DNA from: Escherichia phage SKA64 | DNA: 64,000 nt | Sequence record: OM362897.1 | Strand: one strand, 5' to 3' | Shown here: positions 1 through 64,000 of the stretch, in pieces | Position numbering within the stretch: position 1 is the first letter of the stretch | Layout: each line of letters starts with the position of its first letter | Notes under the pieces: model-generated | The model's database searches: none | The model's input: the letters and a program-made list of their open reading frames with translations, nothing else | Told to the model about the DNA's origin: nothing | Position numbers and translations under genes: made by a program

Positions 1-23
1 GAAGCCATTTATAAGGAGGATTG

Positions 24-524
24 ATGGGTGTAGCAACAATAGCTATCGGAAGAAGCGGTATAGATGAGTGCTATCAAACGGGACTCGTAAAACCTAACGA
101 ATTTCGTCAAATTTGTGTAAACCATATTGAAAAAGAGATTGCTCTTACTTTAGAGAATATGACCCTCCGAGATAAGCTGGAAATGTTTAAATGTTGGTGT
201 CTAGGAGAAGATTGGCTTTTAAACCATTTTCAAGAACTTTCTGATAGTAAAGAAAGCTTGTTTGATTGTATAATAGGAATAGCTGGCTCCGATCCTAGCC
301 TTCTGCACATAACAGAAGAAGAGGCGAAGTTACTGTTCTTAAGTAATTTGTTTAATAAGAAAGCACTGCTTGTTCGTGATTGCAGTGATCTTCTTAATAA
401 CCCGCTCGCAACGTCTGATCAAATTTTTGTTGACAAAGAGACACTACGTGCGATAGAATACATCTGCAAATATGTGAATGGCGGGAAAGCGGTTCTTAAA
501 ACATTAACAGAGGAGGAAGAATAG
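24..524 (+). CDS. hypothetical protein
   Basis: ORF track 21..524; ATG at 24 after AGGAGG at 14-19; first gene of packed + block. Confidence 0.6.
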   Translation: MGVATIAIGRSGIDECYQTGLVKPNEFRQICVNHIEKEIALTLENMTLRDKLEMFKCWCLGEDWLLNHFQELSDSKESLFDCIIGIAGSDPSLLHITEEEAKLLFLSNLFNKKALLVRDCSDLLNNPLATSDQIFVDKETLRAIEYICKYVNGGKAVLKTLTEEEE

Positions 525-1216
525 TGACGACAATTATTGCAACCAAAAATAAGATTTTGAGTGACGGTAAGGTAACTTTTGGTGGACGTGTAGATTCTAT
601 TAATTTCAAAAAGGTCCGAAAAATTGGAGATTACCTTGTAGGTGGTGCTGGTCGTCTGACCTCCGTGCTTTCTTTCTTTCAATGGTTTGAACAAAATCTA
701 CAGTGCGAAGCAGCACGTGATGCTGTCCCTGGTTTGATGATTCACTCTGATCCAGACAAAGAAGATGAAGAGTTTATTGCACTTGTTGTTCATCCAGACG
801 GACGTATTTTCCTGCACGAGGGTAACAACCCAACACGTGCATATCCGATTGATGAAGAATATTATGCAGTAGGGAGTGGGTCAGACTTTGCTTTAGCTGC
901 TCTTGATGCAGGGGCAACACCAGAACAGGCTATGGAAGTAGCTAAAAAGCGAGATGCTTTTTCTGGTGGTGAAACATTTATTGAAGAACAAGACGAGATT
1001 ATTGAATTAACAGACGATGATTTAGAAAACTTCTCCAAAGAAGAATTGATCAATCTTTTGAAATTCGGTAATCCCTACGGTGAAGAAGAACCTCGTAACG
1101 TGGCAGGTAACGAGGCGGATACTGAAGAAAAATCTGTTGCAGAAAACAACTTGACTTCTAAATCTGAAAATATTAATCTCGTAAATGTGGCGGATTTCGA
1201 AGGAACCGCTATTTAA
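524..1216 (+). CDS. HslV / proteasome beta-subunit-like Ntn-hydrolase peptidase with acidic C-terminal extension
   Basis: GTG start overlapping upstream stop; N-terminus M-TTIIAT (Thr1 nucleophile position), KKVRK, GGAG, AVGSGSDFALAALDAG resemble HslV TTIV / KKVRR / GFAGG / AIGSGG blocks; about 70 aa Asp/Glu-rich tail. Confidence 0.65.
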   Translation: MTTIIATKNKILSDGKVTFGGRVDSINFKKVRKIGDYLVGGAGRLTSVLSFFQWFEQNLQCEAARDAVPGLMIHSDPDKEDEEFIALVVHPDGRIFLHEGNNPTRAYPIDEEYYAVGSGSDFALAALDAGATPEQAMEVAKKRDAFSGGETFIEEQDEIIELTDDDLENFSKEELINLLKFGNPYGEEEPRNVAGNEADTEEKSVAENNLTSKSENINLVNVADFEGTAI

Positions 1217-1261
1217 CAAACTGCCCCTTCGGGGGCATTTCTTAAACATAGGAGATTAATA

Positions 1262-1696
1262 ATGTTACAAGTTCCTGCTAAGTTTGTTGAAGGCGCTATC
1301 CACTCTTACCGTCAAACATGTAAGAGGGCAAGAAACTGTTTAGATGGTCTGGTGGCAAAAACCTATACTGTTGAAAAGAAGAAACGTTGGTTTGGCAAAG
1401 ATGTTTACGAAGTTAATATTTTTGGTGAACATAAACTAAACCACGATACTCCTGAAAACATGTTAGAAATATTTCTAAGAGATGACAAAATATCTCCTAT
1501 GGATTACCAACTTTTAAAATTTTATGATTCTTCTTTGGCTATTGATAAGTTTGTTGAAGATATTCTGTCTAGAAAAACAGATAAAAACACTTATCCTCTA
1601 GAAGCTGATCAAATAGGATTATTAAACGAGATTTCATCCTTTAAAGAGTTGGATAATATTACAAAAGAGGAGATTTTAGATGGCATTAGATTATGA
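1262..1696 (+). CDS. hypothetical protein
   Basis: ORF track; AGGAG upstream; same-strand packing. Confidence 0.55.
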   Translation: MLQVPAKFVEGAIHSYRQTCKRARNCLDGLVAKTYTVEKKKRWFGKDVYEVNIFGEHKLNHDTPENMLEIFLRDDKISPMDYQLLKFYDSSLAIDKFVEDILSRKTDKNTYPLEADQIGLLNEISSFKELDNITKEEILDGIRL

Positions 1697-2189
1697 TCGC
1701 CCAACGAGCGATTATTATCCAACACCGCAAAAAGCAATCAATAGTTTGTTTAGTGTTATAGATTTCAAAAATCTAAAGGAAGAAGGTTGGGTTTTTGCAG
1801 AACCTTGCAGAGGTGAAGCTGAAGCGATTTATCGCCATTTTCCTGAAGGTTCAGAATATTGCGAACTTGAAGAAGGTAAAGATTATTTTAGTCATGAATG
1901 GGAAAATCGTCCCGACATTATAATCACAAATCCTCCATTTAAGTTAGCAATGGAGTTCTTGGAAAAGAGCTTAAAAGAGGCGGATGTTTGTATTTATCTT
2001 CTTCGGTTGGGCTTCTTGGAGTCAAAGAAACGACGAGAGTTCCATCAAAAGAATCCACCAACAAACCTTATAGTCCTTTCAGAACGGCCTTCGTTTGTTG
2101 CAGGTGGAACAGATAAGACAGCATACGCTTGGTATGTATACGACCCAAAGAATCGTTTGGGCCTCTCTCAACCATTTTATTTTGTTTAA
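1680..2189 (+). CDS. short Rossmann-fold methyltransferase-like protein (NPPF motif; N6-adenine/amino-MTase-like)
   Basis: FAEPCRGEAEAI (motif I-like) then IIITNPPF (motif IV of amino-methyltransferases); only 169 aa. Confidence 0.45.
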   Translation: MALDYDRPTSDYYPTPQKAINSLFSVIDFKNLKEEGWVFAEPCRGEAEAIYRHFPEGSEYCELEEGKDYFSHEWENRPDIIITNPPFKLAMEFLEKSLKEADVCIYLLRLGFLESKKRREFHQKNPPTNLIVLSERPSFVAGGTDKTAYAWYVYDPKNRLGLSQPFYFV

Positions 2190-2201
2190 GGAGTGTGAAC
2201 T

Positions 2202-2438
2202 ATGGGTAAACTAATTATGACAGTGGCTATTGATTTTGATGAAGTAGATGAAAGCCTCAACCTTTCACTTTCTACTGACGTAGATGGCGAAATGGATAAT
2301 ATTGAAGCAGCTACTGCTCTTTTCTTCAAAAAAGCCATTGAAGTTTATGCCGAACATGCTGCAAATCAGGCAGTAGATTACGGTGGTATCGTGCGAGCTT
2401 TAGTTCACTCTACCGAGGGCAATGACTGGGAAGATTAA
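2202..2438 (+). CDS. hypothetical protein
   Basis: ORF track; GGAG RBS; acidic. Confidence 0.5.
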   Translation: MGKLIMTVAIDFDEVDESLNLSLSTDVDGEMDNIEAATALFFKKAIEVYAEHAANQAVDYGGIVRALVHSTEGNDWED

Positions 2439-2641
2439 TGGCTTACAATTATTACTGCATTTATGCACATGAAAAGAAAAAAGGTGACACTGGGACTAAC
2501 GTTTATGCGGAGTCCGAATCTCATGCAAAAGAGATTGGTGCTATCCTTTTATCACGCTGGACTGGAAATAATTACAGTGCAGAAGATATGTTTGCAGAAG
2601 TGGATTCTAGAATCCAAGAAGACAACATAACAACTACGTGA
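2438..2641 (+). CDS. hypothetical protein
   Basis: ORF track; ATGG overlap with upstream stop. Confidence 0.5.
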   Translation: MAYNYYCIYAHEKKKGDTGTNVYAESESHAKEIGAILLSRWTGNNYSAEDMFAEVDSRIQEDNITTT

Positions 2642-2650
2642 TATACTTAT

Positions 2651-2676
2651 ACTCCCTTTTCGGAGGGAGTATTTTA
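2651..2676 (+). terminator. rho-independent terminator
   Basis: hairpin actccctTTTCGgagggagt followed by ATTTT. Confidence 0.6.
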
Positions 2677-2686
2677 AGGAGGGATT

Positions 2687-2881
2687 ATGCAGAGCGGAGA
2701 AGAACTTTTAGAGAAACAATTCTCAACGCGTCAACAAGCTTTAAGTTATATGGTTTTTCTAAGCAATCTTGATGTGAATGAGATACTTTTACGGCGCGAA
2801 GGTAATTTCTGGAGCGTTAAATATCATGCAACAAGGTCTGTAATCTACCTGGAAGAGGCGGAATTCTCTTTGGTAGAATGA
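2687..2881 (+). CDS. hypothetical protein
   Basis: ORF track; AAGGAGGG RBS. Confidence 0.5.
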   Translation: MQSGEELLEKQFSTRQQALSYMVFLSNLDVNEILLRREGNFWSVKYHATRSVIYLEEAEFSLVE

Positions 2882-2895
2882 TCCGAGGAGTAGTT

Positions 2896-3468
2896 ATGCG
2901 TTCAACTTTCACTGGCAAAATAAATGCTGGTTTGATTTTTACAGCAGTAAGCATTCTTAGCAAAAAGTTTAAAGTTGTTAACTTACCTGTGTGTGTCGAT
3001 TTCGATCATGTTTTTGATCCTTCGAACCCCACTCGTTGCATAGTAAGGAGTAATGTTGAAAACCCAACAGAAAATCTTTTTTATGTAACAAAACCATCTC
3101 AAAGCATACTTAACCAGGTTGAGGCGAAATTGATACCTAACGGTAAATATTACTCCTTTTTACCTTGTAAGTCGGTTGAAGTAGAGAATAGCAATACTTT
3201 CGCTAATAACTTGTCTGTATTCGTTTTCTTTGTTTCACAGGAAGACGAAACAGATGAAATGGTAGCAACAGTGAGATCACTTTATGACTCTTTAGGGGTT
3301 GTTTATAGTCAACAAGTGTGCGAAAATAATAAAGCCTGTGTAGATTTCATTATCAACGGTATTTGTGTTTGTAGAGTAGAATCTTTTTGGCTGCACGATA
3401 CATATGTGACTGTAGCAGAGGTTATATCTGAACCAAGATTTAGTCATGCGGTTTCGTTAATAATTTGA
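2896..3468 (+). CDS. hypothetical protein
   Basis: ORF track 2878..3468; ATG at 2896 after GAGGAG chosen. Confidence 0.55.
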   Translation: MRSTFTGKINAGLIFTAVSILSKKFKVVNLPVCVDFDHVFDPSNPTRCIVRSNVENPTENLFYVTKPSQSILNQVEAKLIPNGKYYSFLPCKSVEVENSNTFANNLSVFVFFVSQEDETDEMVATVRSLYDSLGVVYSQQVCENNKACVDFIINGICVCRVESFWLHDTYVTVAEVISEPRFSHAVSLII

Positions 3469-3478
3469 GGAGGAAGGA

Positions 3479-3808
3479 ATGGAAATTACTACAGAACAAG
3501 CCCTTATCGATGAGGGTCGTAAAATCTTAGAAAAGTATTTAGGGGAGATTCATAAAACCCCTGGCTATTTGGGTTGGAGAATTGTTGAAGCTGTAGATTT
3601 CCTTCCTCGTAACAGTAAAAACGTCGAAATGCGATCTCTTTTCTTATTAGTAAAGGTGGATGGGGATACGCCTTTTAAAGATGCCGCAGAACATATTGAA
3701 AAAGTTGAAGAGAAAGCTTATGCAGAATTTGCCGATCTTGTTTTAGAACAAGAGATTGAAGGAAAGGTGAATATTTTTATTTTCTTAGATTTTGAGGAGG
3801 ATAAGTGA
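3479..3808 (+). CDS. hypothetical protein
   Basis: ORF track; GGAGGAAGGA RBS. Confidence 0.55.
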   Translation: MEITTEQALIDEGRKILEKYLGEIHKTPGYLGWRIVEAVDFLPRNSKNVEMRSLFLLVKVDGDTPFKDAAEHIEKVEEKAYAEFADLVLEQEIEGKVNIFIFLDFEEDK

Positions 3809-4548
3809 TCATACACAGAGAAATTACTGTTAAAAGCGATCAAGATCTTTTTATAATTGGAGATCTACACGGTTGTTATAATTTGTATGAAAAAGGAAAG
3901 GCAAAGTTAGGTATCCGAGATACAGATGTGGTTGTATCTCTAGGAGATCTTACTGACCGTGGAAAGCAAAACTTTCGTTGTGTTTTAGAATTTACTCGTA
4001 AACACAATCGCTACGCTATTCGTGGCAATCATGAAGACATGATGATTAAAGGTATGCTGGAAGGAGATCGTAGCTACTACGAGTGTTGGTATCAAAATGG
4101 AGGATATACGGTCTTTGAAGAATGTGGTGAAGAAGGAGCTACAGCCTTAGCAATGATGACAGAAGATTTACCTGTTGTTCTCATTGTTAACTACAGAGGC
4201 ATGAAACTTGCGTTTATTCATGGTGGGTATCCATCTTCTTTGGAATATCTCCCTGTAACAGATATTCCAGAATACATTTCGAAGATGACAAAAACACAGG
4301 AAAACCGTTTTGCTGAAGCACTTATGTGGGACAGAGATATGGTAGACTGTGCTAAAGAGGGAATGAAACTTCCTGTTGTGATGGGTGTGGATTATGTGTT
4401 TCATGGACACTCTTATGTAAAAACACCTATTATCAATGCGAATCGTGTTTATATGGATACTGGATCTGTGTTCAATAATAACTTAACATTTGCTTATTTC
4501 GATATGGACGGTGGTCTTCAATTTTATTCAACTCTTGAGGAGGATTAA
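3805..4548 (+). CDS. PPP-family Ser/Thr protein phosphatase / calcineurin-like metallophosphoesterase
   Basis: GDLHG, GDLTDRG and GNHE motifs in canonical order; 247 aa. Confidence 0.8.
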   Translation: MIIHREITVKSDQDLFIIGDLHGCYNLYEKGKAKLGIRDTDVVVSLGDLTDRGKQNFRCVLEFTRKHNRYAIRGNHEDMMIKGMLEGDRSYYECWYQNGGYTVFEECGEEGATALAMMTEDLPVVLIVNYRGMKLAFIHGGYPSSLEYLPVTDIPEYISKMTKTQENRFAEALMWDRDMVDCAKEGMKLPVVMGVDYVFHGHSYVKTPIINANRVYMDTGSVFNNNLTFAYFDMDGGLQFYSTLEED

Positions 4549-4856
4549 TGTATAAGATTACAATTATTCAAAGTGTAGGTAATATCCGTAAAGAAGTTAT
4601 CTTAGAAACAGAAGATGTTAATCTTGTTCGTGAGATTGTTCTTAAGGAAGATAACCTGCAAGCTGTAGAATCAGATGCACCGAATCTTATGGTGGATCAA
4701 GAATATTCTGAACTTCGTCGTATTTTTGAAGAGATTCAGAAGAAAGAAACACAACCGACCATAAAACCTTTTGGTCCTTATGATCCGAGCAATCCTAGCA
4801 GTCCTTGGATCATGAGAAATACGGAACCGTATACACCTTTTGAAATTACTTGTTGA
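4548..4856 (+). CDS. hypothetical protein
   Basis: ORF track; ATGA overlap with phosphatase stop. Confidence 0.5.
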   Translation: MYKITIIQSVGNIRKEVILETEDVNLVREIVLKEDNLQAVESDAPNLMVDQEYSELRRIFEEIQKKETQPTIKPFGPYDPSNPSSPWIMRNTEPYTPFEITC

Positions 4857-4863
4857 GGTGATT

Positions 4864-5445
4864 ATGGCAGAACTGTTCTATACGGGAGTTGGAAGTAGAG
4901 ACATATCCGAAGAAGAGTGGGCTTTGATGGTAGGCATAGGGAAATGGCTTTCAAACCTTGGGTTTAAATTAAGGTCTGGGAAGGCAGAGGGTAGTGATTC
5001 TGCTTTTGAAACAGGTGTCCAAGAGTCTGAAAATCCTACTAACAAGGAGATTTATGTTCCTTGGGAAAATTTCAAAGGTAATCAGATTCCAGGGGATGTT
5101 ATTGTTCTTGCAAAACCAGATACAATGAACTATGCTATCTCTGTGCAATGGATCAAAGATGTTCACCCAGCCTATGAAAAGCTTAAGCAGGGTGCTAGAA
5201 AATTGCACCAACGTAATGTGCATCAAGTGTTAGGTAGAGATTTGGAGAATCCTGCTCCATCATGTTTCTTGTTGGCTTGTGCTAATACTGATAAACATGG
5301 AGATGCAAAAGGTGGAACAGCTACGGCTTGGAAGATAGCTAAAGCCAATAATGTTCCTTGTTTAAATATTCGTGGGAAAACAAAACAAGAGATTTACGAT
5401 TTTCTACGACCTTTGGTAATGAGGGCAATAACAAGTGATTCCTAG
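4864..5445 (+). CDS. DprA/LOG-like (SLOG) Rossmann-fold protein
   Basis: ATG 4864 after GAGGTG; YTGVGSR...LSNLGFKLRSGKAEGSDSAFETG matches GSR...G..L.SG.A.G.D.A pattern of DprA/Smf/LOG fold. Confidence 0.45.
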   Translation: MAELFYTGVGSRDISEEEWALMVGIGKWLSNLGFKLRSGKAEGSDSAFETGVQESENPTNKEIYVPWENFKGNQIPGDVIVLAKPDTMNYAISVQWIKDVHPAYEKLKQGARKLHQRNVHQVLGRDLENPAPSCFLLACANTDKHGDAKGGTATAWKIAKANNVPCLNIRGKTKQEIYDFLRPLVMRAITSDS

Positions 5446-5947
5446 ACGTAAACGTGGTGAACAAAGAACAAACTTGGCAGAAATCTTAGATTACAACATG
5501 GTTAATGATGTGACAAAAGAAATTCTCCCTGTTGTAGAAGATATTCTTCGTAGAGGGTTACGATTCTGCTCGGATCGGGTGCATTTCATGTGGACACATA
5601 AAAGTGACTCCTCTTTGAATTTTTATCCTTTAGACTATACTCTGAACAATACGGAGATGAAAGATATCAACAAATATTTAATGGGATATAAAGATATAAC
5701 CGAAACTGTTCTTGGAGAATTGGCAGAAATCTTGGCTAATGATATCCTTAGAAATATTAATAAGGCTCTTGACAGAAGCCCAGCAGGAGTAGTAGTATCT
5801 TTTGCTGTGCCAGATATGGTTAAATATGAGTCTACAATACCTAATAAAGCTTATGCCTTTCTTCGGAGAGACGTTCGTGGAAATGTGTTGGAGATGGAGT
5901 CAAACTACAAGATTGAGGAGGTTTTATGGCAGAGTTCGGATCAGTAA
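5435..5947 (+). CDS. hypothetical protein
   Basis: ORF track; GTG start overlapping upstream stop; alternative ATG at about 5495. Confidence 0.45.
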   Translation: MIPRRKRGEQRTNLAEILDYNMVNDVTKEILPVVEDILRRGLRFCSDRVHFMWTHKSDSSLNFYPLDYTLNNTEMKDINKYLMGYKDITETVLGELAEILANDILRNINKALDRSPAGVVVSFAVPDMVKYESTIPNKAYAFLRRDVRGNVLEMESNYKIEEVLWQSSDQ

Positions 5948-6216
5948 CAAGTTTTGAAAGTAACTTCGTTACCGCTTGGGAAGCTTGGGATGAAATGGGT
6001 GTTGGGGAACTTTATTTTTACAATGTAACACTACGTCCAGAGTATGCTTACCTGGTACCAGAAGGAACAGTTCAAATTGGCATGTATTTGTCTTCTCAAG
6101 ACGGTGTTGTTCAATTTGAGTTTTATTCTAACACAACGGACAACGAATTTACATACCGCGCATTTCATGTCAACATGTCTTTAGGAGAGGAGAAATTTTA
6201 TGACGACCAAGTTTAA
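5926..6216 (+). CDS. hypothetical protein
   Basis: ORF track; GAGGAGG upstream. Confidence 0.45.
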   Translation: MAEFGSVTSFESNFVTAWEAWDEMGVGELYFYNVTLRPEYAYLVPEGTVQIGMYLSSQDGVVQFEFYSNTTDNEFTYRAFHVNMSLGEEKFYDDQV

Positions 6217-6397
6217 AACAGTAGAAGAAGCCGTAAAAGCAGCTTATGAGGCTTTAGCGGAAGCAGAACAGTTAGCAGACGAGACTGGTGAAGGTTTCAG
6301 TTTCTCCCCTGAATATGGGATGGGTGGTTATTATGATCCAGAAGATGAAAATGAGAATACTGGAACAAATTGGCATCCATCTTCTTTAAGTTGTTAA
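6200..6397 (+). CDS. small acidic protein, member of tandem family with C-terminal W-x-SS-x-SC
   Basis: ORF track; ends TNWHPSSLSC. Confidence 0.5.
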   Translation: MTTKFKTVEEAVKAAYEALAEAEQLADETGEGFSFSPEYGMGGYYDPEDENENTGTNWHPSSLSC

Positions 6398-6408
6398 TAG
6401 GAGGTAAA

Positions 6409-6678
6409 GTGGGAATCGAAGATATCAAAGGTTATAAACCGCATACCGATGACAAAATTGGTAAAGTGAATGCTATTAAAGATGCTGAAGTTCGATTAGG
6501 ATTAATCTTTGATGCTCTAATGTCTGAATTGTGGGCTGAACTGGATGATTGTGAAGATTTGGAAGAGTCTACCAATATATCCACCCGCCTTGACCAAATT
6601 TCAATAGCAAAGACTAAGTTGAAAGAAGCTTCTATGTGGGCCTGTCGTTCCGTTTTCCAACCAGAGGAGAAATACTAA
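6409..6678 (+). CDS. hypothetical protein
   Basis: in-frame GTG at 6409 after AGGAGG (6399-6404) preferred over track start 6370. Confidence 0.4.
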   Translation: MGIEDIKGYKPHTDDKIGKVNAIKDAEVRLGLIFDALMSELWAELDDCEDLEESTNISTRLDQISIAKTKLKEASMWACRSVFQPEEKY

Positions 6679-6896
6679 TGAGTTATCGTAATGTTGAAGA
6701 ATTAACTGAAAAAGCCCAAGCTATTATGGCTTTGGTGGACGAACTTACAAAAGAAGCTGAAGATGCTGGTTTTGGTCTTAGTTTAGAAGATGACGCAATC
6801 TGTTTTGAAGATTGGCAATCCTCTTCTTGTTATGGTGAAGGTGATGATGGTTTCGTTGTTAATTCTCAAGGCGTTTGGCACAGTAGTAGCTGTTAA
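6678..6896 (+). CDS. small acidic protein, tandem family member
   Basis: ATG 6678 after GAGGAG; ends QGVWHSSSC. Confidence 0.5.
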   Translation: MSYRNVEELTEKAQAIMALVDELTKEAEDAGFGLSLEDDAICFEDWQSSSCYGEGDDGFVVNSQGVWHSSSC

Positions 6897-6905
6897 GGAG
6901 AGATT

Positions 6906-7178
6906 GTGGAGTCTGAAGGTGAACTGCTGATAAAAAAGAAAGTTAAAGAGATGGAACAAGCACAAAGAAAGTTTCGTAAGGAAATTGAAGAACTTTGTGA
7001 ACAGTTTCAGGAACAAGCTTGGATAGGTGACTACGGTAACGGAGAAACTTATTACCCTACAGGAACGCCAGCCGCAGATCACTATATTGATTTCATTTGT
7101 GAAGATTATGGTGTAGAGTTGGATGAAAATGGTTTAACCACAAGAGGTGTTTGGATCTCTTCTTCCTCAATGTGTTAG
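6906..7178 (+). CDS. small acidic protein, tandem family member
   Basis: GTG 6906 after AAGGAGAG; ends RGVWISSSSMC. Confidence 0.5.
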   Translation: MESEGELLIKKKVKEMEQAQRKFRKEIEELCEQFQEQAWIGDYGNGETYYPTGTPAADHYIDFICEDYGVELDENGLTTRGVWISSSSMC

Positions 7179-7186
7179 TAAATAAT

Positions 7187-7210
7187 AACCCGCTTCGGCG
7201 GGTTTTTTAT
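7187..7210 (+). terminator. rho-independent terminator
   Basis: aacccgcttcggcgggtt hairpin followed by TTTTTT. Confidence 0.7.
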
Positions 7211-7238
7211 TGACAGGAATCTGGAAGCCTGATAAACT
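7210..7238 (+). promoter_or_regulatory. sigma70-like promoter
   Basis: TTGACA, 17 bp spacer, TAAACT, about 30 nt upstream of gene at 7269. Confidence 0.4.
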
Positions 7239-7268
7239 TAACCTATCAACCAATAGAGGAGAAATATT

Positions 7269-8210
7269 ATGGTGTTAATTGGTAGCCGTGCATTACAAAT
7301 TCATGCTATGGACATGGGAAAAGACTTGTATCGCCCTTGTGTAGATTTAGATTACCTGTGTACAGAACAAGAGTGGGAAGAATTATCAAAAATGTTCTCT
7401 CAAGACGAGTTTGTTGAACTTGTAGAACGTAAAGGGAGCAAAGGCCATGTCAAAATGATAGCTGGTGCACATTTGGAATACGATATTGCTTCTCAAGGAG
7501 ATAGCACAGAAGCTTTGATTAGTTATTGTGAAGATTCTGATGATGTTCGTCGAACTTACGCTGGACATGTTGTTGCTCCTTTAGATGTGCTCTACCTTCT
7601 TAAAATGAGTCATCGTTTTAAAAAGGATAGTCCTCACTTCTTTAAAACTATGAAAGATATTCATTTCATGCGGTCACTGGGCGCAAAGATCCCAGAAAAT
7701 CTTAAGAGTATTTATGAGTTGCGTGAGAAAGAAACATACACTTACTCTCATCCGAACTTAAACGTAAAAAGTAAAGAGTTCTTTAAAGGTGACGAGGTTC
7801 CGTATGTTTATGATCATGATTCTATCCATGAAGCAATCGCGTTAATGGATGCTCCAGCATATAAATCTTATATGAAAGATGGAAGTGAAGTTATGACCAG
7901 CAAAGAAAAGTTTTTTGCTCAACCAAAACATGTGCGGCTGTTAGGTGTTTATGAAGAAGCGTGTGTTTTGGCTTTGGAACGTTCACAAATTCCTTTCGGT
8001 GAAGAGATCGGAGGTCCAACCCCTAAGCAAAGTTTTATAATGGCTTTATCTAAAGTCTGCACATCCATCACTAGTGGTTGGTTTAGGGAATATGCTTGGG
8101 AAAACTTTTATGTTGTTATTAAGCTATATGAAAACATGGGCGAAAACGACTATGTTGAACGTTTTAAAGCTAATCAACATGTAGTAAAGCCTTTTGAAGG
8201 AGGTTATTAA
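7269..8210 (+). CDS. hypothetical protein (313 aa); weak minimal-nucleotidyltransferase-like N-terminus
   Basis: ORF track; AGAGGAG RBS; N-terminal LIGSRAL...VDLDYL loosely resembles GS...DxD NTase signature (spacing atypical). Confidence 0.55.
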   Translation: MVLIGSRALQIHAMDMGKDLYRPCVDLDYLCTEQEWEELSKMFSQDEFVELVERKGSKGHVKMIAGAHLEYDIASQGDSTEALISYCEDSDDVRRTYAGHVVAPLDVLYLLKMSHRFKKDSPHFFKTMKDIHFMRSLGAKIPENLKSIYELREKETYTYSHPNLNVKSKEFFKGDEVPYVYDHDSIHEAIALMDAPAYKSYMKDGSEVMTSKEKFFAQPKHVRLLGVYEEACVLALERSQIPFGEEIGGPTPKQSFIMALSKVCTSITSGWFREYAWENFYVVIKLYENMGENDYVERFKANQHVVKPFEGGY

Positions 8211-8211
8211 T

Positions 8212-8607
8212 ATGTGTGGATATCTTTCAGAAAGTTATTTCAAAGTGACGCATGAGGATTTAGAAAAAGCACGATTGAAACTGACAGCTATTATTGAATA
8301 CTCTAATACTGTTGAACACAGATTAAAGACTACTAAAGTATCTGTTCCTTGTTGGTTAGGTTTACGGCATAAAATAATGTCTCAACATGACCATGTTGTT
8401 CGAGAGATGCATGGTTGGTGTTGGTTTCACGATGTGGCTCTGCATTTTGGTTATATTACAGAAGAAGAGCATAGATTCTGTGAACTAACATATCGTATTC
8501 CAACCCTTCACGATTTAGATTTGTGGAAGAAAGCAAACGAGATTTTTCTTACAGAAAGTGATTGGCGTAAAGTTATGGCTTGTCTTGAATGGAGGGGTAA
8601 TGAGTAA
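8212..8607 (+). CDS. hypothetical protein
   Basis: ATG 8212 after GAAGGAGG preferred over TTG 8194. Confidence 0.55.
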   Translation: MCGYLSESYFKVTHEDLEKARLKLTAIIEYSNTVEHRLKTTKVSVPCWLGLRHKIMSQHDHVVREMHGWCWFHDVALHFGYITEEEHRFCELTYRIPTLHDLDLWKKANEIFLTESDWRKVMACLEWRGNE

Positions 8608-9283
8608 AACAGTTTTGTCTATGTTTGACGGATCTGGGATCATGGTGTTACGTTATGCCGAAGCAGGTCACAAGTGTTTTTGTGTAAACGCTGATGAAGG
8701 GGATCACGGTAAATACGAGGTTAGGATGGAGCACCCAAACATAACCTATGTGAATGCCTGGATAGATTCTACATTCAACCCTGAAGATCATGGGATACCT
8801 AAACCCGATATTATTTTTGGATTTCCACCTTGTACTATGTTAGCAGGTAGTGGTAGCAAACACGAACGTAGCACAGAGGAATTAGATGAAGCTTTAGCTA
8901 ATATTCGTGTAGTGGAAGCTTTGGGTAACAAATATAATGTTCCTTGGATGATTGAGAACCCAGTAGGTAAACTTTCAACCTTATGGCGTAAACCCGATTT
9001 TTACTTTGATCCTTATGAATATGGTGGGTATTTGTTTGAAGAGGAAGGAAGCTTTCATCCTAAAATGCCTACCCGTGATGGGTATACAAAGAAAACTTGT
9101 ATTTGGCACGGCAATGGTTTTGTTCAACCAGTGAAGAAACCAGTAGATCATATAGGCTGCTTCTGGGGTTGGAAAAGCTTAGGTGGAGCTAGTGCAAAAA
9201 CAAAACAACTTAGATCCCTAACCGCACGTGGTTTTGCTCGTGCCGTGTTTTTGTCTAACAATCTTCTAGATAAGGAGAAATAA
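8600..9283 (+). CDS. short C5-cytosine methyltransferase-like protein (catalytic core only)
   Basis: ATG 8600 after GGAGGGG; SMFDGSG (motif I-like), FGFPPCTMLAGSG (motif IV Pro-Cys-like), MIENPVGK (motif VI ENV-like); no obvious target-recognition domain at 228 aa. Confidence 0.45.
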   Translation: MSKTVLSMFDGSGIMVLRYAEAGHKCFCVNADEGDHGKYEVRMEHPNITYVNAWIDSTFNPEDHGIPKPDIIFGFPPCTMLAGSGSKHERSTEELDEALANIRVVEALGNKYNVPWMIENPVGKLSTLWRKPDFYFDPYEYGGYLFEEEGSFHPKMPTRDGYTKKTCIWHGNGFVQPVKKPVDHIGCFWGWKSLGGASAKTKQLRSLTARGFARAVFLSNNLLDKEK

Positions 9284-9933
9284 TGTCAAATTCAAAACCA
9301 GTAGTTGCTTATCAAGTAGATCGTAATGATGGTGAAGGAAGTGTTGTTATTTTCAGTACACACGGTCTTGAGGCTCGTCGAAAAGGTGCATATCGTTTAG
9401 AATGTGAGTTTGAAGACTGCACAAGCCACCGTGTGAAACAATTCGATCAATATGCTGATAAAGGCTTCGTCCCTATCAAAGCCTTACTGGAAGATGGTTG
9501 GTGGGTATATTCTGCTTTTGATGGTGTTAGACTCGACGAACCTGTAGGAGGTCTTGAGGCAGATTTTGACGAATGCGAAGATGGCTTGTATATTGAAGAG
9601 GATCTTGTATTTTCCCTTGACGAGAAAAGCGTGTGGAAGAACTGGGAAGAAATGGAACGTCACGCGCATTTTATCAACAATGCTTTGATTCGTAAAGCTT
9701 GGTTTATGGAGGCGGTGAAGGTAGCGTATCCGCAGTTCACCTTTACAGAGGTTTGGGGCGGTCCACACCACATCACCCATACAGCATTTTTCGACTTCCC
9801 TGGTTCACGTTACAAAGGTAATATAATGTGGGACTGGGATGAGAATAAAGTACCATCTGTTAAAGACTTTCGTTGTTATGTTTGCCAAGGCGATCAAGAA
9901 GCCCTTGACAAATACCTACAAAGTCTGGTATAG
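9283..9933 (+). CDS. hypothetical protein
   Basis: ORF track; ATGTCA overlap with upstream stop. Confidence 0.55.
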   Translation: MSNSKPVVAYQVDRNDGEGSVVIFSTHGLEARRKGAYRLECEFEDCTSHRVKQFDQYADKGFVPIKALLEDGWWVYSAFDGVRLDEPVGGLEADFDECEDGLYIEEDLVFSLDEKSVWKNWEEMERHAHFINNALIRKAWFMEAVKVAYPQFTFTEVWGGPHHITHTAFFDFPGSRYKGNIMWDWDENKVPSVKDFRCYVCQGDQEALDKYLQSLV

Positions 9934-9950
9934 TGCCAGCATCTGAACAA

Positions 9951-9980
9951 AGCCTCCTGTTTCAGGGGGCTTTTCTTTTA
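9951..9980 (+). terminator. rho-independent terminator
   Basis: agcctcctg-tttc-agggggct hairpin then TTTTCTTTT. Confidence 0.6.
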
Positions 9981-9991
9981 TGGGAGGAAAT

Positions 9992-10483
9992 ATGTTTCAA
10001 GTAGAAATTCATGTGCACAACAGTTGTTCAAATTGCGAGACTTGTGGTTACAATAGTTCAACCATGATCACTATTAGCGGAGACTTAGGAGATGCCAAGT
10101 TTGGCGAAGTCGCAAGCTGCTTCAGCGGAGAGGATGCAGATTGGCATGATATTGCACACTGGTTGGTGAGCAAACTAAAAGAAAAAGAGAAACCATTTCC
10201 TACTCTGCTTGATCGTTCTCTTGTGGAAGATGCAGGTAAAGCATATGCAGACTATGCGTATGCAGACGGGAAATATTTGGAAGATGATAAGGCTAACCAT
10301 TTGCTTTATGTTTACTATGAAGCTGAATCTGCCTACGATAATTATTACAGCATGTCCAACATTCTACGTTTGTTTGCGGAGTTTGATATTTACTTTGAAG
10401 TGAGTTATTCTCAAGACGAAGTGTACGATTTGGATGACGAAGATTATGATGATTATGAGGAGGAAGAATGCCAAGACGATTAA
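9992..10483 (+). CDS. hypothetical Cys-containing protein with acidic tail
   Basis: ATG 9992 after GGGAGG; track start 9980 lies in terminator T-tract. Confidence 0.55.
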   Translation: MFQVEIHVHNSCSNCETCGYNSSTMITISGDLGDAKFGEVASCFSGEDADWHDIAHWLVSKLKEKEKPFPTLLDRSLVEDAGKAYADYAYADGKYLEDDKANHLLYVYYEAESAYDNYYSMSNILRLFAEFDIYFEVSYSQDEVYDLDDEDYDDYEEEECQDD

Positions 10484-11268
10484 TAGTGATCAGCGGCGCG
10501 GGTCTAAGCGCCGATAGCGGTGTACGTACTTTCCGCACTGACACAGAAAGTGGCAAAGCTTTGTGGGATGAATACGACCTTTCTGAAGTGTGCGACATTT
10601 TCAACTTCCGTGCTGGATACCAACAAGAACAGTGTGTTCCTGGGGCTGTTGGCGGATTAGATGCAGAGGGATACAACCTCTACCGTAAAACTCATGACTT
10701 CTACAATAAACGTCGCGTAGAGATGGATAGTGTAACTCCTAACGCTGCGCATTACCAGATCGCGGAATGGTTCCAAGAGTACGGCTGTGATCGTGTTATC
10801 AACATCACGACAAACGTAGATGATCTTCTGGAACAAGCAGGTGTTGTTCATGAAGATGTTCTACATGTTCACGGCTTCCTGCCTGAAGTGATCGTAGACA
10901 ATAGAATCATCAAAGATGTTGGCTATGCTGCTATCGATGTGGATGATTACAAGTATGTGAAGCCCAATGTAGTGTTCTTTGGGGAGACTGCCCCATTGTA
11001 TAACGATATGTACCACATCTTAGACGGCTTGACGGCTCAAGATATGGTGATTGTAGTGGGTTGCTCTAATCAAGTTATCAATTTTAACTGGGAGCTTTTT
11101 CCTGCTCTTAACATCGGAACAAAAATGGTTGTAGTTAACCCTGGAGTTAATTACGAAGAAACACTTCTCTATGAAGATCGTGGAGTTTTTGTTTACCGAG
11201 AAAAAGCTGCAACAGCCTTCAGCAATGAAGGTTTCATTAAAATGGTCGAAGACCACTTAAACAAATAA
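10468..11268 (+). CDS. Sir2-family (sirtuin-like) NAD-binding protein
   Basis: GAGLSADSGVRTFR, TTNVDDL, LHVHG, VVFFGE sirtuin motifs; no Cx2C...Cx2C zinc module seen. Confidence 0.8.
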   Translation: MPRRLIVISGAGLSADSGVRTFRTDTESGKALWDEYDLSEVCDIFNFRAGYQQEQCVPGAVGGLDAEGYNLYRKTHDFYNKRRVEMDSVTPNAAHYQIAEWFQEYGCDRVINITTNVDDLLEQAGVVHEDVLHVHGFLPEVIVDNRIIKDVGYAAIDVDDYKYVKPNVVFFGETAPLYNDMYHILDGLTAQDMVIVVGCSNQVINFNWELFPALNIGTKMVVVNPGVNYEETLLYEDRGVFVYREKAATAFSNEGFIKMVEDHLNK

Positions 11269-11277
11269 ACCACTCAA

Positions 11278-11302
11278 GGGGCTTCGGCCCCTTTCTTATT
11301 AG
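11278..11302 (+). terminator. rho-independent terminator
   Basis: aaggggcttcggcccctt hairpin plus T-rich tail. Confidence 0.65.
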
Positions 11303-11311
11303 GAGAATAAA

Positions 11312-11584
11312 ATGACTGAAGAAATCCGTGATTACTACCTTGCACATTACGTTTACTACTTTGCCAATGCTACACAAAAAGGGGAAGGTAATCTTTACTT
11401 GGCAACAGGGCATGGAACAGGCGTTAGGAAATCAAATATTGATAACGCCTTGGCTCAAGTGGCTGCTGGGCTAGAAGATAAACTTCAAACACCTGTAGTT
11501 GTAGTGATGCAAAACATAAGTTACCTAGCAAGCTGTACTGAAACCGAATTTAACGCGTCTGAAACGCAATCTAACGAAGAATAA
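11312..11584 (+). CDS. hypothetical protein
   Basis: ORF track; AGGAG RBS. Confidence 0.5.
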   Translation: MTEEIRDYYLAHYVYYFANATQKGEGNLYLATGHGTGVRKSNIDNALAQVAAGLEDKLQTPVVVVMQNISYLASCTETEFNASETQSNEE

Positions 11585-11587
11585 AAC

Positions 11588-11619
11588 AAAGGCACCCAAG
11601 TGGGTGCCTTTTCTATTTT
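11588..11619. terminator. bidirectional terminator at convergent block boundary
   Basis: aaaggcacccaagtgggtgcctttt with A-run before and T-run after. Confidence 0.6.
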
Positions 11620-11653
11620 AGAGCGTCTCTGTTCGATTTAGGTGGGTTCTAGC

Positions 11654-11884
11654 TTACTTGTGCAGTGCTCTCTCGTATAACTCAATGATCAATTCATCCT
11701 CTACTGTAATACGCGCCATTTGATCCGTCTTGAGTATTGTTGGTTGGTAGTGGTGCATTTCACTATTGATACTACAATCCCATTCGTCATAACCTAAATA
11801 CTCTCCTACATGGACCTTAACCATAAAGGGAAACGGGTTATCTACCAAAAATGCCATACAACCTTCTTCGATTTTATTTAACAC
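11654..11884 (-). CDS. hypothetical protein
   Basis: ORF track. Confidence 0.5.
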   Translation of the reverse strand: MLNKIEEGCMAFLVDNPFPFMVKVHVGEYLGYDEWDCSINSEMHHYQPTILKTDQMARITVEDELIIELYERALHK

Positions 11885-11907
11885 ACGACCTCCTATTGCT
11901 ACAGATA

Positions 11908-11931
11908 TGAAAAAACCCGCCGAAGCGGGTT
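11908..11931 (-). terminator. rho-independent terminator (minus strand)
   Basis: acccgccgaagcgggt hairpin; U-run on minus strand after it. Confidence 0.6.
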
Positions 11932-11975
11932 CTATTGCTACGATAGGATCACTATCCTATAGTATTGTTTCTGTG

Positions 11976-12257
11976 TCAAGCCTTAGCGTAGAAAAACTTC
12001 TCATATTCAGATTTTGTTACGATTGTGGGGCAACCTTTTGTTCCATCCTCGATAACAGGGGCTTCTACCATTCTGGTGTTGAATAAGCAATAAGTTCCAC
12101 GCATGTAAATACCCAGTTTTGTTTCTACGATGTGCTCTTTACTTACGCTTGAAAACTTAATCTCACCATCGGAGTCTCTTATAGCAATAAGCGCATGTTC
12201 GGGCCAATCTTTTCCTTTTGCTCCTAAAGCATTATACAATTCTTGAACGAGTTCCAT
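11976..12257 (-). CDS. hypothetical protein
   Basis: ORF track; GGAGG RBS on minus strand. Confidence 0.5.
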   Translation of the reverse strand: MELVQELYNALGAKGKDWPEHALIAIRDSDGEIKFSSVSKEHIVETKLGIYMRGTYCLFNTRMVEAPVIEDGTKGCPTIVTKSEYEKFFYAKA

Positions 12258-12269
12258 ATGACCTCCTTA

Positions 12270-12443
12270 TTAAATAACAAATTTTTCTTCTTCTGGCTTA
12301 TCGTAATCTGGAGAATAAACATGTGCGGGATTAAAACCTTTAAAATTTCCGCGACCTTTACGTGGACAGTTGAATGTGCGAGCTTGATGATCCCCAAAAG
12401 ATTTCCCACAATGCATACATTTAAAATCAGTGCGTTTAGTCAT
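12270..12443 (-). CDS. small zinc-ribbon protein
   Basis: internal ATG (MTKRTD) with AAGGAG RBS preferred over track start; CMHCGK...NCPRKG cysteine pairs. Confidence 0.5.
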   Translation of the reverse strand: MTKRTDFKCMHCGKSFGDHQARTFNCPRKGRGNFKGFNPAHVYSPDYDKPEEEKFVI

Positions 12444-12495
12444 GCCATATCTCCTTTTAAAAGGCTGCACCTATTGAAGATGCAGCTTTGATAGA

Positions 12496-12597
12496 TTATT
12501 TAGATGAGTCTAAAATGTCTTTTACTTTTGCCGTGATAACGTCTTGATATTTGTTAATAAGATAGCCTACAACTACACCTACGATAAATGAAACCAT
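12496..12597 (-). CDS. 33 aa hydrophobic peptide (not in ORF track)
   Basis: ATG after AAGGAG; MVSFIVGVVVGYLINKYQDVITAKVKDILDSSK; fills gap between flanking genes. Confidence 0.35.
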   Translation of the reverse strand: MVSFIVGVVVGYLINKYQDVITAKVKDILDSSK

Positions 12598-12606
12598 TAT
12601 TTCTCC

Positions 12607-13215
12607 TTATTTAAGTGGTGAGAGAACAATCTCTCGGTTTTTTAAGAACCAAAGCATGTCATCTTGATCATAGTCTGATCCCTCTGTAGTAGAATTTTTG
12701 ATAGAATCAAAAAACCAACGAGGTATACCAAAACAACTTCCAGATGACTGCATGTCTTTCTGCGACATTTTAAATGTGATTGGAAAATCACAATTATCAA
12801 TCTCTCGTATATCTGCTGAAGATAAGATTGTAACTTCAACCAGTTCGTCGTTAGATGTAGTATCGTTGTCTTCCTGAATAATGTCAAATGCTTTTTGCAC
12901 ATCTTTTGCATCTAATGTTAAACCTGTGGCTTTCTGAAAAGCCGAAACAAAAATTAGAGCTTCTTCAGAGCAAGGGGCTTCCAGCAAATGAGCCATAATA
13001 GGTGACAAGCAAATGTTAAGATCTTTGTCATACCAACGAACAATCCACACAGGCGTTGCTCCGTTTTGTTTGTCACGAGCCAAAATTGTAACGTGCTGAC
13101 CTTCTTCTGGTATATGATACAAACCAGAAAAACCAGGGCCTGTAGTAGATTTTTTGACACGTGCTACGTGTCCCACTTCTAAAGGATCTTTACCATCCCA
13201 AATCTTCTCTTCCAT
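12607..13215 (-). CDS. hypothetical protein
   Basis: ORF track; GGAGG RBS. Confidence 0.55.
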   Translation of the reverse strand: MEEKIWDGKDPLEVGHVARVKKSTTGPGFSGLYHIPEEGQHVTILARDKQNGATPVWIVRWYDKDLNICLSPIMAHLLEAPCSEEALIFVSAFQKATGLTLDAKDVQKAFDIIQEDNDTTSNDELVEVTILSSADIREIDNCDFPITFKMSQKDMQSSGSCFGIPRWFFDSIKNSTTEGSDYDQDDMLWFLKNREIVLSPLK

Positions 13216-13223
13216 ATAACCTC

Positions 13224-13487
13224 CTAAATAACATCTTTGAAATAGTGAATCACTTCAATATTATGGTACAAAGTGCTTCGCTCTTTTGTGTACTCTGTTT
13301 TAGTAACAAACACTTTTGCAATACCGTACTTATGTGCTGGTAGGTTTGGATTGGTTTGCATAATTTCTTTCACTACACTTATAGTTTCGTGCTCGGATTC
13401 CCAATAAGTGAAGTAACCCTCACTATCAACGATTAAAGACTCGTTTTCAAGATCTACAAAACAGAAAAATATTGACGGATGGCTCAT
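13224..13487 (-). CDS. hypothetical protein
   Basis: ORF track. Confidence 0.5.
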   Translation of the reverse strand: MSHPSIFFCFVDLENESLIVDSEGYFTYWESEHETISVVKEIMQTNPNLPAHKYGIAKVFVTKTEYTKERSTLYHNIEVIHYFKDVI

Positions 13488-13651
13488 TCTTTTTCTTCAA
13501 CCTTCCTCAAAGCTTTTTGATCGAATATAGCGTGTTGCAACTCGCCGTTTTCATCAAACCAAGTTACTTTACAAGATTCACCATAACTTTCTATTACTGT
13601 CATTTGTTTGTTTGCACCTTTAAGACAAACCACATCACCTACTTGCATCAT
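13484..13651 (-). CDS. 55 aa small protein (not in ORF track)
   Basis: ATGA overlaps with both neighbours; AAAGGA RBS; MMQVGDVVCLKGANKQMTV... Confidence 0.4.
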   Translation of the reverse strand: MMQVGDVVCLKGANKQMTVIESYGESCKVTWFDENGELQHAIFDQKALRKVEEKE

Positions 13652-14097
13652 GATTGAGTTCCTTTTTGTTTTTCAATAGCTGCACGAATTTCTGCTAAAG
13701 GCTCTGCTACCAGATCTTCAACTTCTTGGATTTGTTCATTCATTACGTCACGAACCATTTGAATCCGCTCTTCAAGGGAAACAGCAAGTTCATCTGCATA
13801 AGCCATATTAAGAACGTGGTAGAAATTTTCTTGTGCACTTAAAGCACCAGATAACAAATAATCCTGATCTTCCTCTGGTAAAAGCATGTGTTGCTCATAT
13901 TCAGCAAAAGTGTTTTTGTTAATCTCAAGCAAAGCACCCATCATAACATCATACTGATAATCTTTATGACCAGGGTTGTTTAAAATAACATCTTCAAAGA
14001 TATTAAGAAGAATCTTAGTAACAAAAGCATTGTTTTCGGCACCTTCCATCTGACGGATTACCGTGATTACTTCTTTTTCTTTAGCGTTTTGGCTCAT
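13648..14097 (-). CDS. hypothetical protein
   Basis: ORF track; GAGGAG RBS. Confidence 0.55.
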   Translation of the reverse strand: MSQNAKEKEVITVIRQMEGAENNAFVTKILLNIFEDVILNNPGHKDYQYDVMMGALLEINKNTFAEYEQHMLLPEEDQDYLLSGALSAQENFYHVLNMAYADELAVSLEERIQMVRDVMNEQIQEVEDLVAEPLAEIRAAIEKQKGTQS

Positions 14098-14287
14098 AGT
14101 GTTTCTCCTCTGATTCTATTTGGATATAACCTGTGGTTTTGCACGGGTTACACTCGTAAATTTGACCTACATCCGCCATAACATATCCTGCACCACCACA
14201 ATAGGGGCAAGACATAGGAGGACAAGGTATGGACGTAGTGATTGTTACGACATTATCAATTTTCAACATTTTCGCCATTATTACCAT
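14081..14287 (-). CDS. small zinc-ribbon protein
   Basis: ORF track; CPYCGG...CNPCK. Confidence 0.5.
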   Translation of the reverse strand: MVIMAKMLKIDNVVTITTSIPCPPMSCPYCGGAGYVMADVGQIYECNPCKTTGYIQIESEEKHYEPKR

Positions 14288-14529
14288 TCCGCTATTAACG
14301 TCAAACCAAGTGCATCGTTAAAACGCTCAACATTTGAGTATAGGTATGGAGGGGTTATTTGCTCTAAAATTTGTGCTGCTTCCACTTGGTGCTCTATGTT
14401 TTGAGAAGTTCGGGCATAAACTAAGACACCCATTTTATTCAAAATAAAAACAGAATCAGACCCATCCAGCTTATCAACGGCTGCATACATTTTAGTCATA
14501 TCTTCTCCTGGATTACCATTCAGCAACAA
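14281..14529 (-). CDS. hypothetical protein
   Basis: ORF track. Confidence 0.5.
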   Translation of the reverse strand: MLLNGNPGEDMTKMYAAVDKLDGSDSVFILNKMGVLVYARTSQNIEHQVEAAQILEQITPPYLYSNVERFNDALGLTLIAEW

Positions 14530-14728
14530 GACTAGGATTCATAGCAAAAGCTTTGAAAGTTGTTATATCATGACTAACATTAAAACTAACACCTTTTACT
14601 TTCTCTAGTATTTGAACTTTCGTCTCTCCGTCCCACGGTAGGATGATAACACCATCTTCTGTGATCAACCACCAATGGTTCTCTCCATCTCGTGAATCTT
14701 TTGCTTTGTATAGAAAATTGGAACTCAT
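14513..14728 (-). CDS. hypothetical protein
   Basis: ORF track; GGAGGAAGA RBS. Confidence 0.5.
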   Translation of the reverse strand: MSSNFLYKAKDSRDGENHWWLITEDGVIILPWDGETKVQILEKVKGVSFNVSHDITTFKAFAMNPSLVAEW

Positions 14729-14929
14729 TCTTCCTCCTGTTCGGTATTATTCACTTGTGAGACACAATGTAACACAAGCTTTGTGAGTTTGTCAAGGATC
14801 TAATTACATTCTACAGAAGAAGAGGGTTAATAACTATAGGAATAGTCTTACTATAGGTGCAATACTAGTTAAGAGTTAGATTGATAGGTAAGATTTATCT
14901 TAAACAGATAATTGATAGGTGAATCAGCA

Positions 14930-14995
14930 TTGACTTTTTCAAAAAAATATGGTACCCTAAACATATGTTTACGAGCGATAGCGAGTAGTAGATTT
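14930..14995 (+). repeat. conserved about 65 bp element, copy 1
   Basis: TTGACTTTTTCAAAAAAATATGGTACCCTAAAC, 12 nt variable, GAGCGATAGCGAGTA; near-identical copy at 50073-50138. Confidence 0.45.
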
Positions 14996-15088
14996 CTATA
15001 TAATAATGTTTCATGTTACTCACGATAGTGAGGTATGAAACGTAAGTGAAGGTAGATAAACTATGATCATCTATCTACCATCTATTAA

Positions 15089-15298
15089 TCAATATAGATC
15101 TAATGTTAGACTAACAGTTATCCAACAAACAATAGCAGTCCATATAACAAGTAATGATCTACAAACTACATCCCATTCAAATACATTGTATGTTAACCAT
15201 TCTCCCATCACAACAGAAGAACCCAACCAACATCCAACAACAACTATAATCCAATAAAAGAATCCTACAGTAGAGTATACAGCAAAAGCTTTTAACAT
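15089..15298 (-). CDS. small hydrophobic membrane protein
   Basis: ORF track; GGAGGAAAG RBS; antisense + ORF 15063..15257 judged spurious. Confidence 0.45.
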   Translation of the reverse strand: MLKAFAVYSTVGFFYWIIVVVGCWLGSSVVMGEWLTYNVFEWDVVCRSLLVIWTAIVCWITVSLTLDLY

Positions 15299-15711
15299 CT
15301 TTCCTCCAGAAGTTGTTCAACAGTTTGACGAGTATGATTGTCCCAGTAAACCTTAGTGAAGTCAAGAGTTCCTTGTTCGTTTCTCTTAGTTTCGAAGAAG
15401 TATCCACCTTCTCTTTCTACTCTGTCTCTAATGTGCTCTATGAGATGCTTTTTACAAGGCGCTGATAAACAATAGTCATACTCCCCACGAAGCAATGCTA
15501 TAGCTGCAAGTCTGTTATCCCCAACTTGAGATATTGTCCAAGAAAGCATACTACCTTCTATACCTAAAGGTGTTTGTTTAATTGAATATCCACCATACCG
15601 ACTGATAGAAATTATGGCAAGTGGTTCTCCTGTTAGAGATCTTCCTAATGCACCTTCTGTTGGACTTCCTTCAACAATACGTTTGAAAAAAGCTTTGATC
15701 TTACCTAACAT
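15292..15711 (-). CDS. hypothetical protein
   Basis: ORF track. Confidence 0.55.
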   Translation of the reverse strand: MLGKIKAFFKRIVEGSPTEGALGRSLTGEPLAIISISRYGGYSIKQTPLGIEGSMLSWTISQVGDNRLAAIALLRGEYDYCLSAPCKKHLIEHIRDRVEREGGYFFETKRNEQGTLDFTKVYWDNHTRQTVEQLLEERC

Positions 15712-15728
15712 AAGTCCCCCTTAAAAAT

Positions 15729-15863
15729 TTACTTGTTTAAAGTATCTCTTACTTGTTCTGCTTGACGTTTAGTAATAAAAGTCCCAACCGAAACGTTAAA
15801 CTCATTGACTACAGAGAACGATCCATCACGGTTCTCACGAATATTAAACAATTTCTTACTCAT
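15729..15863 (-). CDS. 44 aa small protein (not in ORF track)
   Basis: ATG after AAGGAGG; MSKKLFNIRENRDGSFSVVNEF... Confidence 0.45.
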   Translation of the reverse strand: MSKKLFNIRENRDGSFSVVNEFNVSVGTFITKRQAEQVRDTLNK

Positions 15864-16059
15864 TTCTACCTCCTTCAATGCTTTGTGCCGTACCATCCCA
15901 AGCCATTAGAATGTTTTCCAATAGTTCACGAGGCTCTTTAAACCAAACTTCCATTTCATCAAGAATCTCGTCCGTGTCGTAAGTATAACCTGGAACACCA
16001 AGTTCACATTTCTTAAGATAGCTTTCTAACCAGCGGTGATAATTCTTAACCCCATTCAT
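15856..16059 (-). CDS. hypothetical protein
   Basis: ORF track. Confidence 0.5.
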   Translation of the reverse strand: MNGVKNYHRWLESYLKKCELGVPGYTYDTDEILDEMEVWFKEPRELLENILMAWDGTAQSIEGGRNE

Positions 16060-16432
16060 ACTGTGCTACCTTTTCTTTTACCCAATCTACACGATCTTTA
16101 TCATAATGTTGAGTGCCAAGGAAAAGACCATTGTGGAAACTTTCCTCACCGAAAGGATAAATTAGATCTAAACCATCTTCTTCAAACAACATTTTTAATC
16201 TGTTTGATGTAGATTTCTTAGTTTCTGAATTGTAGTTTGTGGTTATAAGCCAATCTTCCAAACAACGACACAAGCCTTGACGAGAATCCCAAGGAAAAAC
16301 ACAATCTCCGACAGGAGCTTGTTCCGCCCATTTCAACCAACCTTTAAAAAAGTTATACAATATGTAGTCTTCAGTGTAATACATTAGCGCCTCCTTTACA
16401 TATACAATAACACCCCGCAGAACGGGGTGCAA
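16046..16432 (-). CDS. paralog family A member
   Basis: shares F-x-K-x-WL, GLC-x-CL, PF and C-terminal WV-x-(D/E)-(K/R)-(I/V) blocks with five other ORFs. Confidence 0.55.
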   Translation of the reverse strand: MHPVLRGVIVYVKEALMYYTEDYILYNFFKGWLKWAEQAPVGDCVFPWDSRQGLCRCLEDWLITTNYNSETKKSTSNRLKMLFEEDGLDLIYPFGEESFHNGLFLGTQHYDKDRVDWVKEKVAQYEWG

Positions 16433-16435
16433 CTG

Positions 16436-17047
16436 TTATTTAATCTGTTTGAAAATTTCGTTTGGAACAGTACCGTTTAAAATACCTTCTACGATCTCCT
16501 GTGCAGACGTGTAAGAGAGTCCAAAAGAAGCTACGCCTAAAATTGCCTCCTTCAAAGGATCTGGCAGGGGTTCAAAGTTACCTGCAACAAAGCCACCTGC
16601 ACAAGCAGCGCCTTCATCATCCCAGAAAACAACTGCTACATCGTTACCATGCGAAGTCGTGCGATGTGCAATAACTTCAACTTCGGTGCCTTCTTTAGGA
16701 ACAGAATAAGAACTGTCCCAAGAATATCTTTCCAAATCAGGAACAAAGATAACCTTTTCACCTACTGGCGGCAGTTCACAACGATAATACCAAGAATTTT
16801 TTTCGTTCATTGTTTTATTTTCCTCCACGTCTTCAAAAGTAACGATCCAATCGTAGCCGTAAGAAAACGGATATTTTAGATCTAAAGAATAAGTTTGACC
16901 CAGATCGTCCTCAACAAGAACCATCCTATCAAAGTTTGCGATGTTAGGATTATGTTTAATGACAGGGTATGTTTCCCCTACAGTAAATTGTCCCAAATGG
17001 TAAAGTTCATCTCTCCAAGTAATTTGGATATGAGTGCATTGAATCAT
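16436..17047 (-). CDS. hypothetical protein
   Basis: ORF track. Confidence 0.55.
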   Translation of the reverse strand: MIQCTHIQITWRDELYHLGQFTVGETYPVIKHNPNIANFDRMVLVEDDLGQTYSLDLKYPFSYGYDWIVTFEDVEENKTMNEKNSWYYRCELPPVGEKVIFVPDLERYSWDSSYSVPKEGTEVEVIAHRTTSHGNDVAVVFWDDEGAACAGGFVAGNFEPLPDPLKEAILGVASFGLSYTSAQEIVEGILNGTVPNEIFKQIK

Positions 17048-17051
17048 AAAA

Positions 17052-17324
17052 TCACCCCCAAGAAATATTTATATATCTTACAATGTTTGCACTGTCTAAA
17101 GCCATGTTTGCACCACACCCACGCTCGCGCCAGTAACTAACAATACCTTCACAGATACTCTCTTGTATCTTCTTATCACTTGGCATTTCTAGTATAAGAT
17201 TTGGGTTATGGATGTTTATGTTATAATATCCTTCCTCTGCGGCTTGAGCTACCAATTTACTTACTTTTTCAAAGTACGGGGAATTAGTGGCATCTGCTAT
17301 TGTTTTTAAGGTTTGTCTATCCAT
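17052..17324 (-). CDS. hypothetical protein
   Basis: ORF track. Confidence 0.5.
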   Translation of the reverse strand: MDRQTLKTIADATNSPYFEKVSKLVAQAAEEGYYNINIHNPNLILEMPSDKKIQESICEGIVSYWRERGCGANMALDSANIVRYINISWG

Positions 17325-17722
17325 TATTCTGCCTCATCATAGAAGAAATCCAACTCTTGTTCCAGTTGTTTAACTCGATCCTTAACCCACTGTACACGTT
17401 TTTCATTAAACATGCAACGTTTTTCCTTACACTCTTGCTCAAAAGATTTTGCTGTGTTAAATGGGAAAGTTGTATCTAAGCCAGCGTTTTCAAAACTGGC
17501 TAATTGCATACCATAAACAGAATATGCTAAAGAATGCTCGGCCCGAAATTCATCACTTATATACATACGTAGACCTCGGCATAAGCCAACATCAGCGTAA
17601 CCACTTTCTCTTGGAAAGAGACGGAGGTGTTCTAACCAATTATTATAGAAATCTAAAAGAATCCTCTTACACTTCAAATCGATTGTCATAAAAAGTTTCT
17701 CCTTCATCGAACAAGTTGGCAA
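17324..17722 (-). CDS. paralog family A member
   Basis: LLDFYNNWL...GLCRGL...FPFN...VQWVKDRV. Confidence 0.55.
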   Translation of the reverse strand: MPTCSMKEKLFMTIDLKCKRILLDFYNNWLEHLRLFPRESGYADVGLCRGLRMYISDEFRAEHSLAYSVYGMQLASFENAGLDTTFPFNTAKSFEQECKEKRCMFNEKRVQWVKDRVKQLEQELDFFYDEAE

Positions 17723-18089
17723 GATTGTTCACGGCAATCTGGGTGGAAAGAAGACAACTGTTTGCAGACACATAAGCACGAGCTATTTTGTAAACATAGG
17801 CTTTCGTATTACAATTGTCTAGGATCGGAAGACTTTCGTCGATAGCATCTATAACACTAAACATCACATCTAAAACTTTAATGGTGAGTGTTGTATTTGT
17901 ATCTTCGTAACCTTTTTCAATCCGACCTGAATAGAAAGCATAGTCCTCAACAGTTCGTCGTTTAAACTGGCGCATAAAATCGGAACCATCTGTAGCAGAA
18001 TTGAACAAATTTTCAAAAAATACGTCCCATCCGGCAAAAAGGGCTGACAGCATGATTAAGTGATCTACAGATTCATTTTCTTGTTTCAT
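17667..18089 (-). CDS. hypothetical protein
   Basis: ORF track; GGAGAGGA RBS. Confidence 0.5.
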   Translation of the reverse strand: MKQENESVDHLIMLSALFAGWDVFFENLFNSATDGSDFMRQFKRRTVEDYAFYSGRIEKGYEDTNTTLTIKVLDVMFSVIDAIDESLPILDNCNTKAYVYKIARAYVSANSCLLSTQIAVNNLANLFDEGETFYDNRFEV

Positions 18090-18097
18090 ATCCTCTC

Positions 18098-18775
18098 CTA
18101 TTTAATGTTCAGTCTGGCACACAAACGAGAAACAGTTTTAGCATCCCATTTACCACCACGTGCTGTTGCTATTTTCTTACTATTGAATTTTTCAGCAATA
18201 GTTTTGTAAGGTGTATTTAAATCTCTAAGGATCTCCAAGCGTTCACGGAATGTCTCTGCAAAAGCGTCTGCTTTAACAGAGTTGTATTCCATTTTTCCTT
18301 TTCTACGTGCAGCGGCAGTTTTAGGATTAGCACTGCCTAATAAAACACCTTTGCTTTTTGCTACAGCAAGACCCTTTTTAATACGATCAGCAATACCTCT
18401 AACTTCTTGTTCAGCCAGAACAGACAGAAGCTGTATAACCATTTTATCTGCGTCTGGCATAATGGCTATCTTAACATCGATCATTTCTAGAAGAGTTGCT
18501 ACGGAGGCGTTATTACGACCCAAGCGGTCAACTTTAGCTACCAATAAAGTTGCTCCGGTAGCTTTACACATTTCAACCGCTTTAACCAGTTCCTTACGTT
18601 GCTTCCAATCGCCCTTACCCGAATAGTATTCAGAAAATTGACCAATAACTTCCGCATCAGGCACAGAGTCTAAGAAGTAACGGATATCATTCTCTTGGCT
18701 CTCCATACCATATTGTGCCTCACCTTTTTTCTGTTTAGAAAGACGACTGTAAACAACAAACTTTTTCATAACCAC
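18098..18775 (-). CDS. small serine recombinase (resolvase/invertase family)
   Basis: YSRLS catalytic-Ser context, LLVAKVDRLGRN, E-x-E...I-x-x-RIKKGL blocks; 225 aa, no large-integrase extension. Confidence 0.7.
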   Translation of the reverse strand: MVMKKFVVYSRLSKQKKGEAQYGMESQENDIRYFLDSVPDAEVIGQFSEYYSGKGDWKQRKELVKAVEMCKATGATLLVAKVDRLGRNNASVATLLEMIDVKIAIMPDADKMVIQLLSVLAEQEVRGIADRIKKGLAVAKSKGVLLGSANPKTAAARRKGKMEYNSVKADAFAETFRERLEILRDLNTPYKTIAEKFNSKKIATARGGKWDAKTVSRLCARLNIK

Positions 18776-18839
18776 TCCTAAACCATTGCTGTATTCTCAC
18801 TTTACAAAACGAATAAACACTTGTCAAGGTATTTATTAT

Positions 18840-19052
18840 TTACAGCCATTCTACTCTTAAGCAGTATTCCTCGACATGTTGTTTACGCTTGTTTTTGTCT
18901 ATGTAAGTGTATTCAACAAATGTCCCAAGATAGTCCTTGTCTACAGTGTGTGGGCTATTGATTGGACATTTAGTACGACAAACCCGTTGCCACTGACGAA
19001 GAATTACGGCTTTGTTTTTAGGATCAAATGGATGAGGGTAATGTACCTTCAT
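18840..19052 (-). CDS. hypothetical protein
   Basis: ORF track. Confidence 0.45.
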   Translation of the reverse strand: MKVHYPHPFDPKNKAVILRQWQRVCRTKCPINSPHTVDKDYLGTFVEYTYIDKNKRKQHVEEYCLRVEWL

Positions 19053-19376
19053 TCACGCCCCCTGTTTTAGTCGAAAAATATTTTGAATAACTAGAGATGT
19101 ATAGTTATCACCTAGTCCCATAAGTTCTACTTCCAAGTTTCTAATATCTTCCACCGTAGGAGGATATGTTGGTAAAAATGCTTGAGCATTGCCAGATCCA
19201 ACCTCATTGCTGTAAGCAGTTGTAAAATTGTAAGATACAAAACATGAAACACCTTTTTGTCGGTACCCGATTAATCGACGAATACACCAGATAAGAGCTA
19301 AACCTATGAGAACACCTCCTAAACCAGCTAACAAGAAGGATAAGTTCATAATAGCTTCGTTAACAACTGCTTGCAT
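19053..19376 (-). CDS. membrane-anchored protein
   Basis: ORF track; hydrophobic LSFLLAGLGGVLIGLALIW segment. Confidence 0.5.
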   Translation of the reverse strand: MQAVVNEAIMNLSFLLAGLGGVLIGLALIWCIRRLIGYRQKGVSCFVSYNFTTAYSNEVGSGNAQAFLPTYPPTVEDIRNLEVELMGLGDNYTSLVIQNIFRLKQGA

Positions 19377-19386
19377 TCTTTTCTCC

Positions 19387-19740
19387 TTAGTTATGTAAAC
19401 CCAAATGCGCTACAACTTCCCTACGATAAGATAACTGCATAGCGATTTTATAGCCAGGATGAAAACCATTTACATCAATGTCATCAAACCAAACCTCAAA
19501 CGAACCGTGCTTAAGGGTCATTAAGTTGATATACCATTCGATAGTATAATGATCGTTAGCAATACCTTCGATGTAAAACTCTCGGCAACAATGAGATAAA
19601 TCTTCACTTGTTTCACGTTTCCAGTCTTTGATAGCACCCTTCTCTTTAGCTTTATTCAGAATGTGGATCAGGTCTTCAACTTGCATATTCTCTCCTTTAG
19701 TTCCAACTAATAATGATGTGTTTGATAATCCCAAAAACAC
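19387..19740 (-). CDS. hypothetical protein
   Basis: ORF track. Confidence 0.5.
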   Translation of the reverse strand: MFLGLSNTSLLVGTKGENMQVEDLIHILNKAKEKGAIKDWKRETSEDLSHCCREFYIEGIANDHYTIEWYINLMTLKHGSFEVWFDDIDVNGFHPGYKIAMQLSYRREVVAHLGLHN

Positions 19741-20251
19741 TGTGCTCTGCGGTTGCCAATGTTACATCCAAACCTTTTGCACGTAGCATTGTAGCTACAA
19801 CATTTGCCCCTCTTTTCTGCTCACTTATCTGTTCATAAGAAGAAGGGTTATTGCACAAACCAAAACTGGAAGGTTCAAAGTATTTTTCAAACTTCCCTTG
19901 TTCCGCACAATCTTCAATCTCTAATAGAACGGCGTCTACCATTTCAGTAAAATGGGAATTTGCTTGCAGTGCTTTATTACGCAGTTTATCACGTAAACTT
20001 CCCGTAGATTCTTCCTGCTCTTCTGTCTGTCCATCTTCACAGAAAGGATGAAGTTCAGCCCAGTCCCAAGCATCTCCTTCTAAAGCAAATGGAGTGTTGT
20101 AATTGAAGAAAGTGCAGCGCGGATATTCCCCGTTGAAAGAATCTTTCAGCAGAATATATTTCTTACCGTTTGCATGGAAGAGTTCTCCTTTGATAACCTT
20201 ACCTACAAGGATATCACTGTTAGTGGAACGGGTGCAAATAAATTTTTTCAT
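19697..20251 (-). CDS. hypothetical protein
   Basis: ORF track; GAGGAGAA RBS. Confidence 0.55.
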   Translation of the reverse strand: MKKFICTRSTNSDILVGKVIKGELFHANGKKYILLKDSFNGEYPRCTFFNYNTPFALEGDAWDWAELHPFCEDGQTEEQEESTGSLRDKLRNKALQANSHFTEMVDAVLLEIEDCAEQGKFEKYFEPSSFGLCNNPSSYEQISEQKRGANVVATMLRAKGLDVTLATAEHSVFGIIKHIIISWN

Positions 20252-20313
20252 GATTTTCTCCTCTTTGTTTCGATGAGATGATTATGACAAAGACAGATCC
20301 TTCTGTCAACTAT

Positions 20314-20535
20314 TTATTTCCATTCCCCTTGGTGTTCTTTGATCTCATAAGAGTAGTATTCGAACATGCTCATACAAACCACACCAGACATTTCTAAACA
20401 AAGAGGTTTACTATTATAAAAGGCACTTATCATTCTTCCAGCTTTATCTGCTGACTCTTTAGTATCACATCCGCAAACTGTTCTCACCCAAGGATTAGGG
20501 CCATCATACTTAAGACGCACAATCCACATGATCAT
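20314..20535 (-). CDS. hypothetical protein
   Basis: ORF track. Confidence 0.45.
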   Translation of the reverse strand: MIMWIVRLKYDGPNPWVRTVCGCDTKESADKAGRMISAFYNSKPLCLEMSGVVCMSMFEYYSYEIKEHQGEWK

Positions 20536-20759
20536 TCTTCCATCTCAAACCATTCAGGGAACACTTTGCGGAAGACCCGCGTGTTTTCTAAGAGAAATTC
20601 CAACTCTTTTTCCAAATCTGCGTTCCAACCGTTTATTTTAACACGGATTGCCAATGCACTTGCACGGCGACTCAATTCTTGACAGATTGGATCACGCAGA
20701 ACTATTGAGTCATAAAACTGACAAACAGCCTCAAGTTCATACCAGTTATAATCTGACAT
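20532..20759 (-). CDS. hypothetical protein
   Basis: ORF track; ATGA overlap. Confidence 0.45.
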   Translation of the reverse strand: MSDYNWYELEAVCQFYDSIVLRDPICQELSRRASALAIRVKINGWNADLEKELEFLLENTRVFRKVFPEWFEMEE

Positions 20760-21085
20760 TATTCATCCTCCTCTGCAATACGATCTCTTACCCAATTAAT
20801 CCTGTCCACGTTCAGGTGACATACCTCTGCATCTGATTCTAAGACATATGCATCGTAGTTCTCATTGAAAGGGAGTGCTTGACTCAACCCTTTATAGTGG
20901 AACTGCGCGTGCATTTCATCTGATAAGGTCGTTATAATGGGGTTGTAATTGCCTCTGTGCACATAGTCGAATAAGTTGGCACACAAACCGCAATCCCGCC
21001 GAAAAGGTTTACCATCAGGAGCACCAACATCAATCCATGCTAGATAAATTTTATAAAACTCTATCAACCTTGCGCTTGTTTTCAT
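20759..21085 (-). CDS. paralog family A member
   Basis: FYKIYLAWI...GLCANL...PFN...INWVRDRI. Confidence 0.55.
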   Translation of the reverse strand: MKTSARLIEFYKIYLAWIDVGAPDGKPFRRDCGLCANLFDYVHRGNYNPIITTLSDEMHAQFHYKGLSQALPFNENYDAYVLESDAEVCHLNVDRINWVRDRIAEEDE

Positions 21086-21323
21086 TTAGCCACCTCGTTA
21101 GTTTTTCTTGCTCTTTGTTTGCGCGTTCTAAGCTTCTGAACTTTAAACAGAGGGAACGAGAATCCCTACCCATGCACAAGCTTTCATCTAAGCTGTGCTC
21201 CCCAACCAACCAAAGAGAGTATGTTTGAACATCTAACCCATAGTTTCTGTCTTTCCATAATCTCACCCCAAGAACATCAAAAGGAGCTTCCGTGACTAAA
21301 GAAAGAAACCGATCTTTATTCAT
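21051..21323 (-). CDS. hypothetical protein
   Basis: ORF track. Confidence 0.45.
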   Translation of the reverse strand: MNKDRFLSLVTEAPFDVLGVRLWKDRNYGLDVQTYSLWLVGEHSLDESLCMGRDSRSLCLKFRSLERANKEQEKLTRWLNENKRKVDRVL

Positions 21324-21385
21324 ATTACACCACCTTACTCACGTTGATAATGTATGTATACCATACATAAAATAAATGTCAAGGC

Positions 21386-21586
21386 TTATCGACACAGATA
21401 GTTGTAACGATCTGCTTTATCCTCTGCTTCAGCAAAGTCAGCAATCAAGGAAGTTTTAAGTTCTTCCAACTCTTTCACCCAAGAGTCGTAATCGTCCTGT
21501 GTTTCTCCAATAGTTTGGAGAAAACAATCGTCGTAGCCAATAGACATGGCTAACTCGATAATACGTTCCAGTTTTTCTTCCATCAC
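21386..21586 (-). CDS. hypothetical protein
   Basis: ORF track. Confidence 0.45.
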   Translation of the reverse strand: MMEEKLERIIELAMSIGYDDCFLQTIGETQDDYDSWVKELEELKTSLIADFAEAEDKADRYNYLCR

Positions 21587-21945
21587 TTCTCTCCTTCTAC
21601 AGACTTCTGTTTAACATAAAAGTAAGCACCACGGGCAAGATACAAATCATGTTCAATATCGCTCACAGGAAAACCATCTGGATTTTTAAAACCATCTTCT
21701 ACAGCCAAAATGAGAGATCGTAAACTGATAGCTAACAACTCCATTTGATCTTGTAGTTTTCTATTTTCTGCGTAAAGGTTTTTGCATTTTTGTTCTGCAT
21801 TTTTCCATTGTTCTAATGCATGATCATAGCGGTGCATAAGAATAGCTTTTTCTTGTTCACGCTTAAAAGTTTCTTCGCAAATGAAACCTGTGCCTAAACC
21901 AGTTTCTTCGTCTTTGACAAACACTTCAACAAAATCTTTAGACAT
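21583..21945 (-). CDS. hypothetical protein
   Basis: internal ATG (MSKDF) with AGGAGA RBS preferred so as not to overlap neighbour. Confidence 0.5.
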   Translation of the reverse strand: MSKDFVEVFVKDEETGLGTGFICEETFKREQEKAILMHRYDHALEQWKNAEQKCKNLYAENRKLQDQMELLAISLRSLILAVEDGFKNPDGFPVSDIEHDLYLARGAYFYVKQKSVEGEK

Positions 21946-21946
21946 A

Positions 21947-22210
21947 TTATCTCCTATTTGCTTTCGGATACTCCCAACCCTCTGGGAGATCTTCTTTACA
22001 CATCCACTCAAAAGGCCAGCGACAATAACTGTGCCACTTTCCATTGAGATACAAACAATCTTCATCTATTGGTCCACAAGGGTTGATAACTACAACACAC
22101 CCTTTTGCTCGCCAATATTGAACTATTTCAGGGTAAAAACAAGAAACGTCGGTCCACTCCCAAATACGTTCATCATTCAAACGGTATGCTGCTGGCAATG
22201 TCTCTTTCAT
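21947..22210 (-). CDS. Cys/Trp-rich small protein
   Basis: ORF track. Confidence 0.45.
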   Translation of the reverse strand: MKETLPAAYRLNDERIWEWTDVSCFYPEIVQYWRAKGCVVVINPCGPIDEDCLYLNGKWHSYCRWPFEWMCKEDLPEGWEYPKANRR

Positions 22211-22214
22211 ATTA

Positions 22215-22661
22215 TTAAACCTCTGTCAAAGAGAAACGCCAATCCTTACTACTACCTACGCCAAGGAAGATATAGTCTCCGGTACTAACGGAAATACGCC
22301 AAGCGGGAATCCAATCAGGAATCTCTGGCTTATGGCTGTAACCATAACGATCACCATCCGAGTCTGTTGCAATATAATTAACAAATTCAGGAACATCTAA
22401 AGTTTCACCTTGATACTCTACACGCTTGAAGCCATCTTCCACTTCTTTCTCACCTTCTACCAGACAAGCAAGAAGTTTGATGTGAGGGCAAGTGAAATCT
22501 TGTCCTGGATAACGTGAACGGATATCGGTTAACAATGCGATCACAGCATCCGATAACTCTTTATAATCCTCATATCTTACAAATGTGCCTTCTGTCGGAT
22601 CATCAGGACACAAACGCCAAGCATCGTTGCAGTTTACAGCATAATGTCTCACTTTAGTCAT
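22215..22661 (-). CDS. hypothetical protein
   Basis: ORF track. Confidence 0.5.
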   Translation of the reverse strand: MTKVRHYAVNCNDAWRLCPDDPTEGTFVRYEDYKELSDAVIALLTDIRSRYPGQDFTCPHIKLLACLVEGEKEVEDGFKRVEYQGETLDVPEFVNYIATDSDGDRYGYSHKPEIPDWIPAWRISVSTGDYIFLGVGSSKDWRFSLTEV

Positions 22662-22670
22662 AAATCCCCC

Positions 22671-23069
22671 TTATCGTTGCGTACAATCAGCTTCTAGAGT
22701 AAGAACATTCGTTATTGTTTTATCATTTTTTAGAAATGCAAACCAAGCTAAAGTGTCTCGATACTCTGTGCGCATCATCACAACTTCAGTAGTGCCAATA
22801 AACTGTTGTGAACCGTACATAGCACTACCATCTTTACTTTTTTCTCCTGTGTGTTGCAGAATGCCACTCATCAAAGCACCACCTGAATTTTTAAGGATAA
22901 AGGAGTTATCTTTATTAATGACAACAGAAGCCATTTTCTTAGGACCAGAAATAACTTCACCTTTCAGATTTTTAACAACCACATCTGACACACACTCATA
23001 AACTTGAGACGCATTTGCTGTTCCAAGTGATGCAATGAGTAACAATAAACCTACGATGATCTTTTTCAT
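22671..23069 (-). CDS. secreted protein with Sec signal peptide
   Basis: MKKIIVGLLLLIASLGTANA-SQ signal peptide; AGAGGAG RBS. Confidence 0.55.
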   Translation of the reverse strand: MKKIIVGLLLLIASLGTANASQVYECVSDVVVKNLKGEVISGPKKMASVVINKDNSFILKNSGGALMSGILQHTGEKSKDGSAMYGSQQFIGTTEVVMMRTEYRDTLAWFAFLKNDKTITNVLTLEADCTQR

Positions 23070-23164
23070 ATAAACTCTCCTCTTTATTTACCCGACGCGC
23101 CCCTGTTGGGCGGAAAGGGTTGTACGCAAAATTTTTAGCTCCAATCGTCGGGTGTCCCGACTCC

Positions 23165-23371
23165 TTACGCTTTTAATGTTTTAACAGAATGACAAGCTTT
23201 GCAAACCATAACCGGAACAAGTTCGTCTCCACTATCCGCATAAATCACTGTTTTCTTCATTCTGCCACCACATGAACAATACTCTGTATGATCCACTGGA
23301 ATATTAAATATTCCGTAATCACTTTCATACTGTTTCTTACATATGGACACTGCTTTTGTAAAACAAGACAT
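23165..23371 (-). CDS. small zinc-ribbon protein
   Basis: ORF track; C-x-C...C-x2-C. Confidence 0.5.
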   Translation of the reverse strand: MSCFTKAVSICKKQYESDYGIFNIPVDHTEYCSCGGRMKKTVIYADSGDELVPVMVCKACHSVKTLKA

Positions 23372-23373
23372 AC

Positions 23374-23595
23374 CTACTCCGAAAGAACATTCACTTCATC
23401 AGAGAAAAATACGTAATCACAACCTTCCCAAACATCTTCTTCAAACCACTCCCATCCCTCAACTTTGGACATTTCTTCTATCGTAACAAAGAATGTTGTC
23501 ATGTCATCGCTAACAAGATGTGCTTCAACAACAAAAGGAATCTGAACATTCTCAAAACCAACATAACCCAATACATCACAAACTCTAATTTTCAT
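23374..23595 (-). CDS. paralog family B member
   Basis: shares W-x-WF-x-E...EG-x-DYVFF with 26970..27200. Confidence 0.5.
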   Translation of the reverse strand: MKIRVCDVLGYVGFENVQIPFVVEAHLVSDDMTTFFVTIEEMSKVEGWEWFEEDVWEGCDYVFFSDEVNVLSE

Positions 23596-23596
23596 A

Positions 23597-23797
23597 TTAT
23601 GCTCCTTTGTAGATTATGTTGGTGCGTTCACACTCTGCTACCAGCAAGCGATTAGCAATGTTATCCATAGGAACATTAATCTCTACACTCCAGGCATTGA
23701 TACACACTTCTTCAATCTTTGCTCCCAACATTTGTGCGATCAGGGCAACAGCCCCAGCATATTCAAGTTTAATCTCAATTACCATTTTGCACCTCAA
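23597..23797 (-). CDS. hypothetical protein
   Basis: ORF track. Confidence 0.45.
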   Translation of the reverse strand: MRCKMVIEIKLEYAGAVALIAQMLGAKIEEVCINAWSVEINVPMDNIANRLLVAECERTNIIYKGA

Positions 23798-23799
23798 GG

Positions 23800-24036
23800 T
23801 TATTTATCTTGCTTGTATCTTACAAGGCGATCACACTCTAGGTCAAGAAATTTCTCCGCATTTCGTTCATGTTTGAGCACAATACATTGTTCTTTCCAGT
23901 CTGTAGCTCTTTGCTGCGCTGCTCCTGGGTCAAAATCCCAAAGCCATGCCGCGAAAAGAACAACCATAACAATCACTAAGAAACTAAACACTATTGGCAT
24001 TGCACATCCTCCTGTGTAGCATGGTCTTTTACCCAT
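23800..24036 (-). CDS. small membrane protein
   Basis: ORF track; PIVFSFLVIVMVVLFAAWLW hydrophobic helix. Confidence 0.45.
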   Translation of the reverse strand: MGKRPCYTGGCAMPIVFSFLVIVMVVLFAAWLWDFDPGAAQQRATDWKEQCIVLKHERNAEKFLDLECDRLVRYKQDK

Positions 24037-24305
24037 TTTATACGGGCAGCATTCAAATGCAATAGCCCGTTTCTTTGTGCAAAATCATATTTAAACCAGT
24101 CTCCGTCATCAAACGGGTATTCTTCAGACAATCCTGCCTCACGGAATTGCATTTGCATTTCATAATTTAGATCATCATAACCTCCAGTCCAAAGGTAGAG
24201 GCAACTACATAATCCTTTATCATGCCAGAAAGGATTATTATCTGGAGCACCAGCTAACAGCCAGTTATGATATGCTTGATAAAATTCTTTAAGTTCTTCT
24301 GACAT
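23991..24305 (-). CDS. paralog family A member
   Basis: FYQAYHNWL...GLCSCL...IKWVKDH. Confidence 0.55.
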   Translation of the reverse strand: MSEELKEFYQAYHNWLLAGAPDNNPFWHDKGLCSCLYLWTGGYDDLNYEMQMQFREAGLSEEYPFDDGDWFKYDFAQRNGLLHLNAARIKWVKDHATQEDVQCQ

Positions 24306-24482
24306 TTAACCTCCTGTGTACAGGGTTGAAAGATACACAGCAAAAGCATTCTCGGCTGTTTTCACCTCCTCTTCAAGATCTTCACGCTCTGCTGGCGTTA
24401 ATGCATTCCGCACAGCAGCGTCTGCTTCTCGGATTTTTCTTACTAAACGTGAAACATCTTTCAATTGTTGAAAAGTAGCCAT
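24306..24482 (-). CDS. 58 aa small protein (not in ORF track)
   Basis: ATG after GGAGAAAG; MATFQQLKDVSRLVRKIREADAAVRNALTPAER... Confidence 0.4.
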   Translation of the reverse strand: MATFQQLKDVSRLVRKIREADAAVRNALTPAEREDLEEEVKTAENAFAVYLSTLYTGG

Positions 24483-24497
24483 AATCTTTCTCCTGTT

Positions 24498-24782
24498 TTA
24501 GTGAGTATCACGCCATTCGGCAATCTCTTCGGCTAAACGATCACAAGAATCGAAAGCCACTTTACCTTTAGTCTGATTTTCATATCGCACTTCCTTCAAT
24601 GCGAGTAATGCATTCACCAGATTATCAACACCTTGATCATCCAGTGCGATAACATCGAAGTTAAACCCTGTGTCAGTTGGGACTTTACGTTTTATGGTGT
24701 AATAGTCCCCTTCATGACGTTCAACATACACGTATGGGTAACTGCTGTTCGGATCATGTTTTACGCGAATAGATGTTTTCAT
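24498..24782 (-). CDS. hypothetical protein
   Basis: ORF track; GGAGAACAAAAC RBS. Confidence 0.5.
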   Translation of the reverse strand: MKTSIRVKHDPNSSYPYVYVERHEGDYYTIKRKVPTDTGFNFDVIALDDQGVDNLVNALLALKEVRYENQTKGKVAFDSCDRLAEEIAEWRDTH

Positions 24783-24797
24783 GTTTTGTTCTCCTCT

Positions 24798-25049
24798 TTA
24801 GTCAAACCAGTTGTATTCAGAAGGGTAACGAGCGTAGTTTGGCTTATACCCCAACCTTTTCATCTTAACAGACATACGAGTGAAGCCAAAGGTTGTTTTG
24901 CCCTTAGACATAAACTTCTTCCCGCTCTTCATTGGCTTCTTAGGGTTTTTGATCGTCTGGTGTAACGCTCGCGCAAGCCACAAAGTGTATGCGCTCGGCA
25001 CTTGATTAACTTTCATCTTGTTACCTTTCATCATTTCACCTCGGACCAA
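24798..25049 (-). CDS. small basic protein
   Basis: ORF track; Lys/Arg rich. Confidence 0.45.
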   Translation of the reverse strand: MVRGEMMKGNKMKVNQVPSAYTLWLARALHQTIKNPKKPMKSGKKFMSKGKTTFGFTRMSVKMKRLGYKPNYARYPSEYNWFD

Positions 25050-25330
25050 TCAATAGTGATCCACTCGTATGCCCCGTTCAGATCCATTTCTTTATAAACA
25101 ATAAGCCCACGCTCACGAAGAATTGCTACTGCTTCATCCATCCACTTCACCTGATTGTAGATCTGCTCTGGGTGGGTGGGAGAATTATTCAGACCAAAAT
25201 CAGATGGCGTGAAATTTCTTGAAGAGTTTCCCGCTCGTGCTTCAGCAAAACATGTCTCGATCACTTCTTCAACAGGGAAGTTGAAGGAAGCTTCTTTTGC
25301 AATACGGCGTAACTGTTCGGTCAGATTCAT
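25031..25330 (-). CDS. hypothetical protein
   Basis: ORF track; AAGGAGAA RBS. Confidence 0.5.
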   Translation of the reverse strand: MNLTEQLRRIAKEASFNFPVEEVIETCFAEARAGNSSRNFTPSDFGLNNSPTHPEQIYNQVKWMDEAVAILRERGLIVYKEMDLNGAYEWITIDWSEVK

Positions 25331-25357
25331 CTTATTCTCCTTTCGTTGTGCGAAACA

Positions 25358-25861
25358 TTATAACAGATCTAATGCTTTCAACTCTTCTTTCAATGATTCA
25401 GGCAGGTCACATTCAATGTCAATCAGAGATAACAAGTGACCAACAATGCCTTCCAGATGTTGATACTCACTATAACTTATAAATTCAGAATTGTAAACAG
25501 AAACATCCTTAGTTTCTTTCACAACTTCCCCCGCAGACACGCACATAAAAAAGTTACGCTCTCCGCGAGCTAACAATATCTCCCAACTCCTGAACGGATA
25601 CTGTCCAGCTTCAATAATATCCCCGCTGTCCAATAAAGTCAATGAGCAAACAGACCCTGATTCACTAACATCCTCGACGCGGAAACAAGACCCTTCAATC
25701 AAAGCTGCCATTTTGAAATTTTCATCAGAGATCATAGAGAAAGCTTCACAGGCAGCTTTACTTTTGAAACAATAAACAGCATTAACTTTAAACATAACAT
25801 TCCCCTTTTTAAACAAAAGATACGCCGATGGTAGCAACAACCAAACGTTTATAAACTTCAA
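25358..25861 (-). CDS. hypothetical protein
   Basis: ORF track. Confidence 0.5.
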   Translation of the reverse strand: MKFINVWLLLPSAYLLFKKGNVMFKVNAVYCFKSKAACEAFSMISDENFKMAALIEGSCFRVEDVSESGSVCSLTLLDSGDIIEAGQYPFRSWEILLARGERNFFMCVSAGEVVKETKDVSVYNSEFISYSEYQHLEGIVGHLLSLIDIECDLPESLKEELKALDLL

Positions 25862-26267
25862 CCTCTTCTGTAGGATTAGACATTTTATGCTCTGCTGCCT
25901 CTTTCAAAGCTTCTTCATAACTTTCAAATCCAGAAATACAGGTGTCATCAGTCATTACAACATACCACTCTTCTTTTGTTGTATCAACAGGTTCTTCTTG
26001 TGGTTTTCCACGACCACCACGAACACCACCGTCAACAAAATAATCTATATGAGCAGAATTGATTATGTAACGATCCCCATCACCAGCAGTGATAATACCG
26101 TCTCTCATACCTATTACAACCATTGACAAGATATTACCATTTGCATCAGTGCTCAACACCTCGAAAAAATTCTCTCCAATGATAGCAGCAATACTGTTAT
26201 CAAAGGTAGAATATAATCGCATATAATCCTCATCCTGGAAACGGTAGACATGACCTTCTTTAAACAT
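25809..26267 (-). CDS. hypothetical protein
   Basis: ORF track. Confidence 0.5.
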   Translation of the reverse strand: MFKEGHVYRFQDEDYMRLYSTFDNSIAAIIGENFFEVLSTDANGNILSMVVIGMRDGIITAGDGDRYIINSAHIDYFVDGGVRGGRGKPQEEPVDTTKEEWYVVMTDDTCISGFESYEEALKEAAEHKMSNPTEEVEVYKRLVVATIGVSFV

Positions 26268-26721
26268 TGTTCTCTCCTCCTAACTCATCATACCATTTCA
26301 AAGCGTCTTTTGGAAGCATACCAAAATCTTCTTTTAGTTCTTTTTCAATCTCTTCTTGCATTTCCATCAGCGTTTTCAGTTGACGGACTTTTTTGTGCAT
26401 AGCCACATTCCTTTCATTAAGGTTTGTCACTACATTATTTGCACGACTCGGTGGAAATGACAAAGGTTTCACGGGAAGATAATCTTCGATATTATCTAGT
26501 GCGTTACGAAAATTATGATCCAAGAAACGCACATCTACACGATTGTAATCGGCAGCTACAACAGTGAACACTTTAAACGGCACATTGGATAAAGTATGTT
26601 GCACATAGACAGTACCCATATTGCCTTCAATTTTACTATTAACTTCCAGCAAACCTGTATGAGCACTAACATAATCGTGAACACATTGCACATAAGCTGC
26701 CAGTATAGTGAATTGTCTCAT
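26260..26721 (-). CDS. hypothetical protein
   Basis: ORF track. Confidence 0.5.
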   Translation of the reverse strand: MRQFTILAAYVQCVHDYVSAHTGLLEVNSKIEGNMGTVYVQHTLSNVPFKVFTVVAADYNRVDVRFLDHNFRNALDNIEDYLPVKPLSFPPSRANNVVTNLNERNVAMHKKVRQLKTLMEMQEEIEKELKEDFGMLPKDALKWYDELGGENNV

Positions 26722-26957
26722 TTTCTACCTCCCCATAATGCTAACATTTTATTGAAAATGGAAACGCGTCGTGCGCGAGATGCCATATCATAATTCATTC
26801 TTTCCGTCCCTGCAAGAAATTGATCTACTGTAATCAACGCTTTTGTCTTCTCTTTCAGAGTTTGCATATTCATCCATTCACATTCAGAGTACCAATTATC
26901 GAAATACAAACTATCAAGAAGATCCATTGCTGCTTCGTTCTGCTGTGGTGTGATCAT
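26718..26957 (-). CDS. hypothetical protein
   Basis: ORF track. Confidence 0.45.
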   Translation of the reverse strand: MITPQQNEAAMDLLDSLYFDNWYSECEWMNMQTLKEKTKALITVDQFLAGTERMNYDMASRARRVSIFNKMLALWGGRK

Positions 26958-26969
26958 TGCACACTACCT

Positions 26970-27200
26970 TTAATAGACAATGTTATATTCGTGAGGAAAG
27001 AAAACATAATCTTCCCCTTCTCGTGCATCTATCTCGTCCCAAAACCATTCCTGCACTTCCATCATCTTCGAGAATCGCACATGAGCAAGCCCACTGTATT
27101 CCACCGTAGCTTCCAGCACAAGTGGAAATTTTGCATGTGCCAATCCTTTATAACCACCATCATTCTCAATACGAATTTTCATGCGTTTCATATTATGCAT
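26970..27200 (-). CDS. paralog family B member
   Basis: MEVQEWFWDEIDAREGEDYVFF matches 23374..23595. Confidence 0.5.
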   Translation of the reverse strand: MHNMKRMKIRIENDGGYKGLAHAKFPLVLEATVEYSGLAHVRFSKMMEVQEWFWDEIDAREGEDYVFFPHEYNIVY

Positions 27201-27402
27201 CCTTCAAACCCTTAATAAAGTAACGACCAACCGGATTCCCTCGGAAGTATTCGTTAATGAAATCGATAACACACGTTTCACTGCCTGTCACAACGGACGG
27301 TGCGAAGTTTCGGAACTGCACGAGTACACGACTTGCGTTAGCAAGGGTGTGCACACGATCAGTGTTAGCTAAATACAAGGATACAGTTTTCATATTTGAC
27401 AT
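27193..27402 (-). CDS. hypothetical protein
   Basis: ORF track; GAGGAGA RBS. Confidence 0.45.
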   Translation of the reverse strand: MSNMKTVSLYLANTDRVHTLANASRVLVQFRNFAPSVVTGSETCVIDFINEYFRGNPVGRYFIKGLKDA

Positions 27403-27461
27403 TTCAATCTCCTCATTGGCTATCTGTTATGCGCGGTATGCAAACCACTATACAGACATTT

Positions 27462-27830
27462 TTATTCAATGCAAGCATTATTTGCATCTTCAATTCTGTC
27501 TTTCACCCATTGAAGACGTAACGTGTTGGTATGACACGCCAAGTTTATACACTCTGAAAGGTAATCCATGCAATCTGCATTGAACGGAAGATTGTAGTCC
27601 AGCCCTGCACATGTAAATTGTTTCCTCATTTCATATTTCAAGCGGTCCAACAAACTATCCCGCCATCTTCTATCTTCTTCTCTAGTTGTCTCACCAACAA
27701 AATCATTTACATAATCTACCAGACAACCACATAAGCCACTCGTTGTGCGATTCATTGCAGGATAGTTGGCAATCCATGCTTTATAGAAGCGAAGCAATGT
27801 TGCACTGCTCAACGGAATACTATTTGTCAT
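27462..27830 (-). CDS. paralog family A member
   Basis: FYKAWIANY...GLCGCL...PFN...LQWVKDRI. Confidence 0.55.
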   Translation of the reverse strand: MTNSIPLSSATLLRFYKAWIANYPAMNRTTSGLCGCLVDYVNDFVGETTREEDRRWRDSLLDRLKYEMRKQFTCAGLDYNLPFNADCMDYLSECINLACHTNTLRLQWVKDRIEDANNACIE

Positions 27831-28164
27831 TTTTCTCTCCTTCGTAATCTTGAATTCTATCTAGCACCCATTGTATACGATGTTTGTTTTTATGGCAAAT
27901 ATGTTTTTTATGTTCGAAGGTGTATTCTTCATAACCACCTTCATTAAACGGGAAATTGTAATCCAATCCTGCACCAATAAACTGTGATTTCATCTCCTGT
28001 TGTAGACGAGGTAACAGTTCATCAGGATATGTTCCCTCTACATACTTAATCAAACATATACACAAGCCACTCGTTGTGTGACCTTCTACCTCACCAGCAA
28101 GCCAAGCTTTGTAAAACTTCATTAGACGTAAACTACTCAACGGAACATTTTTACTCTCTTGCAT
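27820..28164 (-). CDS. paralog family A member
   Basis: FYKAWLAGE...GLCICL...FPFN...IQWVLDRI; adjacent to previous member. Confidence 0.55.
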   Translation of the reverse strand: MQESKNVPLSSLRLMKFYKAWLAGEVEGHTTSGLCICLIKYVEGTYPDELLPRLQQEMKSQFIGAGLDYNFPFNEGGYEEYTFEHKKHICHKNKHRIQWVLDRIQDYEGEKNDK

Positions 28165-28891
28165 GATAATCTCCTCTCATCGTTAGCCATCTTTCATGGC
28201 AATCATCAATCACCAACATCATACGATCAATCTTAGGGAATTACAATCGAATTATCATAGGGGATTCCTATCAATTATCCCATATATACCGATTATTTTT
28301 GACACCCCACTCTTGTATAAAAAGTAACCCAAAATATCTACGGGGAGAGATTATTTCGGGACACCCTGTTTCATGGCAATCATGGCAAGAATATCTAATA
28401 GAATCAATATCATATGGCAAAAATCATGGCGCATACGTAAGAAGTGCTTAACGCGAATTTTCGGGCCGTCAGGTCCACGCAGCGACAATTCCCAAATATC
28501 ATGAGAATGAGAATAATTATCATTCGTATTCAATGACTTATGCAAGGCTTATGCCAACGTAGCGACAAGGTGGGCCACTTGATTATAAATCACACAAACA
28601 CTTATTTATCAATGGTTTGGCAACCTCATCATATGACGGAACAATGTCAACTGATCCCGCTCATGACAAGCAGACTATTATTTATATGAGAATGATTATT
28701 ATTTAAACGTTTATTAGCATAAAAACTAAAATAAATCAAGAATTTTCTGATTTTATTTACGTTTAAGAGAAGATGCTCAACATATCGCTACGCGATAGTA
28801 TTCGCCCCCGAAAGATTAGCCTTTATTTTCTTGTATGTTTATACGCTATGTGCACACTATGCAACCTGTCGCTATTCGCTCATGTTGCTAC

Positions 28892-29167
28892 GTGCTAATA
28901 CTTCACCGTGCTAATGATCTTTGAGCGATAGCGATTATTTCATCTTGTAATTACCACAATGATTATTGTTATTGCGCTAATGTTATGATCTTGGTAATTA
29001 CATATAATGCTAATAATAAGCCAGCGCAATAAGTGTAAGCGTATTACGCTTGCAATTATTGCAAGCTACGCAGTAACAAGAAATAACCATCACCGATGGT
29101 TATGATTGTTGGGGTGTAGTTGGCTTATTATTAGCTCGCTATGTGTCCGGCATAGCGTGCTAATGAT
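28892..29167. repeat. iteron-like direct repeats (C)GTGCTAATGAT plus palindromes
   Basis: GTGCTAAT-type copies at about 28892, 28908, 28974, 29008, 29157; palindromes AAGCGTAtTACGCTT (about 29037-29051), TTGCAATtATTGCAA (29050-29064), AACCATCaccGATGGTT (29085-29101). Confidence 0.5.
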
Positions 29168-29684
29168 GACTCTGTGAATGATTCGTTTTGTAATGATTTC
29201 ATTTAGTCACTATTATGGCAATAGTTATTATTTTAATGGTTTCGTTTGTTATTGTTCGTTAGTTGGTTGTTTTGTCGTGTTATCGTTATCTTGCTTAGTA
29301 TTCATCATGGTTTGATTGTTTGTTGTTATCAATCATCTTGCTATTATTCCTTTGATTATGATTAGTTTGCTTATTGTTTTATGTTGTTTGTTGGTTAGTT
29401 GTTGCGAACTATTATCAACATTATAGTTATGCACTTATATTGCATAGATAAACATGGATAGATGATAATGGTTATCATTGCACTAGAAAGGAGGTAAAAG
29501 GGTGTTTTTGATGGTTTGTTGTTGGTTGTTGATCGATTTTAACCGCTTTAAATGGCTCTCTAACAGCCTGTTACCCTGGGAGGTATGGTTATTCATTTAA
29601 TGGTTGATTAGCTCGATACCGCGATCTATTCAGTTTTGTTCTGTGTCGGTTTTTCATAGGCGGAATCTATCAACATTATTCAGG

Positions 29685-29720
29685 CAAAAAGAAAGGGCGC
29701 TTAGTGCGCCCCTTGTTTTG
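29685..29720. terminator. bidirectional terminator
   Basis: GGGCGCttagtGCGCCC hairpin flanked by A-run and T-run; same hairpin recurs at about 30260 and 36052. Confidence 0.6.
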
Positions 29721-29727
29721 TTGTCAA

Positions 29728-30147
29728 TTATAACGCTTCATAGATTGAGTAGATCCGGTTCGCCAGGTCATTACGAAAGCGGAATTTTTCATCACGTTTA
29801 ATCATCAGATCCTTAAAACCGCATTCTTTCAAGGCTTCATTAACTTTACTGCGGCATACTTTCATATTGTCCTGCGCGTCACCAATAAACTTATTGCTAT
29901 GATGCATTGCTTTGATCTCTTCCTCTAATACCAGGGCAACTACACGGACCGGATCAAGCTGATATGCGGTAACATCCATGCGGCATTGTAAACGGCTTTT
30001 AACATCGTTTACCGGATATACTGCAACCTCTTCCCCGTCAACGTTCACGATAACCAATTTACCATCGATTTCGAAGCCTTTGGCGGCGCTACCGTGACAA
30101 AAAGCGTTATCGAAGGAGTAAGCTGGATTATTTGATTTAATGTTCAT
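29728..30147 (-). CDS. hypothetical protein
   Basis: ORF track; AAGGACAACATC RBS. Confidence 0.55.
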   Translation of the reverse strand: MNIKSNNPAYSFDNAFCHGSAAKGFEIDGKLVIVNVDGEEVAVYPVNDVKSRLQCRMDVTAYQLDPVRVVALVLEEEIKAMHHSNKFIGDAQDNMKVCRSKVNEALKECGFKDLMIKRDEKFRFRNDLANRIYSIYEAL

Positions 30148-30287
30148 GATGTTGTCCTTTGTTTCGTTTCGTTGTTTGCTGCCAGTGAGTTAAATATAAT
30201 ATAACGCCGATCCCCTGTCAATAGGGGATAGCGCATTATTTACATTTCTTTACGTTAAAGGGCGCTTAGTGCGCCCCTTGTATAATC

Positions 30288-30656
30288 TTACTTTGTGCGG
30301 TTGTGAACGTTATCGCGTTCAACCATCAAGGCAAGGCGGATCAGTTGATCAGTTGTATCGCGTAAATTGTCGGGCCATGTTTTACTGTTCCAGCTATCCA
30401 TGTTTGATTGTATATAGGTTTCAATGGCTTGATCCATATTATCAAACAAGTTTTCCTCCAGGCTCTCGGCTGTTTCACACTGGAAAGCATTAGCGACACT
30501 ATTAATCAATAAGCAAGCCAGTAAATCAGCATTACGCCAATTTTTACGGATAGTTTCATCTTCCAGATAAGCTACCAAATTAATATTTGCGCCAGTGGTT
30601 GACGTTGCGATCACTTCTTGCGCTTTTTCAACTGCTTTAATTGCCGATTTGCTCAT
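30288..30656 (-). CDS. hypothetical protein
   Basis: internal ATG (MSKSAIKAV) after AAAGAGGAAAAG; track N-terminal extension runs through the promoter hairpin. Confidence 0.55.
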   Translation of the reverse strand: MSKSAIKAVEKAQEVIATSTTGANINLVAYLEDETIRKNWRNADLLACLLINSVANAFQCETAESLEENLFDNMDQAIETYIQSNMDSWNSKTWPDNLRDTTDQLIRLALMVERDNVHNRTK

Positions 30657-30673
30657 CTTCTTTTCCTCTTTGT

Positions 30674-30734
30674 GGGCTTGCTGTATTGCTCGCCCTACGT
30701 GATAAATAATAATAGAAAGGTGATCCGGTGTCAA
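30674..30734 (-). promoter_or_regulatory. promoter + leader hairpin cassette (variant)
   Basis: minus strand TTGACA...TATTAT-like -10, CACGTAGGGCG then weaker hairpin; upstream of 30288..30656. Confidence 0.45.
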
Positions 30735-30864
30735 TAGGTAGAATTGTAAAGATTCGATAGTTTATCTCTTTGATGTTTTGTTGTTTGATAGGTGTTAGCT
30801 ATCAATATATAGCGGGGTCGTCCGGTGATTACCTCCCCCGTTGCCAGTGCCGCCCGTTGAATAA

Positions 30865-30905
30865 GCATAACAAAAAACAGGACAAAAGCAAGCCCTGTTT
30901 TTGTA
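30865..30905 (-). terminator. rho-independent terminator (minus strand)
   Basis: aaacagg...cctgttt hairpin with U-run on minus strand after gene ending 30910. Confidence 0.45.
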
Positions 30906-30909
30906 AAGA

Positions 30910-31113
30910 TTAGATGATTTGCATATCCTCCACGATAATTTCTAATTTCCAAACAAGATGATCTAAGCTCCCTGATAAAAATGATTCCGATACATAACCG
31001 CCATCGGACACCGTAGCAAGGATCTCGCCATTTGCTTGCTCTTTGATTTGAACATCCAGGCGGTTAGCCTTTGCTTTGTTCAGGACGGCGATCAGGCGGT
31101 TAGCTGTAGTCAT
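30910..31113 (-). CDS. hypothetical protein
   Basis: ORF track; GGAAGGA RBS. Confidence 0.55.
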   Translation of the reverse strand: MTTANRLIAVLNKAKANRLDVQIKEQANGEILATVSDGGYVSESFLSGSLDHLVWKLEIIVEDMQII

Positions 31114-31135
31114 GGTGTTTTCCTTCCAGTTGTGA

Positions 31136-31191
31136 GCGGCACCATTGCCGCCCTACGTGATACATCTTACACTATCAGATACATTGTGCAA
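31136..31191 (-). promoter_or_regulatory. promoter + leader hairpin cassette
   Basis: minus strand TTGCAC, 16-17 bp, TAAGAT, then GTAGGG + hairpin gcggcaccattgccgc. Confidence 0.5.
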
Positions 31192-31197
31192 GCTATT

Positions 31198-31389
31198 TTA
31201 GATCTCGTCACCTATATAATCAGATCTGTTCTTCTCTGTCATACGTTTAAACAATTCTTGCATATGGCTGATAGCTTGCAATGTGTCTTCTTCCAGGCTT
31301 GAATCGAGATAATCAGGATCATTCTTTACCTTGCTATGGTTGTGATACCGCAACGCTGCTAATACCTTTCTAACTTGTTCTGCATTCAT
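31198..31389 (-). CDS. hypothetical protein
   Basis: ORF track; AAGGAG RBS. Confidence 0.55.
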   Translation of the reverse strand: MNAEQVRKVLAALRYHNHSKVKNDPDYLDSSLEEDTLQAISHMQELFKRMTEKNRSDYIGDEI

Positions 31390-31401
31390 TTTTATTACTC
31401 C

Positions 31402-31536
31402 TTAAAACCAGGTGCCAACCGTTTCCAATAGGTCACTGACTACCAGAACAACATTGATTAGCACATATTTAATCAGGAAGGGGATAAGCGCCAGCGTCGC
31501 TACTATGATCCCCATTGTGATGATTACCTTTCTCAT
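31402..31536 (-). CDS. 44 aa membrane peptide (not in ORF track)
   Basis: ATG 2 nt after upstream stop; MRKVIITMGIIVATLALIPFLIKYVLINVVLVV... Confidence 0.4.
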   Translation of the reverse strand: MRKVIITMGIIVATLALIPFLIKYVLINVVLVVSDLLETVGTWF

Positions 31537-31538
31537 CG

Positions 31539-31823
31539 TTAGCGGTTTACGTAAGCTTTACCGTTTACGGTCATCGGTATGGCTTCAAGGTCTGGATCTT
31601 CCTTAAGGTCGCGTGCAAGCTCACCGCACCGGACACCCTCGAATCCGTGGTATTCTGTTTCCCCGTCCTTAAAAGTTTTAGCGGCAAGGCATAGGCGATA
31701 ATTAACACCGATCCGGTTTACTGCGTTGATATCGGTTAACGTGATCGATTCCGGCAAATCGTTAGCCATGACAGGCGCGTTAATACCAACAACCAGGGCA
31801 ACTACTGCGATCATCTTTTTCAT
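31539..31823 (-). CDS. secreted protein with Sec signal peptide
   Basis: MKKMIAVVALVVGINAPVMA-ND; GAAGAGGA RBS. Confidence 0.55.
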   Translation of the reverse strand: MKKMIAVVALVVGINAPVMANDLPESITLTDINAVNRIGVNYRLCLAAKTFKDGETEYHGFEGVRCGELARDLKEDPDLEAIPMTVNGKAYVNR

Positions 31824-31858
31824 GTGTCTATCCTCTTCCTATTGCGTTTAATGGGGCG

Positions 31859-32095
31859 TTATTGATTGATGTTATGATGAAAGTTATTTTCTTCAACGGC
31901 TTTTAAAATAAAGGCTGTTACCGCTTTCGTGTCTACTTGTTCGAACGTATCAGAATAAGCCCAATAATGATCATCCCCTACTTTCGGCGGGTAAACCTGG
32001 ACAAGGAGATCGCCACCTGGTTGATCTATAAGCTCAACATGCAAGCCGGATGATTCGGCGGTTTTAACGGCGGTTAATACTGTTGCAATACTCAT
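31859..32095 (-). CDS. hypothetical protein
   Basis: ORF track. Confidence 0.5.
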   Translation of the reverse strand: MSIATVLTAVKTAESSGLHVELIDQPGGDLLVQVYPPKVGDDHYWAYSDTFEQVDTKAVTAFILKAVEENNFHHNINQ

Positions 32096-32140
32096 AATCT
32101 TTTCCCTTCCTGATGTGGGGCGTTGCCGCCCCTTTGTTGA

Positions 32141-32440
32141 TTAGATCGCTGTTTCCAGTAGTTCGGCTAACGTCTTACCGCCTGATAGTTGGTCTAACGT
32201 TTGCTCTTCTGGCAAGAAATTAGCGGATATTAAACCGACCTGGTTCCCTTTGTGCCAGTTAGCCTGACGGGTGATTCCATCCTTCAAGGATTTTACCGCC
32301 ATTGTGCAACCATCGCCAAATGATTCATTTTTATGGTCCATCACTTCATAAGCGCCCAGCTTGCTGCTGTTAGGCACCATTAACGCAAATACATCACCAA
32401 CAACCAGTTTTTCTACGGTAACAATAGCGATAGTTTCCAT
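32141..32440 (-). CDS. hypothetical protein
   Basis: ORF track; GAGGAAAA RBS. Confidence 0.55.
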   Translation of the reverse strand: METIAIVTVEKLVVGDVFALMVPNSSKLGAYEVMDHKNESFGDGCTMAVKSLKDGITRQANWHKGNQVGLISANFLPEEQTLDQLSGGKTLAELLETAI

Positions 32441-32459
32441 TTTGTTTTCCTCATTATCG

Positions 32460-32515
32460 GCGGCACCATTGCCGCCCTACGCATTAAATATAAATTATCT
32501 AAGAGATTAGATCAA
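32460..32515 (-). promoter_or_regulatory. promoter + leader hairpin cassette
   Basis: minus strand TTGATC ... TATTTA ... GCGTAGGG + gcggcaccattgccgc. Confidence 0.45.
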
Positions 32516-32518
32516 GGA

Positions 32519-32710
32519 TTATTTTGTAAAGATTACAGCTTCATCAAAATTTTCAACATAGTAAGCAAGTTTTTCATTTGCTGCAACCAGTTGTAAAAGT
32601 TGGTCGTAAGATAATCCATTGATCCCCTCTTCGTTGTTTAAAGCCTCGATGATTTCATCAACGGGCGCAAAAAACATGTTATTCGATTCCAGGTAGGTGA
32701 TAGTTTTCAT
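32519..32710 (-). CDS. hypothetical protein
   Basis: ORF track; AAAAGGTAAAAC RBS. Confidence 0.55.
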   Translation of the reverse strand: MKTITYLESNNMFFAPVDEIIEALNNEEGINGLSYDQLLQLVAANEKLAYYVENFDEAVIFTK

Positions 32711-32732
32711 AATGTTTTACCTTTTTCGGGGA

Positions 32733-32788
32733 GCGGCACCATTGCCGCCCTACGTGGTAAATATTAGCACACTGGCGATCTGTGTCAA
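32733..32788 (-). promoter_or_regulatory. promoter + leader hairpin cassette
   Basis: minus strand TTGACA, 16 bp, TAATAT, TTACCACGTAGGG + gcggcaccattgccgc. Confidence 0.55.
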
Positions 32789-32794
32789 TACTTT

Positions 32795-33181
32795 TTATTC
32801 AATATAAATCAAATTATCTTCACCAATGTAAGCCGACACGTTCGGCATAAACTTAGCTGCATTGGTTAGGCGGTTCGCCGTGTTAGTGGTGTATATTTCA
32901 GGGCGATCCCAAAAGCCTACGCCGTGACCGTTACGGGTAAAATGTAAATCATTCCCGATCTGGTTGGCTGTTGCGCCGTCGCTCATTGCCTCAGAGATAG
33001 CGGCAAGATTAGCATTAATAAAGGCTGTTACATCCTGGGCGATCCGTTCGTCCGCGCTAGGAGAAAAATCATAATCGTCTAAGTTATCAATAAAATTACC
33101 TTCATGATCCCTTGCTGATTCAGCAAAAATAAAGGCTTCTTTATAGCCGTTGATGATTTCAATAATGATTTCTGTTTTCAT
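32795..33181 (-). CDS. hypothetical protein
   Basis: ORF track; AAGAGAGA RBS. Confidence 0.55.
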   Translation of the reverse strand: MKTEIIIEIINGYKEAFIFAESARDHEGNFIDNLDDYDFSPSADERIAQDVTAFINANLAAISEAMSDGATANQIGNDLHFTRNGHGVGFWDRPEIYTTNTANRLTNAAKFMPNVSAYIGEDNLIYIE

Positions 33182-33195
33182 GTTGTGTCTCTCTT

Positions 33196-33300
33196 TTAGC
33201 CGATACCGTGGGAAGATAGGATCATGTTAGCCATAGTTGCAACCACTCCAACCGATAACGCCAGGCCCACTACTACGACCGTGAAAATTTTCTCTAACAT
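33196..33300 (-). CDS. 34 aa hydrophobic peptide (not in ORF track)
   Basis: MLEKIFTVVVVGLALSVGVVATMANMILSSHGIG between hairpin cassette and next gene. Confidence 0.4.
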   Translation of the reverse strand: MLEKIFTVVVVGLALSVGVVATMANMILSSHGIG

Positions 33301-33318
33301 GATTCTACCCTCATTAAT

Positions 33319-33380
33319 GGGCGTTGCCTTATTGCCCCGCCCTACGAAATACATTCTACCCGATTTATAATTGTTGTCAA
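33319..33380 (-). promoter_or_regulatory. promoter + leader hairpin cassette (variant stem)
   Basis: minus strand TTGACA ... TCGTAGGGCGGGG ... GC stem. Confidence 0.45.
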
Positions 33381-33381
33381 A

Positions 33382-33651
33382 TTATTTTTTCAAGCTTGAC
33401 CACTCAAAACACGGGGCGATCTCGTTAAAACTTGTGCCCTGTAAAGCACATAATTTTTTAGCAATAGCCGCCGTGACCTGGCGCTGTACGCGCGGATCTG
33501 CTACTGATTGGAGAAAGTAGGCGGCTTTATATGTGATCATGCTTTCACCTGTTTCCTTGTTAACATGATGCACTATTTTAGCCTTATCATCTTTTACCAG
33601 GATGTAACCGGATTCGATGGCCTTGATTGCAACGTCTAATGATATTTTCAT
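33382..33651 (-). CDS. hypothetical protein
   Basis: ORF track; intergenic hairpin ggcgggggagtattccccgcc upstream without promoter. Confidence 0.55.
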   Translation of the reverse strand: MKISLDVAIKAIESGYILVKDDKAKIVHHVNKETGESMITYKAAYFLQSVADPRVQRQVTAAIAKKLCALQGTSFNEIAPCFEWSSLKK

Positions 33652-33698
33652 GATTTACCTCTTTATTGACGGCGGGGAATACTCCCCCGCCTCATTAA

Positions 33699-33869
33699 TT
33701 ATTCTTCATCGTCGCCGTTATAGTATTCAATGCCATTTTCATCGGTTACGGTGATGTTAACGCCACCGATAGCAACACGATCACGGGCAAACGTCATAGC
33801 TTCATTTAAATCTTCAGACCAAAAAATATTGTGACCTTTGCGCGATACATAAAACATAGTCGGGATCAT
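33699..33869 (-). CDS. hypothetical protein (56 aa)
   Basis: internal ATG (MIPTMFY) after AGAAGAGAAAC; track extension covers hairpin. Confidence 0.5.
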   Translation of the reverse strand: MIPTMFYVSRKGHNIFWSEDLNEAMTFARDRVAIGGVNITVTDENGIEYYNGDDEE

Positions 33870-33890
33870 GATTTGTTTCTCTTCTGTTGT

Positions 33891-33953
33891 GAGCGGTGGA
33901 CCATTCCGCCGCTCTATGTAATAAACTTTACTACGTTGTTTGCCTACTGTCAA
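33891..33953 (-). promoter_or_regulatory. promoter + leader hairpin cassette
   Basis: minus strand TTGACA, 17 bp, TAAAGT, ACATAGAGCGG + gagcggtggaccattccgccgctc. Confidence 0.5.
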
Positions 33954-33954
33954 A

Positions 33955-34239
33955 TTATTTTTTAATGTTTTGCCCTACAAAATTGATCACTTCCTTAAGC
34001 TGTCTCTCTGTCATGATCGTACCTGGTAACTCTTCTTTAATTTCTTCTGGTAAATAGATATTACCGCGCCAGGTTAACAAACAACCGTTTTGATCTTCGC
34101 AGATAGAATAAGAAAACATCCACTCGCAATCATTCTCAAGCTCCCAAAAACACAAAAAGTCTTCTTTCCCTAAGTTTTCAACGGTTAAGCATAATCCGCG
34201 ACGTGCTGCATAATTAGTTAGGCTTTTTGTAATTTTCAT
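33955..34239 (-). CDS. hypothetical protein
   Basis: internal ATG (MKITKSL) after AAGAGAGAAAAATC. Confidence 0.55.
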   Translation of the reverse strand: MKITKSLTNYAARRGLCLTVENLGKEDFLCFWELENDCEWMFSYSICEDQNGCLLTWRGNIYLPEEIKEELPGTIMTERQLKEVINFVGQNIKK

Positions 34240-34260
34240 GATTTTTCTCTCTTCTTGTGA

Positions 34261-34316
34261 GCGGCACCATTGCCGCCCTACAAGATACATATTATCAGAC
34301 TACGCGGACTTGTCAA
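34261..34316 (-). promoter_or_regulatory. promoter + leader hairpin cassette
   Basis: minus strand TTGACA, 16 bp, TAATAT, CTTGTAGGG + gcggcaccattgccgc. Confidence 0.55.
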
Positions 34317-34317
34317 A

Positions 34318-34428
34318 CTATTTTTTCTTTTTCTTTGCTTCCAACCGTCTAAGGTTACGGCTTGACTTATTGCGCAAGGCGCTTAGATCGTCGTACCCTT
34401 TCCATGCTTGCATATCTTTCGGATTCAT
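34318..34428 (-). CDS. 36 aa basic small protein
   Basis: internal ATG of track ORF 34318..34590 after GGGGGATAAC; MNPKDMQAWKGYDDLSALRNKSSRNLRRLEAKKKKK. Confidence 0.4.
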   Translation of the reverse strand: MNPKDMQAWKGYDDLSALRNKSSRNLRRLEAKKKKK

Positions 34429-34438
34429 GTTATCCCCC

Positions 34439-34717
34439 TTAACGATTATAAACATTATGGATGGCTTCAAAGGCAAGATGACCATAAGCCGCCAAATCGG
34501 GATTGATCCAAGCGTTATCCAACATCGTTTCAAGGACTGTGGAATCATCGTATAAAGCATCATAGAAATCTGCACGGATGATCGTTTCAATGTCGTCCGG
34601 TGTTAGTTTGTCGTTCAACTTGCACACTGTTTCAACGTCAACACCAATTTTCCAATTTTGTAAATTAGTGGTTAACATTGTTTTCATTTCTTCGGTTGTT
34701 AATTTAACGATGGTCAT
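34439..34717 (-). CDS. hypothetical protein
   Basis: ORF track; AGAAGAGAGAAAAAATC RBS. Confidence 0.55.
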   Translation of the reverse strand: MTIVKLTTEEMKTMLTTNLQNWKIGVDVETVCKLNDKLTPDDIETIIRADFYDALYDDSTVLETMLDNAWINPDLAAYGHLAFEAIHNVYNR

Positions 34718-34738
34718 GATTTTTTCTCTCTTCTGTTA

Positions 34739-34796
34739 GGCGGGGCGCTTGTCGCCCCTATGTGATACATCTTATCAGGTTGATTCAGCTTGTCAA
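34739..34796 (-). promoter_or_regulatory. promoter + leader hairpin cassette
   Basis: minus strand TTGACA, 16 bp, TAAGAT, CACATAGGGG + ggcggggcgcttgtcgcccc. Confidence 0.55.
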
Positions 34797-34797
34797 A

Positions 34798-34959
34798 CTA
34801 TTTGTTAGCCGGATTATATGCCAGGACCGCGCCGCTTGCTTTCACACTTTCCGCTTCATAGTTGCGCAGATCGTTTTCTGTAAGATTGAGCGCGATCACT
34901 TCCTCGACTTCAACGCCAGCGACAAGGGCGATCTCTTTGATAATGTCTGTTATTTTCAT
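34798..34959 (-). CDS. hypothetical protein (53 aa)
   Basis: internal ATG (MKITDII) after TAAGGTG. Confidence 0.5.
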   Translation of the reverse strand: MKITDIIKEIALVAGVEVEEVIALNLTENDLRNYEAESVKASGAVLAYNPANK

Positions 34960-34969
34960 GGTGTGCACC

Positions 34970-35089
34970 TTATAAGATGATTGATAAGATAGTGACAACG
35001 AAAGCGATTATACTGATGGCAAATGTCATCTTTTTACCTTCGGATACTGCCGGATTCTCTACCGTGTATTCTACTGTGTACTTGCTCAT
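34970..35089 (-). CDS. 39 aa membrane peptide (not in ORF track)
   Basis: ATG after GAGAGGA; MSKYTVEYTVENPAVSEGKKMTFAISIIAFVVTILSIIL. Confidence 0.4.
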   Translation of the reverse strand: MSKYTVEYTVENPAVSEGKKMTFAISIIAFVVTILSIIL

Positions 35090-35112
35090 CGTGTAATCCT
35101 CTCGTTTGCTTT

Positions 35113-35169
35113 GGGAACTATTCCCGCCGCCCTATGAATTAAATATACACTATCTCAAAATGATTGCAA
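35113..35169 (-). promoter_or_regulatory. promoter + leader hairpin cassette
   Basis: minus strand TTGCAA, 17 bp, TATATT, TCATAGGGCGGCGGG + gggaactattccc. Confidence 0.5.
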
Positions 35170-35186
35170 GCCTTTTTCTAAATTAT

Positions 35187-35471
35187 TTATGCAGTAAACA
35201 AACCATCATTTACAACGGCGGCGATGATCTCCCGTGCCATTGATTCAGGGAAAGGGGCGCTATAGTCCTGGCTTGTCTCATCGGTATCAGTGATCCAATG
35301 ATAAGCTAACGAGTAAAAGCCTTTACTAACTGTTTTCAGTGAGATGATGATCACTCGGTCAAGCTTATTGGTGAATGTTGCCGTTAATGTGTTACCATCC
35401 TGCGTCATGTTGGACAAGTAAGCGGGATCATTAATCAGGGAAAACATTAGCACGGTGTTAGCTTTACTCAT
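35187..35471 (-). CDS. hypothetical protein
   Basis: internal ATG (MSKANTV) after TTGAGGA. Confidence 0.55.
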   Translation of the reverse strand: MSKANTVLMFSLINDPAYLSNMTQDGNTLTATFTNKLDRVIIISLKTVSKGFYSLAYHWITDTDETSQDYSAPFPESMAREIIAAVVNDGLFTA

Positions 35472-35492
35472 GATTGCATCCTCAAAGGGGCG

Positions 35493-35546
35493 CGGCACCA
35501 TTGCCGCCCTACACGATAACTATAACACAATATAAAACAGGATCAA
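35493..35546 (-). promoter_or_regulatory. promoter + leader hairpin cassette
   Basis: minus strand TTGATC ... TATAGT ... GTGTAGGG + gcggcaccattgccgc. Confidence 0.45.
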
Positions 35547-35749
35547 CCTTTATTTTTCCACGGTGTCAGCTTGTTAATCATTGGTGATAAATAGCGTTTA
35601 CCAACGTAAAACAGCACGCCAACTGATGCAACGGCGGCGATCTCATGCATAGCCGACGGGAAACGGGTATCATAATAAGATCCAATAATAGCAATAGCGG
35701 CAACGGCTGCAACGTCGATAATGATTTTTTCTTGTTTTGCGGTGATCAT
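35543..35749 (-). CDS. small membrane protein (68 aa)
   Basis: internal ATG (MITAKQEK) after AAAAAGGTAAA; hydrophobic AAVAAIAIIGSYY. Confidence 0.5.
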   Translation of the reverse strand: MITAKQEKIIIDVAAVAAIAIIGSYYDTRFPSAMHEIAAVASVGVLFYVGKRYLSPMINKLTPWKNKG

Positions 35750-35770
35750 AATATTTACCTTTTTGTATGG

Positions 35771-35829
35771 TGGGGGAACTATTCCCCGCCTGATGTAATA
35801 CAGTTTAACAGGTCCGGTTATGGTGTCAA
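35771..35829 (-). promoter_or_regulatory. promoter + leader hairpin cassette
   Basis: minus strand TTGACA, 16 bp, TAAACT, + ggcggggaatagttccccca hairpin. Confidence 0.5.
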
Positions 35830-35835
35830 CCACTT

Positions 35836-36021
35836 TTAAAGATATTTTATACTGATAACGTTTTCCGGTTTAACCTTGTTGTGATGTGCATCAACATAGA
35901 TCAAACCATCGTCAGAAAAGCCCAGGATCACGCCCTGCGCGATAAAACCGTATTCGTCACGGTAACGCACGGCTATTTTTAATGTTGCGTTGTAGGCTGT
36001 TTTAAGCTCGTTTAAAGTCAT
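35836..36021 (-). CDS. hypothetical protein
   Basis: ORF track. Confidence 0.5.
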   Translation of the reverse strand: MTLNELKTAYNATLKIAVRYRDEYGFIAQGVILGFSDDGLIYVDAHHNKVKPENVISIKYL

Positions 36022-36039
36022 TTTTGTTTATCCTCTACA

Positions 36040-36070
36040 TGTAAAAAGAAAGGGCGCTTGGTGCGCCCTT
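36040..36070 (-). terminator. rho-independent terminator (minus strand)
   Basis: GGGCGCaccaaGCGCCC hairpin followed on minus strand by UUUCUUUUU. Confidence 0.6.
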
Positions 36071-36076
36071 GTTATG

Positions 36077-36223
36077 TTAATTCTCTAAATCCATCCAATT
36101 ATATTTGTCACTCTTCCCGCGCTTTGTTTTATTGCGCTTGTCGCCTTTGCGGATCACTTCCTCATTCCAGGCCTTGCGGATCTTGGAAGATTGAATTTTT
36201 TCTGCACGATTAGATGTATTCAT
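36077..36223 (-). CDS. 48 aa basic small protein (not in ORF track)
   Basis: ATG after AAAGAGGAAAC; MNTSNRAEKIQSSKIRKAWNEEVIRKGDKRNKTKRGKSDKYNWMDLEN. Confidence 0.45.
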   Translation of the reverse strand: MNTSNRAEKIQSSKIRKAWNEEVIRKGDKRNKTKRGKSDKYNWMDLEN

Positions 36224-36243
36224 TTTGTTTCCTCTTTATATGA

Positions 36244-36296
36244 GCGGCACCATTGCCGCTATATTATTAATTTAAACTGTTTTGTAAAATTGTCAA
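36244..36296 (-). promoter_or_regulatory. promoter + leader hairpin cassette
   Basis: minus strand TTGACA ... TAAATT ... gcggcaatggtgccgc. Confidence 0.5.
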
Positions 36297-36302
36297 GGTT
36301 TA

Positions 36303-36656
36303 TCATTCATAAGAGCAAGCAAGGATCACGCCTGCAATATAAAGCCAATAATTTTCCCTTTCTCGTTGGATTTTATCATCGCTGCTATTCTCTTTAATGT
36401 ATCCCCAGGATGTTAACAAGCGATCAATTTCCCAATATTCGAAAGCGATATTAATATCTGATGGCAAACCTTGTAACCATGATGCTATTGCTCTGATAAT
36501 GTTATGATCGTAACGTTTTTGGTTATCGGTATACCAATACTCGGATTTAAAACAGCGCATCAATTCCGCGATCTTCTCTTTATCTTCTGTGATGCCATAC
36601 TTGCTATAATCAATTGAGGCCAGAATATAAAGTTTAATTGCATTTTGTGCTTTCAT
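36303..36656 (-). CDS. hypothetical protein
   Basis: ORF track; AGAGAGACACC RBS. Confidence 0.55.
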   Translation of the reverse strand: MKAQNAIKLYILASIDYSKYGITEDKEKIAELMRCFKSEYWYTDNQKRYDHNIIRAIASWLQGLPSDINIAFEYWEIDRLLTSWGYIKENSSDDKIQRERENYWLYIAGVILACSYE

Positions 36657-36676
36657 GGTGTCTCTCTTCTGTTGTT

Positions 36677-36733
36677 GGCGGCACCATTGCCGCCCTACTT
36701 GTTACATCTTACTGGATTTTTAAAACTTGTCAA
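36677..36733 (-). promoter_or_regulatory. promoter + leader hairpin cassette
   Basis: minus strand TTGACA, 16 bp, TAAGAT, AACAAGTAGGG + ggcggcaatggtgccgcc. Confidence 0.55.
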
Positions 36734-36955
36734 TCATTTTTCTACTATCATTTGATACCCTGTTTCAACGTTAGAAAACACTGTTATCCCGTCCTGGCGT
36801 TCACTCATTAACATACAAGGCGCTAACATCCTTTCTACTGCCTTGCACTCGTTGTAAACGGCGGTTATATCTCCTGCTGCCTTGTCTTCTGTAGTAAATG
36901 TCTCATTTACGTAAACTTGACCAGCGACAACGGCGACAATAGCGAAAGTGATCAT
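36734..36955 (-). CDS. hypothetical protein
   Basis: ORF track; AAGGAAAC RBS; shares first codons ATGATCACTTTCGCTA with gene starting 37196. Confidence 0.55.
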   Translation of the reverse strand: MITFAIVAVVAGQVYVNETFTTEDKAAGDITAVYNECKAVERMLAPCMLMSERQDGITVFSNVETGYQMIVEK

Positions 36956-36989
36956 GATGTTTCCTTGTTAGTAGTGGTTTCTCTTCTCT

Positions 36990-37025
36990 ATAGCGCCCAT
37001 TATAGGCGCTATAACGAAAAGTCAA
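36990..37025 (-). promoter_or_regulatory. promoter + hairpin cassette (variant; -10 inside stem)
   Basis: minus strand TTGACT then atagcgccTATAATgggcgctat palindrome. Confidence 0.4.
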
Positions 37026-37028
37026 CTA

Positions 37029-37196
37029 TTATTTTTTAAGGCTTAAAGTGCCTAGCTTATCAGCGTGACGCAGACCAGGGAAGATCCATTTTCCTGATTC
37101 ATCTTTCACCGGGGCTTTAAAAGTAGCGCCCAGGTTGGCGGCGTTAACTTTACGTGCAACGTTGCGAGCGGCTTCACGGGTAGCGAAAGTGATCAT
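37029..37196 (-). CDS. 55 aa small protein (not in ORF track)
   Basis: ATG after GAGGAAAATATC; MITFATREAARNVARKVNAANLGATFKAPVKDESGKW... Confidence 0.45.
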   Translation of the reverse strand: MITFATREAARNVARKVNAANLGATFKAPVKDESGKWIFPGLRHADKLGTLSLKK

Positions 37197-37220
37197 GATA
37201 TTTTCCTCTTCTCTTTGTTA

Positions 37221-37282
37221 GGCGGTGGACCATTCCGCCGCCTTGATGTAATACAGTTTACTTTATTTTTGCAGTATTGCAA
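37221..37282 (-). promoter_or_regulatory. promoter + leader hairpin cassette
   Basis: minus strand TTGCAA ... hairpin ggcggcggaatggtccaccgcc. Confidence 0.4.
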
Positions 37283-37288
37283 GCGGTT

Positions 37289-37504
37289 TTATGAAATAAA
37301 TGTCAAAGTAAAATCATAATCTTTTGACAGTTTATATTGCACCTTGTTACCGTATATGTCACCTTTACGTAAAGATCCACGGATACCGATAACATCCTTC
37401 ACGTCTTTTAAATTTTTCACGCCTGTAATGTCTTTGTTGAAATACTCGTCATCTGAAAATAAAACTTGCTTTGCATTTTTTAACAAGGTGCGGATATTAG
37501 CCAT
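37289..37504 (-). CDS. hypothetical protein
   Basis: internal ATG (MANIRTLL) after AAGAGAGATTATC. Confidence 0.5.
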   Translation of the reverse strand: MANIRTLLKNAKQVLFSDDEYFNKDITGVKNLKDVKDVIGIRGSLRKGDIYGNKVQYKLSKDYDFTLTFIS

Positions 37505-37526
37505 TTTGATAATCTCTCTTACTAGG

Positions 37527-37584
37527 GGCGGCAATAGTGCCGCCCTATGAATTACATTTTACTAATTTTAGTTGTCTTGTCAAT
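37527..37584 (-). promoter_or_regulatory. promoter + leader hairpin cassette
   Basis: minus strand TTGACA, 16 bp, TAAAAT, TCATAGGG + ggcggcactattgccgcc. Confidence 0.55.
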
Positions 37585-37591
37585 ATTATTT

Positions 37592-37819
37592 TTAGTTTAA
37601 TTGATCCAGGCATAACAGACGATCAACGTTGAGATCGGTCAGGCTAATCGTTGGCACCTGGTAGGATTCGATGTACTCAACGCTCGACCATTGCCCAAAG
37701 TTAGCGACCGCCCAGCTATTCAATGAGGAGTGAAGATCATCCCCTTTCTTCTCGGTGATAACTGCTACTACCTGGGAGATTCCAACCGTGCCGGATACGC
37801 GAACAATAACGATAGCCAT
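37592..37819 (-). CDS. hypothetical protein
   Basis: ORF track; AAAGAAAGGTTATC RBS. Confidence 0.5.
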   Translation of the reverse strand: MAIVIVRVSGTVGISQVVAVITEKKGDDLHSSLNSWAVANFGQWSSVEYIESYQVPTISLTDLNVDRLLCLDQLN

Positions 37820-37841
37820 AATGATAACCTTTCTTTGATTT

Positions 37842-37902
37842 GGCGGGAAACCATTTCCCGCCCTATGCGATAAACTACACCAGATTAAAAAACGTTGTCA
37901 AC
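37842..37902 (-). promoter_or_regulatory. promoter + leader hairpin cassette
   Basis: minus strand TTGACA ... GCATAGGG + ggcgggaaatggtttcccgcc. Confidence 0.5.
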
Positions 37903-37910
37903 TGCTTTTA

Positions 37911-38150
37911 TTACATTCCTACCATAGCGGCACGGATTGCAGTTTTACTATACTTGAAACCATCAGGTGTATGAGTGATTCCATCCTGTTTTAATCTGTA
38001 GCACATCAGATCCGCCGCTTTATCTTTATTGCCGCACTCATTTATTAAACCTACAGCGTATAAGTATAACGATTCATCATTATTAATCCAAAGGCTTACA
38101 TTCCAATGAGTTTTATTTTTGTGACCGTTGTACATTTTAGATTTAGCCAT
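37911..38150 (-). CDS. hypothetical protein
   Basis: ORF track; AAAGAGATTAAC RBS. Confidence 0.5.
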   Translation of the reverse strand: MAKSKMYNGHKNKTHWNVSLWINNDESLYLYAVGLINECGNKDKAADLMCYRLKQDGITHTPDGFKYSKTAIRAAMVGM

Positions 38151-38174
38151 GATGTTAATCTCTTTTTCAGTGAG

Positions 38175-38232
38175 GCGGGAACTATTCCCGCTCTCGATAT
38201 AAGTATTATATGCTTTTTATTCGTGCTGTCAA
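38175..38232 (-). promoter_or_regulatory. promoter + leader hairpin cassette
   Basis: minus strand TTGACA ... TAATAC ... gcgggaatagttcccgc. Confidence 0.5.
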
Positions 38233-38238
38233 TGCTTT

Positions 38239-38604
38239 TTATAAATCTTTTTTACGTTTTACATCGCTTGCATGACTGTATACAGCGATCCCATTATCAC
38301 GGCAAAAGCGGGAAAGGTAGGCATAATTTGAAAACTCTTTACCTTCCAGGTTGATAACCTTGCTAAACTCTTCTAGGGCGACGGTATCAAAATGATCACC
38401 ATAGCCATATTGAAACGGAACGTTAACCACCTCGATCAGTTTACCGCCGATCTCAACGTCAACCATTAAAGAAAAATATGTATTACCGTAGGACCGTTGA
38501 AACCAGCGACGGGCGCTAATATGCACCGCCTCAATGCTGGATAATTCAATTTTAGCCGTGTTAGCCAGGGTAGCATAAGCGGAAACATTAATATTAATAG
38601 CCAT
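38239..38604 (-). CDS. hypothetical protein
   Basis: internal ATG (MAININ) preferred. Confidence 0.5.
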   Translation of the reverse strand: MAININVSAYATLANTAKIELSSIEAVHISARRWFQRSYGNTYFSLMVDVEIGGKLIEVVNVPFQYGYGDHFDTVALEEFSKVINLEGKEFSNYAYLSRFCRDNGIAVYSHASDVKRKKDL

Positions 38605-38636
38605 GATGATAACCTTTTTCATTGTTGGCGGGAAAC

Positions 38637-38696
38637 CACTTCCCGCCCTATGTGGTAAACTATACTAGAATTTTAAACAATGTCAACCGTTTTTAT
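38637..38696 (-). promoter_or_regulatory. promoter + leader hairpin cassette
   Basis: minus strand TTGACA ... TAGTTT ... CACATAGGG + ggcgggaagtggtttcccgcc. Confidence 0.5.
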
Positions 38697-39055
38697 TCGT
38701 AAATTTTACCGCTTTCAGCCCATACCATAACGCGGCGCATACTATCCCAAGTGTTTTGATCCAGGTTTAAGCCGTGCAACTCTTCGGTACTTTCCAGACC
38801 AGGTACCGCCTTGTTGTAAGTCGCATATAAGCGCCCTTGATACTCATACGCCAGAGTAAGATCCGTTTGAATCATCTTTTTAAGCATAGCATTAAGCATC
38901 ATATTAGCGGCATGTTGATCACGTTTTAGCGGTAACATATCAATAAAGGCGCGATAAGCTGAAACATGAATATCAACCGTTTCACGTGGTAAATTTTTCA
39001 TGTCATCGCGGAAAGATACCAGATTAAACATGATAGTATTGATTTGCTTGCTCAT
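38693..39055 (-). CDS. hypothetical protein
   Basis: internal ATG (MSKQINTI) preferred; track extension covers hairpin. Confidence 0.5.
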   Translation of the reverse strand: MSKQINTIMFNLVSFRDDMKNLPRETVDIHVSAYRAFIDMLPLKRDQHAANMMLNAMLKKMIQTDLTLAYEYQGRLYATYNKAVPGLESTEELHGLNLDQNTWDSMRRVMVWAESGKIYE

Positions 39056-39076
39056 TGTGTTACCCTTTTTTGTTTT

Positions 39077-39138
39077 GGCGGGGAAGTATTCCACCGCCCT
39101 ATGTGTTACATCTTATCAGATTAAAAAACGTTGTCAAG
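39077..39138 (-). promoter_or_regulatory. promoter + leader hairpin cassette
   Basis: minus strand TTGACA, 16-17 bp, TAAGAT, ACACATAGGG + ggcggtggaatacttccccgcc. Confidence 0.55.
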
Positions 39139-39155
39139 AATATTTTTAGATAATT

Positions 39156-39437
39156 TTAACTGTATGATCCACATCGTTCGCAGTAGTGATCATCGTCGTC
39201 ATCAGCTACCTGGCTGATAAAGTGATCTACTTTTGCTTTTAGGTTATTATAATTATTTTCTACTTCCTTTAATCGCTCCTGATAGTATCCCAGGGCTTCA
39301 ATATACGCCGCCTCTTCTGTTTTTTCACGCATGGCTAAATTCATGCCGCGCGTATCATCATACAGCCAAAAACCATCGGTGCACTCACTCATTGAAAGGG
39401 TAGGGCTTAACTCTTTATGATTAATTACCTTGCTCAT
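39156..39437 (-). CDS. hypothetical protein
   Basis: internal ATG (MSKVINHK); C-terminal CERCGS. Confidence 0.5.
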   Translation of the reverse strand: MSKVINHKELSPTLSMSECTDGFWLYDDTRGMNLAMREKTEEAAYIEALGYYQERLKEVENNYNNLKAKVDHFISQVADDDDDHYCERCGSYS

Positions 39438-39447
39438 AGTGTGCGCC

Positions 39448-39552
39448 TTATAGAATGATTGAAACAACAATTGCTACAGTGATCCACACTGGAACGGCTA
39501 ACAAAATAGCGTTAATCGTTCCAACCGTCAAACTATTTTCTTTATTAATCAT
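39448..39552 (-). CDS. 34 aa membrane peptide (not in ORF track)
   Basis: MINKENSLTVGTINAILLAVPVWITVAIVVSIIL directly downstream of a cassette. Confidence 0.4.
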   Translation of the reverse strand: MINKENSLTVGTINAILLAVPVWITVAIVVSIIL

Positions 39553-39581
39553 TGTAAGCCTCTTGCATAATTTCACTATGA

Positions 39582-39638
39582 GCGGCACCATTGCCGCCCT
39601 ACGTGGTAAATATTATGCCAGTGGCGGCGATATGTCAA
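39582..39638 (-). promoter_or_regulatory. promoter + leader hairpin cassette
   Basis: minus strand TTGACA ... TAATAT, TTACCACGTAGGG + gcggcaatggtgccgc. Confidence 0.55.
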
Positions 39639-40201
39639 AGACTATTTTCAAAGTTTTCTAGTGCGATCCTTTTTTCTTCCTCTGTTGGCTGATAATCAGG
39701 AAAAGCATCAACACACAACAACGGCGGGATCTCTTCGTACTCTTCCTCTTCCGTTGTCTCCTCGTCTTCCTCCTGGGCTATGGCTGCAATTTTGGCTAAT
39801 TTTCTTTCAGCTTGAATCAATTTACCATCAAGTACGTTTTTTGCCATATTGTAAGCGGTCCAGGTTATGCGCTTACTTTCTAATGCTTCCTCAAGCGCCG
39901 CTATCTTGCTGGGGTATTCATCCAGGACACGAAAAGCCGGATCAACTTTGTACAAAGGATTATCTTTCGCGCCGTCGCTCGCATCTTCCGCACTGGATAA
40001 ATCAGCGTTACCATTTGCCAGCCAGCCAGGGCGCACATAACGCGCTTTTACGTTGCCGTTACTACGTGCTAATCTGTTACCTATTTGCTCACCGCTATAT
40101 CCCGTGGATTCATCGATAAGATGATCGGTAATGATGCGCGGATCATCTGCTTCATGTTTTACCCAAGACTGGATCACATATTCGCGGCCCATATTAACCA
40201 C
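39635..40201 (-). CDS. hypothetical protein with acidic C-terminal region
   Basis: ORF track; AAAAGGTGG RBS. Confidence 0.55.
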   Translation of the reverse strand: MVNMGREYVIQSWVKHEADDPRIITDHLIDESTGYSGEQIGNRLARSNGNVKARYVRPGWLANGNADLSSAEDASDGAKDNPLYKVDPAFRVLDEYPSKIAALEEALESKRITWTAYNMAKNVLDGKLIQAERKLAKIAAIAQEEDEETTEEEEYEEIPPLLCVDAFPDYQPTEEEKRIALENFENSL

Positions 40202-40451
40202 CTTTTTTCAACAATTGGCATACTTTAAAAAGACTTGCTGAATCCTTGCAAGGGTAGAAAGATGTACGATAGTCACGTACGCCAACCTTGCGGATCTCGA
40301 TGTTCTCGCATGTTGTTTGATCAAAGATATTTATTTCATCATGCCCCCTTATATAAACATAGTGGGGATGTATTAACGCATATTTTGCTAATCTGTAAAA
40401 AGCGTTATCTTTGAACGCGATCACGTGACCTTTTAATTTGATGTAAAACAT
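40194..40451 (-). CDS. hypothetical protein
   Basis: ORF track; AAGGTGG RBS. Confidence 0.5.
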   Translation of the reverse strand: MFYIKLKGHVIAFKDNAFYRLAKYALIHPHYVYIRGHDEINIFDQTTCENIEIRKVGVRDYRTSFYPCKDSASLFKVCQLLKKGG

Positions 40452-40468
40452 TCTACCACCTTACAAAT

Positions 40469-40523
40469 AGCGGGAACTATTCCCGCTTTATGTAACATAT
40501 TAACAAATTATTCGTTAATGTCA
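40469..40523 (-). promoter_or_regulatory. promoter + leader hairpin cassette
   Basis: minus strand TTGACA ... TAATAT ... gcgggaatagttcccgc. Confidence 0.5.
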
Positions 40524-40527
40524 AGCC

Positions 40528-40800
40528 TTAAAGCAAAAACGCTACATCTTGCGCTTTTAGTGTAGTATCAACCATTTTCGGGCTTTTATAATCAACAAAG
40601 CGCGCGGTTTTTTCAATAGCGAAACCGAGATAATCTTGTTTATTGAATTTACATTCTTTCTTAAATGTTTCCCGCGCCACGGTGATCGCTGCGTCCAGGG
40701 ATAAACGCCCGTCAATGTTGATATTTGCGAAAGATCCGCCACCGCTCATAGGTTTACCAGTGGTGCCAGTTACGATCATTGTTGCGCTATATGATGCCAT
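40528..40800 (-). CDS. hypothetical protein
   Basis: ORF track; AGAAGAGAGAAATC RBS. Confidence 0.55.
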   Translation of the reverse strand: MASYSATMIVTGTTGKPMSGGGSFANINIDGRLSLDAAITVARETFKKECKFNKQDYLGFAIEKTARFVDYKSPKMVDTTLKAQDVAFLL

Positions 40801-40821
40801 GATGATTTCTCTCTTCTGTTA

Positions 40822-40879
40822 GGCGGGGCGCTTGTCGCCCCTATGTGATACATCTTATCAGGTTGTGGCTTGTTGTCAA
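40822..40879 (-). promoter_or_regulatory. promoter + leader hairpin cassette
   Basis: minus strand TTGACA ... TAAGAT, CACATAGGGG + ggggcgacaagcgccccgcc. Confidence 0.55.
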
Positions 40880-40884
40880 GACTT

Positions 40885-41082
40885 TTATTCTATTCCTGCA
40901 ATCTGCTTAACGCGCTTGCATTTTGCAGTATGCTGATCTTCTGTAATTACTCCCATTTCTAACAGTGAATCAATGAAAGATAAAACCGTTTCATGATCAT
41001 CTTGGGGATGACTGAACTCAGTAAAACCGTTTACTATTACGTTGATTTGTCCAGCTTTCGCCACAATGTGCAATGTTGCCAT
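40885..41082 (-). CDS. hypothetical protein (65 aa)
   Basis: internal ATG (MATLHIV) after GGAG. Confidence 0.5.
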   Translation of the reverse strand: MATLHIVAKAGQINVIVNGFTEFSHPQDDHETVLSFIDSLLEMGVITEDQHTAKCKRVKQIAGIE

Positions 41083-41103
41083 GATCTTAACTCCAAATAG
41101 TGA

Positions 41104-41160
41104 GCGGCACCATTGCCGCCCTACGTGGTAAATATTATGCCGCCACCTGGCGAACGTCAA
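41104..41160 (-). promoter_or_regulatory. promoter + leader hairpin cassette
   Basis: minus strand TTGACG ... TAATAT, TTACCACGTAGGG + gcggcaatggtgccgc. Confidence 0.5.
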
Positions 41161-41268
41161 CCACTTTTTCAATCTTTTTATTTTCTTTTTGCTTGCTATA
41201 TATAAAGGAAAGGGCTATCATCTTTCTACCGCGCCAACCAGGGCGCACAACAAAGAAAGGGCGACACC

Positions 41269-41535
41269 ATGACAAATACTACATTACACCTTATGCACTC
41301 ATTGGGCTGGCAAGGCGGCACGGTGCACCAGGTAGCAAGCGCAACGGGCTTAAAGGTTGAAACCGTTCTCAACCTATCAGATTATAAGGTCGAGGATAGT
41401 TATCAATTACAAAGTTACACGGGCGGTTTTACCTGGGCGCGTGAAGGTGGGAAAGAAAGCAATATACCACATTGGGGAAAAGGTGATATTCATTTTTGGC
41501 TAGGTGTCCTGACCTGGCAAGAAAACAAAAAATAA
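41269..41535 (+). CDS. hypothetical protein (lone + strand gene inside - block)
   Basis: ORF track; AAAGGG upstream; no clear promoter assigned. Confidence 0.45.
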   Translation: MTNTTLHLMHSLGWQGGTVHQVASATGLKVETVLNLSDYKVEDSYQLQSYTGGFTWAREGGKESNIPHWGKGDIHFWLGVLTWQENKK

Positions 41536-41537
41536 TC

Positions 41538-41566
41538 TTGACAAGCCCAGGGATCGGGCTTATACT
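41538..41566 (+). promoter_or_regulatory. sigma70-like promoter (alternatively part of a weak terminator)
   Basis: TTGACA, 17 bp, TATACT; spacer itself is a small hairpin agccc...gggct. Confidence 0.35.
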
Positions 41567-41572
41567 GTTTTA

Positions 41573-41680
41573 CATACAGAAGAGGAAGCGCCACCCCACG
41601 GCGTAAAGGCGGGGCTAACATACCAGGGGCACTGGTTGGAAGGTTGATCGCCGGTAGGCTGGGCGCTATATATTTGTAAA
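41573..41680 (+). ncRNA. candidate structured small RNA
   Basis: GC-rich non-coding segment after promoter; closing stem AGCGCC (about 41587-41592) with GGCGCT (about 41662-41667), internal CCCC/GGGG and CCAG/CTGG stems, then AUAUAUUUG. Confidence 0.3.
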
Positions 41681-41785
41681 GAAATGTAAAGATAAAATAA
41701 TCGCTTGCTTTCCTGGGTGGATCTGTTATTCTTATTACATGGCGAGGGGACACGGGAGCGCGAGACAAACACCGCCCCTGCGCGT

Positions 41786-41903
41786 CATTCTCTAAATGAG
41801 AATGATTATCATTTACCTTATCAAATAAGAATCAATCTCATTTATAAACCTAAATGCGAATCATTATCATTTGCATTTCCATATGAGAACTCTTCTCATT
41901 CCC
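41786..41903. promoter_or_regulatory. cluster of Fur-box-like AT-rich operator motifs
   Basis: GAGAATGATTATCATTTAC (41798-41816; 15 of 19 matches to GATAATGATAATCATTATC), GCGAATCATTATCATTTGC (41856-41874), palindromes CATTCTCtaaatGAGAATG and ATGAGAActcTTCTCAT. Confidence 0.35.
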
Positions 41904-41921
41904 ATCTGCATAAATTTTTGT

Positions 41922-42098
41922 AAACTTTAAATTTTGCTTTTGTACTTTCATTTTTGTAAAAGCAAAAAAACTTTAAATACTGTGGGCGCGCAAAATTTTT
42001 AAAATTTTCCTTGATTTTTGAGTTTTGTTTTGTATCTGACATTTTAAGATAATTTTCCTAAACTTTAAATTTTGGTTTTCAACTTTCACTTTTGTAAA
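41922..42098. repeat. AT-rich 39 bp direct repeat pair
   Basis: AAACTTTAAATTTTGCTTTTGTACTTTCATTTTTGTAAA (41922-41960) vs AAACTTTAAATTTTGGTTTTCAACTTTCACTTTTGTAAA (42060-42098). Confidence 0.5.
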
Positions 42099-42261
42099 TT
42101 CTTAAAAAGTTTAAATAATTTGAGGGATTTTTGAGATAATAGGTAATGGGAATTTGAGATAACCTTTAATCTTATTGGCAGACCTTCAGGAACCCACTCA
42201 GATCGAATCCTAGTGATGCAAACTGAAAAAGACAAGGGTTTGTATAGGACAAAATAATAGG

Positions 42262-42290
42262 CTCTCTACGGTGCTGTAGGAGCCTTATTT
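42262..42290 (-). terminator. rho-independent terminator (bidirectional-capable)
   Basis: ggctctctacggtgctgtaggagcc hairpin with T/U-rich tracts on both sides; downstream of minus gene ending 42341. Confidence 0.55.
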
Positions 42291-42340
42291 CTGTGCTACA
42301 AAGTGACGCCTTTGTTCTAAAAATGAAAAAAGTTAAAATA

Positions 42341-42883
42341 TCACAAATATCGTCTTTGCGGTATTTTGTCTGGGAAAAGTATTTCGATCAGTTTGTTATG
42401 ATATTTACCTAAAAGATTTTGCCCTTTCCAGTTGACCGGATTTAGCACCCCTGGTTCATACATTCCCATTCCAATACCGTAAACCTTATCGTAAGGACTT
42501 GCTTCAACAAACGTTTTGTATTGGTAAAGGTGTAAGTCTGCATACAAATCTGGATTCTGTACATATTTCAAGCATAAACCTCGCATAACAATACGCTCAC
42601 GGTTCTCTTCCCATACATTGTTATCAAAATCCGACACTGCCCTACCCATACGTTTGTAATAAGCCTGGATCTTCTCATCTTTCCGTATCAAACTATGAGT
42701 CAGAATAGCCTGTGCAGTGTTGTGATCATTAAAAAGCAAAGCTTTACGCCACATCATGTATTGTTCGACACAATTAAATGTCTGATTGTAACCTGGTTCG
42801 GTTTCTGTAAAGGGTGCAATATACCAATTACTAAAAACATCTTTATGTGAAAAGAAGAATACATAATCATCAGTTATTCGCAT
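42341..42883 (-). CDS. NADAR (YbiA-like) domain protein
   Basis: FFFSHKDVFSNWYIAPF, VEQYMMWRKAL, LCLKYVQNPDLYADLHLY, FVEASPYDKVYGIGMG match YbiA/NADAR blocks. Confidence 0.8.
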   Translation of the reverse strand: MRITDDYVFFFSHKDVFSNWYIAPFTETEPGYNQTFNCVEQYMMWRKALLFNDHNTAQAILTHSLIRKDEKIQAYYKRMGRAVSDFDNNVWEENRERIVMRGLCLKYVQNPDLYADLHLYQYKTFVEASPYDKVYGIGMGMYEPGVLNPVNWKGQNLLGKYHNKLIEILFPDKIPQRRYL

Positions 42884-43094
42884 TTTTCATACTCTCCAAA
42901 ATTTCACGTTGCCCTTGCTGATAGGCTTTCATCAGAACTACTTTAAGGTTTGTCTCCAAGAGGTCTTCATTGTAATTATACCGCTCCACAACATATGTCA
43001 ATTCATCATAAAGATCAAGAACGGGGTAGAATACAGGGTTATCTGCTAAACGTGCCATAGTTTCTCCTTTGTTAATCCATCCACCAGTAGCCAT
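42870..43094 (-). CDS. hypothetical protein
   Basis: ORF track. Confidence 0.5.
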   Translation of the reverse strand: MATGGWINKGETMARLADNPVFYPVLDLYDELTYVVERYNYNEDLLETNLKVVLMKAYQQGQREILESMKNANN

Positions 43095-43437
43095 AAACTG
43101 CGTCTGCGTCGATGAGTTTGTGTTTGTTGTTCCGCATGTAGTCTAAGATAAGTAGACGTTTATTGTATCTGGAGAGATTATGACCCTCTTTTCCGCCATA
43201 GTCAAAATATTTTGCAAGATCTTTGCACTCAAACAAAATTAGTTCGGGAGTTTCTTCACACTGGTCTGTCTGGTACACTTGACGAATGATCATGTATACA
43301 TCATCGTCTTCCGCTAAATGCTCTACTGGTCCACATCCAGCAGGAACAAATTCATAGTCCCATCTGATCAGATGTTTCTCTACTGCTTCAAAGAAGTCCA
43401 TTCTTTCGTTGCGCATAATTTGAACGTCAACTAACAT
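43072..43437 (-). CDS. hypothetical protein
   Basis: ORF track. Confidence 0.5.
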   Translation of the reverse strand: MLVDVQIMRNERMDFFEAVEKHLIRWDYEFVPAGCGPVEHLAEDDDVYMIIRQVYQTDQCEETPELILFECKDLAKYFDYGGKEGHNLSRYNKRLLILDYMRNNKHKLIDADAVYGYWWMD

Positions 43438-44411
43438 GTTTCCTCCTGTAATATTCCACCATAAAGTTTATAAATGTTTTGTATTGATGCCATGCAAGAT
43501 AACTCTACTGTTTCTGTGTAGCCATCTGGCATAGCATATTTGCTCACTGCTTCCGTATCAAGAATACGCTTACAACGACTCTCTGCATCTTTGCACTGCT
43601 TAACAGTAGGGAAGTGCCACACTTGGTGTTGTTTCATAGTTAACACATTATGGCTATTTTGTTCTTTAATACGCCTATCGCTATCTTTAGTAATGCCAAA
43701 TTTCAAGGCACAGAGAACACCTTGTTCATCATAGACATAGTTAATGTAACATTGCTGTTGATTTTTGTTAGCACAATGCGGACAACCTTGACCCAGGTTT
43801 AATAAGCTATTAGCACTCCCTATATGCTCCCCGTGATCCTTACACCCATATTTAAACTTCCCTATTGATGAGGGTTTACTGATCCACTCTATCCAGATAT
43901 ATCCTTTACTTTCTAAACCTTTTCTCACTTTGTAGGTGATTTGTTCGTCTGTATAATGATAATTTTTAGAACAACGGCAAGGGAGACTCCCTCTTTTAAG
44001 GTTATTCCCTTGTGCATAAAACCTGCCATCACAGACGTGAGCTTGCACATATTCATCATGGGAACATTTAGGACATTCAACCATCCAGATAATACTCTTC
44101 CCTTTACGTTTGCCTGTATTGGTGAAGATAGTTCCAGGCTTAAACTTCCCTGTACTTATGAAATTTTGTATGTGCTGATTGTCTGGAATAGCTTTTGCTT
44201 TACTTATTTTATCATACACACAGGTAGGGCAACCAGTACCCCGTTTAAAGTTATAAAAACAGCATGTATTCCATTCATGACCATGACTACAACGTAGGAT
44301 CATCTTCGTATGCGCACCTTTAAACGGCTCTACGATACCTATAATGGTAATCCCCTTAGTTTCCGCTATTGGTTTACATTCTTCCATGTACTGTTCTAAC
44401 GTCTTTGCCAT
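43431..44411 (-). CDS. multi-zinc-ribbon protein
   Basis: three C-x-H/C...C-x2-C modules (CSHGHEW...CPTC; CPKCSHDEY; CKDHGEH...CPHCANKN). Confidence 0.55.
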   Translation of the reverse strand: MAKTLEQYMEECKPIAETKGITIIGIVEPFKGAHTKMILRCSHGHEWNTCCFYNFKRGTGCPTCVYDKISKAKAIPDNQHIQNFISTGKFKPGTIFTNTGKRKGKSIIWMVECPKCSHDEYVQAHVCDGRFYAQGNNLKRGSLPCRCSKNYHYTDEQITYKVRKGLESKGYIWIEWISKPSSIGKFKYGCKDHGEHIGSANSLLNLGQGCPHCANKNQQQCYINYVYDEQGVLCALKFGITKDSDRRIKEQNSHNVLTMKQHQVWHFPTVKQCKDAESRCKRILDTEAVSKYAMPDGYTETVELSCMASIQNIYKLYGGILQEETC

Positions 44412-44439
44412 CTCTAACGATCCTCTCTCTCTATTAAAC

Positions 44440-44475
44440 TAAAATCAATATAACAAAACCCGCCGAAGCGGGTTT
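44440..44475 (-). terminator. rho-independent terminator (minus strand)
   Basis: aaacccgccgaagcgggttt hairpin with U-rich tail on minus strand. Confidence 0.55.
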
Positions 44476-44491
44476 AATAAATCTCAACTTA

Positions 44492-45631
44492 TTAGAACAC
44501 GCTACCTAATGTGGTGGAACGTTGTGTTACAGGCTCCAGCACCACTCGCAGAGTGTTTCCTGGTGTAGTGCTCATCACCAGAATCTTACCACCTTCAATC
44601 AGATCACAAGTTAGACCATCAGCAGTTGCACATAGATCAATATGTGGATCACCATCTTCATCCAGGATAACATAACTGTTGGTTTCCATTGCTTCCACTT
44701 CATCATCTTTCAAACTTTGTAGATAGATGTTCAGGGAACAAGCACCCGACAAAAACTTAGTAGGGGTGAAGTCGTGCCAGTTATTGATCCAATTCACCTT
44801 CAAGGTTTTGCCATTAGCTACGATAGAAGCCACATTCCATTTAGCATCGTTCCCTAAAGAAATACCCATCATTTCAAGACATTCTTTAAAAGTCATTTTT
44901 GGATAGAAATTCAATTCTTCTACAATGCCTTGAATAACATCGAAAGACAACTCTGTGCTAACATCCCATAAACGTTGGAAGTTATCTACGTGCTTTTTAT
45001 TTACCAAGTTCTTATCCAAGTAATCTAACATAGTTTCACTAGACAGTTTATCGTAATTGAAACTGTAGTAGATACGACTAGGACGGTTTACAAAATATTC
45101 CGAGATATAGCCACTATTTTTAGTGAGGATGTAAAGTTTATTTCCACTTCCTGTTCCATCCAACAAGGTCAACAGTGCTTCCTGATCTTCTTTCTTAGCG
45201 TACACTTTATCAAACTCGTCAAATAAAACAACAGCACGATCTGTAATTTTACTCATAAATTCTAAGAATCCAGCGTCTGTGTAAGGCTGTGTCACCAAAA
45301 TGGTTGGAATACCTAAACCTTCTGTGGACATTAGGGACATGCTAATCAGTTTAGCTAACATCGTCTTACCACTGCCCTTTGTCCCTGTCAGTAACACCCC
45401 AGTATTTTTACCTTCTTTACTACGACGAGCAAATGTTTTAATAACATGTGCGGCGCGGTCTTTAGTTTCCCCATAAAGAGTGTTCGGAAGAGAGAAACTT
45501 TCGCCACGCACTAAAGAGTAGTTACCGTGCGGATCGCAGTTGACAACCCAAACTCCAGCAGGAAGTTTATTAGCTTCAACACCATATTCCTTATTTACAA
45601 CAGCCACATCTCCAAAAATAGTGTATTTCAT
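44492..45631 (-). CDS. AAA+ family ATPase
   Basis: Walker A GTKGSGKT, Walker B VVLFDEFD. Confidence 0.7.
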   Translation of the reverse strand: MKYTIFGDVAVVNKEYGVEANKLPAGVWVVNCDPHGNYSLVRGESFSLPNTLYGETKDRAAHVIKTFARRSKEGKNTGVLLTGTKGSGKTMLAKLISMSLMSTEGLGIPTILVTQPYTDAGFLEFMSKITDRAVVLFDEFDKVYAKKEDQEALLTLLDGTGSGNKLYILTKNSGYISEYFVNRPSRIYYSFNYDKLSSETMLDYLDKNLVNKKHVDNFQRLWDVSTELSFDVIQGIVEELNFYPKMTFKECLEMMGISLGNDAKWNVASIVANGKTLKVNWINNWHDFTPTKFLSGACSLNIYLQSLKDDEVEAMETNSYVILDEDGDPHIDLCATADGLTCDLIEGGKILVMSTTPGNTLRVVLEPVTQRSTTLGSVF

Positions 45632-45987
45632 TAGAACGTTTCTCCTTTTAAAATAATTACTGTAAACTTTGCAGTTTTTTCACTCTTAATATTCTTGATT
45701 AATAAGTACTCTCCTCCAGGTGCATCTTTGTATTGTTTAATAGCTACTATTTCATTTTTGCAAGTAGCTATAATCGAATAAAAAGGACGTTCCGTGTTAT
45801 CTTCTTTTCCTGTATATGCCTCAACATCTTTGCACTCTTCTAGAACACCATTCCCAGGTGTATAGTAAAACTTGTTGCCTGTGATCACAACATCTTTACC
45901 AATATCCGTTTTAACTGCTACAAATTTTTGAGCATAAGTGGTGAAGCTTACGGTAGCCAGCAATGTGGCTAAGATTAATTTTTTCAT
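45631..45987 (-). CDS. secreted protein with Sec signal peptide
   Basis: internal ATG (MKKLILATLLATVSFTTYA-QK) after AGGAGGGAAG. Confidence 0.55.
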   Translation of the reverse strand: MKKLILATLLATVSFTTYAQKFVAVKTDIGKDVVITGNKFYYTPGNGVLEECKDVEAYTGKEDNTERPFYSIIATCKNEIVAIKQYKDAPGGEYLLIKNIKSEKTAKFTVIILKGETF

Positions 45988-45998
45988 AAACTTCCCTC

Positions 45999-46163
45999 CT
46001 ATTCCCACAACATACAAATCGCAGCGACAAACATATTAGCAATAGCCGCACCAAGAACTATAAACATCGCCAGTTCAGAACAATATTCACCAACCAGAGG
46101 GGATACTATTGCACAGAGTAATCCCAATGTCAAACACAAGTTGATGATGAAGTTTAAAATCAT
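45999..46163 (-). CDS. 54 aa membrane protein (not in ORF track)
   Basis: ATG after TAAGGAGAGAAT; MILNFIINLCLTLGLLCAIVSPLVGEYCSELAMFIVLGAAIANMFVAAICMLWE. Confidence 0.4.
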   Translation of the reverse strand: MILNFIINLCLTLGLLCAIVSPLVGEYCSELAMFIVLGAAIANMFVAAICMLWE

Positions 46164-46172
46164 ATTCTCTCC

Positions 46173-46364
46173 TTACAACCAACCTTTTGCCTGATAGCCT
46201 TTAGAAAATCCATCTTCCCATTCTTCGAATTCCTTTTTGTGTGTCATTGGACAATATGGATTTACTTTATTAAACATACCAAACTTGAACCCTGCGGTAT
46301 ACCCCTTCTTAAAAGCTATTGATTCTAAAGAGATCATATTCTTTCTCCTCTTAGAACTCGACAA
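46173..46364 (-). CDS. hypothetical protein
   Basis: ORF track; GAGGAGAAAG RBS. Confidence 0.5.
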   Translation of the reverse strand: MSSSKRRKNMISLESIAFKKGYTAGFKFGMFNKVNPYCPMTHKKEFEEWEDGFSKGYQAKGWL

Positions 46365-46602
46365 TGATTTTGTCTAAGTGTTCTGCTTCAACTTGGGATA
46401 ATGTTAACACCTGCACCAAACCTCTGTCAATACCAATTTTAATGACTTGCAAATAATTACCAAAAAGATCTGATAAAGAAATAGCATGTTCCGTAACTAC
46501 AATAACTTCATTACCTTTAGTGTATTCTTTCCACACCCGACCACATTTATAAATGTAATCTTTTTGATCTTCAGTAATCATTTTAGGTTTGATACTTAAC
46601 AT
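46351..46602 (-). CDS. hypothetical protein
   Basis: ORF track. Confidence 0.5.
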   Translation of the reverse strand: MLSIKPKMITEDQKDYIYKCGRVWKEYTKGNEVIVVTEHAISLSDLFGNYLQVIKIGIDRGLVQVLTLSQVEAEHLDKIIVEF

Positions 46603-46958
46603 TACATACTCCCGTATTCTGGTTCAATATTATGTTTACGACAAATGGTATCCCAACGTTCATTACCAAAACTTCTTCCATGTAGAGCGTTAAATGCGAA
46701 ATGCTCTGCCAACCACAATACTACATCATCAGGATCTGTGTCAAGAGGAATTCTAAACTCTCGATCATAACGCATACGCAGAATAAAATCCTTATCATCT
46801 TCAAGGAGATACATGTGACTTTTAGCCCGTGATGCCAAATCAAAGAAAGGAGGCTCATCTTTCCAAATGTGACGCTCAACTTCAACACCATGATCAACTA
46901 CCAGAGTAGCGATCACCTCTCTCATTTCTTTACTAAACATATTACCTCCATTAACCAA
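46602..46958 (-). CDS. hypothetical protein
   Basis: ORF track; GGAGG RBS. Confidence 0.5.
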   Translation of the reverse strand: MVNGGNMFSKEMREVIATLVVDHGVEVERHIWKDEPPFFDLASRAKSHMYLLEDDKDFILRMRYDREFRIPLDTDPDDVVLWLAEHFAFNALHGRSFGNERWDTICRKHNIEPEYGSM

Positions 46959-47139
46959 TTAGTTCAACCGATTTGCAAATGTAAATCCAAACTGGAGTGA
47001 GCATAAGAGCTATACCGAATACACAATTCCACTTAATTCCCATTTCCTCTATTAGAGACATGATTAAGCCAACAGCACTAATAATCAGATAGATCCCTAA
47101 GAAAGCCATTGTGAAGAATTCAGACATATTTAGCTCCAA
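46951..47139 (-). CDS. small membrane protein
   Basis: ORF track; two hydrophobic helices. Confidence 0.5.
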   Translation of the reverse strand: MELNMSEFFTMAFLGIYLIISAVGLIMSLIEEMGIKWNCVFGIALMLTPVWIYICKSVELIG

Positions 47140-47486
47140 AGATTATCAAAATAACTAGCGAATAAAAGACGGCCCTCTAATCGTGCCTTCCTTTGATCTT
47201 CAGCATACACGATTTCTGGATTACCACTATCAATAAAAGCATTCTCCATCTTTTCTAAAATATTTAACCACTCTCTTCTACCTGTCTCCTCTTCTTCATC
47301 TGTATACGGCGCACTTCTATTTGGATACAAAACACGCATCAGTTTAGTGGGGATCATGACAAACGTGCTATTGTTTGCCTTCTCACGGAAGGCTTTAATT
47401 CCTGCATAGATTACCTTCCCCAAAGCTGCATCCAAATCCATCAGGTCACTTTCTTCTATTTGAATTTCATCGTGTACAATTTTCAT
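47130..47486 (-). CDS. hypothetical protein
   Basis: ORF track. Confidence 0.5.
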   Translation of the reverse strand: MKIVHDEIQIEESDLMDLDAALGKVIYAGIKAFREKANNSTFVMIPTKLMRVLYPNRSAPYTDEEEETGRREWLNILEKMENAFIDSGNPEIVYAEDQRKARLEGRLLFASYFDNLWS

Positions 47487-47869
47487 CGTGCCTTCTCCCG
47501 ATCTGCATCTAATTTCAACAAGAAAGCTGTATACTCTTCCGAACCTTGGTGTAAAAACATGCGATAAGAGCTTACCAGTTTCTTGGTCGTTGTATAACGT
47601 TCCATTTCCCCAACAACACCTCCACCTAGTGTGTAGAGCACAATACCTTCAACTCCAACATGGGTTACTACTTCAACCAAGTCTGTGTTATCCCAATGAT
47701 AGTTAGGTGACACAATAAGATCGCCAACTGCCAGTTTAATGTTTGCTACTTCATTTTGTGAATAATACATTTGGTCCTCCTCTCTTAATTGATGGAAGTA
47801 GTATACCTTACCACATAATCTCGCGCAACTCTTTTTCTTCTTTAAAATTACGTAAGTTTTCCAGTGCAC
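47483..47869 (-). CDS. hypothetical protein
   Basis: ORF track. Confidence 0.5.
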   Translation of the reverse strand: MHWKTYVILKKKKSCARLCGKVYYFHQLREEDQMYYSQNEVANIKLAVGDLIVSPNYHWDNTDLVEVVTHVGVEGIVLYTLGGGVVGEMERYTTTKKLVSSYRMFLHQGSEEYTAFLLKLDADREKAR

Positions 47870-48299
47870 GATTTAGGTCTTCTTCCGTCTCTGCTTTCTG
47901 GACTTTTTCCATCATTTTCGCAACAATATTTTTCTTAACTTGCAAATCTGGAACAGGTATACGTTTTTCCATTTCATAAGCTTCTCGTTTATGACGTTCC
48001 TCCATCTCTGCTTTTTCTTTCACCCAATCCGCCTCGTCCATTGCACCTTTGCAGACACAAGTGTAACCTTTAATAGTATAATCACCATGTTCAATACCAG
48101 GTTGAAGAGCTAAGGCTTCATTACCACAATACGCGCACAACGGACGACCTGGCATTTTCAAAGTTTTGGTAGCCTTAGCGCCACATTGACTATCCCAGCT
48201 TGTTTTATAACTGGAACCGTTGTCTCCGTGAGAACGACCAACCAAGAAGTTACGGAAGAAACCCATAGCACGTTCGTCAATGTAATCAGGGTAAGCCAT
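47808..48299 (-). CDS. hypothetical Cys-containing protein
   Basis: ORF track; CAYCGN...CVCKG. Confidence 0.5.
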   Translation of the reverse strand: MAYPDYIDERAMGFFRNFLVGRSHGDNGSSYKTSWDSQCGAKATKTLKMPGRPLCAYCGNEALALQPGIEHGDYTIKGYTCVCKGAMDEADWVKEKAEMEERHKREAYEMEKRIPVPDLQVKKNIVAKMMEKVQKAETEEDLNRALENLRNFKEEKELREIMW

Positions 48300-48311
48300 T
48301 ATATTCTCCTT

Positions 48312-48605
48312 TCACATTAAGACACGTTTTGTGTCGATGGGTGCATTATCAAACATGTTAAGAACATTGTCAAGCAGTTTTACTAATTCATTTGTAATTT
48401 GTTCTTTTGAACGGGAGGAAGTGAGCACTTTGCTTTCACCAACGATATGCATAACTTTTATAGGAGCGTCTAAAATGATGTTGTGTTGACGATCCTCTTC
48501 AAAAGAAGCCAACCATTTCTCATTGTTACCGTGCAAGGCTACAATCACACCAAAACCGTTAATTGTTTCAGAAATATTCTTAGTTGCTAAAGTAATGTTC
48601 ATCAT
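48312..48605 (-). CDS. hypothetical protein
   Basis: ORF track; first gene of - block after divergent region. Confidence 0.5.
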   Translation of the reverse strand: MMNITLATKNISETINGFGVIVALHGNNEKWLASFEEDRQHNIILDAPIKVMHIVGESKVLTSSRSKEQITNELVKLLDNVLNMFDNAPIDTKRVLM

Positions 48606-48661
48606 CTACCTCTCTTGTTAATGTTCATACATGATACCTGAAAATAATTTCAGATCAAGTG

Positions 48662-48689
48662 TTGACATGCTTTTTAGTCCTGTTAAGAT
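48662..48689 (+). promoter_or_regulatory. sigma70-like promoter in divergent region
   Basis: TTGACA, 16 bp, TAAGAT, about 30 nt upstream of ATG 48720. Confidence 0.5.
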
Positions 48690-48719
48690 CAACTCATACA
48701 AAACGAGAGGAGAAAACAA

Positions 48720-49148
48720 ATGCAAAACATGACTTGGACCGAAGCTAAAGAAGCGATGCAGAATGGCAAACGTGTGAAGCACGAATACTTCTGTAGTGAT
48801 GAGTGGTTTGAGATGCAATACGGTGTTATTCTGGATGAGCATGGCTACAATATGTCAAACTGGTTCCGAGGGGAAGCTTGGCAAGAACAGGGTTGGTTTG
48901 TAATTGAAAAAGAAGACAGTAAGGAAGAAGGCGTGTTGTCTAATGTAGAACGCGAGATGAGGGAAACAAAGATACCTGCTTTGGATTTTGTATACCTGGA
49001 AGAACTTGTGGCAGCATCTTTTGTAGCAGGAAACCTTTGGAATACACCTGTTAGCCGACTGGAGAACCAAAATAACCCGTCTGCTCGTAATCACAAGCTT
49101 TATAAGGGTAAAGGTCACAACAAATTAAAGAAAGGAAAGAAGAAATGA
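48720..49148 (+). CDS. hypothetical protein
   Basis: ORF track; GAGAGGAGAAAAC RBS. Confidence 0.55.
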   Translation: MQNMTWTEAKEAMQNGKRVKHEYFCSDEWFEMQYGVILDEHGYNMSNWFRGEAWQEQGWFVIEKEDSKEEGVLSNVEREMRETKIPALDFVYLEELVAASFVAGNLWNTPVSRLENQNNPSARNHKLYKGKGHNKLKKGKKK

Positions 49149-49294
49149 TCTACAAAAACAAGTTCACTGGTTGTCTCCGTAAATTTATCGATAAGAAAGG
49201 GTTTGTTTCTCTTGACAAGGGTGTTACGTGGGTGCAAAATGGCACTTCAGAACAACTGATCAAGGCTTTACCTTACTATGAGGAGGTTTTATGA
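49145..49294 (+). CDS. 49 aa small protein (not in ORF track)
   Basis: ATGA overlaps on both ends; MIYKNKFTGCLRKFIDKKGFVSLDKG... Confidence 0.4.
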   Translation: MIYKNKFTGCLRKFIDKKGFVSLDKGVTWVQNGTSEQLIKALPYYEEVL

Positions 49295-49551
49295 CACTTT
49301 ATCACGTAACTACAGAAGGCGACTGTGAAGGCCGCACTACAAAAGATTTGGGGTATGTTGAAGCAGATTCACCTGAACATGCTATCAAATACCTGCATTC
49401 CATCGGGAAGTATGCGGGTTATGAGTATACTATCTACGAGGTTGAAATTATTAACCTTATACAAGTGGCAACTCCTATGGCAGAGTTGAAACATCTTAAG
49501 GCAAAAGTAAGACCTGGTGTAGTGTCCGATTACAAAGGGGAAGTAAAGTGA
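49291..49551 (+). CDS. hypothetical protein
   Basis: ORF track; GAGGAGG RBS. Confidence 0.5.
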   Translation: MTLYHVTTEGDCEGRTTKDLGYVEADSPEHAIKYLHSIGKYAGYEYTIYEVEIINLIQVATPMAELKHLKAKVRPGVVSDYKGEVK

Positions 49552-49760
49552 GTGGATGGATTAAAGTATCTGGTACCGAGAATGTTCCTATCGGAGAGTG
49601 GCTTGTAATCATGGCAAACGGCAAGAAGGGATTCTGTGAAGTTAACAAAACACGCAATGGCACGATAGCTGTTATCAATGGTCATTTTTATTTTGACTTG
49701 GCACCTGTGATCGCATACCATGCACTACCAACATATGAAGAGGAGATTAACAATGGCTAA
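49548..49760 (+). CDS. hypothetical protein
   Basis: ORF track. Confidence 0.5.
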   Translation: MSGWIKVSGTENVPIGEWLVIMANGKKGFCEVNKTRNGTIAVINGHFYFDLAPVIAYHALPTYEEEINNG

Positions 49761-50076
49761 CAAAGAACCACACGTATATACTGCACTGGTAAAGCACTTG
49801 AACAAAGAACGTAACAGGATCATTGCAGATTATCGTAAATTTAAACGTAGTAGTCTAAATCGTAAATACATGCCACATGCAGCTTTTGACGCTACACGTG
49901 CAGTATTTCGTGCAAAGATTGCGGAAATGGATAATCTGCTTAAGCTTGCACGATTATCTATTCAGGCATCCAAAGTAACAGGGGTCACTCACTTCTTTGA
50001 CTTCGATACTAAAGCACTATATGCACCAGAAGCAGGTGAACAATTGATTTATCTACTTACCAAAAATAAGTGTTGA
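49753..50076 (+). CDS. hypothetical basic protein
   Basis: ATG 49753 after AGGAG preferred over track start 49720. Confidence 0.5.
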   Translation: MANKEPHVYTALVKHLNKERNRIIADYRKFKRSSLNRKYMPHAAFDATRAVFRAKIAEMDNLLKLARLSIQASKVTGVTHFFDFDTKALYAPEAGEQLIYLLTKNKC

Positions 50077-50138
50077 CTTTTTTCAAAAAATATGCTACCC
50101 TAACCCCGAAGGGTCGAGCGATAGCGAGTATAGATTAT
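50073..50138 (+). repeat. conserved about 65 bp element, copy 2
   Basis: TTGACTTTTTTCAAAAAATATGCTACCCTAAC, 12 nt variable (ccccgaagggtc hairpin), GAGCGATAGCGAGTA; same spacing as copy 1. Confidence 0.45.
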
Positions 50139-50245
50139 GTAATAGATTAATCTCTATCGTTAGATGTTCGAAGAATAGAGATTTAAGTACTTGTTCTTAT
50201 CGGTAGATGATCGTAAGATCAAGAACAATAATAGGAGAGTATGTT

Positions 50246-50443
50246 ATGTTAGTCAGTGAAATACTACCTGACTCTAATGGTAATCAGATCACTGTTGATT
50301 GGTTTCCTGGTACTGGTACACTAGATCTAACTGCTGAATGGTCTGGTGATATTTATGGAGAAGGTGTATTATCATTGTCTACAGAACAAATGATCATCCT
50401 TCGTGACTTCTTAATTAGTTTAGATCTAGGAGAAAACAAATGA
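50246..50443 (+). CDS. hypothetical protein
   Basis: ATG 50246 after AGGAGAG preferred over track start 50207. Confidence 0.5.
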   Translation: MLVSEILPDSNGNQITVDWFPGTGTLDLTAEWSGDIYGEGVLSLSTEQMIILRDFLISLDLGENK

Positions 50444-50709
50444 GTAAAACTTCTGTTGAGTTTATCGAGAAATCCCCTGTTCCAAAGTTATACCGTTTAT
50501 CTGAAATTGAACCTATGTCTGTTTTCTACTACTACGATTCAGAAGTAAGTGAACAAGAACGGGACTACTACTTAGCTACAGATACAGGTGCAGTGTGCTT
50601 AACAGGTTCTCGTGCAGGAGAATACATTGTGACTAGTCGTTTTAATGAAGCAGATTACTGTTGGGCTAAGGTTGAAACTAAGATTGTCATCAACATCACT
50701 AATCATTAA
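50440..50709 (+). CDS. hypothetical protein
   Basis: ORF track; ATGA overlap. Confidence 0.5.
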   Translation: MSKTSVEFIEKSPVPKLYRLSEIEPMSVFYYYDSEVSEQERDYYLATDTGAVCLTGSRAGEYIVTSRFNEADYCWAKVETKIVINITNH

Positions 50710-50791
50710 GACTAATCTGACAAAGAGTTACTTGACATGTGCAAAGCTCTTTGTGTAGAATAAAGATTCACTTACTAAGGAGATTTTATAA

Positions 50792-50989
50792 ATGGCTACA
50801 AAGAAACAGAAAATGAAATGTCTTACTCTCACTGAACTGGGTCAAGCTTCCAACTGCGTTACTGTTGGTAAGATTTATTCTACAGTTCTTGATAAAGACA
50901 ACAACAGTTTTACTTTCAAAGATGATAACGGAAACCCTCAAGTTGGAATCTACCCTTCCTGTGCTTTTGGTACTTGGGAAAAAGTGTAA
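50792..50989 (+). CDS. hypothetical protein
   Basis: ORF track; AAGGAGAT RBS. Confidence 0.5.
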   Translation: MATKKQKMKCLTLTELGQASNCVTVGKIYSTVLDKDNNSFTFKDDNGNPQVGIYPSCAFGTWEKV

Positions 50990-51032
50990 CTAATTAGAGG
51001 GTATACTTGTAAACAAGATTAAGGAGGCATTT

Positions 51033-51206
51033 ATGGGAGATAAACAAAGTAACATCCGTTACGCGCTTTATGGAAGAATGGGTGCAGATTGTGAATGGAT
51101 GCTTCTGTCGCAACGTATACCCTCTTACAAAGAGGCTCTTGAAAAAAGAGACTATTATAAACAAACATGGCGTTTTGTCATTTGTAAACACTATTTGGAG
51201 GCGTGA
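51033..51206 (+). CDS. 57 aa small protein (not in ORF track)
   Basis: ATG after AAGGAGG; MGDKQSNIRYALYGRMGADCEWMLLSQ...; track ORF 51070..51294 is alternate frame. Confidence 0.4.
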   Translation: MGDKQSNIRYALYGRMGADCEWMLLSQRIPSYKEALEKRDYYKQTWRFVICKHYLEA

Positions 51207-51514
51207 TGAGTACATTATCATTAGCAGTTACGGTGCACCAGTATTACGAAGAAGCTGTAAAAGATTCAGAAAACCCATCTACATTAGTATTTGAAGATCG
51301 GACTGGTCTTAAATGGGTAGAATATGGGGATGAACTCTACTTTTGGTATCCACAAGGTTGCACAAGTAATTCTAATTTGTATAGTTATGAACTGGAGTAT
51401 CGTGCGCCTGTAGACGAAGATGACAATTACATCATGTATTATGTTAATAATGGTTGCGGTGAAACGTTTAATGTAGTATTCTCTAAAGCCTTGAAGTCCG
51501 ACGAGGAGATGTAA
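51203..51514 (+). CDS. tandem paralog 1
   Basis: TLSLAV..H..Y...VKD...P...F, YELEYRAPVDEDDNYIMYYV shared with next gene. Confidence 0.5.
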   Translation: MMSTLSLAVTVHQYYEEAVKDSENPSTLVFEDRTGLKWVEYGDELYFWYPQGCTSNSNLYSYELEYRAPVDEDDNYIMYYVNNGCGETFNVVFSKALKSDEEM

Positions 51515-51819
51515 TGCAGCACAATACGACTTTAAGTTTGGCAGTTGCAGCCCACATGCTGTACAATGATTCTGTGAAGGATGAGTTGTCGCCTGTGAGT
51601 TTAGCTTTCTATCTGATAGACAGGGATTGGATGTTCTCTGGTGAGGATGAAATCTACTACGTAAATTCACGCGGTTTTATTGAAAGTTTTGAACTTGAAC
51701 ATCGTGCACCAACAGCAGAAGATGATCGTTTTATTATGTTTTGTGTAAAAGATGGTTACGGAGAGGTATATGACGTAGTATTCTTCAAAAACCGACAGAA
51801 GACTGAAGAGGAATTCTAA
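51514..51819 (+). CDS. tandem paralog 2
   Basis: TLSLAVAAHMLYNDSVKDE, FELEHRAPTAEDDRFIMFCV. Confidence 0.5.
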   Translation: MQHNTTLSLAVAAHMLYNDSVKDELSPVSLAFYLIDRDWMFSGEDEIYYVNSRGFIESFELEHRAPTAEDDRFIMFCVKDGYGEVYDVVFFKNRQKTEEEF

Positions 51820-52182
51820 ATGAAAAGGCTACTTTGTGTCCTGATGTTGATGATTGCCACCAATGCTACAGCCGCCCGTGATGGTTTCAAGATTGGGGTG
51901 GAAGGTAGCCAATTCTTCACTTGGTATGGTGGTGAAGCTGTCTACCAAGTGGATGATAAAAAGTATAACTGCAAGTTTGATCGTATAGATCGTGGAGTGG
52001 ATAATTGGGGTGACGCTTACAAAGCCACAGGTTTCTATTGCACAAAAGATTTATATATTACAGTCAAAGAACCACAAGACAATAGAAAGGTGTTGTTCAT
52101 TGTGGTAAACCCTGCTAAATTTGAAGAACGTAAAGCTTACTATGCAGATATGTTCATTGAATACAAAAAGGAGGAAAAATGA
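51820..52182 (+). CDS. secreted protein with Sec signal peptide
   Basis: MKRLLCVLMLMIATNATA-AR. Confidence 0.55.
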   Translation: MKRLLCVLMLMIATNATAARDGFKIGVEGSQFFTWYGGEAVYQVDDKKYNCKFDRIDRGVDNWGDAYKATGFYCTKDLYITVKEPQDNRKVLFIVVNPAKFEERKAYYADMFIEYKKEEK

Positions 52183-52541
52183 GAGAAACAATCGTAGATG
52201 TTGTTATTAATGGTCAACGTTATGTGCCTGTTGTAGAGAAAGCTGAACCAGATGCTTTAGATGTTGTTTTTGAAGACGATGATCTTGGCACTGTTACTGT
52301 ACGTGAATATTTCAGACGACTGCTCTCTACGCTTTGGGAAGAAGAAGATAGTTTCAGTGGAAAACGCCCTTTCGGTAACTCTTGCTGGCAGTTCGATTTG
52401 ATTATTGGTTTGATCGATGCTGGGTACCTGGAAGGTAAAGTTTATCGTGACGAAGATGGTGGTATAGAAGATACCGACTATGATCGTGAAGAAGCAGATA
52501 AGCTCATCCAGGGTCTGATCGCACGTATGTGTTTAGGTTAA
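52179..52541 (+). CDS. hypothetical protein
   Basis: ORF track; AAGGAGGAAAA RBS. Confidence 0.5.
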   Translation: MRETIVDVVINGQRYVPVVEKAEPDALDVVFEDDDLGTVTVREYFRRLLSTLWEEEDSFSGKRPFGNSCWQFDLIIGLIDAGYLEGKVYRDEDGGIEDTDYDREEADKLIQGLIARMCLG

Positions 52542-52542
52542 T

Positions 52543-52911
52543 ATGAAGGTATTAAACTTTTACCATTTAGGCAAAACAATCCCAGAAGGTGCTGTTTATA
52601 TTGGTAGAGCAATGCCACACATGGGGCTAAAAGCCTCCAAGTTTGCAAACCCTTTTAAGTTAAAAGATGATGAACCACGAGGATCAACTATACAAAGGTA
52701 TAAAGAGTGGTTGTGGGAGCAAATTCGTTGTGGTAAGATCACTCTTGAAGATTTATTAGAGTTAGAAGGGAAAGATTTAGTTTGCTTCTGCTCACCTCAA
52801 CCTTGTCATGGAGATGTATTGGTAGCAGCCGTAGCTTGGGCTAGAAAAGAGTGGGACAAAAGGCATCCTACTTATGTAGACAATTATTGGATTTGGGAGG
52901 AGAATTTTTGA
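52543..52911 (+). CDS. DUF4326-like protein (conserved FANPF and C-x-C...CHGD motifs)
   Basis: GRAMPHMGLKASKFANPF...LVCFCSPQPCHGDVL; family assignment from memory of the CHG signature. Confidence 0.45.
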   Translation: MKVLNFYHLGKTIPEGAVYIGRAMPHMGLKASKFANPFKLKDDEPRGSTIQRYKEWLWEQIRCGKITLEDLLELEGKDLVCFCSPQPCHGDVLVAAVAWARKEWDKRHPTYVDNYWIWEENF

Positions 52912-53261
52912 AAAATATTATTGATGTGGATGTGTTTGGTATCACAACACTACAAGACAAACAAGCAACATTGTATTATCATAAAAAAGAGGACCAAGCT
53001 TACATCTACATCGGGGCAGAAAAGTTTGGTGTCGGAGATATGGTTTTAAATGTTGAAGGAGATCTTCCTTTAGAACAAAAGTTGAAAGTTTTTCGTTTCA
53101 CAGGAGATGTTAAACTAGACGGCGTTATCGCAATCCTACAAGAAGACCATTATTATATGGTAACTTTCGTTACTCCTGCTTTCTCTGGCCTTAATGGAGA
53201 AGAAGCTCTTAATGATGTTATTATCTTAAAGATTGGTAATGCTTTAAACGATGTAAACTAA
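52851..53261 (+). CDS. hypothetical protein (start uncertain)
   Basis: ORF track; 5' end overlaps upstream gene, real start may be TTG near 52909. Confidence 0.4.
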   Translation: MGQKASYLCRQLLDLGGEFLKNIIDVDVFGITTLQDKQATLYYHKKEDQAYIYIGAEKFGVGDMVLNVEGDLPLEQKLKVFRFTGDVKLDGVIAILQEDHYYMVTFVTPAFSGLNGEEALNDVIILKIGNALNDVN

Positions 53262-53269
53262 AGGAGGGA

Positions 53270-53785
53270 GTGAGTATGTTCTTTGATGCAAATTCTCTTT
53301 TTGTATCTACAGCAGGGCAGTCTGCTGTTAATGCAGAATTTGAGGAAAGAGAAGAATGGATTGATAATCACAACTACGATCCAAGTAATTTAAACTGGTG
53401 CAGTTTGGATGTTGGTAATCTTAGTAGAGATAATGCACTTAGAGCATACTACTCTGTATATACTGTTGACAATCTTTATCAATACTACGTGTTTCGTAGT
53501 CTTATTGTTAATCTTAATTTAGCTGGACGTTTAAAGAACAATAAGGCATTCACATTGGGACATTATATTCCCTTCCGTAAAGGTGGTGTGCATTTCCCAT
53601 GTAATTGGATTATTCAAACACGAAAAGAAAACAGTTTAGCAGGAGACACCATGCCAAGATTTAAAGATAAGTGGACATGGGAAAAACAAATGGGGTACAT
53701 TAATGCACATTTGCCACCTAATCTAAAAGAACCTTACGCCAGCAGAGCTAAGGAAATGATGAGGATTGTCAAGAGTTTTTATTAA
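53270..53785 (+). CDS. hypothetical protein; weak HNH-like motif
   Basis: GHYIPFRKGGVHFPCNWIIQTRKEN resembles H-N-N core of HNH nucleases. Confidence 0.45.
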   Translation: MSMFFDANSLFVSTAGQSAVNAEFEEREEWIDNHNYDPSNLNWCSLDVGNLSRDNALRAYYSVYTVDNLYQYYVFRSLIVNLNLAGRLKNNKAFTLGHYIPFRKGGVHFPCNWIIQTRKENSLAGDTMPRFKDKWTWEKQMGYINAHLPPNLKEPYASRAKEMMRIVKSFY

Positions 53786-53799
53786 GAGAGGAGAAATAC

Positions 53800-55392
53800 G
53801 TGTCTACACAATTGAGTTTTACACCTACTGATGAACAATACGCTATTGAAAGCGGGTATAAAGAAAATCGTTTCGTTACAATTCAAGCTAAATCTGGATC
53901 AGGTAAAACGTCAACACTGTATATGTTGGCTAATGGCACAAATGATAGTATTCTATATTTGGCATTTAACAAAAGTATGGCAGAGGAAGCTCGACGTAAA
54001 ATGCCACCCAATGTTATGTGCCGAACGCTACATTCTATCTGTTACCAACGTCTTCCACAAAACCTTCGACACAAATTGTCTCGTCCAGAAGGTCAATATG
54101 TTAACGTAGCTGGAACTGGTAGCGAGATTGCCAAAAAATTCAAGATTCAGAACTTGATTGATAAGAATGGTAAAGTGCTACTGACTCGTGCAATGATCGG
54201 GTTAATGGTAAAACAAACTTTAGCTAAATATGAGTTTTCTGACGATGAACATATTGGACATAAACATTTTCCTAAAGTGCATATGTCAGATCTTAAACGT
54301 AAGAACATCAACGAACAAAAACTTATTAACGAAGTTGTTAAATATGCGAAGCAACTTTGGCGTGAGCGTATCGATCCTAAATCAGAAACCATTATGACTC
54401 ATGACACCTATGTGAAACTCTTTGAATTGAGCAAAGAAGACTTAGGATACGATATTATTTTTGGAGATGAATTCCAAGATGTTAACCCTGCATTCCTGTC
54501 TATCCTTCGCAATGCTAAATCGGCTAAACGTATTGTTGTTGTGGGTGATGAATTTCAGAGTATTTATCAGTTCCGTGGAAGCCAGAACATGATGAAGCAA
54601 ACGGCTACATATGGGGTTGAGTTGCCTCTGACAGCTTGTTTTCGCTTTGGTCCTAAAGTTGCGGACATTGCTAATGCGATCCTTTCTGATCGTTCACCTC
54701 TGAAGCATCCGCTGGTAGGCAAAGGTTATGATACTGTCACTGGAAGTTTTCATTCTGATGTGGTAGATTATAGTAAACCTTACACCATTATTTTCCGTAA
54801 GAATTTGACTCTGTTGCTCGAAGCTATGGACCGAATCGCTAACGGAGAAGAGATTATTATTAACGTAGATACCAAAGATTTCATTTCTATGGTTGATAGT
54901 GTTAATGCTTTACGTAGAGGCGATTTGGACAAAGTTAAGCATGAGACAGTTCTCCCTTACACTTCTTGGGAAGAATTTGTAGAGTGTGCAGAATCAGATC
55001 CTGATGCAAAAAGACTTTTAAACATTGTTGTTTCTGGTAAAGCTAATAATATTGCATACACTTTACGTATGCACCGTAACTCTCCAACAGCTAAAGTTAC
55101 TTTAACTACAGCCCACAAATCAAAAGGTTTGGAGTGGGATCAGGTTATTGTTGCAAATGACTTCCCTTCCAATTATGATAAGAAGGGTGAGTGGGTAGGT
55201 CTTGAAGAATCAGAACGAAATCTTCTGTATGTTGCACATACACGTTGTATTAAATGTCTGCAATGGAACCGGACTGTTCAAGAGATTTTAGACATGCATC
55301 GTTTAGGTAAGAGCACGGCTCCTGTATCCGAAGAAGATAAGCTTATAGCTGCCCTTGCTCGTAAGATTAATCAAATCAGAGAGGATCGTTAA
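53800..55392 (+). CDS. UvrD/Rep-like superfamily 1 DNA helicase
   Basis: GTG start after GAGAGGAG; Walker A QAKSGSGKTS, motif II FGDEFQD, motif III VVVGDEFQSIYQFRG, motif VI TAHKSKGLEWDQVIV. Confidence 0.8.
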   Translation: MSTQLSFTPTDEQYAIESGYKENRFVTIQAKSGSGKTSTLYMLANGTNDSILYLAFNKSMAEEARRKMPPNVMCRTLHSICYQRLPQNLRHKLSRPEGQYVNVAGTGSEIAKKFKIQNLIDKNGKVLLTRAMIGLMVKQTLAKYEFSDDEHIGHKHFPKVHMSDLKRKNINEQKLINEVVKYAKQLWRERIDPKSETIMTHDTYVKLFELSKEDLGYDIIFGDEFQDVNPAFLSILRNAKSAKRIVVVGDEFQSIYQFRGSQNMMKQTATYGVELPLTACFRFGPKVADIANAILSDRSPLKHPLVGKGYDTVTGSFHSDVVDYSKPYTIIFRKNLTLLLEAMDRIANGEEIIINVDTKDFISMVDSVNALRRGDLDKVKHETVLPYTSWEEFVECAESDPDAKRLLNIVVSGKANNIAYTLRMHRNSPTAKVTLTTAHKSKGLEWDQVIVANDFPSNYDKKGEWVGLEESERNLLYVAHTRCIKCLQWNRTVQEILDMHRLGKSTAPVSEEDKLIAALARKINQIREDR

Positions 55393-55644
55393 ATGGCGGG
55401 GTATCACATAACAGACATTAAGAAACAACCTTATGGCAGCATAGAAAAGATTAAAGAGGAAGTAGAAGAACTTTTTGATGCTGTTGAGCAGGATTGCAAA
55501 ATAATGCAACTTGTTGAATTGTCAGATATTATAGGTGCTGTCGAGGGAGTTTTAGAACAACAGTTCCCAGATATGACTTTACAAGATTTAATCATTATGT
55601 CCAACATTACTAAACGTGCGTTTCGCACAGGAGGAAGGTCATGA
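55393..55644 (+). CDS. small acidic helical protein (possibly MazG-like NTP pyrophosphohydrolase)
   Basis: EKIKEEVEELFDAVEQD...ELSDIIGAVEGVLEQ Glu-rich helical pattern; weak. Confidence 0.3.
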   Translation: MAGYHITDIKKQPYGSIEKIKEEVEELFDAVEQDCKIMQLVELSDIIGAVEGVLEQQFPDMTLQDLIIMSNITKRAFRTGGRS

Positions 55645-56198
55645 ATACAGGTGTGATTGCCGAAGCCATCCAGAGTTATGGACGCTTTGCTGAAATGTTA
55701 GATGTTCCTTATTTAGTGGATGCAGATATTTTGGCATTCACACTGCCACCTGGCAAAGAAGATGCTCCTTTGGGGCATCCTAATGGGAAGTTTTATGTTG
55801 CCAGTGCCGAGCAATCATTCTTGCAAATGGAAAAGGATGGCTACGAGTTTATCGCTGGTCATCCCTACATGGCCCTGACACCATGTTACCGCACAGAGGA
55901 AGTGTTGGATGATTTTCACTTCAACATCTTCTTGAAGCTGGAGTTGATTGAGTTCTATCCCAGCTTTGGTGAAGTGAAAGAGTATGCCGAAGAAATGCGA
56001 TACTTCTTCTGGACCTACTACAAAGTCCAAACAAGAATTGTAGAAACAGAAATAGGGCTTGACGTGGAAGACATGAATGGTTTAGAATTAGGGTCATTCG
56101 GAACAAGATTGTCCCCACAAGGTCATCCATATATTTATGCAACAGCCATAGCCGAACCTCGTGCATCTATGGCAATTAACAGGAGGAATCATGATTAA
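55641..56198 (+). CDS. hypothetical protein with three GHP motifs
   Basis: ORF track; LGHPNGKFY, AGHPYMALT, QGHPYIYAT. Confidence 0.5.
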   Translation: MNTGVIAEAIQSYGRFAEMLDVPYLVDADILAFTLPPGKEDAPLGHPNGKFYVASAEQSFLQMEKDGYEFIAGHPYMALTPCYRTEEVLDDFHFNIFLKLELIEFYPSFGEVKEYAEEMRYFFWTYYKVQTRIVETEIGLDVEDMNGLELGSFGTRLSPQGHPYIYATAIAEPRASMAINRRNHD

Positions 56199-57579
56199 TA
56201 AATTTGCCCGTAAACAGGAAGTTGCTGAAGCAGCACGTCGCGCTGGTGTGTATGACAAATTGTGTGAAGGTATTGTGAAGGTGTATGGCTGGGAGGGAGA
56301 AGATGATCCAACCTGTTCAGGTGATTTTGCAATGAACGATATGACCTTCCCATATATTTCCTACAATGCCTCCACTGGTGAAATAAACGGTGTAACCAGC
56401 ACCAGTGTTGATCGTTATCCAGACGCAGAACAAACCACAGGAGGTTACATGTTAGATCTGATTCTTAAGAAATCAGGGTTATTGGGAATCGAAGACGTTT
56501 TCGTAGATGCAGATAGTTTATCATTAGGAGATGTTGTTAAACTACTGGTAGACTTTAGATTTGCAACAGGTAAAAGCTTCTGGAAGCCAGAAGATGCTGA
56601 ACGTTTGAAGACAATCGATCCAAGTATGTATGAACTGCCACAATATAAAGATAAACAATTCCGCAAGGTTATCTTCTTTGATCGTCAAGCAGGCTTAGAT
56701 GCAATGCATATTGAAGTTGGGGATTTACCACGCCCACACTCTGCTGCTACTGGTGATCGCGGCCTTGTAGAAGTCACGGCTCAAGAATTTAAAAATATGT
56801 TTGCTGCGAAATACGATGAAGCTGCGCCTGTGCCAAGTATTGAGGAGCAAGAGGAAGAACAGTTTGTAGCGGAAGATACTGCATTTGAATATCTGCCGAA
56901 CACAGGTGTTATGCCTTCAGAAGATTTCGTGCAGGTTCGCTTCAACAATGGTCAAACAGATGTTGCTAAGGGAACAGTATTCACTTGGAATATCGACAAT
57001 CTGGAAGAGTGGGCGATTAAAGAATACTTCATTCTCCCGCGCACGGCAAAATACAACTATAATAATGGTGGACACCGCCCTTGTGGTGGTCACGTAGAAG
57101 TTCTCTTTCGTGACGGAACTACGGATAGTGGATCGGCTACGCATTTCACTTGGGGTCATGTTGGATATGATCGGGATATTGTTGGTTGGCTTCCAACTAA
57201 CAACCCTAAACCACGTTACCGTAAGCCTCGTAAGAAGCCTCCGGTAGGTAAGAAGAGTGTCGTTCGTGTCCTCTACACTACACAACAGACATACACATTT
57301 AAAAATGTGGTTGATGTGCAAGTAACCGAGGAGCGGGTTTATATTCAATATGATCGTGAAGTTACAGAGGGTATCAAAGAATCGGTTACTACCGAAATTG
57401 AAAATAAGCTTGTTATGGCTATCATTGTGGAAGAAAGTAAAGTAGAGAACGGTAAAGCCTATACTGTTCGTGATAGCTTCTTGCGTAATATCGATGGAAC
57501 TTGGGATTATAATGGACACGATGGGACCGCTGTAAAGAACGGTAAGATCATGGGAAGACAATTCCTCTCCAAACGATAA
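56191..57579 (+). CDS. hypothetical protein (462 aa)
   Basis: ATG 56191 after AGGAGG preferred over track start 56161. Confidence 0.55.
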   Translation: MINKFARKQEVAEAARRAGVYDKLCEGIVKVYGWEGEDDPTCSGDFAMNDMTFPYISYNASTGEINGVTSTSVDRYPDAEQTTGGYMLDLILKKSGLLGIEDVFVDADSLSLGDVVKLLVDFRFATGKSFWKPEDAERLKTIDPSMYELPQYKDKQFRKVIFFDRQAGLDAMHIEVGDLPRPHSAATGDRGLVEVTAQEFKNMFAAKYDEAAPVPSIEEQEEEQFVAEDTAFEYLPNTGVMPSEDFVQVRFNNGQTDVAKGTVFTWNIDNLEEWAIKEYFILPRTAKYNYNNGGHRPCGGHVEVLFRDGTTDSGSATHFTWGHVGYDRDIVGWLPTNNPKPRYRKPRKKPPVGKKSVVRVLYTTQQTYTFKNVVDVQVTEERVYIQYDREVTEGIKESVTTEIENKLVMAIIVEESKVENGKAYTVRDSFLRNIDGTWDYNGHDGTAVKNGKIMGRQFLSKR

Positions 57580-57587
57580 AACTTAAA

Positions 57588-57609
57588 GGCGCACTTTGCG
57601 CCTTTTTTG
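57588..57609 (+). terminator. rho-independent terminator
   Basis: GGCGCA-ctt-TGCGCC hairpin followed by TTTTTT. Confidence 0.75.
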
Positions 57610-57679
57610 ATTTTCCTCAAAGCTTTTTTCGGTTGGAAGAGGTAGAATAATAGTTCTACTCACAAAATAAGGATTAATA

Positions 57680-59494
57680 ATGAAAGATTTGTACCAAGAT
57701 GTTTTTTCTTTTTTAGATCGCACTTCAGAAACATACACTAGAGAGAATGCAAACAAACCTTCCCACCTCGTTAACACACATAGGGATCTCTTGGCGGGGA
57801 TTTTAAGCAAACATATGGCAATGACACAGATACTGCCAAAAAACTTGTCAGAATGGCATACAGAAGGTTTTGGACATATTCACGACTTGGATTATCTGCT
57901 CTCTCCTCTTACAAACTGTTGTCTTGTTAATTATCAAGATATGTTAGAAAATGGTTTTAAGATCGGTGCCGCACAAATAGAAAAACCAAAATCTATTGGA
58001 GTAGCTACCACAGTGCTAACTCAAATCATCCAAGCTGTTGCCTCCAGTCAGTATGGAGGTCAGACGTGTGCGCACATTGATAAAGGTCTTAGTCCTTATG
58101 TTGAAGCTAGTTTCCTTAAAAACATGGAGATAACCAAACGTCGCTACGGTTGTTATGCAAGGAAAGAAGCCCTAGAAATGACCGAACAAGATGTATACGA
58201 TGCTATGCAAACTCTCTTGTATCAGGTTAATACTTTAATGAGTGTTAATGGACAATCTCCTTTTATTACAATCAGTATGGGTCTGGATACCTCTGTTTTT
58301 GGCAGAATGATCACAGCTAACTATCTTAAAGTGCATAGTAATGGTCTAGGCAAAGATCATGTAACGCCTGTATTCCCTAAAGTTATTTTCTTTTTACAAG
58401 AAGGTGTTAACATGAAACCTAGTGATCCTAACTATGACCTTAAGCAACAAGCTTTGGCATGTTGTGCTGATCGTATTTATCCAGATTTTATTTCTGTTCC
58501 TTTGAACAAAGAAGTTACGGGATCAGCAGATGGCACTGTTACGAGTATGGGTTGTCGTTCCTTTTTGTCGTACTATGCCACCGAACAAGGAGAAAAATAC
58601 GATGGACGATTCAACCTTGGAGTAGTTTCTATCAACTTACCTCTGATCGCTGCGGAAGCGAGAAGTAAAGGAGAATCTTTCACCGATCTTCTTAATAAAC
58701 ATATGGAGATAGCCTACGATGCTCACATGCTACGTGTAAACCGTATCAGACATACCAAAGCATCTGAAAACCCTATTCTTTTCATGGAAGGGGCTTTAGC
58801 TCGTTTAAATGCCAACGATGAAATTGGTGTTTTGTTTGAAGGTGGTTATGCTTCTATTAGTATTGGTTATGTAGGTCTTGCCGAAGCTTTGGAAATCCTT
58901 TATCCAGAAGAAAAAGATAAAAAGGAACTTGGTAAAAACATTCTGCAACATATGAAAGATGTGTGTGCTGTGTTTAAAGAACGATCTAATTTGGCGTTTA
59001 GTCTCTATGGAACTCCAGCAGAATCTTTGTGCTATAAGTTTGCAACAGCTTTAAATGAAAAATACCCAGGTTTGGTAGAAAGAGACTATCTTACTAACTC
59101 TTTTCATCAACCTGTGTGGTTGGTAACAAACCCTTTTGAAAAATGGGATTATGAAGCAGGTTTTGCACAGATTAGTAATGGTGGTAACATAAGTTATGTC
59201 GAAACACCAAACTTAAAGAATAACTTAGAAGCTTTGGAGACTTTAGTAGACTACGCTTATGAACATATTCACTATTTTGGTATTAATCAGCCCGTGGATC
59301 AATGCTTTAAGTGTGGTTTTCATGGGGAATTTAAGGCAACGGCTAAAGGGTTTGAGTGTCCTGATTGTGGCAACCATGAAGAAGAAACTATTTCTGTAGT
59401 TAGACGTGTGTCAGGGTATCTTTCTGCCCCTAACTCACGCCCTTACAACAAAGGTAAAATGCAGGAAGTTTTGCAAAGGGAGAAACATCTTTGA
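57680..59494 (+). CDS. nrdD: anaerobic ribonucleoside-triphosphate reductase (class III) NrdD
   Basis: 604 aa; C-terminal glycyl-radical motif RVSGYLSAPNSRPYNKGK; AAQIEKPKSIGVAT...QYGGQT blocks. Confidence 0.9.
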   Translation: MKDLYQDVFSFLDRTSETYTRENANKPSHLVNTHRDLLAGILSKHMAMTQILPKNLSEWHTEGFGHIHDLDYLLSPLTNCCLVNYQDMLENGFKIGAAQIEKPKSIGVATTVLTQIIQAVASSQYGGQTCAHIDKGLSPYVEASFLKNMEITKRRYGCYARKEALEMTEQDVYDAMQTLLYQVNTLMSVNGQSPFITISMGLDTSVFGRMITANYLKVHSNGLGKDHVTPVFPKVIFFLQEGVNMKPSDPNYDLKQQALACCADRIYPDFISVPLNKEVTGSADGTVTSMGCRSFLSYYATEQGEKYDGRFNLGVVSINLPLIAAEARSKGESFTDLLNKHMEIAYDAHMLRVNRIRHTKASENPILFMEGALARLNANDEIGVLFEGGYASISIGYVGLAEALEILYPEEKDKKELGKNILQHMKDVCAVFKERSNLAFSLYGTPAESLCYKFATALNEKYPGLVERDYLTNSFHQPVWLVTNPFEKWDYEAGFAQISNGGNISYVETPNLKNNLEALETLVDYAYEHIHYFGINQPVDQCFKCGFHGEFKATAKGFECPDCGNHEEETISVVRRVSGYLSAPNSRPYNKGKMQEVLQREKHL

Positions 59495-59961
59495 ATTTTG
59501 CAGGATATGAACCTGTAGATCTTATTAATGGCGAGGGAGTTAGGTGCTCCCTCTGGGTTAGTGGTTGTAGCCACGGTTGTCGTGGCTGTTTTAACCAAAA
59601 AGCCTGGTCTTATTCTTATGGGAAACCGTTCACTCACGAAAATGTAGAGCAAGTTTTAAAAGATTTGTCAAGACCGTTTGTAAAAGGTTTAACAATTTTA
59701 GGAGGAGAGCCATTAGATCCACAGAATATTTACAATGTTAAAAACCTTATAGAAAAGGTTAGAGACGTTTATGGGTCAAGCAAAGATATAATGGTGTATA
59801 CAGGGTATACTTTTGAGGAAGTGCCTTTGTATATTAAAAATCTTGTTGACATTATTGTAGACGGAAAGTATGAAATAAACAATCCAACTACAAAACCTTT
59901 CAGAGGGTCAGATAATCAAAGATTATGGACCAAAACGGCAAGTGGTTGGCAATCAGATTAA
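59491..59961 (+). CDS. nrdG: anaerobic RNR activating protein NrdG (radical SAM)
   Basis: TTGA overlap with nrdD stop; CSHGCRGC C-x3-C-x2-C cluster; 156 aa. Confidence 0.8.
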   Translation: MNFAGYEPVDLINGEGVRCSLWVSGCSHGCRGCFNQKAWSYSYGKPFTHENVEQVLKDLSRPFVKGLTILGGEPLDPQNIYNVKNLIEKVRDVYGSSKDIMVYTGYTFEEVPLYIKNLVDIIVDGKYEINNPTTKPFRGSDNQRLWTKTASGWQSD

Positions 59962-59974
59962 CTTAGGAGGTTTC

Positions 59975-60166
59975 ATGGTTACATATTTTGCTGTAGGAGA
60001 TAGAGTAGGGACGGCAGGAGAACTTTTGAAGAACAGTGATCGGGACGTTAAGGACATTCTTGCAACCCTTGTGGATATTTTACAAAGAAAAGAGTTGCTT
60101 TCTGATCGAGATGTTGCTAAATTACTTGATATCGGAGGAGATGAACTTCAAAGACTTCCATTTTAA
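59975..60166 (+). CDS. hypothetical protein (64 aa)
   Basis: ATG 59975 after TAGGAGG preferred over track start 59942. Confidence 0.5.
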   Translation: MVTYFAVGDRVGTAGELLKNSDRDVKDILATLVDILQRKELLSDRDVAKLLDIGGDELQRLPF

Positions 60167-60181
60167 GTGAGGAGATAAGTA

Positions 60182-60787
60182 ATGCAACATAGTGTAGTAG
60201 TCAACATGCCGAATAGTGGGGATAAATCTTTTGGTGTCCCTGCTAAAAAAGTGTGGAAAGCCCATTTTCATCTTACTTTATCTAACGTTAGTTCTGAAGA
60301 GTTGATGAAAGCAGCTAAGATTATTGGTGCCAAATGCACAACAATTGATTTACATCGGGATACAAAGTCTCAACGTGATCGTATGTTAACAAAGTATCAA
60401 AGCGATCTCGACACTACTTTAATGTTGCAGTGTGTAGAAAAACTTGAGAATGCAGGTTTCAATGTTGTTCGTTACAAACTGGAACGAATGTTTAAACATG
60501 TTGCCTGTGTTCTTTTCATGGATCTAAGTAAAGAAAATTACGGAGAAGTTCACATTAAGACTTCAGCAAGTGATCCCGAAGTAGAAACAAACTTCTTCCG
60601 TATTTCTTCTAATGCTGAAGAAATTGATTACCGATTTTATAATGCTCGCTTATATTCCGCAGAAGATAAGTTGCGTTTCAATGAAGCGTATGATATGCTC
60701 TTGAACAGTGGGATACAGATAAAAGGCTACCACATAGAACAAGTGGTAGTGGACAGTAATCTTAACTTAGACGCATGGTGGGCTTAA
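60182..60787 (+). CDS. hypothetical protein
   Basis: ORF track; GAGGAGATAAG RBS. Confidence 0.55.
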   Translation: MQHSVVVNMPNSGDKSFGVPAKKVWKAHFHLTLSNVSSEELMKAAKIIGAKCTTIDLHRDTKSQRDRMLTKYQSDLDTTLMLQCVEKLENAGFNVVRYKLERMFKHVACVLFMDLSKENYGEVHIKTSASDPEVETNFFRISSNAEEIDYRFYNARLYSAEDKLRFNEAYDMLLNSGIQIKGYHIEQVVVDSNLNLDAWWA

Positions 60788-60788
60788 T

Positions 60789-61445
60789 ATGACTATTAAA
60801 CATATCTCTTTTGATGTATGGAACACACTGATCACAGCAAACTCCAATTACGCAGACATGCGAGCCTGGACTATCGCAAAATATGGAGATATTACGGAAG
60901 TTGAAGCAAGAGCAGCTTATAAAAAGATCAAAAAGGAACTGGATAATGCAGCACTTCAAGGCAAAGCCGAGTGTGCAGCATACGCCTGGGAAAGACTTGG
61001 TTCTGAACTTGGGATAACGCCTTGGAAGTCTGCAAAGCTTCGTTTCGAGTGTGAACAGTGGTTCCTTAAGTTTCCACCACACGTAGCCGTAGATCTGCCG
61101 ATGTACTTGCTGTATCTTTCTGGGCGTTATGATTTGAGTATTAAGAGCAATACCAACTTCATATCAGGGGATATTCTGCGTCGTGCTTGTAAGTTTGATA
61201 GTTGGAATTGTTTTGAGTTCACCCATTTCTCGGATGAAGCTTTACTTTGTAAACCAGATCCGCGATTCTTTGCTCGCACGCTCACGTATTCTCCGATCCC
61301 TCTGTTAGGGCACGAAGTGTTGCACGTAGGCGATAGTGAAGAATATGATGGAAAATGTGTTGACTTAGGGTTTAACTTCTGTCATATTAAGAACCCTAAC
61401 GACTTACTAGAGAAACTTAAAAGAGGAGAAATTGTAAATGCGTAA
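60789..61445 (+). CDS. HAD-superfamily hydrolase-like protein
   Basis: ISFDVWNTLI (motif I with Asp nucleophile position), SIKSNTN, HVGDSEEYDGK (motif IV-like). Confidence 0.6.
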   Translation: MTIKHISFDVWNTLITANSNYADMRAWTIAKYGDITEVEARAAYKKIKKELDNAALQGKAECAAYAWERLGSELGITPWKSAKLRFECEQWFLKFPPHVAVDLPMYLLYLSGRYDLSIKSNTNFISGDILRRACKFDSWNCFEFTHFSDEALLCKPDPRFFARTLTYSPIPLLGHEVLHVGDSEEYDGKCVDLGFNFCHIKNPNDLLEKLKRGEIVNA

Positions 61446-62265
61446 TCAAACTCAAATTTTTGCAAATAAATTTGATGACCTGGAAACTGCTACTTTTGAT
61501 ATCCAAGATTATTCAAAATTGAAATTTGGTAGTAACCAAGCTGCGCGTCGTATGGGTAAAGAATTGGCACTTCAGTTTTTTGCTCAAGTGGCAATGAAAC
61601 ATATTGGGGAACAATTTGTTATCATTCCTTCTCCTTACAACCATGTGCATAATGCTGCAACAATGATGACAGATCATTTTATTAATTACTTCAATATGTT
61701 GCAAGCACAATATGATCAAGGTCGTTCAGCAGAACTGGACATTATTCATCGTAAAGTTAGCTATATCAACGATTATGGTTTCTTGGATAAAGCTAGTCGT
61801 AAGAAACTTATTGATGGGGATACATTCTACTGTAACAAAGAATTCTGGGGTGATAAGAAGCTTGTGTTTATTGATGATGTAAATATCACTGGAACTCATG
61901 AAGACAAACTGATTGAGATCCTTGATGAAAATCAAGTTAAAAATGATGTTTACTTCTTGTATTTTGCAAAATACGAAGGTAATCAAGCAGATACCGAAGC
62001 TAAACTGAATTTTAATTATATTAATACACCAGAAGCGTTTGTTAAAATGATTAATGAAGAACGTGATGCACAGTGTCTTGTTCGTCCTATTAAGTATCTT
62101 ATGGGCCAAAATCACGAAGACTTCAAAATCATTCTTAGCCAATTACCACACTACTATGTAGAGCAACTTTTCTTCGGATGTTTGGGAGAAGGTTACAACC
62201 GAATTTCAAAGTATGCCGAAAACTTTGAATTCTTGGATCGTTACACAAAACAACACATTCTGTAA
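61438..62265 (+). CDS. type I phosphoribosyltransferase-fold protein
   Basis: KLVFIDDVNITGTHE matches PRPP-binding loop; overlaps HAD gene stop. Confidence 0.6.
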   Translation: MRNQTQIFANKFDDLETATFDIQDYSKLKFGSNQAARRMGKELALQFFAQVAMKHIGEQFVIIPSPYNHVHNAATMMTDHFINYFNMLQAQYDQGRSAELDIIHRKVSYINDYGFLDKASRKKLIDGDTFYCNKEFWGDKKLVFIDDVNITGTHEDKLIEILDENQVKNDVYFLYFAKYEGNQADTEAKLNFNYINTPEAFVKMINEERDAQCLVRPIKYLMGQNHEDFKIILSQLPHYYVEQLFFGCLGEGYNRISKYAENFEFLDRYTKQHIL

Positions 62266-62278
62266 TAAGGAGCTAAAA

Positions 62279-62752
62279 ATGCTTAAAATGAAAACAGGTA
62301 ATCTTATTGATGCCGCTAAAGCAGGTGAAGTAACTGTTATTGCTCATTGTTGCAATTGTATGTGTAATATGGGGGCAGGTATTGCCCCACAAATCAAACG
62401 AGCATTTCCTTACGCATATGCAGCAGACTTAGACACAATGGCTGGTGATCAAAGTAAACTAGGTTGTTTTAGTTTAGGGGTGCCAGACGAACAATCAGAT
62501 CCTTTGGTATATAATCTATACGGGCAGTATCGTTATGGATACAATGCTAAAGGTCGTCAGTTGGACTATGATGCACTTTACGATGCACTAATAGCTATGG
62601 CTAACGATTTGCTTCTCCGTGACCAAAAATGTAAGATCGGCTTACCTATGATTGGCGCTGGATATGCTGGAGGTAATTGGGCTATCATCCAAGTGATGAT
62701 TGAAGAAACTTTAGTAAAAACAGGTCACGATGTGACTATTTATAAACTTTAA
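62279..62752 (+). CDS. macro domain protein
   Basis: ATG after TAAGGAG; VTVIAHCCNCMCNMGAGIAPQI and IGLPMIGAGYAGGNW macro-like blocks. Confidence 0.7.
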   Translation: MLKMKTGNLIDAAKAGEVTVIAHCCNCMCNMGAGIAPQIKRAFPYAYAADLDTMAGDQSKLGCFSLGVPDEQSDPLVYNLYGQYRYGYNAKGRQLDYDALYDALIAMANDLLLRDQKCKIGLPMIGAGYAGGNWAIIQVMIEETLVKTGHDVTIYKL

Positions 62753-62764
62753 GAGGAGATTAGT

Positions 62765-62986
62765 ATGGGTGTTTTTGCAGGTATTGTTGCAGTGGTAAGC
62801 TTTTTTGTTATTGCTTTTATGCTTAGTTTGATTCCAGCTTGGTTACTGTTGCTGGCTTACAACTATGTTGCTGAAGTTATGGGTCATGCAGATATCACTG
62901 TCCCAGTAACCTTCTGGACCGTGGTTTGTGTTTCGTTTATTCTGGCTGTATTACGAGGAATCTTTTCCTCTCATTCAACAAAATAA
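62765..62986 (+). CDS. small membrane protein
   Basis: ORF track; GAGGAGATTAGT RBS; two hydrophobic helices. Confidence 0.5.
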   Translation: MGVFAGIVAVVSFFVIAFMLSLIPAWLLLLAYNYVAEVMGHADITVPVTFWTVVCVSFILAVLRGIFSSHSTK

Positions 62987-62989
62987 GTG

Positions 62990-63048
62990 TTGACATAGTT
63001 CTTAAAAAGAGTAAGATATATCACATGAAGCGGGGAATAGTTCCCCGC
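62990..63048 (+). promoter_or_regulatory. promoter + leader hairpin cassette (only + strand copy)
   Basis: TTGACA, 16 bp, TAAGAT, then gcggggaatagttccccgc hairpin, then GAGAGGAGAAAAG RBS and ATG 63066. Confidence 0.55.
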
Positions 63049-63065
63049 AAAGAGAGGAGAAAAGA

Positions 63066-64000
63066 ATGCAACTTGGTTTCCCCATTATTGATGTAGTTGT
63101 TTTAGTTGGTATTTTAGCATTGTCTATTGGTATCGATTTCTTTGGTCACAAAGAAAATAAAGAAATTTCATTCAAATCCGCAGTTGATTGGTCGATCTTT
63201 TGGATTGGTGTATCATTAGCTTATTATGGTTTTGTATACTTCCAACATGGTGCCGATTTTGCTAACTTGTTTTTAAGTGGATATGTGTTGGAAAAATCTT
63301 TGTCGGTAGATAACTTAGTAGTATTTGTAGCAGTATTCGCAAGTTTTGGTATTAAAAGCACACACTTGCAGCACAAGATTCTACTTTGGGGTATTGCAGG
63401 TGCGATTGTCTTCCGAGGTGTGTTTGTAGCAGTAGGCACTTACTTGTTAAGTTTGGGCTGGTATGTTAATATCTTCTTCGGTGCGGTCATCCTTTTCTGT
63501 GCAGCTAAAATGGTATTTGCTGGAGATAATGACGCAGAAGTTGATTACTCTAAACACTGGGCTACCCGTATTGTTCGTAAACTGTTCCCTGTATCTAATA
63601 AAATGGATGGGGAGAAGTTCTTCACAATCGAAAATGGTGTTCGTGTAGCAACTCCAGCTTTGGTTTGCGTATTCGTGATGGAAATGGTGGATGTAATCTT
63701 TGCAGTAGATTCGGTTCCAGCGGTGATCGCAGTGACACAAGAACCCCTACTTGTATTCTCTTCGATGTTATGTGCAATCTTAGGTCTACGTGCTCTGTTC
63801 TTTGTTCTTAGTGTCGCACTGAAGTATCTGGTTCACTTGGAGAAAGCAGTTATTGTGGTTCTGGTGTTTGTAGGCGTTAAACTGATGTATCACCCGTTTG
63901 CAGAAACATTGCATGAGAAAATGAGTTTCCTGCCAGCACATATTGATCCAACTATTAGTATGTATATCGTGCTTGGTACTTTGGCCCTTGGTGTTATTGC
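63066..64000 (+). CDS. TerC-family integral membrane protein (partial, runs off window end)
   Basis: open frame from ATG 63066 with no stop to 64000 (absent from track because incomplete); EKSLSVDNL and DVIFAVDSVPAVIAV motifs; multiple TM helices. Confidence 0.75.
   Translation, partial: MQLGFPIIDVVVLVGILALSIGIDFFGHKENKEISFKSAVDWSIFWIGVSLAYYGFVYFQHGADFANLFLSGYVLEKSLSVDNLVVFVAVFASFGIKSTHLQHKILLWGIAGAIVFRGVFVAVGTYLLSLGWYVNIFFGAVILFCAAKMVFAGDNDAEVDYSKHWATRIVRKLFPVSNKMDGEKFFTIENGVRVATPALVCVFVMEMVDVIFAVDSVPAVIAVTQEPLLVFSSMLCAILGLRALFFVLSVALKYLVHLEKAVIVVLVFVGVKLMYHPFAETLHEKMSFLPAHIDPTISMYIVLGTLALGVI

Follow-up and report, generated by a model that had tools for sequence, protein, structure and literature searches.

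The element reported here resembles the PeSL cassettes of T4-like phages. In PeSLs the stem-loops, which are demonstrated terminators, take variable positions, most often overlapping the −35 and −10 boxes or lying between them (PMC2839356). The window analyzed here, a stretch of 64,000 nucleotides from Escherichia phage SKA64 (OM362897.1), is that of a phAPEC8-like Phapecoctavirus with 93% identity to phage tuntematon. The phage belongs to the Stephanstirmvirinae, T4-type membership is excluded, and no DNA similarity of the cassette to any T4-like phage was detectable. The comparison with T4-type PeSLs raised by the original prediction holds for architecture and behavior. In both systems, an upstream stop codon in an A-rich tract precedes a near-consensus σ70 promoter and a stem-loop whose 5′ arm is rich in G and whose 3′ arm is rich in C, with an SD and ATG after it; both neighbor ORFans in a hyperplastic block; and indel breakpoints and crossovers fall inside the cassettes. 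Unlike in PeSLs, the hairpin lies at a short, nearly fixed distance past the −10 box, within the predicted transcript, and lacks a T-run. As a PeSL relative, the cassette is genuine yet rather ordinary.

The minus-strand block at 30656–41160 contains about 35 tiny ORFs and is presumed to be expressed early. Strand reading combined with script curation identified 24 near-consensus σ70-type promoters on this strand (Table 1), 23 of which are followed by a GC-rich hairpin, degraded in one case (35169). The predicted succession of promoter, leader hairpin, RBS, and ATG was confirmed, and the four stems originally quoted are all present, as reverse complements. A cassette of their own precedes 24 of the approximately 35 ORFs, rather than nearly every one, the remaining ORFs being grouped in units of two to four genes. 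The plus-strand copy placed at 62990–63048 is also real, and the ORF 3′ of it is TerC (Pfam PF03741, E = 9e-39).

Table 1. Cassettes and related elements in the window. For cassettes 1–24, the higher coordinate is the start of the −35 box.
Feature	Coordinates	Strand	−35	−10	Motif	Hairpin	ATG or ORF start	Remark
Cassette 1	41082..41160	−	TTGACG	TAATAT (41137-41132)	GTAGGG	41121-41102 (GGGCGGCA atgg TGCCGCTC)	41082	
Cassette 2	40800..40879	−	TTGACA	TAAGAT	ATAGGG	40841-40825 (GGGGCG acaag CGCCCC)	40800	
Cassette 3	40451..40524	−	TTGACA	TAATAT		40489-40467 (AAAGCGGGAA tag TTCCCGCTAT)	40451	variant without TAGGG
Cassette 4	39552..39638	−	TTGACA	TAATAT	GTAGGG	39599-39580 (GGGCGGCA atgg TGCCGCTC)	39552	
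Cassette 5	39055..39137	−	TTGACA	TAAGAT	ATAGGG	39098-39077 (GGCGGTGGA atac TTCCCCGCC)	39055	one U.C mismatch
Cassette 6	38604..38686	−	TTGACA	TATAGT	ATAGGG	38647-38627 (GGCGGGAAG tgg TTTCCCGCC)	38604	apical G.U
Cassette 7	38150..38232	−	TTGACA	TATAAT		38193-38173 (GAGCGGGAA tag TTCCCGCCT)	38150	variant; spacer 16, 12/12 consensus
Cassette 8	37819..37901	−	TTGACA	TGTAGT	ATAGGG	37862-37842 (GGCGGGAAA tgg TTTCCCGCC)	37819	
Cassette 9	37504..37583	−	TTGACA	TAAAAT	ATAGGG	37545-37526 (GGGCGGCA ctat TGCCGCCC)	37504	
Cassette 10	37196..37282	−	TTGCAA	TAAACT	ATCAAGG	37243-37220 (AGGCGGCGGA atgg TCCACCGCCT)	37196	variant; internal C.A
Cassette 11	36955..37025	−	TTGACT	TATAAT	ATAGAG at usual place			atypical; spacer 15; leader unstructured (0 kcal/mol)
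Cassette 12	36656..36733	−	TTGACA	TAAGAT	GTAGGG	36694-36677 (GGCGGCA atgg TGCCGCC)	36656	
Cassette 13	36223..36296	−	TTGACA	TAAATT	ATATAGCGG	36260-36243 (AGCGGCA atgg TGCCGCT)	36223	variant
Cassette 14	35749..35829	−	TTGACA	TAAACT	ATCAGG	about 35791-35769 (GGCGGGGAA tag TTCCCCCACC)	35749	variant; hairpin imperfect
Cassette 15	35471..35546	−	TTGATC	TATAGT	GTAGGG	35509-35490 (GGGCGGCA atgg TGCCGCGC)	35471	
Cassette 16	35089..35169	−	TTGCAA	TATATT	ATAGGGCGGCGGGAAtagTTCCC	35125-35113		degraded hairpin, 5 bp left
Cassette 17	34717..34796	−	TTGACA	TAAGAT	ATAGGG	34758-34742 (GGGGCG acaag CGCCCC)	34717	
Cassette 18	34239..34316	−	TTGACA	TAATAT	GTAGGG	34278-34259 (GGGCGGCA atgg TGCCGCTC)	34239	
Cassette 19	33869..33953	−	TTGACA	TAAAGT	ATAGAG	33914-33891 (GAGCGGCGGA atgg TCCACCGCTC)	33869	
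Cassette 20	33300..33380	−	TTGACA	TAGAAT	GTAGGG	33342-33319 (GGGCG..GC aauaag GC..CGCCC)	33300	interior loop
Cassette 21	32710..32788	−	TTGACA	TAATAT	GTAGGG	32750-32731	32710	
Cassette 22	32440..32515	−	TTGATC	TATATT	GTAGGG	32476-32459 (GGCGGCA atgg TGCCGCC)	32440	
Cassette 23	31113..31191	−	TTGCAC	TAAGAT	GTAGGG	31153-31134	31113	
Cassette 24	30656..30734	−	TTGACA	TATTAT	GTAGGG	30698-30672 (GGGC..GC aauaca GC..GCCC)	30656	interior loop
Cassette 25	62990..63068	+	TTGACA	TAAGAT	atatcacATGAA	63030-63048 (GCGGGGAA tag TTCCCCGC)	63066	ahead of TerC; spacer 16
GC hairpin without good promoter	33671..33691	−				(GGCGGGGGA gta TTCCCCGCC)	33651	possibly a half-cassette
GC hairpin without promoter	32117..32132	−				(GGGGCG gcaa CGCCCC)	32095	
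Terminator-like site inside block	36050..36070	−				(AAGGGCGC accaa GCGCCCTT)		intrinsic type; then TCTTTTT
Terminator-like site	30902-30873							
Terminator-like site	29714-29692							

Read 5′ to 3′, a cassette consists of the stop codon of the upstream gene in an A-rich, UP-element-like tract, the −35 box, the spacer, the −10 box, a conserved kTAyCAC discriminator, RUAGGG, the GC hairpin, and a purine-rich leader that lacks structure and carries the SD, followed by the ATG. In the block, the −35 box is an exact TTGACA in 17 of the 24 promoters, the spacer is 16 to 17 bp (15 bp at 37025), and the −10 box is TAnnnT except at 37901. RTAGGG is present in 17 hairpin copies and ATAGAG in one, while the other five carry AAAG, CGAGAG, ATCAAG, ATCAGG, or ATATAG instead. 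The layout is nonrandom, as the pattern TTGACA-N16-18-TANNNT-N6-7-RTAGGG occurs 11 times (0.00 expected) and RTAGGGCGG 14 times (0.27 expected), the latter always on the minus strand at 31.1–41.1 kb. Stems measure 6 to 10 bp when G-U pairs and up to one mismatch are counted, instead of the 6 to 9 bp first given, and loops are shorter than the 4 to 7 nt claimed (3–5 nt, mostly 3–4).

The hairpin starts 9 to 12 nt past the −10 box in 19 of the 23 window cassettes and ranges overall from 7 nt (at 40524) to 16 nt (at the degraded 35169), and among unique leaders from all loci the stem starts at 10 to 11 nt in 70 of 113. The distance from hairpin to ATG is more variable (15–27 nt). Based on the usual placement 7 to 8 nt past the −10 box at Y−1/R+1, transcription is predicted to start at the R of RUAGGG, which would put the hairpin at about nucleotide +4. 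When folded, the hairpins begin at nucleotides 2 to 6 of the predicted RNA, mostly 4 to 5, and neither the SD nor the AUG is paired. Energies in the 23 block copies range from −8 to −17 kcal/mol; 16 of 19 folded hairpin-bearing cassettes reach −11 to −17 kcal/mol (z = −2.5 to −5.6), and the degraded copy −7.8 kcal/mol (z = −0.8).

Paralogous copies differ in their stems, as do copies in related genera, yet the pairing persists in both sets; such changes with complementarity kept argue for selection on the hairpin, as originally proposed. The observed pairing was reached in none of 2000 shuffles (permutation). When leaders of Stephanstirmvirinae loci were selected solely on their promoter, the hairpin was present in 106 of 161 unique sequences versus 4.4% of shuffled leaders. 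Stem position 4 is G-C in 34 cases and C-G in 11; position 5 is A-U in 36, G-C in 13, and G.U in two. Covariation amounted to 0.272 versus 0.147 and 0.430 versus 0.193, and none of the 500 shuffles scored that high, while slid controls did not exceed 0.157. It is real but shallow, and much of the stem variety seems to reflect a few hairpin "alleles" that recombination has carried from locus to locus. Conservation extends to the GCGG/CCGC stem base, the AAURGU apex, and RUAGGG, although none of these would be needed if structure alone mattered; this suggests that the conserved sequence stems from gene conversion or recent shared ancestry, or serves a sequence-specific partner. Mismatches comprise 30 G.U versus 17 A.C or C.A, one hairpin type holding a C.A mismatch in 11 copies, so the sense RNA is not distinguished by the kinds of mismatch present.

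Comparison with related phages showed that in 15 of 22 clusters the orthologous genes differ in their hairpins. In Vequintavirus orthologues, stems of unrelated sequence (GGGGC aacaa GCCCC) occupy the same place. Most promoter-like leaders of that genus lack a hairpin (present in 7 of 31). Almost all Phapecoctavirus copies have AUGG as their class-A loop, and every Justusliebigvirus copy has AUAG.

A T-run was sought at the leader hairpins and found at none, which rules them out as intrinsic terminators; terminator-like hairpins with T-runs lie close by (Table 1), and their phAPEC8 homologues carry ARNold terminator annotation. Not every cassette has a hairpin. At 37025, which sits on an indel junction, the leader hairpin is absent and a 12-bp inverted repeat (37014–36988; TTATAGCGCCTA taa TGGGCGCTATAG) straddles the −10 box. 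Five good promoters outside the block (+7210, +48662, +49693, +50732, and −30221) also lack it, which indicates that promoters can be used without the hairpin.

Our preferred explanation, to which as a whole we assign a probability of roughly 0.55, is that the cassette is a multicopy regulatory element of approximately 75 to 90 bp (~85 bp) heading most transcription units of the block: an early-promoter cassette in which a 5′-terminal hairpin shields each mRNA or insulates it, and which, being repeated, drives the modular shuffling of genes. Hairpins within 2 to 4 nt of the 5′ end reportedly stabilize E. coli mRNAs, largely whatever their sequence, a finding ascribed to Emory, Bouvet and Belasco in 1992. 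Host RNA polymerase would initiate each early mRNA a few nucleotides ahead of the hairpin, so that the 5′ end of every transcript would be base-paired and leave no more than about 3 to 4 nucleotides free; with a start 2 nt further upstream, 5 to 6 would be free and protection would be weakened. The paired end would hinder 5′-end-dependent decay through RppH and RNase E with its 5′ sensor, and would insulate the RBS from whichever ORF is attached, so that very different ORFans would obtain a uniform, strong, early expression context. Base pairing of the 5′ end makes RNase E cleavage more than 10-fold slower (reviewed in PMC3997798).

Because the same ~85 bp recurs about 25 times in one orientation, the cassettes also serve as sites of homologous recombination, through which "cassette + ORF" modules are deleted, inserted, or swapped and the cassettes homogenized. 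Compared with eight related phages, 22 of 33 unique indel breakpoints lie within cassettes versus 7.4 expected, an enrichment that is partly confounded since nearly all intergenic DNA of the block is cassette. Cassette 17 and its ORF (34438–34798) are missing in three related phages, and cassette 23 and its ORF in several. The single phAPEC8 cassette is chimeric, joining the promoter half of window cassette 32788 (57/57) to the leader half of 32515 (32/33). The nieznany cassette likewise joins the promoter half of 34316 (56/59) to the leader half of 32515 (34/35), and the 1.78 kb between these parts is missing. Both crossovers are located inside the shared 21-nt hairpin. The cassettes have acted as crossover points, adding and removing genes. 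In the GenBank entry of phAPEC8, the 20-mer is already labeled "PHIRE promoter".

Sequence reading and scripted scans placed 24 σ70-type promoters on the − strand between 30734 and 41160. Together with a single + strand copy ahead of the TerC gene, this agrees with the original prediction of about 25 cassettes made up of promoter, GC leader hairpin, RBS, and ATG. The unit measures some 85 bp, and a hairpin follows 23 of the 24 − strand promoters. Cassettes are named here by the first nucleotide of their −35 box. The −35 box is exactly TTGACA in 17 of the 24, spacers are 16–17 bp long, and the −10 box reads TAnnnT. A consensus scan returned 20 − strand sites with at least 10 of 12 matching positions, and the cassette sites rank at 9–12/12. 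The strict pattern TTGACA-N16-18-TANNNT-N6-7-RTAGGG was observed 11 times (0.00 expected), and RTAGGGCGG 14 times (0.27 expected), every one of the latter within the block on the − strand. RTAGGG is present in 17 of the 23 hairpin-bearing − strand cassettes, with one further cassette having ATAGAG, and the discriminator kTAyCAC is also conserved. The 18 nt 5′ of the −35 box contain 76% A+T, compared with 61% window-wide, with the consensus AaAAaAa, and a stop triplet (in any reading frame) lies 3–13 nt from the −35 box in 24 of the 25 cassettes. An AT-rich tract with an upstream stop codon before the −35 box and a near-consensus σ70 early-type promoter are both features of the promoter-early stem-loop (PeSL) cassettes of T4-like phages. 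Beyond the hairpin, the leader is purine-rich, and the ATG follows after 15–27 nt.

The copy predicted ahead of TerC was found, and its downstream ORF is indeed TerC (see the table). The claim that nearly every small gene has a cassette was too generous, since about 24 of the roughly 35 ORFs in the block have their own. Because good promoters lacking a hairpin exist in the window, the leader hairpin is characteristic of the repeated cassette and its TerC copy and not of all phage promoters.

Coordinates of cassettes, hairpins, and other features; positions refer to the window unless another genome is named
Feature	Position	Strand	Sequence or context
TerC cassette	62990	+	Downstream ORF is TerC (PF03741, E = 9e-39)
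Hairpin-less σ70-like promoters	7210, 48662, 49693, 50732	+	SD and ATG directly after
Hairpin-less σ70-like promoter	30221	−	SD and ATG directly after
Cassette 37025	36988–37025	−	TTGACT-15-TATAAT; 12-bp inverted repeat TTATAGCGCCTA taa TGGGCGCTATAG centered on −10
Promoterless GC hairpin	33671–33691	−	GGCGGGGGA gta TTCCCCGCC, ahead of ORF, no recognizable promoter
Promoterless GC hairpin	32117–32132	−	GGGGCG gcaa CGCCCC, ahead of ORF, no recognizable promoter
T-run-bearing terminator-like sites	36070, 30902, 29714	−	
“Cassette + ORF” units	34438–34798, 30916–31197		Present or absent whole among relatives
AATGAGAATGATTATCATTT-like repeats	41792–41900; 28501–28712, 29214–29241		Non-coding flanks of block
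Hairpins in Escherichia phage ime (L004)	27301, 25412, 24695, 21600, 21335	−	Similar distance after −10
Block-like DNA in Enterococcus phage heks (MT119359, 39.7 kb)	162–920		About 760 bp, 87% identical to block

In 23 of the 24 block cassettes, the stem starts 7–16 nt after the −10 box (9–12 nt in 19), at or after the predicted transcription start. The expectation that a leader hairpin follows each promoter thus held for these 23 and failed for cassette 37025, in which the repeat lies across the −10 box instead. Transcription usually starts 7–8 nt after the −10 box, at a purine preceded by a pyrimidine. The predicted start, R of RUAGGG, is the 8th nucleotide after the −10 box, and a pyrimidine precedes it in 19 cases (18 RTAGRG cassettes and the TerC copy). 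For 20 cassettes, 19 of which bear a hairpin, the 40 nt from the predicted start were folded as RNA. One hairpin with a free energy of −11 to −17 kcal/mol (z = −2.5 to −5.6) was obtained for 16 of the 19, and the predicted RNA enters it at nucleotide 2–6, mostly 4–5, with SD and AUG unpaired. As exceptions, 35169 has a degraded hairpin, 35829 and 35546 are unremarkable compared with shuffled sequences, and 37025 is unstructured. Provided that transcription starts at R of RUAGGG, the folds leave 1–5, mostly 3–4, free 5′ nucleotides. Stems of 6–10 bp and loops (acaag, ctat, atac, tgt, and aac, among others) vary between copies; loops measure 3–5 nt rather than the 4–7 nt originally given.

Cassette 37025 coincides exactly with an indel junction at which approximately 310 additional bp are present in four related phages, and its inverted repeat looks like either the PeSL type that lies over the −10 box or a recombination scar. 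The two promoterless hairpins may be remnants of cassettes halved by recombination, or else elements for internal processing or stability.

The hairpin arms are G/A-rich on the 5′ side and C/U-rich on the 3′ side, corresponding to the stable G-run/C-run stem-loop of PeSL cassettes. The − strand terminator scan showed no T-run after the leader hairpins, whose tails are A/C-rich (e.g., CUCACAAGAAG), whereas the same scan did detect T-run-bearing terminator-like sites, as well as weaker ones; the phAPEC8 counterparts of these T-run sites are annotated as ARNold terminators. Lacking T-runs, the leader hairpins were rejected as intrinsic (Rho-independent) terminators. A PeSL-type attenuator, which would stop or attenuate read-through from the preceding promoter and make each small gene an insulated unit, would suit hairpins that are G-rich in the 5′ arm and C-rich in the 3′ arm and lie between consecutive same-strand genes, and PeSL stem-loops with G-/C-runs cut downstream lacZ as strongly as rrnB T1 (PMC2839356). 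We consider such a role unlikely because there is no T-run, because the hairpin lies 3′ of its own predicted start, so that an efficient terminator would abort its own transcript, and because its distance is kept relative to the −10 box and not to the upstream stop codon. It is quite improbable that the hairpin acts at the 3′ side of the preceding cistron, as REP-like elements do, blocking 3′-to-5′ exonucleases and stabilizing the upstream mRNA. Stable GC hairpins without T-runs, approximately 50–60 nt after the preceding stop codon, would fit this role, as would the two promoterless hairpins; however, the stem start is near-fixed relative to the −10 box and the predicted start, not to the upstream stop. 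Moreover, the first cassette (41160) and the TerC cassette also carry hairpins, and no − strand ORF of at least 60 aa precedes 41160, the DNA upstream of which looks non-coding.

The near-fixed short distance from the −10 box, the lack of a T-run, and the unstructured RBS tie the hairpin, as judged from sequence, to the 5′ end of its own transcript rather than to upstream termination or a function in the DNA. We therefore favor the reading that the leader hairpin is a 5′-protective and insulating element, with a predicted start site, a presumed early timing, and a putative effect at the RNA level. Transcription from a host-type promoter would begin at R of RUAGGG, leaving some 3–4 free nucleotides before the hairpin; the base-paired 5′ end would shield each mRNA from 5′-end-dependent decay, while the leader would act as an insulator. 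The protective reading is favored because the predicted 3–4 free nucleotides match the arrangement by which E. coli mRNAs are known to be protected. Emory et al. reportedly found in 1992 that hairpins no farther than 2–4 nt from the start of the mRNA are protective. Base pairing of the 5′ end slows RNase E more than 10-fold (reviewed in PMC3997798). The stabilizers in the 5′ UTRs of ompA and papA (reviewed in PMC3997798) share with the cassettes a simple, stable hairpin with an unstructured RBS after it and pairing that is kept while the sequence varies; in the stabilizers this hairpin lies within about 2–4 nt of the mRNA 5′ end, a placement predicted for the cassettes as well. They differ in belonging to single genes with mapped 5′ ends and measured half-lives, whereas the cassettes are multi-copy, have a conserved base and apex, and have a predicted start and effect. 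Lambdoid nut boxB, the N antitermination element, is likewise a short GC hairpin in nascent RNA close after an early promoter, but it has a 5-bp stem, a conserved GNRA-like pentaloop, and a boxA and occurs once per operon, whereas the cassettes have variable loops, mostly of 3–4 nt, have no boxA, and are present as per-gene copies.

Covariation was assessed on 53 distinct hairpins, with positions numbered from the GCGG core. The GCGG/CCGC core pairs are near-invariant (50–53 of 53). Above the core, the first pair is G-C in 34 hairpins and C-G in 11, the next pair up is A-U in 36, G-C in 13, and G·U in 2, and the pair below the core alternates between G-C (24), G·U (13), and A-U (6). When the 3′ partners were permuted column by column, none of 2000 trials matched the observed pairing at variable positions, which bears out the claim that stems change between copies and stay complementary. 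A covariation test, proposed along with that claim, gave the same answer in two alignments, for which the input sequences were cut around already detected hairpins and paired insertions shifting the register supply part of the signal: in A2, consisting of trimmed base-anchored arms, 85.2% of positions were paired (77.0% after shuffling) with a covariation score of 0.272 (0.147 after shuffling; 0.02–0.11 when slid), and in A5, an apex-anchored, sequence-only MAFFT alignment of 29 distinct hairpins with 3-nt loops, 87.2% were paired (72.5%) with a score of 0.430 (0.193; at most 0.157 when slid), none of 500 shuffles reaching the observed score in either case. Both sides had changed in 6 of 10 pairs in A5. 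The whole-leader MAFFT alignment A1, in which 3′ arms were mis-registered, was excluded from the pair counts, and the left-anchored alignment A4 was not used. Because the copies are related, independent compensatory events are few, an estimated 6–8. That pairing matters more than sequence (85–87% paired vs. 72–77% after shuffling) is a feature of ompA-type stabilizers, with base and apex here being conserved in sequence as well. Besides pairing, RUAGGG is conserved, and so is an apex AAU(G/A)GU in most variants; the conserved GCGG/CCGC base, RUAGGG, and the AAURGU apex therefore define a narrow family of sequences, as opposed to a structure free of sequence constraint. The cassette is real, non-random, and structurally constrained.

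The 10.6-kb region is best covered by Escherichia phage tuntematon (89% covered, 93% identity), and 284 phages have matching records, mainly Phapecoctavirus and Justusliebigvirus, with Vequintavirus matching over short stretches. The identity of the best matches and their taxonomy lines, which place them in the subfamily Stephanstirmvirinae, indicate a phAPEC8-like myovirus of 150 kb rather than a T4-type phage. Among congeneric phages, coverage of the block drops from 89% to 17%, for which reason we regard the block as hyperplastic. Ten larger ORFs, of about 35 in the block, match PHROG families of unknown function only (E = 1e-38 to 1e-112) and are therefore genuine genes, though ORFans; Pfam returned no family for these ten. 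A hyperplastic setting beside ORFans is shared with PeSL cassettes. There are no tRNA or tmRNA genes across the window, and Rfam 15 gave no match at or above the gathering threshold on either strand of the whole window.

The cassette architecture was found in every homologous block compared, comprising those of the Phapecoctavirus phages phAPEC8, tuntematon, Ro121c4YLVW, Mt1B1_P17, nieznany, and PNJ1809-36; the further loci came from Justusliebigvirus inny and muut, Vequintavirus ime, and IMG/VR contigs. Leaders were selected across loci by promoter and downstream ORF alone, blind to hairpins. A GC hairpin starting no more than 16 nt after the −10 box was present in 106 of 161 unique Stephanstirmvirinae leaders and in 7 of 31 Vequintavirus leaders, compared with 4.4% of shuffled leaders, and the stem starts 10–11 nt after the −10 box in 70 of 113 hairpin leaders. 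The Vequintavirus hairpins lack RTAGGG. One stem, GGCGGGAA..TTCCCGCC, is common to the block and Vequintavirus, and some Vequintavirus stems are unrelated (GGGGC aacaa GCCCC; GGGGCAAG acg TTTGCCCC) and occupy the same place ahead of orthologous genes. The design of hairpin placement crosses subfamily boundaries. In rV5-like phages, such hairpins are seen at a minority of early promoters, with stems that are partly identical and partly unrelated; those of phage ime are listed in the table.

An IMG/VR search with one block protein returned only 2 loci, and a pattern scan returned 30, in which contigs with a single match were at the estimated chance level; genuine relatives amount to only four contigs of 97–153 kb that resemble large E. 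coli phages. Cassette-like DNA is restricted to Phapecocta-, Justusliebig-, and Vequintavirus-type genomes and a Serratia phage, and the 144 records with similarity to the cassette include no T4-like phage. A host origin, as a REP-like repeat or prophage, was rejected, as 5,426 complete E. coli genomes yielded no cassette match. The stretch in Enterococcus phage heks and some 19 “Campylobacter phage” records (MG0656xx; A145, C3, B15, and others), which are 146–151-kb genomes of the SKA64 type, probably reflect assembly contamination or mislabeled hosts.

Chained BLAST matches between the block and eight related loci yielded 28 distinct junctions with 33 distinct breakpoint positions. Of these positions, 22 fall inside cassettes, which cover 23% of the block (7.4 expected; 0 of 20,000 random placements as high), an enrichment that is partly confounded because nearly all intergenic DNA of the block is cassette. 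Several junctions overlap by 20–62 nt within a cassette. A single phAPEC8 cassette consists of the promoter half of 32788 (57/57) and the leader half of 32515 (32/33), with a switch within a shared 21-nt sequence, GTAGGGCGGCAATGGTGCCGC; the intervening 63-codon ORF is absent. In nieznany, the promoter half of 34316 (56/59) continues into the leader half of 32515 (34/35), again with the crossover inside the 21-nt hairpin and with 1.78 kb absent between the two. Whole “cassette + ORF” units also come and go among relatives. Indel end points in cassettes and chimeric cassettes are features of PeSL, too. Recombination, as an evolutionary by-product or a co-function of the cassettes, is demonstrated. 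In 15 of 22 orthologue clusters, orthologues have different hairpin types between phages, and the commonest hairpin, class A, has an AUGG loop in nearly every Phapecoctavirus copy and an AUAG loop in every Justusliebigvirus-type copy (the window, L002, L005–L008, and L022 vs. loci L003, L009, and L010, at several paralogous positions each). These observations point to exchange and homogenization among cassettes; the lineage-wide loop difference points to gene conversion or to co-evolution with a partner.

That crossovers map within the repeat would also suit an element acting in the DNA, either the operator of a dimeric early-promoter repressor or a cruciform or recombination hotspot, the RNA hairpin being incidental. 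The repeat, at about +4 to +25, is where a repressor would typically block RNA polymerase, and mismatch types give no clear preference for sense RNA. We nevertheless think this highly improbable. The GGCGG–CCGCC half-sites are 6–12 nt apart, and inner arms change yet remain complementary, a pattern consistent with a hairpin but not with a rigid dimer site. Furthermore, G·U pairs are frequent, including at sites that alternate between G·U, G-C, and A-U. With 30 G·U against 17 A·C or C·A, C·A being kept in 11 copies of one hairpin type, the mismatches favor sense RNA over DNA or antisense RNA no more than weakly.

The conserved sequence could mean that RUAGGG and the AAURGU-apex hairpin form a sequence-specific tag on every early transcript, an RNA operator read by a putative phage or host RNA-binding factor that switches translation, stability, or antitermination classwide. 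Conservation does exceed what pairing needs, in RTAGGG, the GCGG/CCGC base, and the apex, the AUGG/AUAG difference is lineage-wide, and the shared stem recurs in Vequintavirus without RTAGGG. On the other hand, loops and stem lengths vary, the distance from the −10 box to the stem start shifts slightly, by a few nucleotides, no candidate binding protein is found among ten of the roughly 35 block ORFs, and gene conversion among copies could equally account for the conservation, so that we see this as a rather doubtful alternative to 5′ protection. If true, the factor would switch the early class jointly or exempt it from phage-induced mRNA decay, and the AUGG/AUAG difference would reflect co-evolution with it.

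PeSL cassettes are known from the T4-like phages RB49/phi1, PST/T4, and nt-1/KVP40 (Arbiol et al. 2010, PMC2839356; Comeau et al. 2014, PMC4122927), and the block cassettes had been likened to them. The comparison stands for the order of parts (stop codon in an AT-rich tract, σ70 early promoter, G/C-armed stem-loop, SD, and ATG), for the many one-orientation repeats beside small ORFans in a hyperplastic region, and for recombination, with indels and replacements ending in cassettes and an ORF between two cassettes in one phage corresponding to one chimeric cassette in another. It does not stand for the lineage or the position of the stem-loop. The block belongs to a Stephanstirmvirinae genome (93% identity to Phapecoctavirus tuntematon) without detected DNA similarity to T4-like phages. 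PeSL stem-loops occupy variable positions upstream of the start, in five subclasses and mostly between or over the promoter boxes, whereas here the hairpin follows the −10 box in 23 of 24 cassettes, 37025 being the sole exception; the nearest match is the rarest subclass, with the stem-loop downstream of the −10 box. Lastly, PeSL stem-loops have been shown to terminate transcription, whereas the block hairpins have no T-run, lie in the predicted transcript, and are preceded by RTAGGG.

The same element is present in the phAPEC8 record JX561091 as 20-mers annotated “putative promoter determined with PHIRE” (GTAGGGCGGCAATGGTGCCG, GGGCGGCGGGAATAGTTCCC), located directly 3′ of “host dependent promoter (MEME)” features. 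Since the 20-mer lies 3′ of a consensus σ70 promoter and is self-complementary, it is the start of a leader and not a promoter; the repeat had therefore been noticed in 2012 but misinterpreted. What has been propagated since then as “PHIRE promoters” in phAPEC8-like phages is the first ~20 nt of σ70-driven leaders. In the literature covered on the sequence itself and on promoters and stem-loops of phAPEC8, phi92, PVP-SE1, Vequintavirus, and Stephanstirmvirinae, no description of the cassette was found. Although it represents no new class of mechanism, the cassette carries the PeSL concept of regulatory elements that double as joints for shuffling ORFans beyond T4-like phages to Stephanstirmvirinae and, in part, Vequintavirinae, which suggests convergent or general use of this strategy in large lytic coliphages. 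With a hairpin at about +4 of the predicted transcript, it provides a clean case for testing 5′-end protection of phage early mRNAs, and the approximately 50 natural hairpin variants, each with a strong promoter, could be of use as expression parts.

The non-coding flanks of the block contain AATGAGAATGATTATCATTT-like repeats, three of them at 29-nt spacing, and a “repeat_region” is annotated in the corresponding stretches of related GenBank records. These repeats resemble the E. coli Fur box, with 2 matches at no more than 3 mismatches to GATAATGATWATCATTATC (0.04 expected). By their sequence, they could be origin iterons or a Fur-titrating or iron-responsive control region.

Follow-up and report, generated by a model that had tools for sequence, protein, structure and literature searches.

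A conserved early promoter and a candidate pseudoknotted non-coding RNA in Phapecoctavirus and related phages

The stretch of DNA analysed here (64,000 nucleotides of Escherichia phage SKA64, record OM362897.1; hereafter the window) is the genome of a phAPEC8-like Phapecoctavirus of the Stephanstirmvirinae, and the 1.3 kb around the locus of interest shares 99.4% identity with Escherichia phage iGC_PHA_EC001 and 93% with phAPEC8. An extended array of short early genes on the minus strand encloses a non-coding stretch of approximately 800 bp (41536-42341), which is opened by the candidate RNA gene described below and designated RNA1. The only plus-strand gene of the region (41269-41535) directly precedes this stretch, as a preliminary description of the sequence had stated, and the plus strand downstream of RNA1 is devoid of genes. 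The family of the upstream gene differs between genera, being phrog_19316 in some and DUF7170/phrog_4653 in others, which rules out an obligate pairing of RNA1 with this gene.

A TTGACA-17-TATACT promoter followed by about 100 nt of GC-rich sequence in an AT-rich genome had been reported at this position, and both features have been confirmed. The sigma-70 promoter, termed P1, occupies 41538-41566 on the plus strand directly 5' of the GC-rich segment, with a predicted start at approximately 41572-41574, and at 11/12 it is the best sigma-70 match within the 2.5 kb scanned (40500-43000). The segment behind it (41573-41665, approximately 95 nt) has a G+C content of 62%, against a window average of 37-42%, and the RNA body begins approximately 16 nt past the predicted start site without an open reading frame, an arrangement of the put type. 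All 22 lineages tested have, at constant spacing 5' of the RNA, a promoter with a score of 9-12 of 12, and the columns of its -35 and -10 elements are invariant in the alignment. This constancy indicates that the promoter is more than a chance match. The P1 spacer contains a GC hairpin followed by a T-run (41543-41561, plus strand), a terminator-like site that reads as the terminator of the upstream gene; a GC hairpin and T-run are always present in the spacer, with a different hairpin sequence in other genera.

With respect to known families, the earlier statement that the segment does not fit a tRNA cloverleaf agrees with the ARAGORN result, in which no tRNA or tmRNA gene was detected in the whole window. 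A covariance-model search, which had also been suggested, was performed with the 4227 models of Rfam 15: nothing reached the gathering score in the whole window, and the element had no match at E <= 10 whether submitted as 1.3 kb, as 123 nt or as the CR9 homologue. Small non-coding RNAs of virulent phages are a known kind of molecule; the fold of RNA1 and its link to a homing cassette are unusual. A search of the literature yielded no description of RNA1, the paper on the rV5 genome mentioning only a 'non-coding' box (PMC3606486). With no Rfam match, no annotation as such in the 232 phage records that carry it and no description in the literature, RNA1 very probably represents a family that has not been described before.

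The conserved RNA body (41573-41665, plus strand, its conserved part ending at approximately 41657) is matched once in the window by a covariance model built for it, R1, with a score of 102 bits. When the 161-nt segment was used as a blastn query, one place each was found in 226 phage records, and with the CR9 homologue as query the promoter and RNA were found together, once per genome, in 232. These records span the Stephanstirmvirinae and Vequintavirinae (Phapecoctavirus, Justusliebigvirus, Vequintavirus-like phages, Seunavirus, Certrevirus, Mydovirus and Henunavirus), with hosts from Escherichia through Pectobacterium, Proteus, Serratia and Erwinia, and also Klebsiella and Salmonella. Between the subfamilies the RNA body alone aligns. 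Mean pairwise identity over 41589-41657 is 0.876, compared with 0.41 at the end of the upstream gene and 0.55-0.63 in the immediate flanks; near-invariance extends over approximately 75 nt, in stems and loops alike, and freedom is seen only at the tip of one hairpin. Promoter and body are thus conserved together in two subfamilies and beyond, which answers the earlier suggestion that conservation be checked in related phages. Syntenic copies are present even where the AAA-ATPase shares only 58% (L065) or 43% (L063) identity with that of the window, and the contigs recovered by exact-pattern scans, 16-18 from IMG/VR and 13 from metagenomes, are mostly of approximately 145-155 kb. A scan of the same kind across 185,579 bacterial and archaeal genomes returned only a phage contig within a metagenome-assembled genome and a hit close to chance expectation, L030 from Dehalococcoidia, which has the appearance of the end of a gene with a terminator behind it. 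Another candidate, L036, was also rejected as a homologue; it lies in a GC-rich stretch that reads as coding and has no score with model R1. In 5,426 E. coli genomes and 72,556 plasmids, blastn, which is not sensitive to complementarities of 12-16 nt, found no homologue of RNA1, and an origin of RNA1 in the host or in plasmids was discarded for this lack of a match.

RNAalifold and manual analysis led to a fold with two hairpins, P1 and P3, the latter bulged and variable at its tip (all coordinates on the plus strand). The molecule would start with a purine-rich 5' tail, CAUACAGAAGAGGAAG (41573-41588), which is probably single-stranded; it is A/G-rich in all alleles, and its sequence differs between them. 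Hairpin P1 (41589-41603) consists of a CGCC/GGCG stem, invariant in nearly all sequences, closed by the 7-nt loop ACCCCAC. It is followed by a central G-rich segment, GGCGGGG (41608-41614), in which the GGGG at 41611-41614 is complementary to the CCCC of the hairpin P1 loop (41594-41597). Hairpin P3 (41619-41638), with its bulged base and covarying basal pair, precedes the 3' segment GAAGGUUGAUCGCCGGUAG (41639-41657), which is kept in allele types A, B and H and in L063 and which contains the most invariant element of the family, AUCGCCGG. Elements common to all alleles are ACGCC, ACGGCG, an A-rich linker and AUCGCCGG.

The examination of covariation in related phages that had been recommended has revealed compensatory changes in hairpin P3 and in the pseudoknot. 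Among 49 distinct sequences the basal pair of P3 is A-U in 29, G-C in 19 and G-U in one, and both the A-U and the G-C state occur within the Mydovirus-like as well as within the Seunavirus-like sequences. The hairpin is rebuilt as GCCG:CGGC in Kashira and ABPH49, where the pair adjoining the bulge is U-G and C-G, respectively; it reads ACCUG:CAGGU in L065 against ACCAG:CUGGU in the window, and ACCC:GGG in Hena1 against ACCG:CGG in L063. The G-U wobble pairs fit the plus strand only. For the loop of hairpin P1 and the downstream element, CCC(C) occurs with GGGG in 9 and CCA(A) with (U/C)UGG in 8 of 17 distinct combinations, all 17 being matched and none in a mixed state, a pattern that points to a pseudoknot of the H type. 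The common allele is invariant at most positions and therefore shows little covariation, so that the covariation seen concerns few pairs and few allele-switch events. Hairpin P1, the pseudoknot and hairpin P3 are regarded as supported.

A second pairing of the central segment is also conceivable. In the window GGCGG can instead pair with UCGCC (41648-41652) in the invariant 3' strand, and corresponding pairings, GCUGGC:GCCGGU and GGUGAU:AUCGCC, occur in two other allele types, with a joint shuffle probability of 0.03-0.09 per allele type. The L060/L065 type lacks a good pairing of this kind, and in L063 a single CUGGC would need to serve both the pseudoknot and the second pairing. For these reasons the second pairing is regarded as plausible only, either as a helix stacked on the pseudoknot or as the alternative state of a switch. 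A strict model with a second helix was rejected as inconsistent across alleles, given its shifts of register and its absence from L060/L065.

The preliminary description had also proposed a closing stem around the internal stems. Its two arms, AGCGCC (41587-41592) and GGCGCT (41662-41667, plus strand), are present in the window, but they are specific to Phapecoctavirus and absent from phi92 and all other genera. The closing stem takes the same bases as the conserved hairpin P1, with which it competes in the minimum-energy fold. A folding z-score of -2.2 was obtained only with this lineage-specific stem; for the conserved body of 10 homologues, values against shuffled sequence range from -0.8 to +1.0, a thermodynamic signal that is not significant, and the minimum-energy folds differ between homologues. 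Similarly, the tail ATATATTTG, with which the RNA had been said to end, does follow the GGCGCT arm, but it is not a terminator tail. No Rho-independent terminator with a U-tail exists at the 3' end of RNA1, the conserved TTTG being part of an UP-like element of the next promoter, and the plus strand contains no terminator-like site over 41567-41783. The first such site 3' of RNA1 lies at 41784-41806.

Beyond the RNA, the conserved sequence TTTGTAAAGAAATGTAAAGA (41673-41692, plus strand) falls outside the fold and appears to be the UP-like element of a second promoter; an element resembling it precedes another early promoter on the minus strand (30254-30237). The promoter-like site itself, P2 (TTGCTT-16-TATTCT, 41705-41732, plus strand), is conserved in position in the alignment. 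It is weak in the window, reads TTGCAA-17-TATATT in other genera and is present in distant lineages. P2 would drive a second candidate RNA, RNA2, which consists of a conserved GAGACAAACACC segment (41739-41815, plus strand) ending in the terminator-like hairpin at 41784-41806. RNA2 is followed by 4-6 palindromes spaced 29 nt apart, which resemble Fur boxes (15/19 at 41798), and then by 2-4 direct repeats of 62-76 nt, the sequence of which differs between genera. In every genus examined promoters P1 and P2 precede the palindromes and the 62-76-nt repeats, and the order RNA1, P2, RNA2, palindromes and direct repeats is kept across genera, even in the lineage with 43% identity. Antisense targets of RNA1 or RNA2 were sought throughout the 64-kb window, and none was found beyond chance.

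Divergent alleles of RNA1 were found at the same locus by searches with covariance model R1 and by synteny. Besides the common type A, a type H is carried by Henunavirus and a type B by KP12, A7_1 and others, with intermediate alleles in L058 and L060. Which of A and B occupies the locus differs even between close relatives (W70/A73 as opposed to A7_1, and BIS47/Mydo as opposed to KP12), from which the two types can be taken as functionally interchangeable. Such natural swaps between A, B and H offer a ready-made map of the nucleotides that matter. One example is the Shine-Dalgarno-like stretch GGAAGGUGG, which type B replaces and which would consequently not be required.

In Raoultella phage Ro1 and Escherichia phage cardinal the locus has been remodelled. 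A type-A copy is intact up to ...GAUCGCUGGUA and is followed by a ribosome-binding site and a gene for a 197-aa HNH endonuclease (phrog_953, E 8e-79; likewise HNH in RefSeq). Behind this gene lie a new promoter that bears a spacer hairpin (TTGACAAGCGCCCGGCAAGGGCGCATAAT), a type-B copy and the normal downstream flank. This promoter has the same design as P1. In Pectobacterium phage P7_Pc copies A and B are both present, with only the final codons of the HNH gene left between them. The cassette thus occurs in three genera, each time with the A copy of the phage's own lineage upstream and with a short co-conversion mark, GCC>GCU. HNH gene, promoter and type-B copy together look like a homing cassette in which a free-standing endonuclease targets the RNA gene, and the variant allele that it brings would be cleavage-resistant. 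Since the cassette supplies its own promoter along with an RNA allele, it argues that the RNA must be expressed; the HNH reading frame is also placed to be read from P1, which suggests that transcription from this promoter runs past RNA1. Read in this way, the locus illustrates clearly how a free-standing homing endonuclease can have the gene of a non-coding RNA as its target and bring along a substitute copy under a promoter of its own. A parallel is found in T4, where the small stable RNAs C and D are encoded in a tRNA cluster that also harbours the homing endonuclease SegB. They too are GC-rich, highly conserved stable RNA genes of an AT-rich virulent phage at a locus with a homing endonuclease. 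RNA1 differs in lying outside any tRNA cluster (the window has no tRNA), in its own promoter and pseudoknot fold, and in an endonuclease cassette that carries a replacement RNA allele.

A small structured RNA with its own promoter, as the preliminary description had proposed, is the best fit to the comparative evidence, and 41573 to approximately 41657 can with good confidence be regarded as a real small non-coding RNA gene of a new family. The fuller explanation that we favour, in which this gene is transcribed early from P1, folds into a pseudoknot and acts in trans, is given a probability of roughly 0.45. Host RNA polymerase would transcribe RNA1 early from P1 (41538-41566). The transcript would fold, from 5' to 3', into an unstructured purine-rich tail and hairpin P1, the C-rich loop of which would find its pairing partner in the G-run located 8-11 nt further on, giving an H-type pseudoknot with the A-rich linker as its bridge, and then into the bulged hairpin P3 with its freely variable tip and the invariant 3' segment AUCGCCGG. 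The central G-rich segment could pair with AUCGCCGG as well, and since it serves both pairings, the two would be either stacked or alternatives; if they are alternatives, RNA1 would be a switch. The 3' end may arise by processing in the AU-rich linker, or RNA1 may be the 5' domain of a transcript of approximately 240 nt that ends at 41806-41815.

Action in trans, as a structured RNA that binds a partner, is a tentative part of this explanation. It is favoured by the near-invariance of stems and loops over approximately 75 nt, by the many host genera involved and by the missing terminator and U-tail, which short-seed antisense sRNAs normally possess. Such a pattern of conservation is reminiscent of RNAs that have a conserved binding partner or adopt a precise tertiary fold. 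The invariant single-stranded and tertiary surfaces would bind some macromolecule whose conservation extends through the Enterobacterales or through these phages, making RNA1 a protein- or ribonucleoprotein-binding RNA, or a decoy. If this explanation holds, RNA1 would be an overlooked core component of the host take-over or replication programme of rV5-, phi92- and phAPEC8-like phages. These are among the phages most often isolated as therapy candidates (against E. coli, Klebsiella, Salmonella and Cronobacter), and their early regions are annotated almost wholly as hypothetical proteins. A bolder proposal, which we consider speculative and rather doubtful, holds that RNA1 founds a new class of functional RNAs with a pseudoknot and belongs to the core of rV5-like phages, that its central segment toggles between the loop of hairpin P1 and AUCGCCGG, and that this switch reprograms the host polymerase transcribing it, binds a host machine (the ribosome, RNA polymerase or an RNA chaperone), or works by cleavage or ligand sensing. 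On this proposal the RNA would matter enough for a homing endonuclease to parasitise its gene and to have to bring a working replacement allele.

Against the favoured explanation stand the missing terminator behind RNA1, folding energies no different from those of shuffled sequence, and covariation confined to few pairs and allele switches. The fixed order of RNA1, P2, RNA2, palindromes and repeats counts against the trans-acting reading in that it fits a role in cis equally well. Together with the missing terminator and the tandem promoters it makes a cis-acting leader, which would act on its own polymerase or transcript, nearly as plausible as action in trans, though by itself still unlikely. 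Such a leader could be a put-like antiterminator that lets transcription from P1 pass the RNA2 hairpin and the palindromes into the repeats, or it could form the structured 5' portion of a transcript that activates an origin or serves as a primer, in which case the repeat-rich locus of approximately 800 bp would be the replication origin. RNA1 begins at the start of transcription, the module order persists although the repeat sequences differ, the plus strand downstream lacks a gene, the origin of rV5-like phages is unmapped (PMC3606486), and the homing cassette not only implies read-through from P1 but restores a promoter and an RNA1 copy immediately upstream of P2. The antiterminator is weakened by the lack of an evident terminator in need of suppression, weak AU-rich hairpins aside, and the GC skew, although uninformative as to where replication starts, shows no switch at the locus that would favour the origin. 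R-loop origins such as T4 oriF are not known to require a conserved structured RNA, which speaks against the second variant. The putL and putR RNAs of HK022 resemble RNA1 as structured RNAs of approximately 65-90 nt directly behind an early promoter of the host polymerase, with neither an open reading frame nor a terminator of their own. They differ in having two stem-loops with no known pseudoknot and in preceding coding operons of a temperate phage, whereas no coding sequence lies downstream of RNA1. Contact between such an RNA and RNA polymerase would lead one to expect strong conservation.

That RNA1 is instead a base-pairing regulatory sRNA, with the invariant 3' segment or the 5' purine tail pairing with a host or phage mRNA, appears improbable. 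An early promoter of its own and conserved stretches that may be unpaired would suit such a role, and base-pairing sRNAs are reportedly encoded by phages and prophages. However, the Rho-independent terminator or U-tail is lacking, the sequence of the 5' tail is not conserved, no complementary site stands out from chance in the 64-kb window, and it is the whole body of approximately 75 nt that is conserved and not a short seed, so RNA1 does not look like a short-seed antisense regulator. The C4 RNA of P1/P7 and the CI RNA of P4 are comparable as phage RNAs of approximately 70-80 nt that mature by processing of leader transcripts, are made from constitutive promoters and devoid of their own terminator. 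They are antisense RNAs with nearby targets in temperate elements, unlike RNA1 with its lack of a complementary site in the window, and the Rfam C4 model does not match RNA1.

Slightly less probable again is a ligand-sensing or catalytic RNA, in the form of a riboswitch-like switch or a self-cleaving ribozyme. The unpaired nucleotides are invariant, the two pairings open to the central segment point to a switch, and self-cleavage would explain a 3' end that lacks a terminator. In pistol ribozymes the loop of a hairpin forms a pseudoknot with the segment between P2 and a variable P3, and these ribozymes occur in phage-related contexts. RNA1 has the same order of elements at a roughly similar size: a hairpin whose loop takes part in the pseudoknot, then an A-rich linker, a plausible second helix around the pairing partner and a variable hairpin. 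The likeness is one of topology only. The pistol model (RF02679) and every other Rfam ribozyme or riboswitch model are without a match at E <= 10 in 123 nt, the pseudoknot has 3-4 bp as opposed to 6 bp in pistol, its internal loops (CUAAC and a 3' junction of 11 nt) far exceed those of pistol in size, the conserved nucleotides differ, and no gene to be regulated lies downstream.

It is very improbable that the conservation reflects an element acting as DNA, such as a protein-binding site, a part of an origin or the recognition site of the HNH endonuclease, with no functional RNA. Extreme sequence conservation at an unremarkable folding energy, the repeated CGCC/GGCG motifs, the repeat-rich non-coding surroundings and the use of the segment as a homing target would all be compatible with it. 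Nevertheless, compensatory changes preserve a hairpin and the pseudoknot, the wobbles are strand-specific, the promoter is always placed to transcribe the segment, even in the mobile cassette, and an invariant block of 75 bp is far longer than the usual protein sites.

A minus-strand protein-coding gene, as annotated in phAPEC8 (phAPEC8_00257) and GEC_vB_MG (gp239c and gp240c), has next to no chance of being correct: minus-strand ORFs of 92 and 70 aa do overlap the segment in the window, so that the earlier claim of no ORF holds only in the sense that no frame is conserved, but open frames over RNA1 vary in frame and length in every lineage, the loop of P3 varies by 1-7 nt (including a run of 4-7 G), searches of PHROGs and Pfam with the 92-aa ORF gave no match, and most phage records have nothing annotated there. 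Indels that are not multiples of three show that the segment is not coding, and with frames inconsistent between relatives coding was rejected for either strand. The finding of RNA1 would thereby correct spurious CDS annotations in public records.

Several resemblances noticed by eye were also considered, namely to 5S rRNA, domain IV of 4.5S RNA, the sarcin-ricin loop, the 3' end of 16S rRNA (as a Shine-Dalgarno-type match), GGA sites for CsrA, the c-di-GMP-II riboswitch and an HDV-like fold. All were dropped, on the grounds that the residues concerned vary across alleles, that the order of elements does not fit, or that Rfam is silent.

A GC-rich terminator hairpin has been found inside the promoter of the predicted small non-coding RNA gene (RNA1), where it occupies the 17-nt sigma-70 spacer (window 41543-41561) and places the -10 box in its own T-rich tail. 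This is a recurrent design in these phages, seen for instance at approximately 6380-6415 of a homologous locus (L026), and from this arrangement a single 29-bp unit is predicted to terminate the upstream transcript and to initiate the next.

Public records place minus-strand hypothetical proteins across the RNA gene, at approximately 41428-41769 in the window and at 1376-1739 in a homologous locus (L010). The coding sequences concerned include phAPEC8_00257 as well as gp239c and gp240c of GEC_vB_MG, the reading frames of which are not conserved, and the proteins annotated across the gene are probably mis-annotations. The locus is also present in the records of Campylobacter phages A150 and B15 (MG065639.1 and MG065650.1) and Acinetobacter phage ABPH49 (MH533020.1). 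The first two share 91-94% identity with the window and the third is 83.5% identical to a Cronobacter phage copy; the Campylobacter and Acinetobacter labels look doubtful.

Within the RNA gene, the G-run in the loop of P3, its variable-tip hairpin (window 41626-41629 and homologues), differs in length between near-identical sequences from Phapecoctavirus and Justusliebigvirus, ranging from four to seven G; slippage in a loop free of constraint is the apparent cause. In phages Ro1 and cardinal, an HNH endonuclease cassette (197-aa ORF, phrog_953) lies directly 3' of the RNA gene, with the HNH ORF followed by the cassette's own promoter and then by the divergent type B allele of the gene. Phage P7_Pc has retained copy A, an HNH gene remnant and copy B; the loci concerned are L026 6294-7129 (minus strand), L054 795-1626 and L055 1343-1626. 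The cassette looks like a case of intron-less homing into the non-coding RNA gene.

Further downstream, a second promoter-like site, accompanied by an UP-like element at 41673-41692, precedes a second conserved non-coding segment of approximately 75 nt, the RNA2 candidate (41705-41815 with its promoter-like site), which carries the motif GAGACAAACACC and terminates in a terminator-like hairpin at 41784-41806. This arrangement is kept in all genera, including the lineage whose ATPase is 43% identical to that of the window. Four Fur-box-like palindromes of approximately 21 bp, spaced 29 nt apart, are found at 41794-41901 (AAATGAGAATGATTATCATTT), and other genera carry four to six copies (L063, L065). 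Compared with the E. coli Fur box, the best of the four at 41794-41901 matches 15 of 19 positions (at 41798). The palindromes could be operators for Fur, could act as a sponge for it, or could be bound by a phage protein. Another apparently non-coding stretch, at 28200-29100, holds two Fur-box-like palindromes (28503-28527, matching 16/19, and 28688-28706), and GC skew weakens at 28-30 kb, where this stretch sits.

In every genus, the palindromes are followed 3' by iteron-like, AT-rich direct repeats of 62-76 nt in two to four copies (window 41913-42122; L004 1829-2033; L008 1860-2041; L046 1728-1935; L011 1862-2036). The repeat sequence differs from genus to genus (examples are GAAAAGTCGATCGAGAACC and GAAAAACCTCTCAAGT), and the repeats may mark a replication origin. 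Convergent on the non-coding locus is a minus-strand gene for a NADAR-domain protein (42341-42883; PF08719, E 2e-35), a family linked to ADP-ribosylation reversal, and a NADAR-domain gene adjoins the locus in L065 as well, the lineage with a 58%-identical ATPase.

Follow-up and report, generated by a model that had tools for sequence, protein, structure and literature searches.

An array of predicted Fur boxes in a non-coding locus of the phAPEC8-like phage SKA64, with related boxes in its terminal repeat, in T5-like phages and beside the lambda packaging signal

The Fur box is a textbook element of the iron genes of the host; in phages, to our knowledge, a role for it is known only in cargo genes such as stx1. 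The two large non-coding loci of Escherichia phage SKA64 nevertheless carry recurrent AT-rich palindromes resembling the Fur box, which raises the question of whether these are true sites for the Fur protein of the host and, if they are, what a phage might gain from them. A first-pass annotation, made from the DNA alone, had left three answers standing, an iron-responsive operator, an operator of a phage repressor, or coincidence. The window analysed here, a stretch of 64,000 nucleotides from record OM362897.1, derives from a Phapecoctavirus, a phAPEC8-like myovirus of the Stephanstirmvirinae, as judged from the match of both non-coding loci to Phapecoctavirus genomes: positions 41500-42350 are 99.4% identical to Escherichia phage iGC_PHA_EC001 and Klebsiella phage ZCKP1, and positions 28165-29730 are about 96% identical to phAPEC8 and its relatives. 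The phage is virulent and infects E. coli. In the public records both loci are nearly devoid of annotation except for a 'repeat_region' and some terminators, and the rV5 genome paper marks merely a 'non-coding' box.

To score candidate sites we used a matrix built from 16 Fur-regulated intergenic regions of E. coli K-12 MG1655 (fepA-fes, fepD-entS, fepB-entC, fhuA, cirA, ryhB, fecI, fecA, tonB, exbB, fiu, fhuE, fhuF, feoA, sufA and fur) by an unseeded Gibbs sampler run from random starts. The sampler converged on AATGATAATCATTATCATT, the known Fur consensus, and the matrix can be regarded as specific because every match of at least 14 bits in 110 kb of K-12 DNA fell inside Fur-regulated promoter regions. 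Its maximum is 25.9 bits, and leave-one-out scoring of the native sites gives a median of 15.5 bits and at most 20.8 bits; three phage boxes, at 23.4-24.8 bits, lie above this native maximum. All nine top matches of the 64 kb (11.9-24.8 bits) are inside the two non-coding loci (Table 1). Comparison with shuffled sequence, the check that the first-pass annotation had itself proposed, gave a clear result, with eight matches of at least 15 bits observed in the window and 0.245 expected, none of 200 dinucleotide shuffles reaching eight, and 2000 dinucleotide shuffles, whether of each locus or just of the 131-bp array, never equalling the observed count. By the exact tail, the probability of at least 23 bits is 3.5e-9 per position, i.e. 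about 2e-4 expected per 64 kb, and three are seen. In the 99%-identical genome of iGC_PHA_EC001, the other 84.9 kb contain no match above 12.3 bits, which indicates that strong boxes are limited to the two loci genome-wide.

Simple consensus matching leads to the same places. The 19-mer for which 15 of 19 consensus positions had been claimed, GAGAATGATTATCATTTAC, is located at 41798-41816 and indeed matches 15/19 on the + strand, and even 16/19 on the - strand. The related copies that had been reported are also real, at 41856-41874 (13-14/19) and, in the other non-coding locus, at 28503-28521 within 28501-28526 (16/19, joint best in the 64 kb with 41798-41816) and at 28688-28706 (13-14/19), as are the overlapping palindromes, one of which, the 27-bp palindrome AAATGCGAAT-N7-ATTTGCATTT, encloses the two boxes of B3. 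Two of the sites closely match host operators, 28686-28703 being the same as the K-12 ryhB operator at 18/18 nucleotides and 41796-41813 agreeing with the fecI operator at 17/18. The boxes at 41824, 41882 and 29461, the 29-bp phasing and the terminal repeat described below had escaped the earlier inspection.

Table 1. Coordinates of the features of the array locus and of the second non-coding locus (locus A), as positions of the window.
Feature	Position	Strand	Remarks
88-aa ORF, left flank of the 805-bp gap	ends 41535	+	
Strong sigma-70 promoter, TTGACA-17-TATACT	41538-41566	+	11/12 match; reads towards the array
Conserved ~225-bp element, candidate non-coding RNA or DNA element	41572-41794	+	between promoter and B1
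Fur box B1, AATGAGAATGATTATCATT	41795-41813		first box of the 29-bp array; 24.8 bits; 16/19 to consensus
Fur box B2, AATAAGAATCAATCTCATT	41824-41842		18.1 bits; centre 29 bp from B1
Fur box B3, two overlapping boxes at 6-bp offset	41853-41871 and 41859-41877		23.4 and 17.5 bits
Weak fourth box B4, TATGAGAACTCTTCTCATT	41882-41900		11.9 bits; keeps the 29-bp register
AT-rich segment with two 72-nt direct repeats (41913-41984, 42051-42122)	41913-42122		downstream of the array
Hairpin terminator closing the non-coding locus	42247-42285		read from sequence; rho-independent terminator annotation in phage ASO2A
NADAR-domain ORF, right flank of the 805-bp gap	ends 42341	-	
Direct terminal repeat, physical ends of the virion genome	28449-28777		Schickermooser repeat maps here, 97% identity
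Fur box A1 and 6-bp-offset partner	28506-28524 and 28512-28530		23.5 and 15.5 bits; 57 bp from one terminal-repeat boundary
Fur box A2, TATGAGAATGATTATTATT	28685-28703		18.9 bits; 74 bp from the other terminal-repeat boundary
Fur box A3, GATGATAATGGTTATCATT	29461-29479		17.9 bits; unique non-coding DNA, ~685 bp inside the right-end repeat

The array occupies part of an 805-bp gap (41536-42340) flanked by convergent gene ends. By inspection and repeat search it consists of four units of the form AAATGAGAATnATTCTCATTT in a 29-nt register, with centres at 41804, 41833, 41862 and 41891; Tandem Repeats Finder found nothing over 41500-42400, as the units are too diverged. B4 is missing or degenerate in phage anhysbys. 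Offsets of 3 or 6 bp have been reported for native Fur clusters (Chen et al. 2007, PMC2189734), and 6-bp-offset partners do occur at 41853/41859 and 28506/28512; the main array uses the 29-bp spacing instead. The suggestion of an iron-responsive operator stands only in part. A Fur site is strongly supported at the level of sequence, by the scores and the identities with ryhB and fecI, but the geometry is not that of a classical operator for flanking genes: the array lies between convergent gene ends and begins 222 bp downstream of the strong promoter, and the locus-A boxes first cited lie in a terminal repeat. Overlap of boxes with -35/-10 elements is confined to weak promoter-like matches (e.g. 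41841-41870, 9/12).

A promoter-like element stands at the place of the strong promoter in the seven aligned phages, clear in six and degenerate in SSE121. For the conserved element that follows it, an Rfam search across 27500-43000 returned no credible family, and its RNA fold has three compensatory pairs only and zero net covariation energy. Consensus scans of the two loci gave no DnaA and no LexA match and one IHF match (28607, locus A). The 72-nt AT-rich repeats after the array and an AAA ATPase gene about 2 kb off might suit an iteron-type replication origin, but the boxes themselves are dyads, DnaA boxes are absent, and no initiator gene was identified. A CapR/endonuclease-like protein is also encoded nearby. 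The corresponding locus of Klebsiella phage KP2025 sits between DNA ligase and replicative helicase, and in Pectobacterium phage phiTE CGAGACC iteron-like repeats occupy the place equivalent to the 72-nt repeats. We also considered whether this locus corresponds to the pseudo-ToxI of phiTE and rejected the idea, as pseudo-ToxI is not within the corresponding non-coding region.

Locus A contains the ends of the genome. In the Schickermooser record the first 329 bp equal the last 329 bp exactly, a terminal repeat of 328 bp is given by Korf et al. (PMC6563267), and several Phapecoctavirus records start or end inside locus A, several of them starting at about 28450-28460. Since A1 and A2 both lie within the direct terminal repeat, each virion end carries the two of them. 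A1 is conserved in phAPEC8 and Schickermooser, and A3 is likewise present in both. A RyhB-like, Fur-controlled sRNA promoter at 28685 was considered and rejected, as the site has the -10 in common with ryhB and no -35.

The array locus is widely conserved. Matches to positions 41560-41815 occur in 359 phage records of the Stephanstirmvirinae and Vequintavirinae, and the orthologous locus was compared in six diverged phages, alia (Justusliebigvirus), Klebsiella KP2025, VivaForever, Pectobacterium phiTE, Cronobacter CR8 and Salmonella SSE121. In every one of them the conserved element is followed directly by boxes of 17-24.8 bits, one to five in number. At the position aligned with B1, four of the seven aligned phages have a box of at least 17 bits and the other three a weaker or degenerate box-like sequence. 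The 29-bp spacing is found again in phiTE, CR8 and KP2025, and SSE121 retains a single box, so the array form is not obligatory. Individual boxes turn over between phages, their sequences differing while the motif is kept, as would be expected if binding were under selection. The array gave three marginal matches only (E = 4) in a distant search of E. coli genomes, which argues that it was not copied from a host promoter.

The same boxes occur in phages of quite different type. T5-like phages show 82-86% identity with window positions 41823-41878, spanning B2 and B3, and in EASG3 the match falls in a 1.7-kb untranslated region with four boxes of 21-24 bits. In T5 itself (AY587007) the matrix finds matches at 9473, 9577, 9612 and 9618 (19.1-24.8 bits). 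These lie within the left terminal repeat, in its Repeat Region 3, and coincide with features already annotated there, palindromes E, G and I and direct repeat C. These boxes span 9473-9636, around the shear point of 9618 calculated by Davison for the first-step transfer of T5 DNA (10.1101/866236), who considered the role of the conserved T5 palindromes to be beyond guessing (10.1101/866236). The ORFs of the first 12 kb of T5 (pre-early) gave no tblastn match to the Phapecoctavirus genome.

An exact-pattern scan of IMG/VR with AATGAKAATNATTMTCATT matched at least 120 uncultivated viral contigs. Among the matches listed, each with one perfect box, 60 of 120 contigs have two or more boxes of at least 16 bits, often as arrays, such as eight boxes in 380 bp in one contig (L047) and spacings of 29, 29 and 31 in another (L128), and eight contigs resemble T5-like or rV5-like references. 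Boxes of at least 18 bits are mostly outside ORFs, 175 of 220 (80%) among the matches listed lying in the ORF-free 24% of sequence. Again among the matches listed, the terminase large subunit is the most frequent family neighbouring the arrays, and in 18 of 42 whole contigs the match is no farther from an end than 10% of the length, where 8.4 would be expected (hand tally); these two trends are hints only, as bias in the detection of viral contigs, which favours terminase genes, and assembly breaks at repeats could explain them.

A lambdoid cos region is among these contigs (L134), with a 24.8-bit box that precedes GGGTCCT by 5 nt and the cosN-like GGGCGGCGG by about 35 nt, upstream of Nu1-like and gpA terminase genes. 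We take the GGGTCCT motif to be cosQ (Wieczorek and Feiss 2001). The same order is found upstream of nohA in the Qin prophage of K-12, where GATGATAATCATTATCACT is followed by GGGTCCT and cosN, and this segment shows 98.9% identity with both phage lambda and the DNA annotated as 'cos site' in DE3. The distance from the lambda/Qin box is 6 nt to GGGTCCT and about 35 nt to cosN. For this box there is evidence of binding: in the study of Chen et al. (PMC2189734) nohB (25.3 bits) and nohA (22.3 bits) belong to the strongest E. coli Fur clusters, a nohA oligonucleotide was gel-shifted by 150 nM Fur in the same study, and a nohA fragment had previously been selected in vivo by Fur titration, as cited there. 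With our matrix the Qin nohA box scores 15.5 bits, below eight boxes of the SKA64 window.

The SKA64 sites score by matrix and consensus at the level of validated Fur sites, form a 7-1-7 dyad with independent half-sites (see below) and are more numerous than base composition would give. On this sequence evidence it is very probable that host Fur would bind the boxes in vitro. Our main reading, to which we assign a probability of about 0.5, is that they are genuine high-affinity sites for host Fur, selected within cis-acting non-coding DNA and acting locally. Local action is favoured because the positions of the boxes are regular, which a decoy does not need: they follow a conserved element, lie near both boundaries of the terminal repeat, flank cosQ in lambda and surround the T5 stop point. 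Whether such local action in cis is to be preferred over titration in trans we hold to be an even question.

Titration is the main alternative, though we consider it unlikely. As a sponge in trans, about nine or more strong boxes per genome, present in hundreds of copies, would titrate the few thousand Fur molecules of the cell, so that iron uptake and the iron sparing of RyhB would be de-repressed and would feed the iron-dependent ribonucleotide reductase of the phage. SKA64 does encode NrdA and NrdB. Scores near the matrix maximum, the best boxes exceeding the native operators used, would suit a sponge, as would non-overlapping packed arrays in insertion-tolerant DNA, the turnover of box number and sequence between relatives, and the frequency of largely ORF-free arrays in the unrelated viral contigs listed above; near-maximal scores and tandem arrays are indeed expected of a titration decoy as well. 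In the Fur titration assay, boxes in multicopy are also reported to relieve repression of the regulon in the living cell (Vassinova and Kozyrev 2000, as cited in PMC2189734). However, a sponge needs neither a fixed place after a conserved element nor symmetry in a terminal repeat, adjacency to cosQ or a position at the T5 stop point, and the single boxes of lambda and SSE121 would titrate little. T5, moreover, breaks down host DNA early (Davison, 10.1101/866236), so that de-repressed host genes would be of little gain to it.

The composition of the half-sites bears on two further explanations. Counted over 24 distinct boxes drawn from nine sources, half-site position 6 holds G in 27, T in 19 and A in two cases, and the two half-sites pair as G/T 12, G/G seven and T/T three times, compared with 10.8, 7.6 and 3.8 expected under independence (computed by hand from the counts). 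Just one of the 24 boxes is a perfect palindrome, AATGAGAATGATTCTCATT, found in SSE121 and the T5-like EASG3. G at position 6 thus makes up 56% in the phage boxes compared with 19% in host sites, where T accounts for 62%; all other half-site positions agree with the host matrix. This G preference, which could mean a related but different binder, is the sole systematic difference from the host matrix and the main reason for keeping the explanation that another protein, phage-encoded or a different host regulator, prefers AATGAGAATnATTCTCATT, which would then merely resemble a Fur box. The G in both half-sites of the sole perfect palindrome fits this explanation. We nevertheless judge it distinctly improbable, more so than titration, since GAGAAT half-sites are common in true K-12 operators, including ryhB (AATGAGAATGATTATTATT), fecI (TATGAGAATGGTTATCATT), fhuA, entC, exbB, feoA and fhuE, and since the phages that carry the motif have no neighbouring protein in common and the lambdoid cos box binds Fur (PMC2189734). 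The particular case of a phage repressor, one of the three answers offered at the outset, finds no support, as the adjacent ORFs gave no HTH or other DNA-binding domain match, in searches that could have overlooked remote homologues or genes farther away, and unrelated phages carry the same boxes.

The palindromes could also act as nucleic-acid structures, either as intrinsic terminators in RNA or as cruciforms in DNA. Positions 41784-41806 are terminator-like, with a 9-pair stem overlapping B1 and then a T-rich stretch, and the consensus fold pairs the two halves of B1. The independent variation of the half-sites favours a dimeric protein site over a hairpin, however, as a selected stem would covary. 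In half of the boxes the stem would contain a G-A mismatch, the stems are rich in A+T and their loops measure 1-3 nt, 41784-41806 is the sole terminator-like call, and hairpins would not be expected to fit the host Fur matrix at nearly every position; we regard this explanation as very improbable. Chance similarity, for which the AT-richness of the two loci (36% GC compared with 39% in the window) might speak, is effectively eliminated by the shuffles and tail probabilities given above and by conservation of the boxes across genera.

How, then, might genuine Fur sites act locally? An iron-loaded Fur dimer would be expected on each 19-bp box, and because the 29-bp spacing is close to the published Fur footprint of about 30 bp, a contiguous Fur coat of about 115 bp on the four boxes is possible. 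At the array locus such a coat might separate the conserved element from the AT-rich repeats, as a roadblock or boundary that depends on iron, and in iron-replete cells it could stop or confine transcripts started at the strong promoter upstream. In the terminal repeat, Fur would sit next to the DNA ends, with one box 57-75 bp from each repeat boundary, and might act as an accessory architectural factor for the packaging cuts, for entry or for synapsis of the two repeats. IHF plays an accessory architectural role of this kind at lambda cosB. Each of these particular roles, roadblock or end architecture, is tentative and, taken singly, somewhat unlikely. In the T5 and lambda literature we know of no report that Fur is needed for growth, and a cis role may accordingly be subtle or conditional.

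A broader and still more speculative proposition is that many unrelated phages recruit Fur in cis at genome ends and other cis-acting sites, coupling entry, end processing or origin activity to iron status or Fur occupancy; the T5 array at the first-step-transfer stop could then be part of the long-sought injection stop signal. The Phapecoctavirus terminal repeat, the flank of lambda cosQ and the arrays upstream of terminase genes would be examples. The same boxes account for the palindromes at the T5 injection stop, the lambda site at cosQ and the arrays in uncultivated viral contigs. If Fur is bound, there would be a testable handle on the large non-coding loci of phages like rV5 and phAPEC8 and a testable hypothesis for the two-step injection of T5, a problem about 60 years old, and phage development, or the host iron regulon during infection, would be tied to iron status. 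Such a link to iron would be relevant to phage therapy in iron-limited host tissues.

Searches of the literature, which left most subscription journals outside their scope, so that an earlier report may exist, gave no description of Fur-box arrays in phage genomes and no link of Fur boxes with T5, rV5-like or phAPEC8-like phages. With the classical Fur operators (ryhB, fecI, fhuA, entC, iucA) the SKA64 boxes share the 19-bp dyad motif and, in some cases, 6-bp-offset partners, but none is demonstrably placed on the -35/-10 of a protein-coding gene, and the boxes of the array are non-overlapping at a fixed 29 bp whereas native clusters are offset by 3 or 6 bp. Repeat Region 3 of T5 is alike in having the same boxes, in a terminal repeat, conserved among T5-like phages. 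It differs in its irregular spacing (35 and 104 bp) and in the DnaA boxes flanking its Fur boxes, which the SKA64 loci lack, and T5 is an unrelated siphovirus with two-step injection. The lambda/Qin site at cosQ likewise places a Fur box in cis-acting non-coding DNA at a phage genome end, with a packaging signal a few bases away, but instead of an array there is one box or an overlapping pair, and the phages are temperate and of the cos type; Chen et al. took the site as a promoter site of nohA, and we found no discussion of it as a phage feature. Two further systems are functional analogies only: IHF at lambda cosB and attP is an abundant host DNA-binding protein that serves in cis where DNA is packaged or at its ends, and the titration of Fur by multicopy boxes illustrates that such boxes are able to de-repress the Fur regulon, with no homology implied. 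The motif itself is already known, and what is new is its context, its arrangement and the breadth of its occurrence among phages.

The physical genome ends of Phapecoctavirus map within the first non-coding locus of the phage, at the direct terminal repeat, and several public records begin at about window position 28450-28460. The array of four predicted Fur boxes at 29-bp spacing lies in the internal non-coding locus, immediately preceded by a conserved element of about 225 bp, which is kept in 359 phage records of the Stephanstirmvirinae and Vequintavirinae. This element has no match in Rfam and shows only three compensatory pairs; it is a candidate for a new non-coding RNA, or it may work at the level of DNA, for instance as an origin. 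Downstream of the array are AT-rich repeats, and the equivalent position in phage phiTE (1890-2370) carries many iteron-like CGAGACC repeats. The array locus together with its downstream repeats may be an origin of replication.

Features of the phage genome and of the 99% identical genome iGC_PHA_EC001
Feature	Position	Strand	Remarks
329-bp direct terminal repeat of Phapecoctavirus	window 28449-28777		inside first non-coding locus
Repeated intergenic element CACATAGGGGCGACAAGCGCCCCGCC...AACAGAAGAGAGAAA	window 34723-34786 and 40806-40866	-	at least 2 copies
Strong sigma-70 promoter, then ~225-bp conserved element	window 41538-41794
Two AT-rich direct repeats of 72 nt each; repeated TTTGAGATAA	window 41913-42135		downstream of array
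Class I ribonucleotide reductase subunit genes	iGC_PHA_EC001 15321-19361		HNH endonuclease gene between

The class I ribonucleotide reductase encoded by the phage implies an iron demand, which is relevant to any Fur-related function. The repeated intergenic element, for which Rfam gave weak, chance-level matches (E 0.5-0.8), looks like a terminator hairpin and ribosome-binding region reused between genes. Relatives recorded as phages of Campylobacter, Acinetobacter and Pseudomonas (B15, ABPW7 and PsgM04F) are 84-98% identical to these coliphages, and their host labels look doubtful.

Among the matches listed, half of the 120 IMG/VR viral contigs having one perfect box hold further strong boxes, often as arrays in ORF-free DNA (e.g. 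eight boxes in contig L047, 29-bp spacing in L128). Terminase genes are the commonest neighbours of the arrays in these listed matches, which by a hand tally are also over-represented near contig ends; both tendencies could reflect sampling or assembly bias.

In the injection-stop region of T5 (AY587007.1, 9473-9636), the palindromes annotated as E, G and I, together with the annotated direct repeat C, score 19-24.8 bits of a possible 25.9, and are by weight matrix top-scoring predicted Fur boxes. They lie to either side of 9618, the shear point calculated for first-step transfer, and adjoin the 7.9% nick. In T5-like EASG3 the box-bearing untranslated region (1690-1805) also contains two copies of a DnaA box (TTATCCACA) as well as a perfect LexA box (CTGTATAAATATACAG), which gives it the look of an assembly of sites for host transcription factors. 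In lambda-type cos regions, a Fur box lies 5-6 nt upstream of a GGGTCCT motif, with cosN about 35 nt away (K-12 Qin prophage, L149 4592-4610; a lambdoid cos contig, L134 491-509). Chen et al. 2007 (PMC2189734) showed a gel shift of the Qin copy with Fur and took it as a nohA promoter site.
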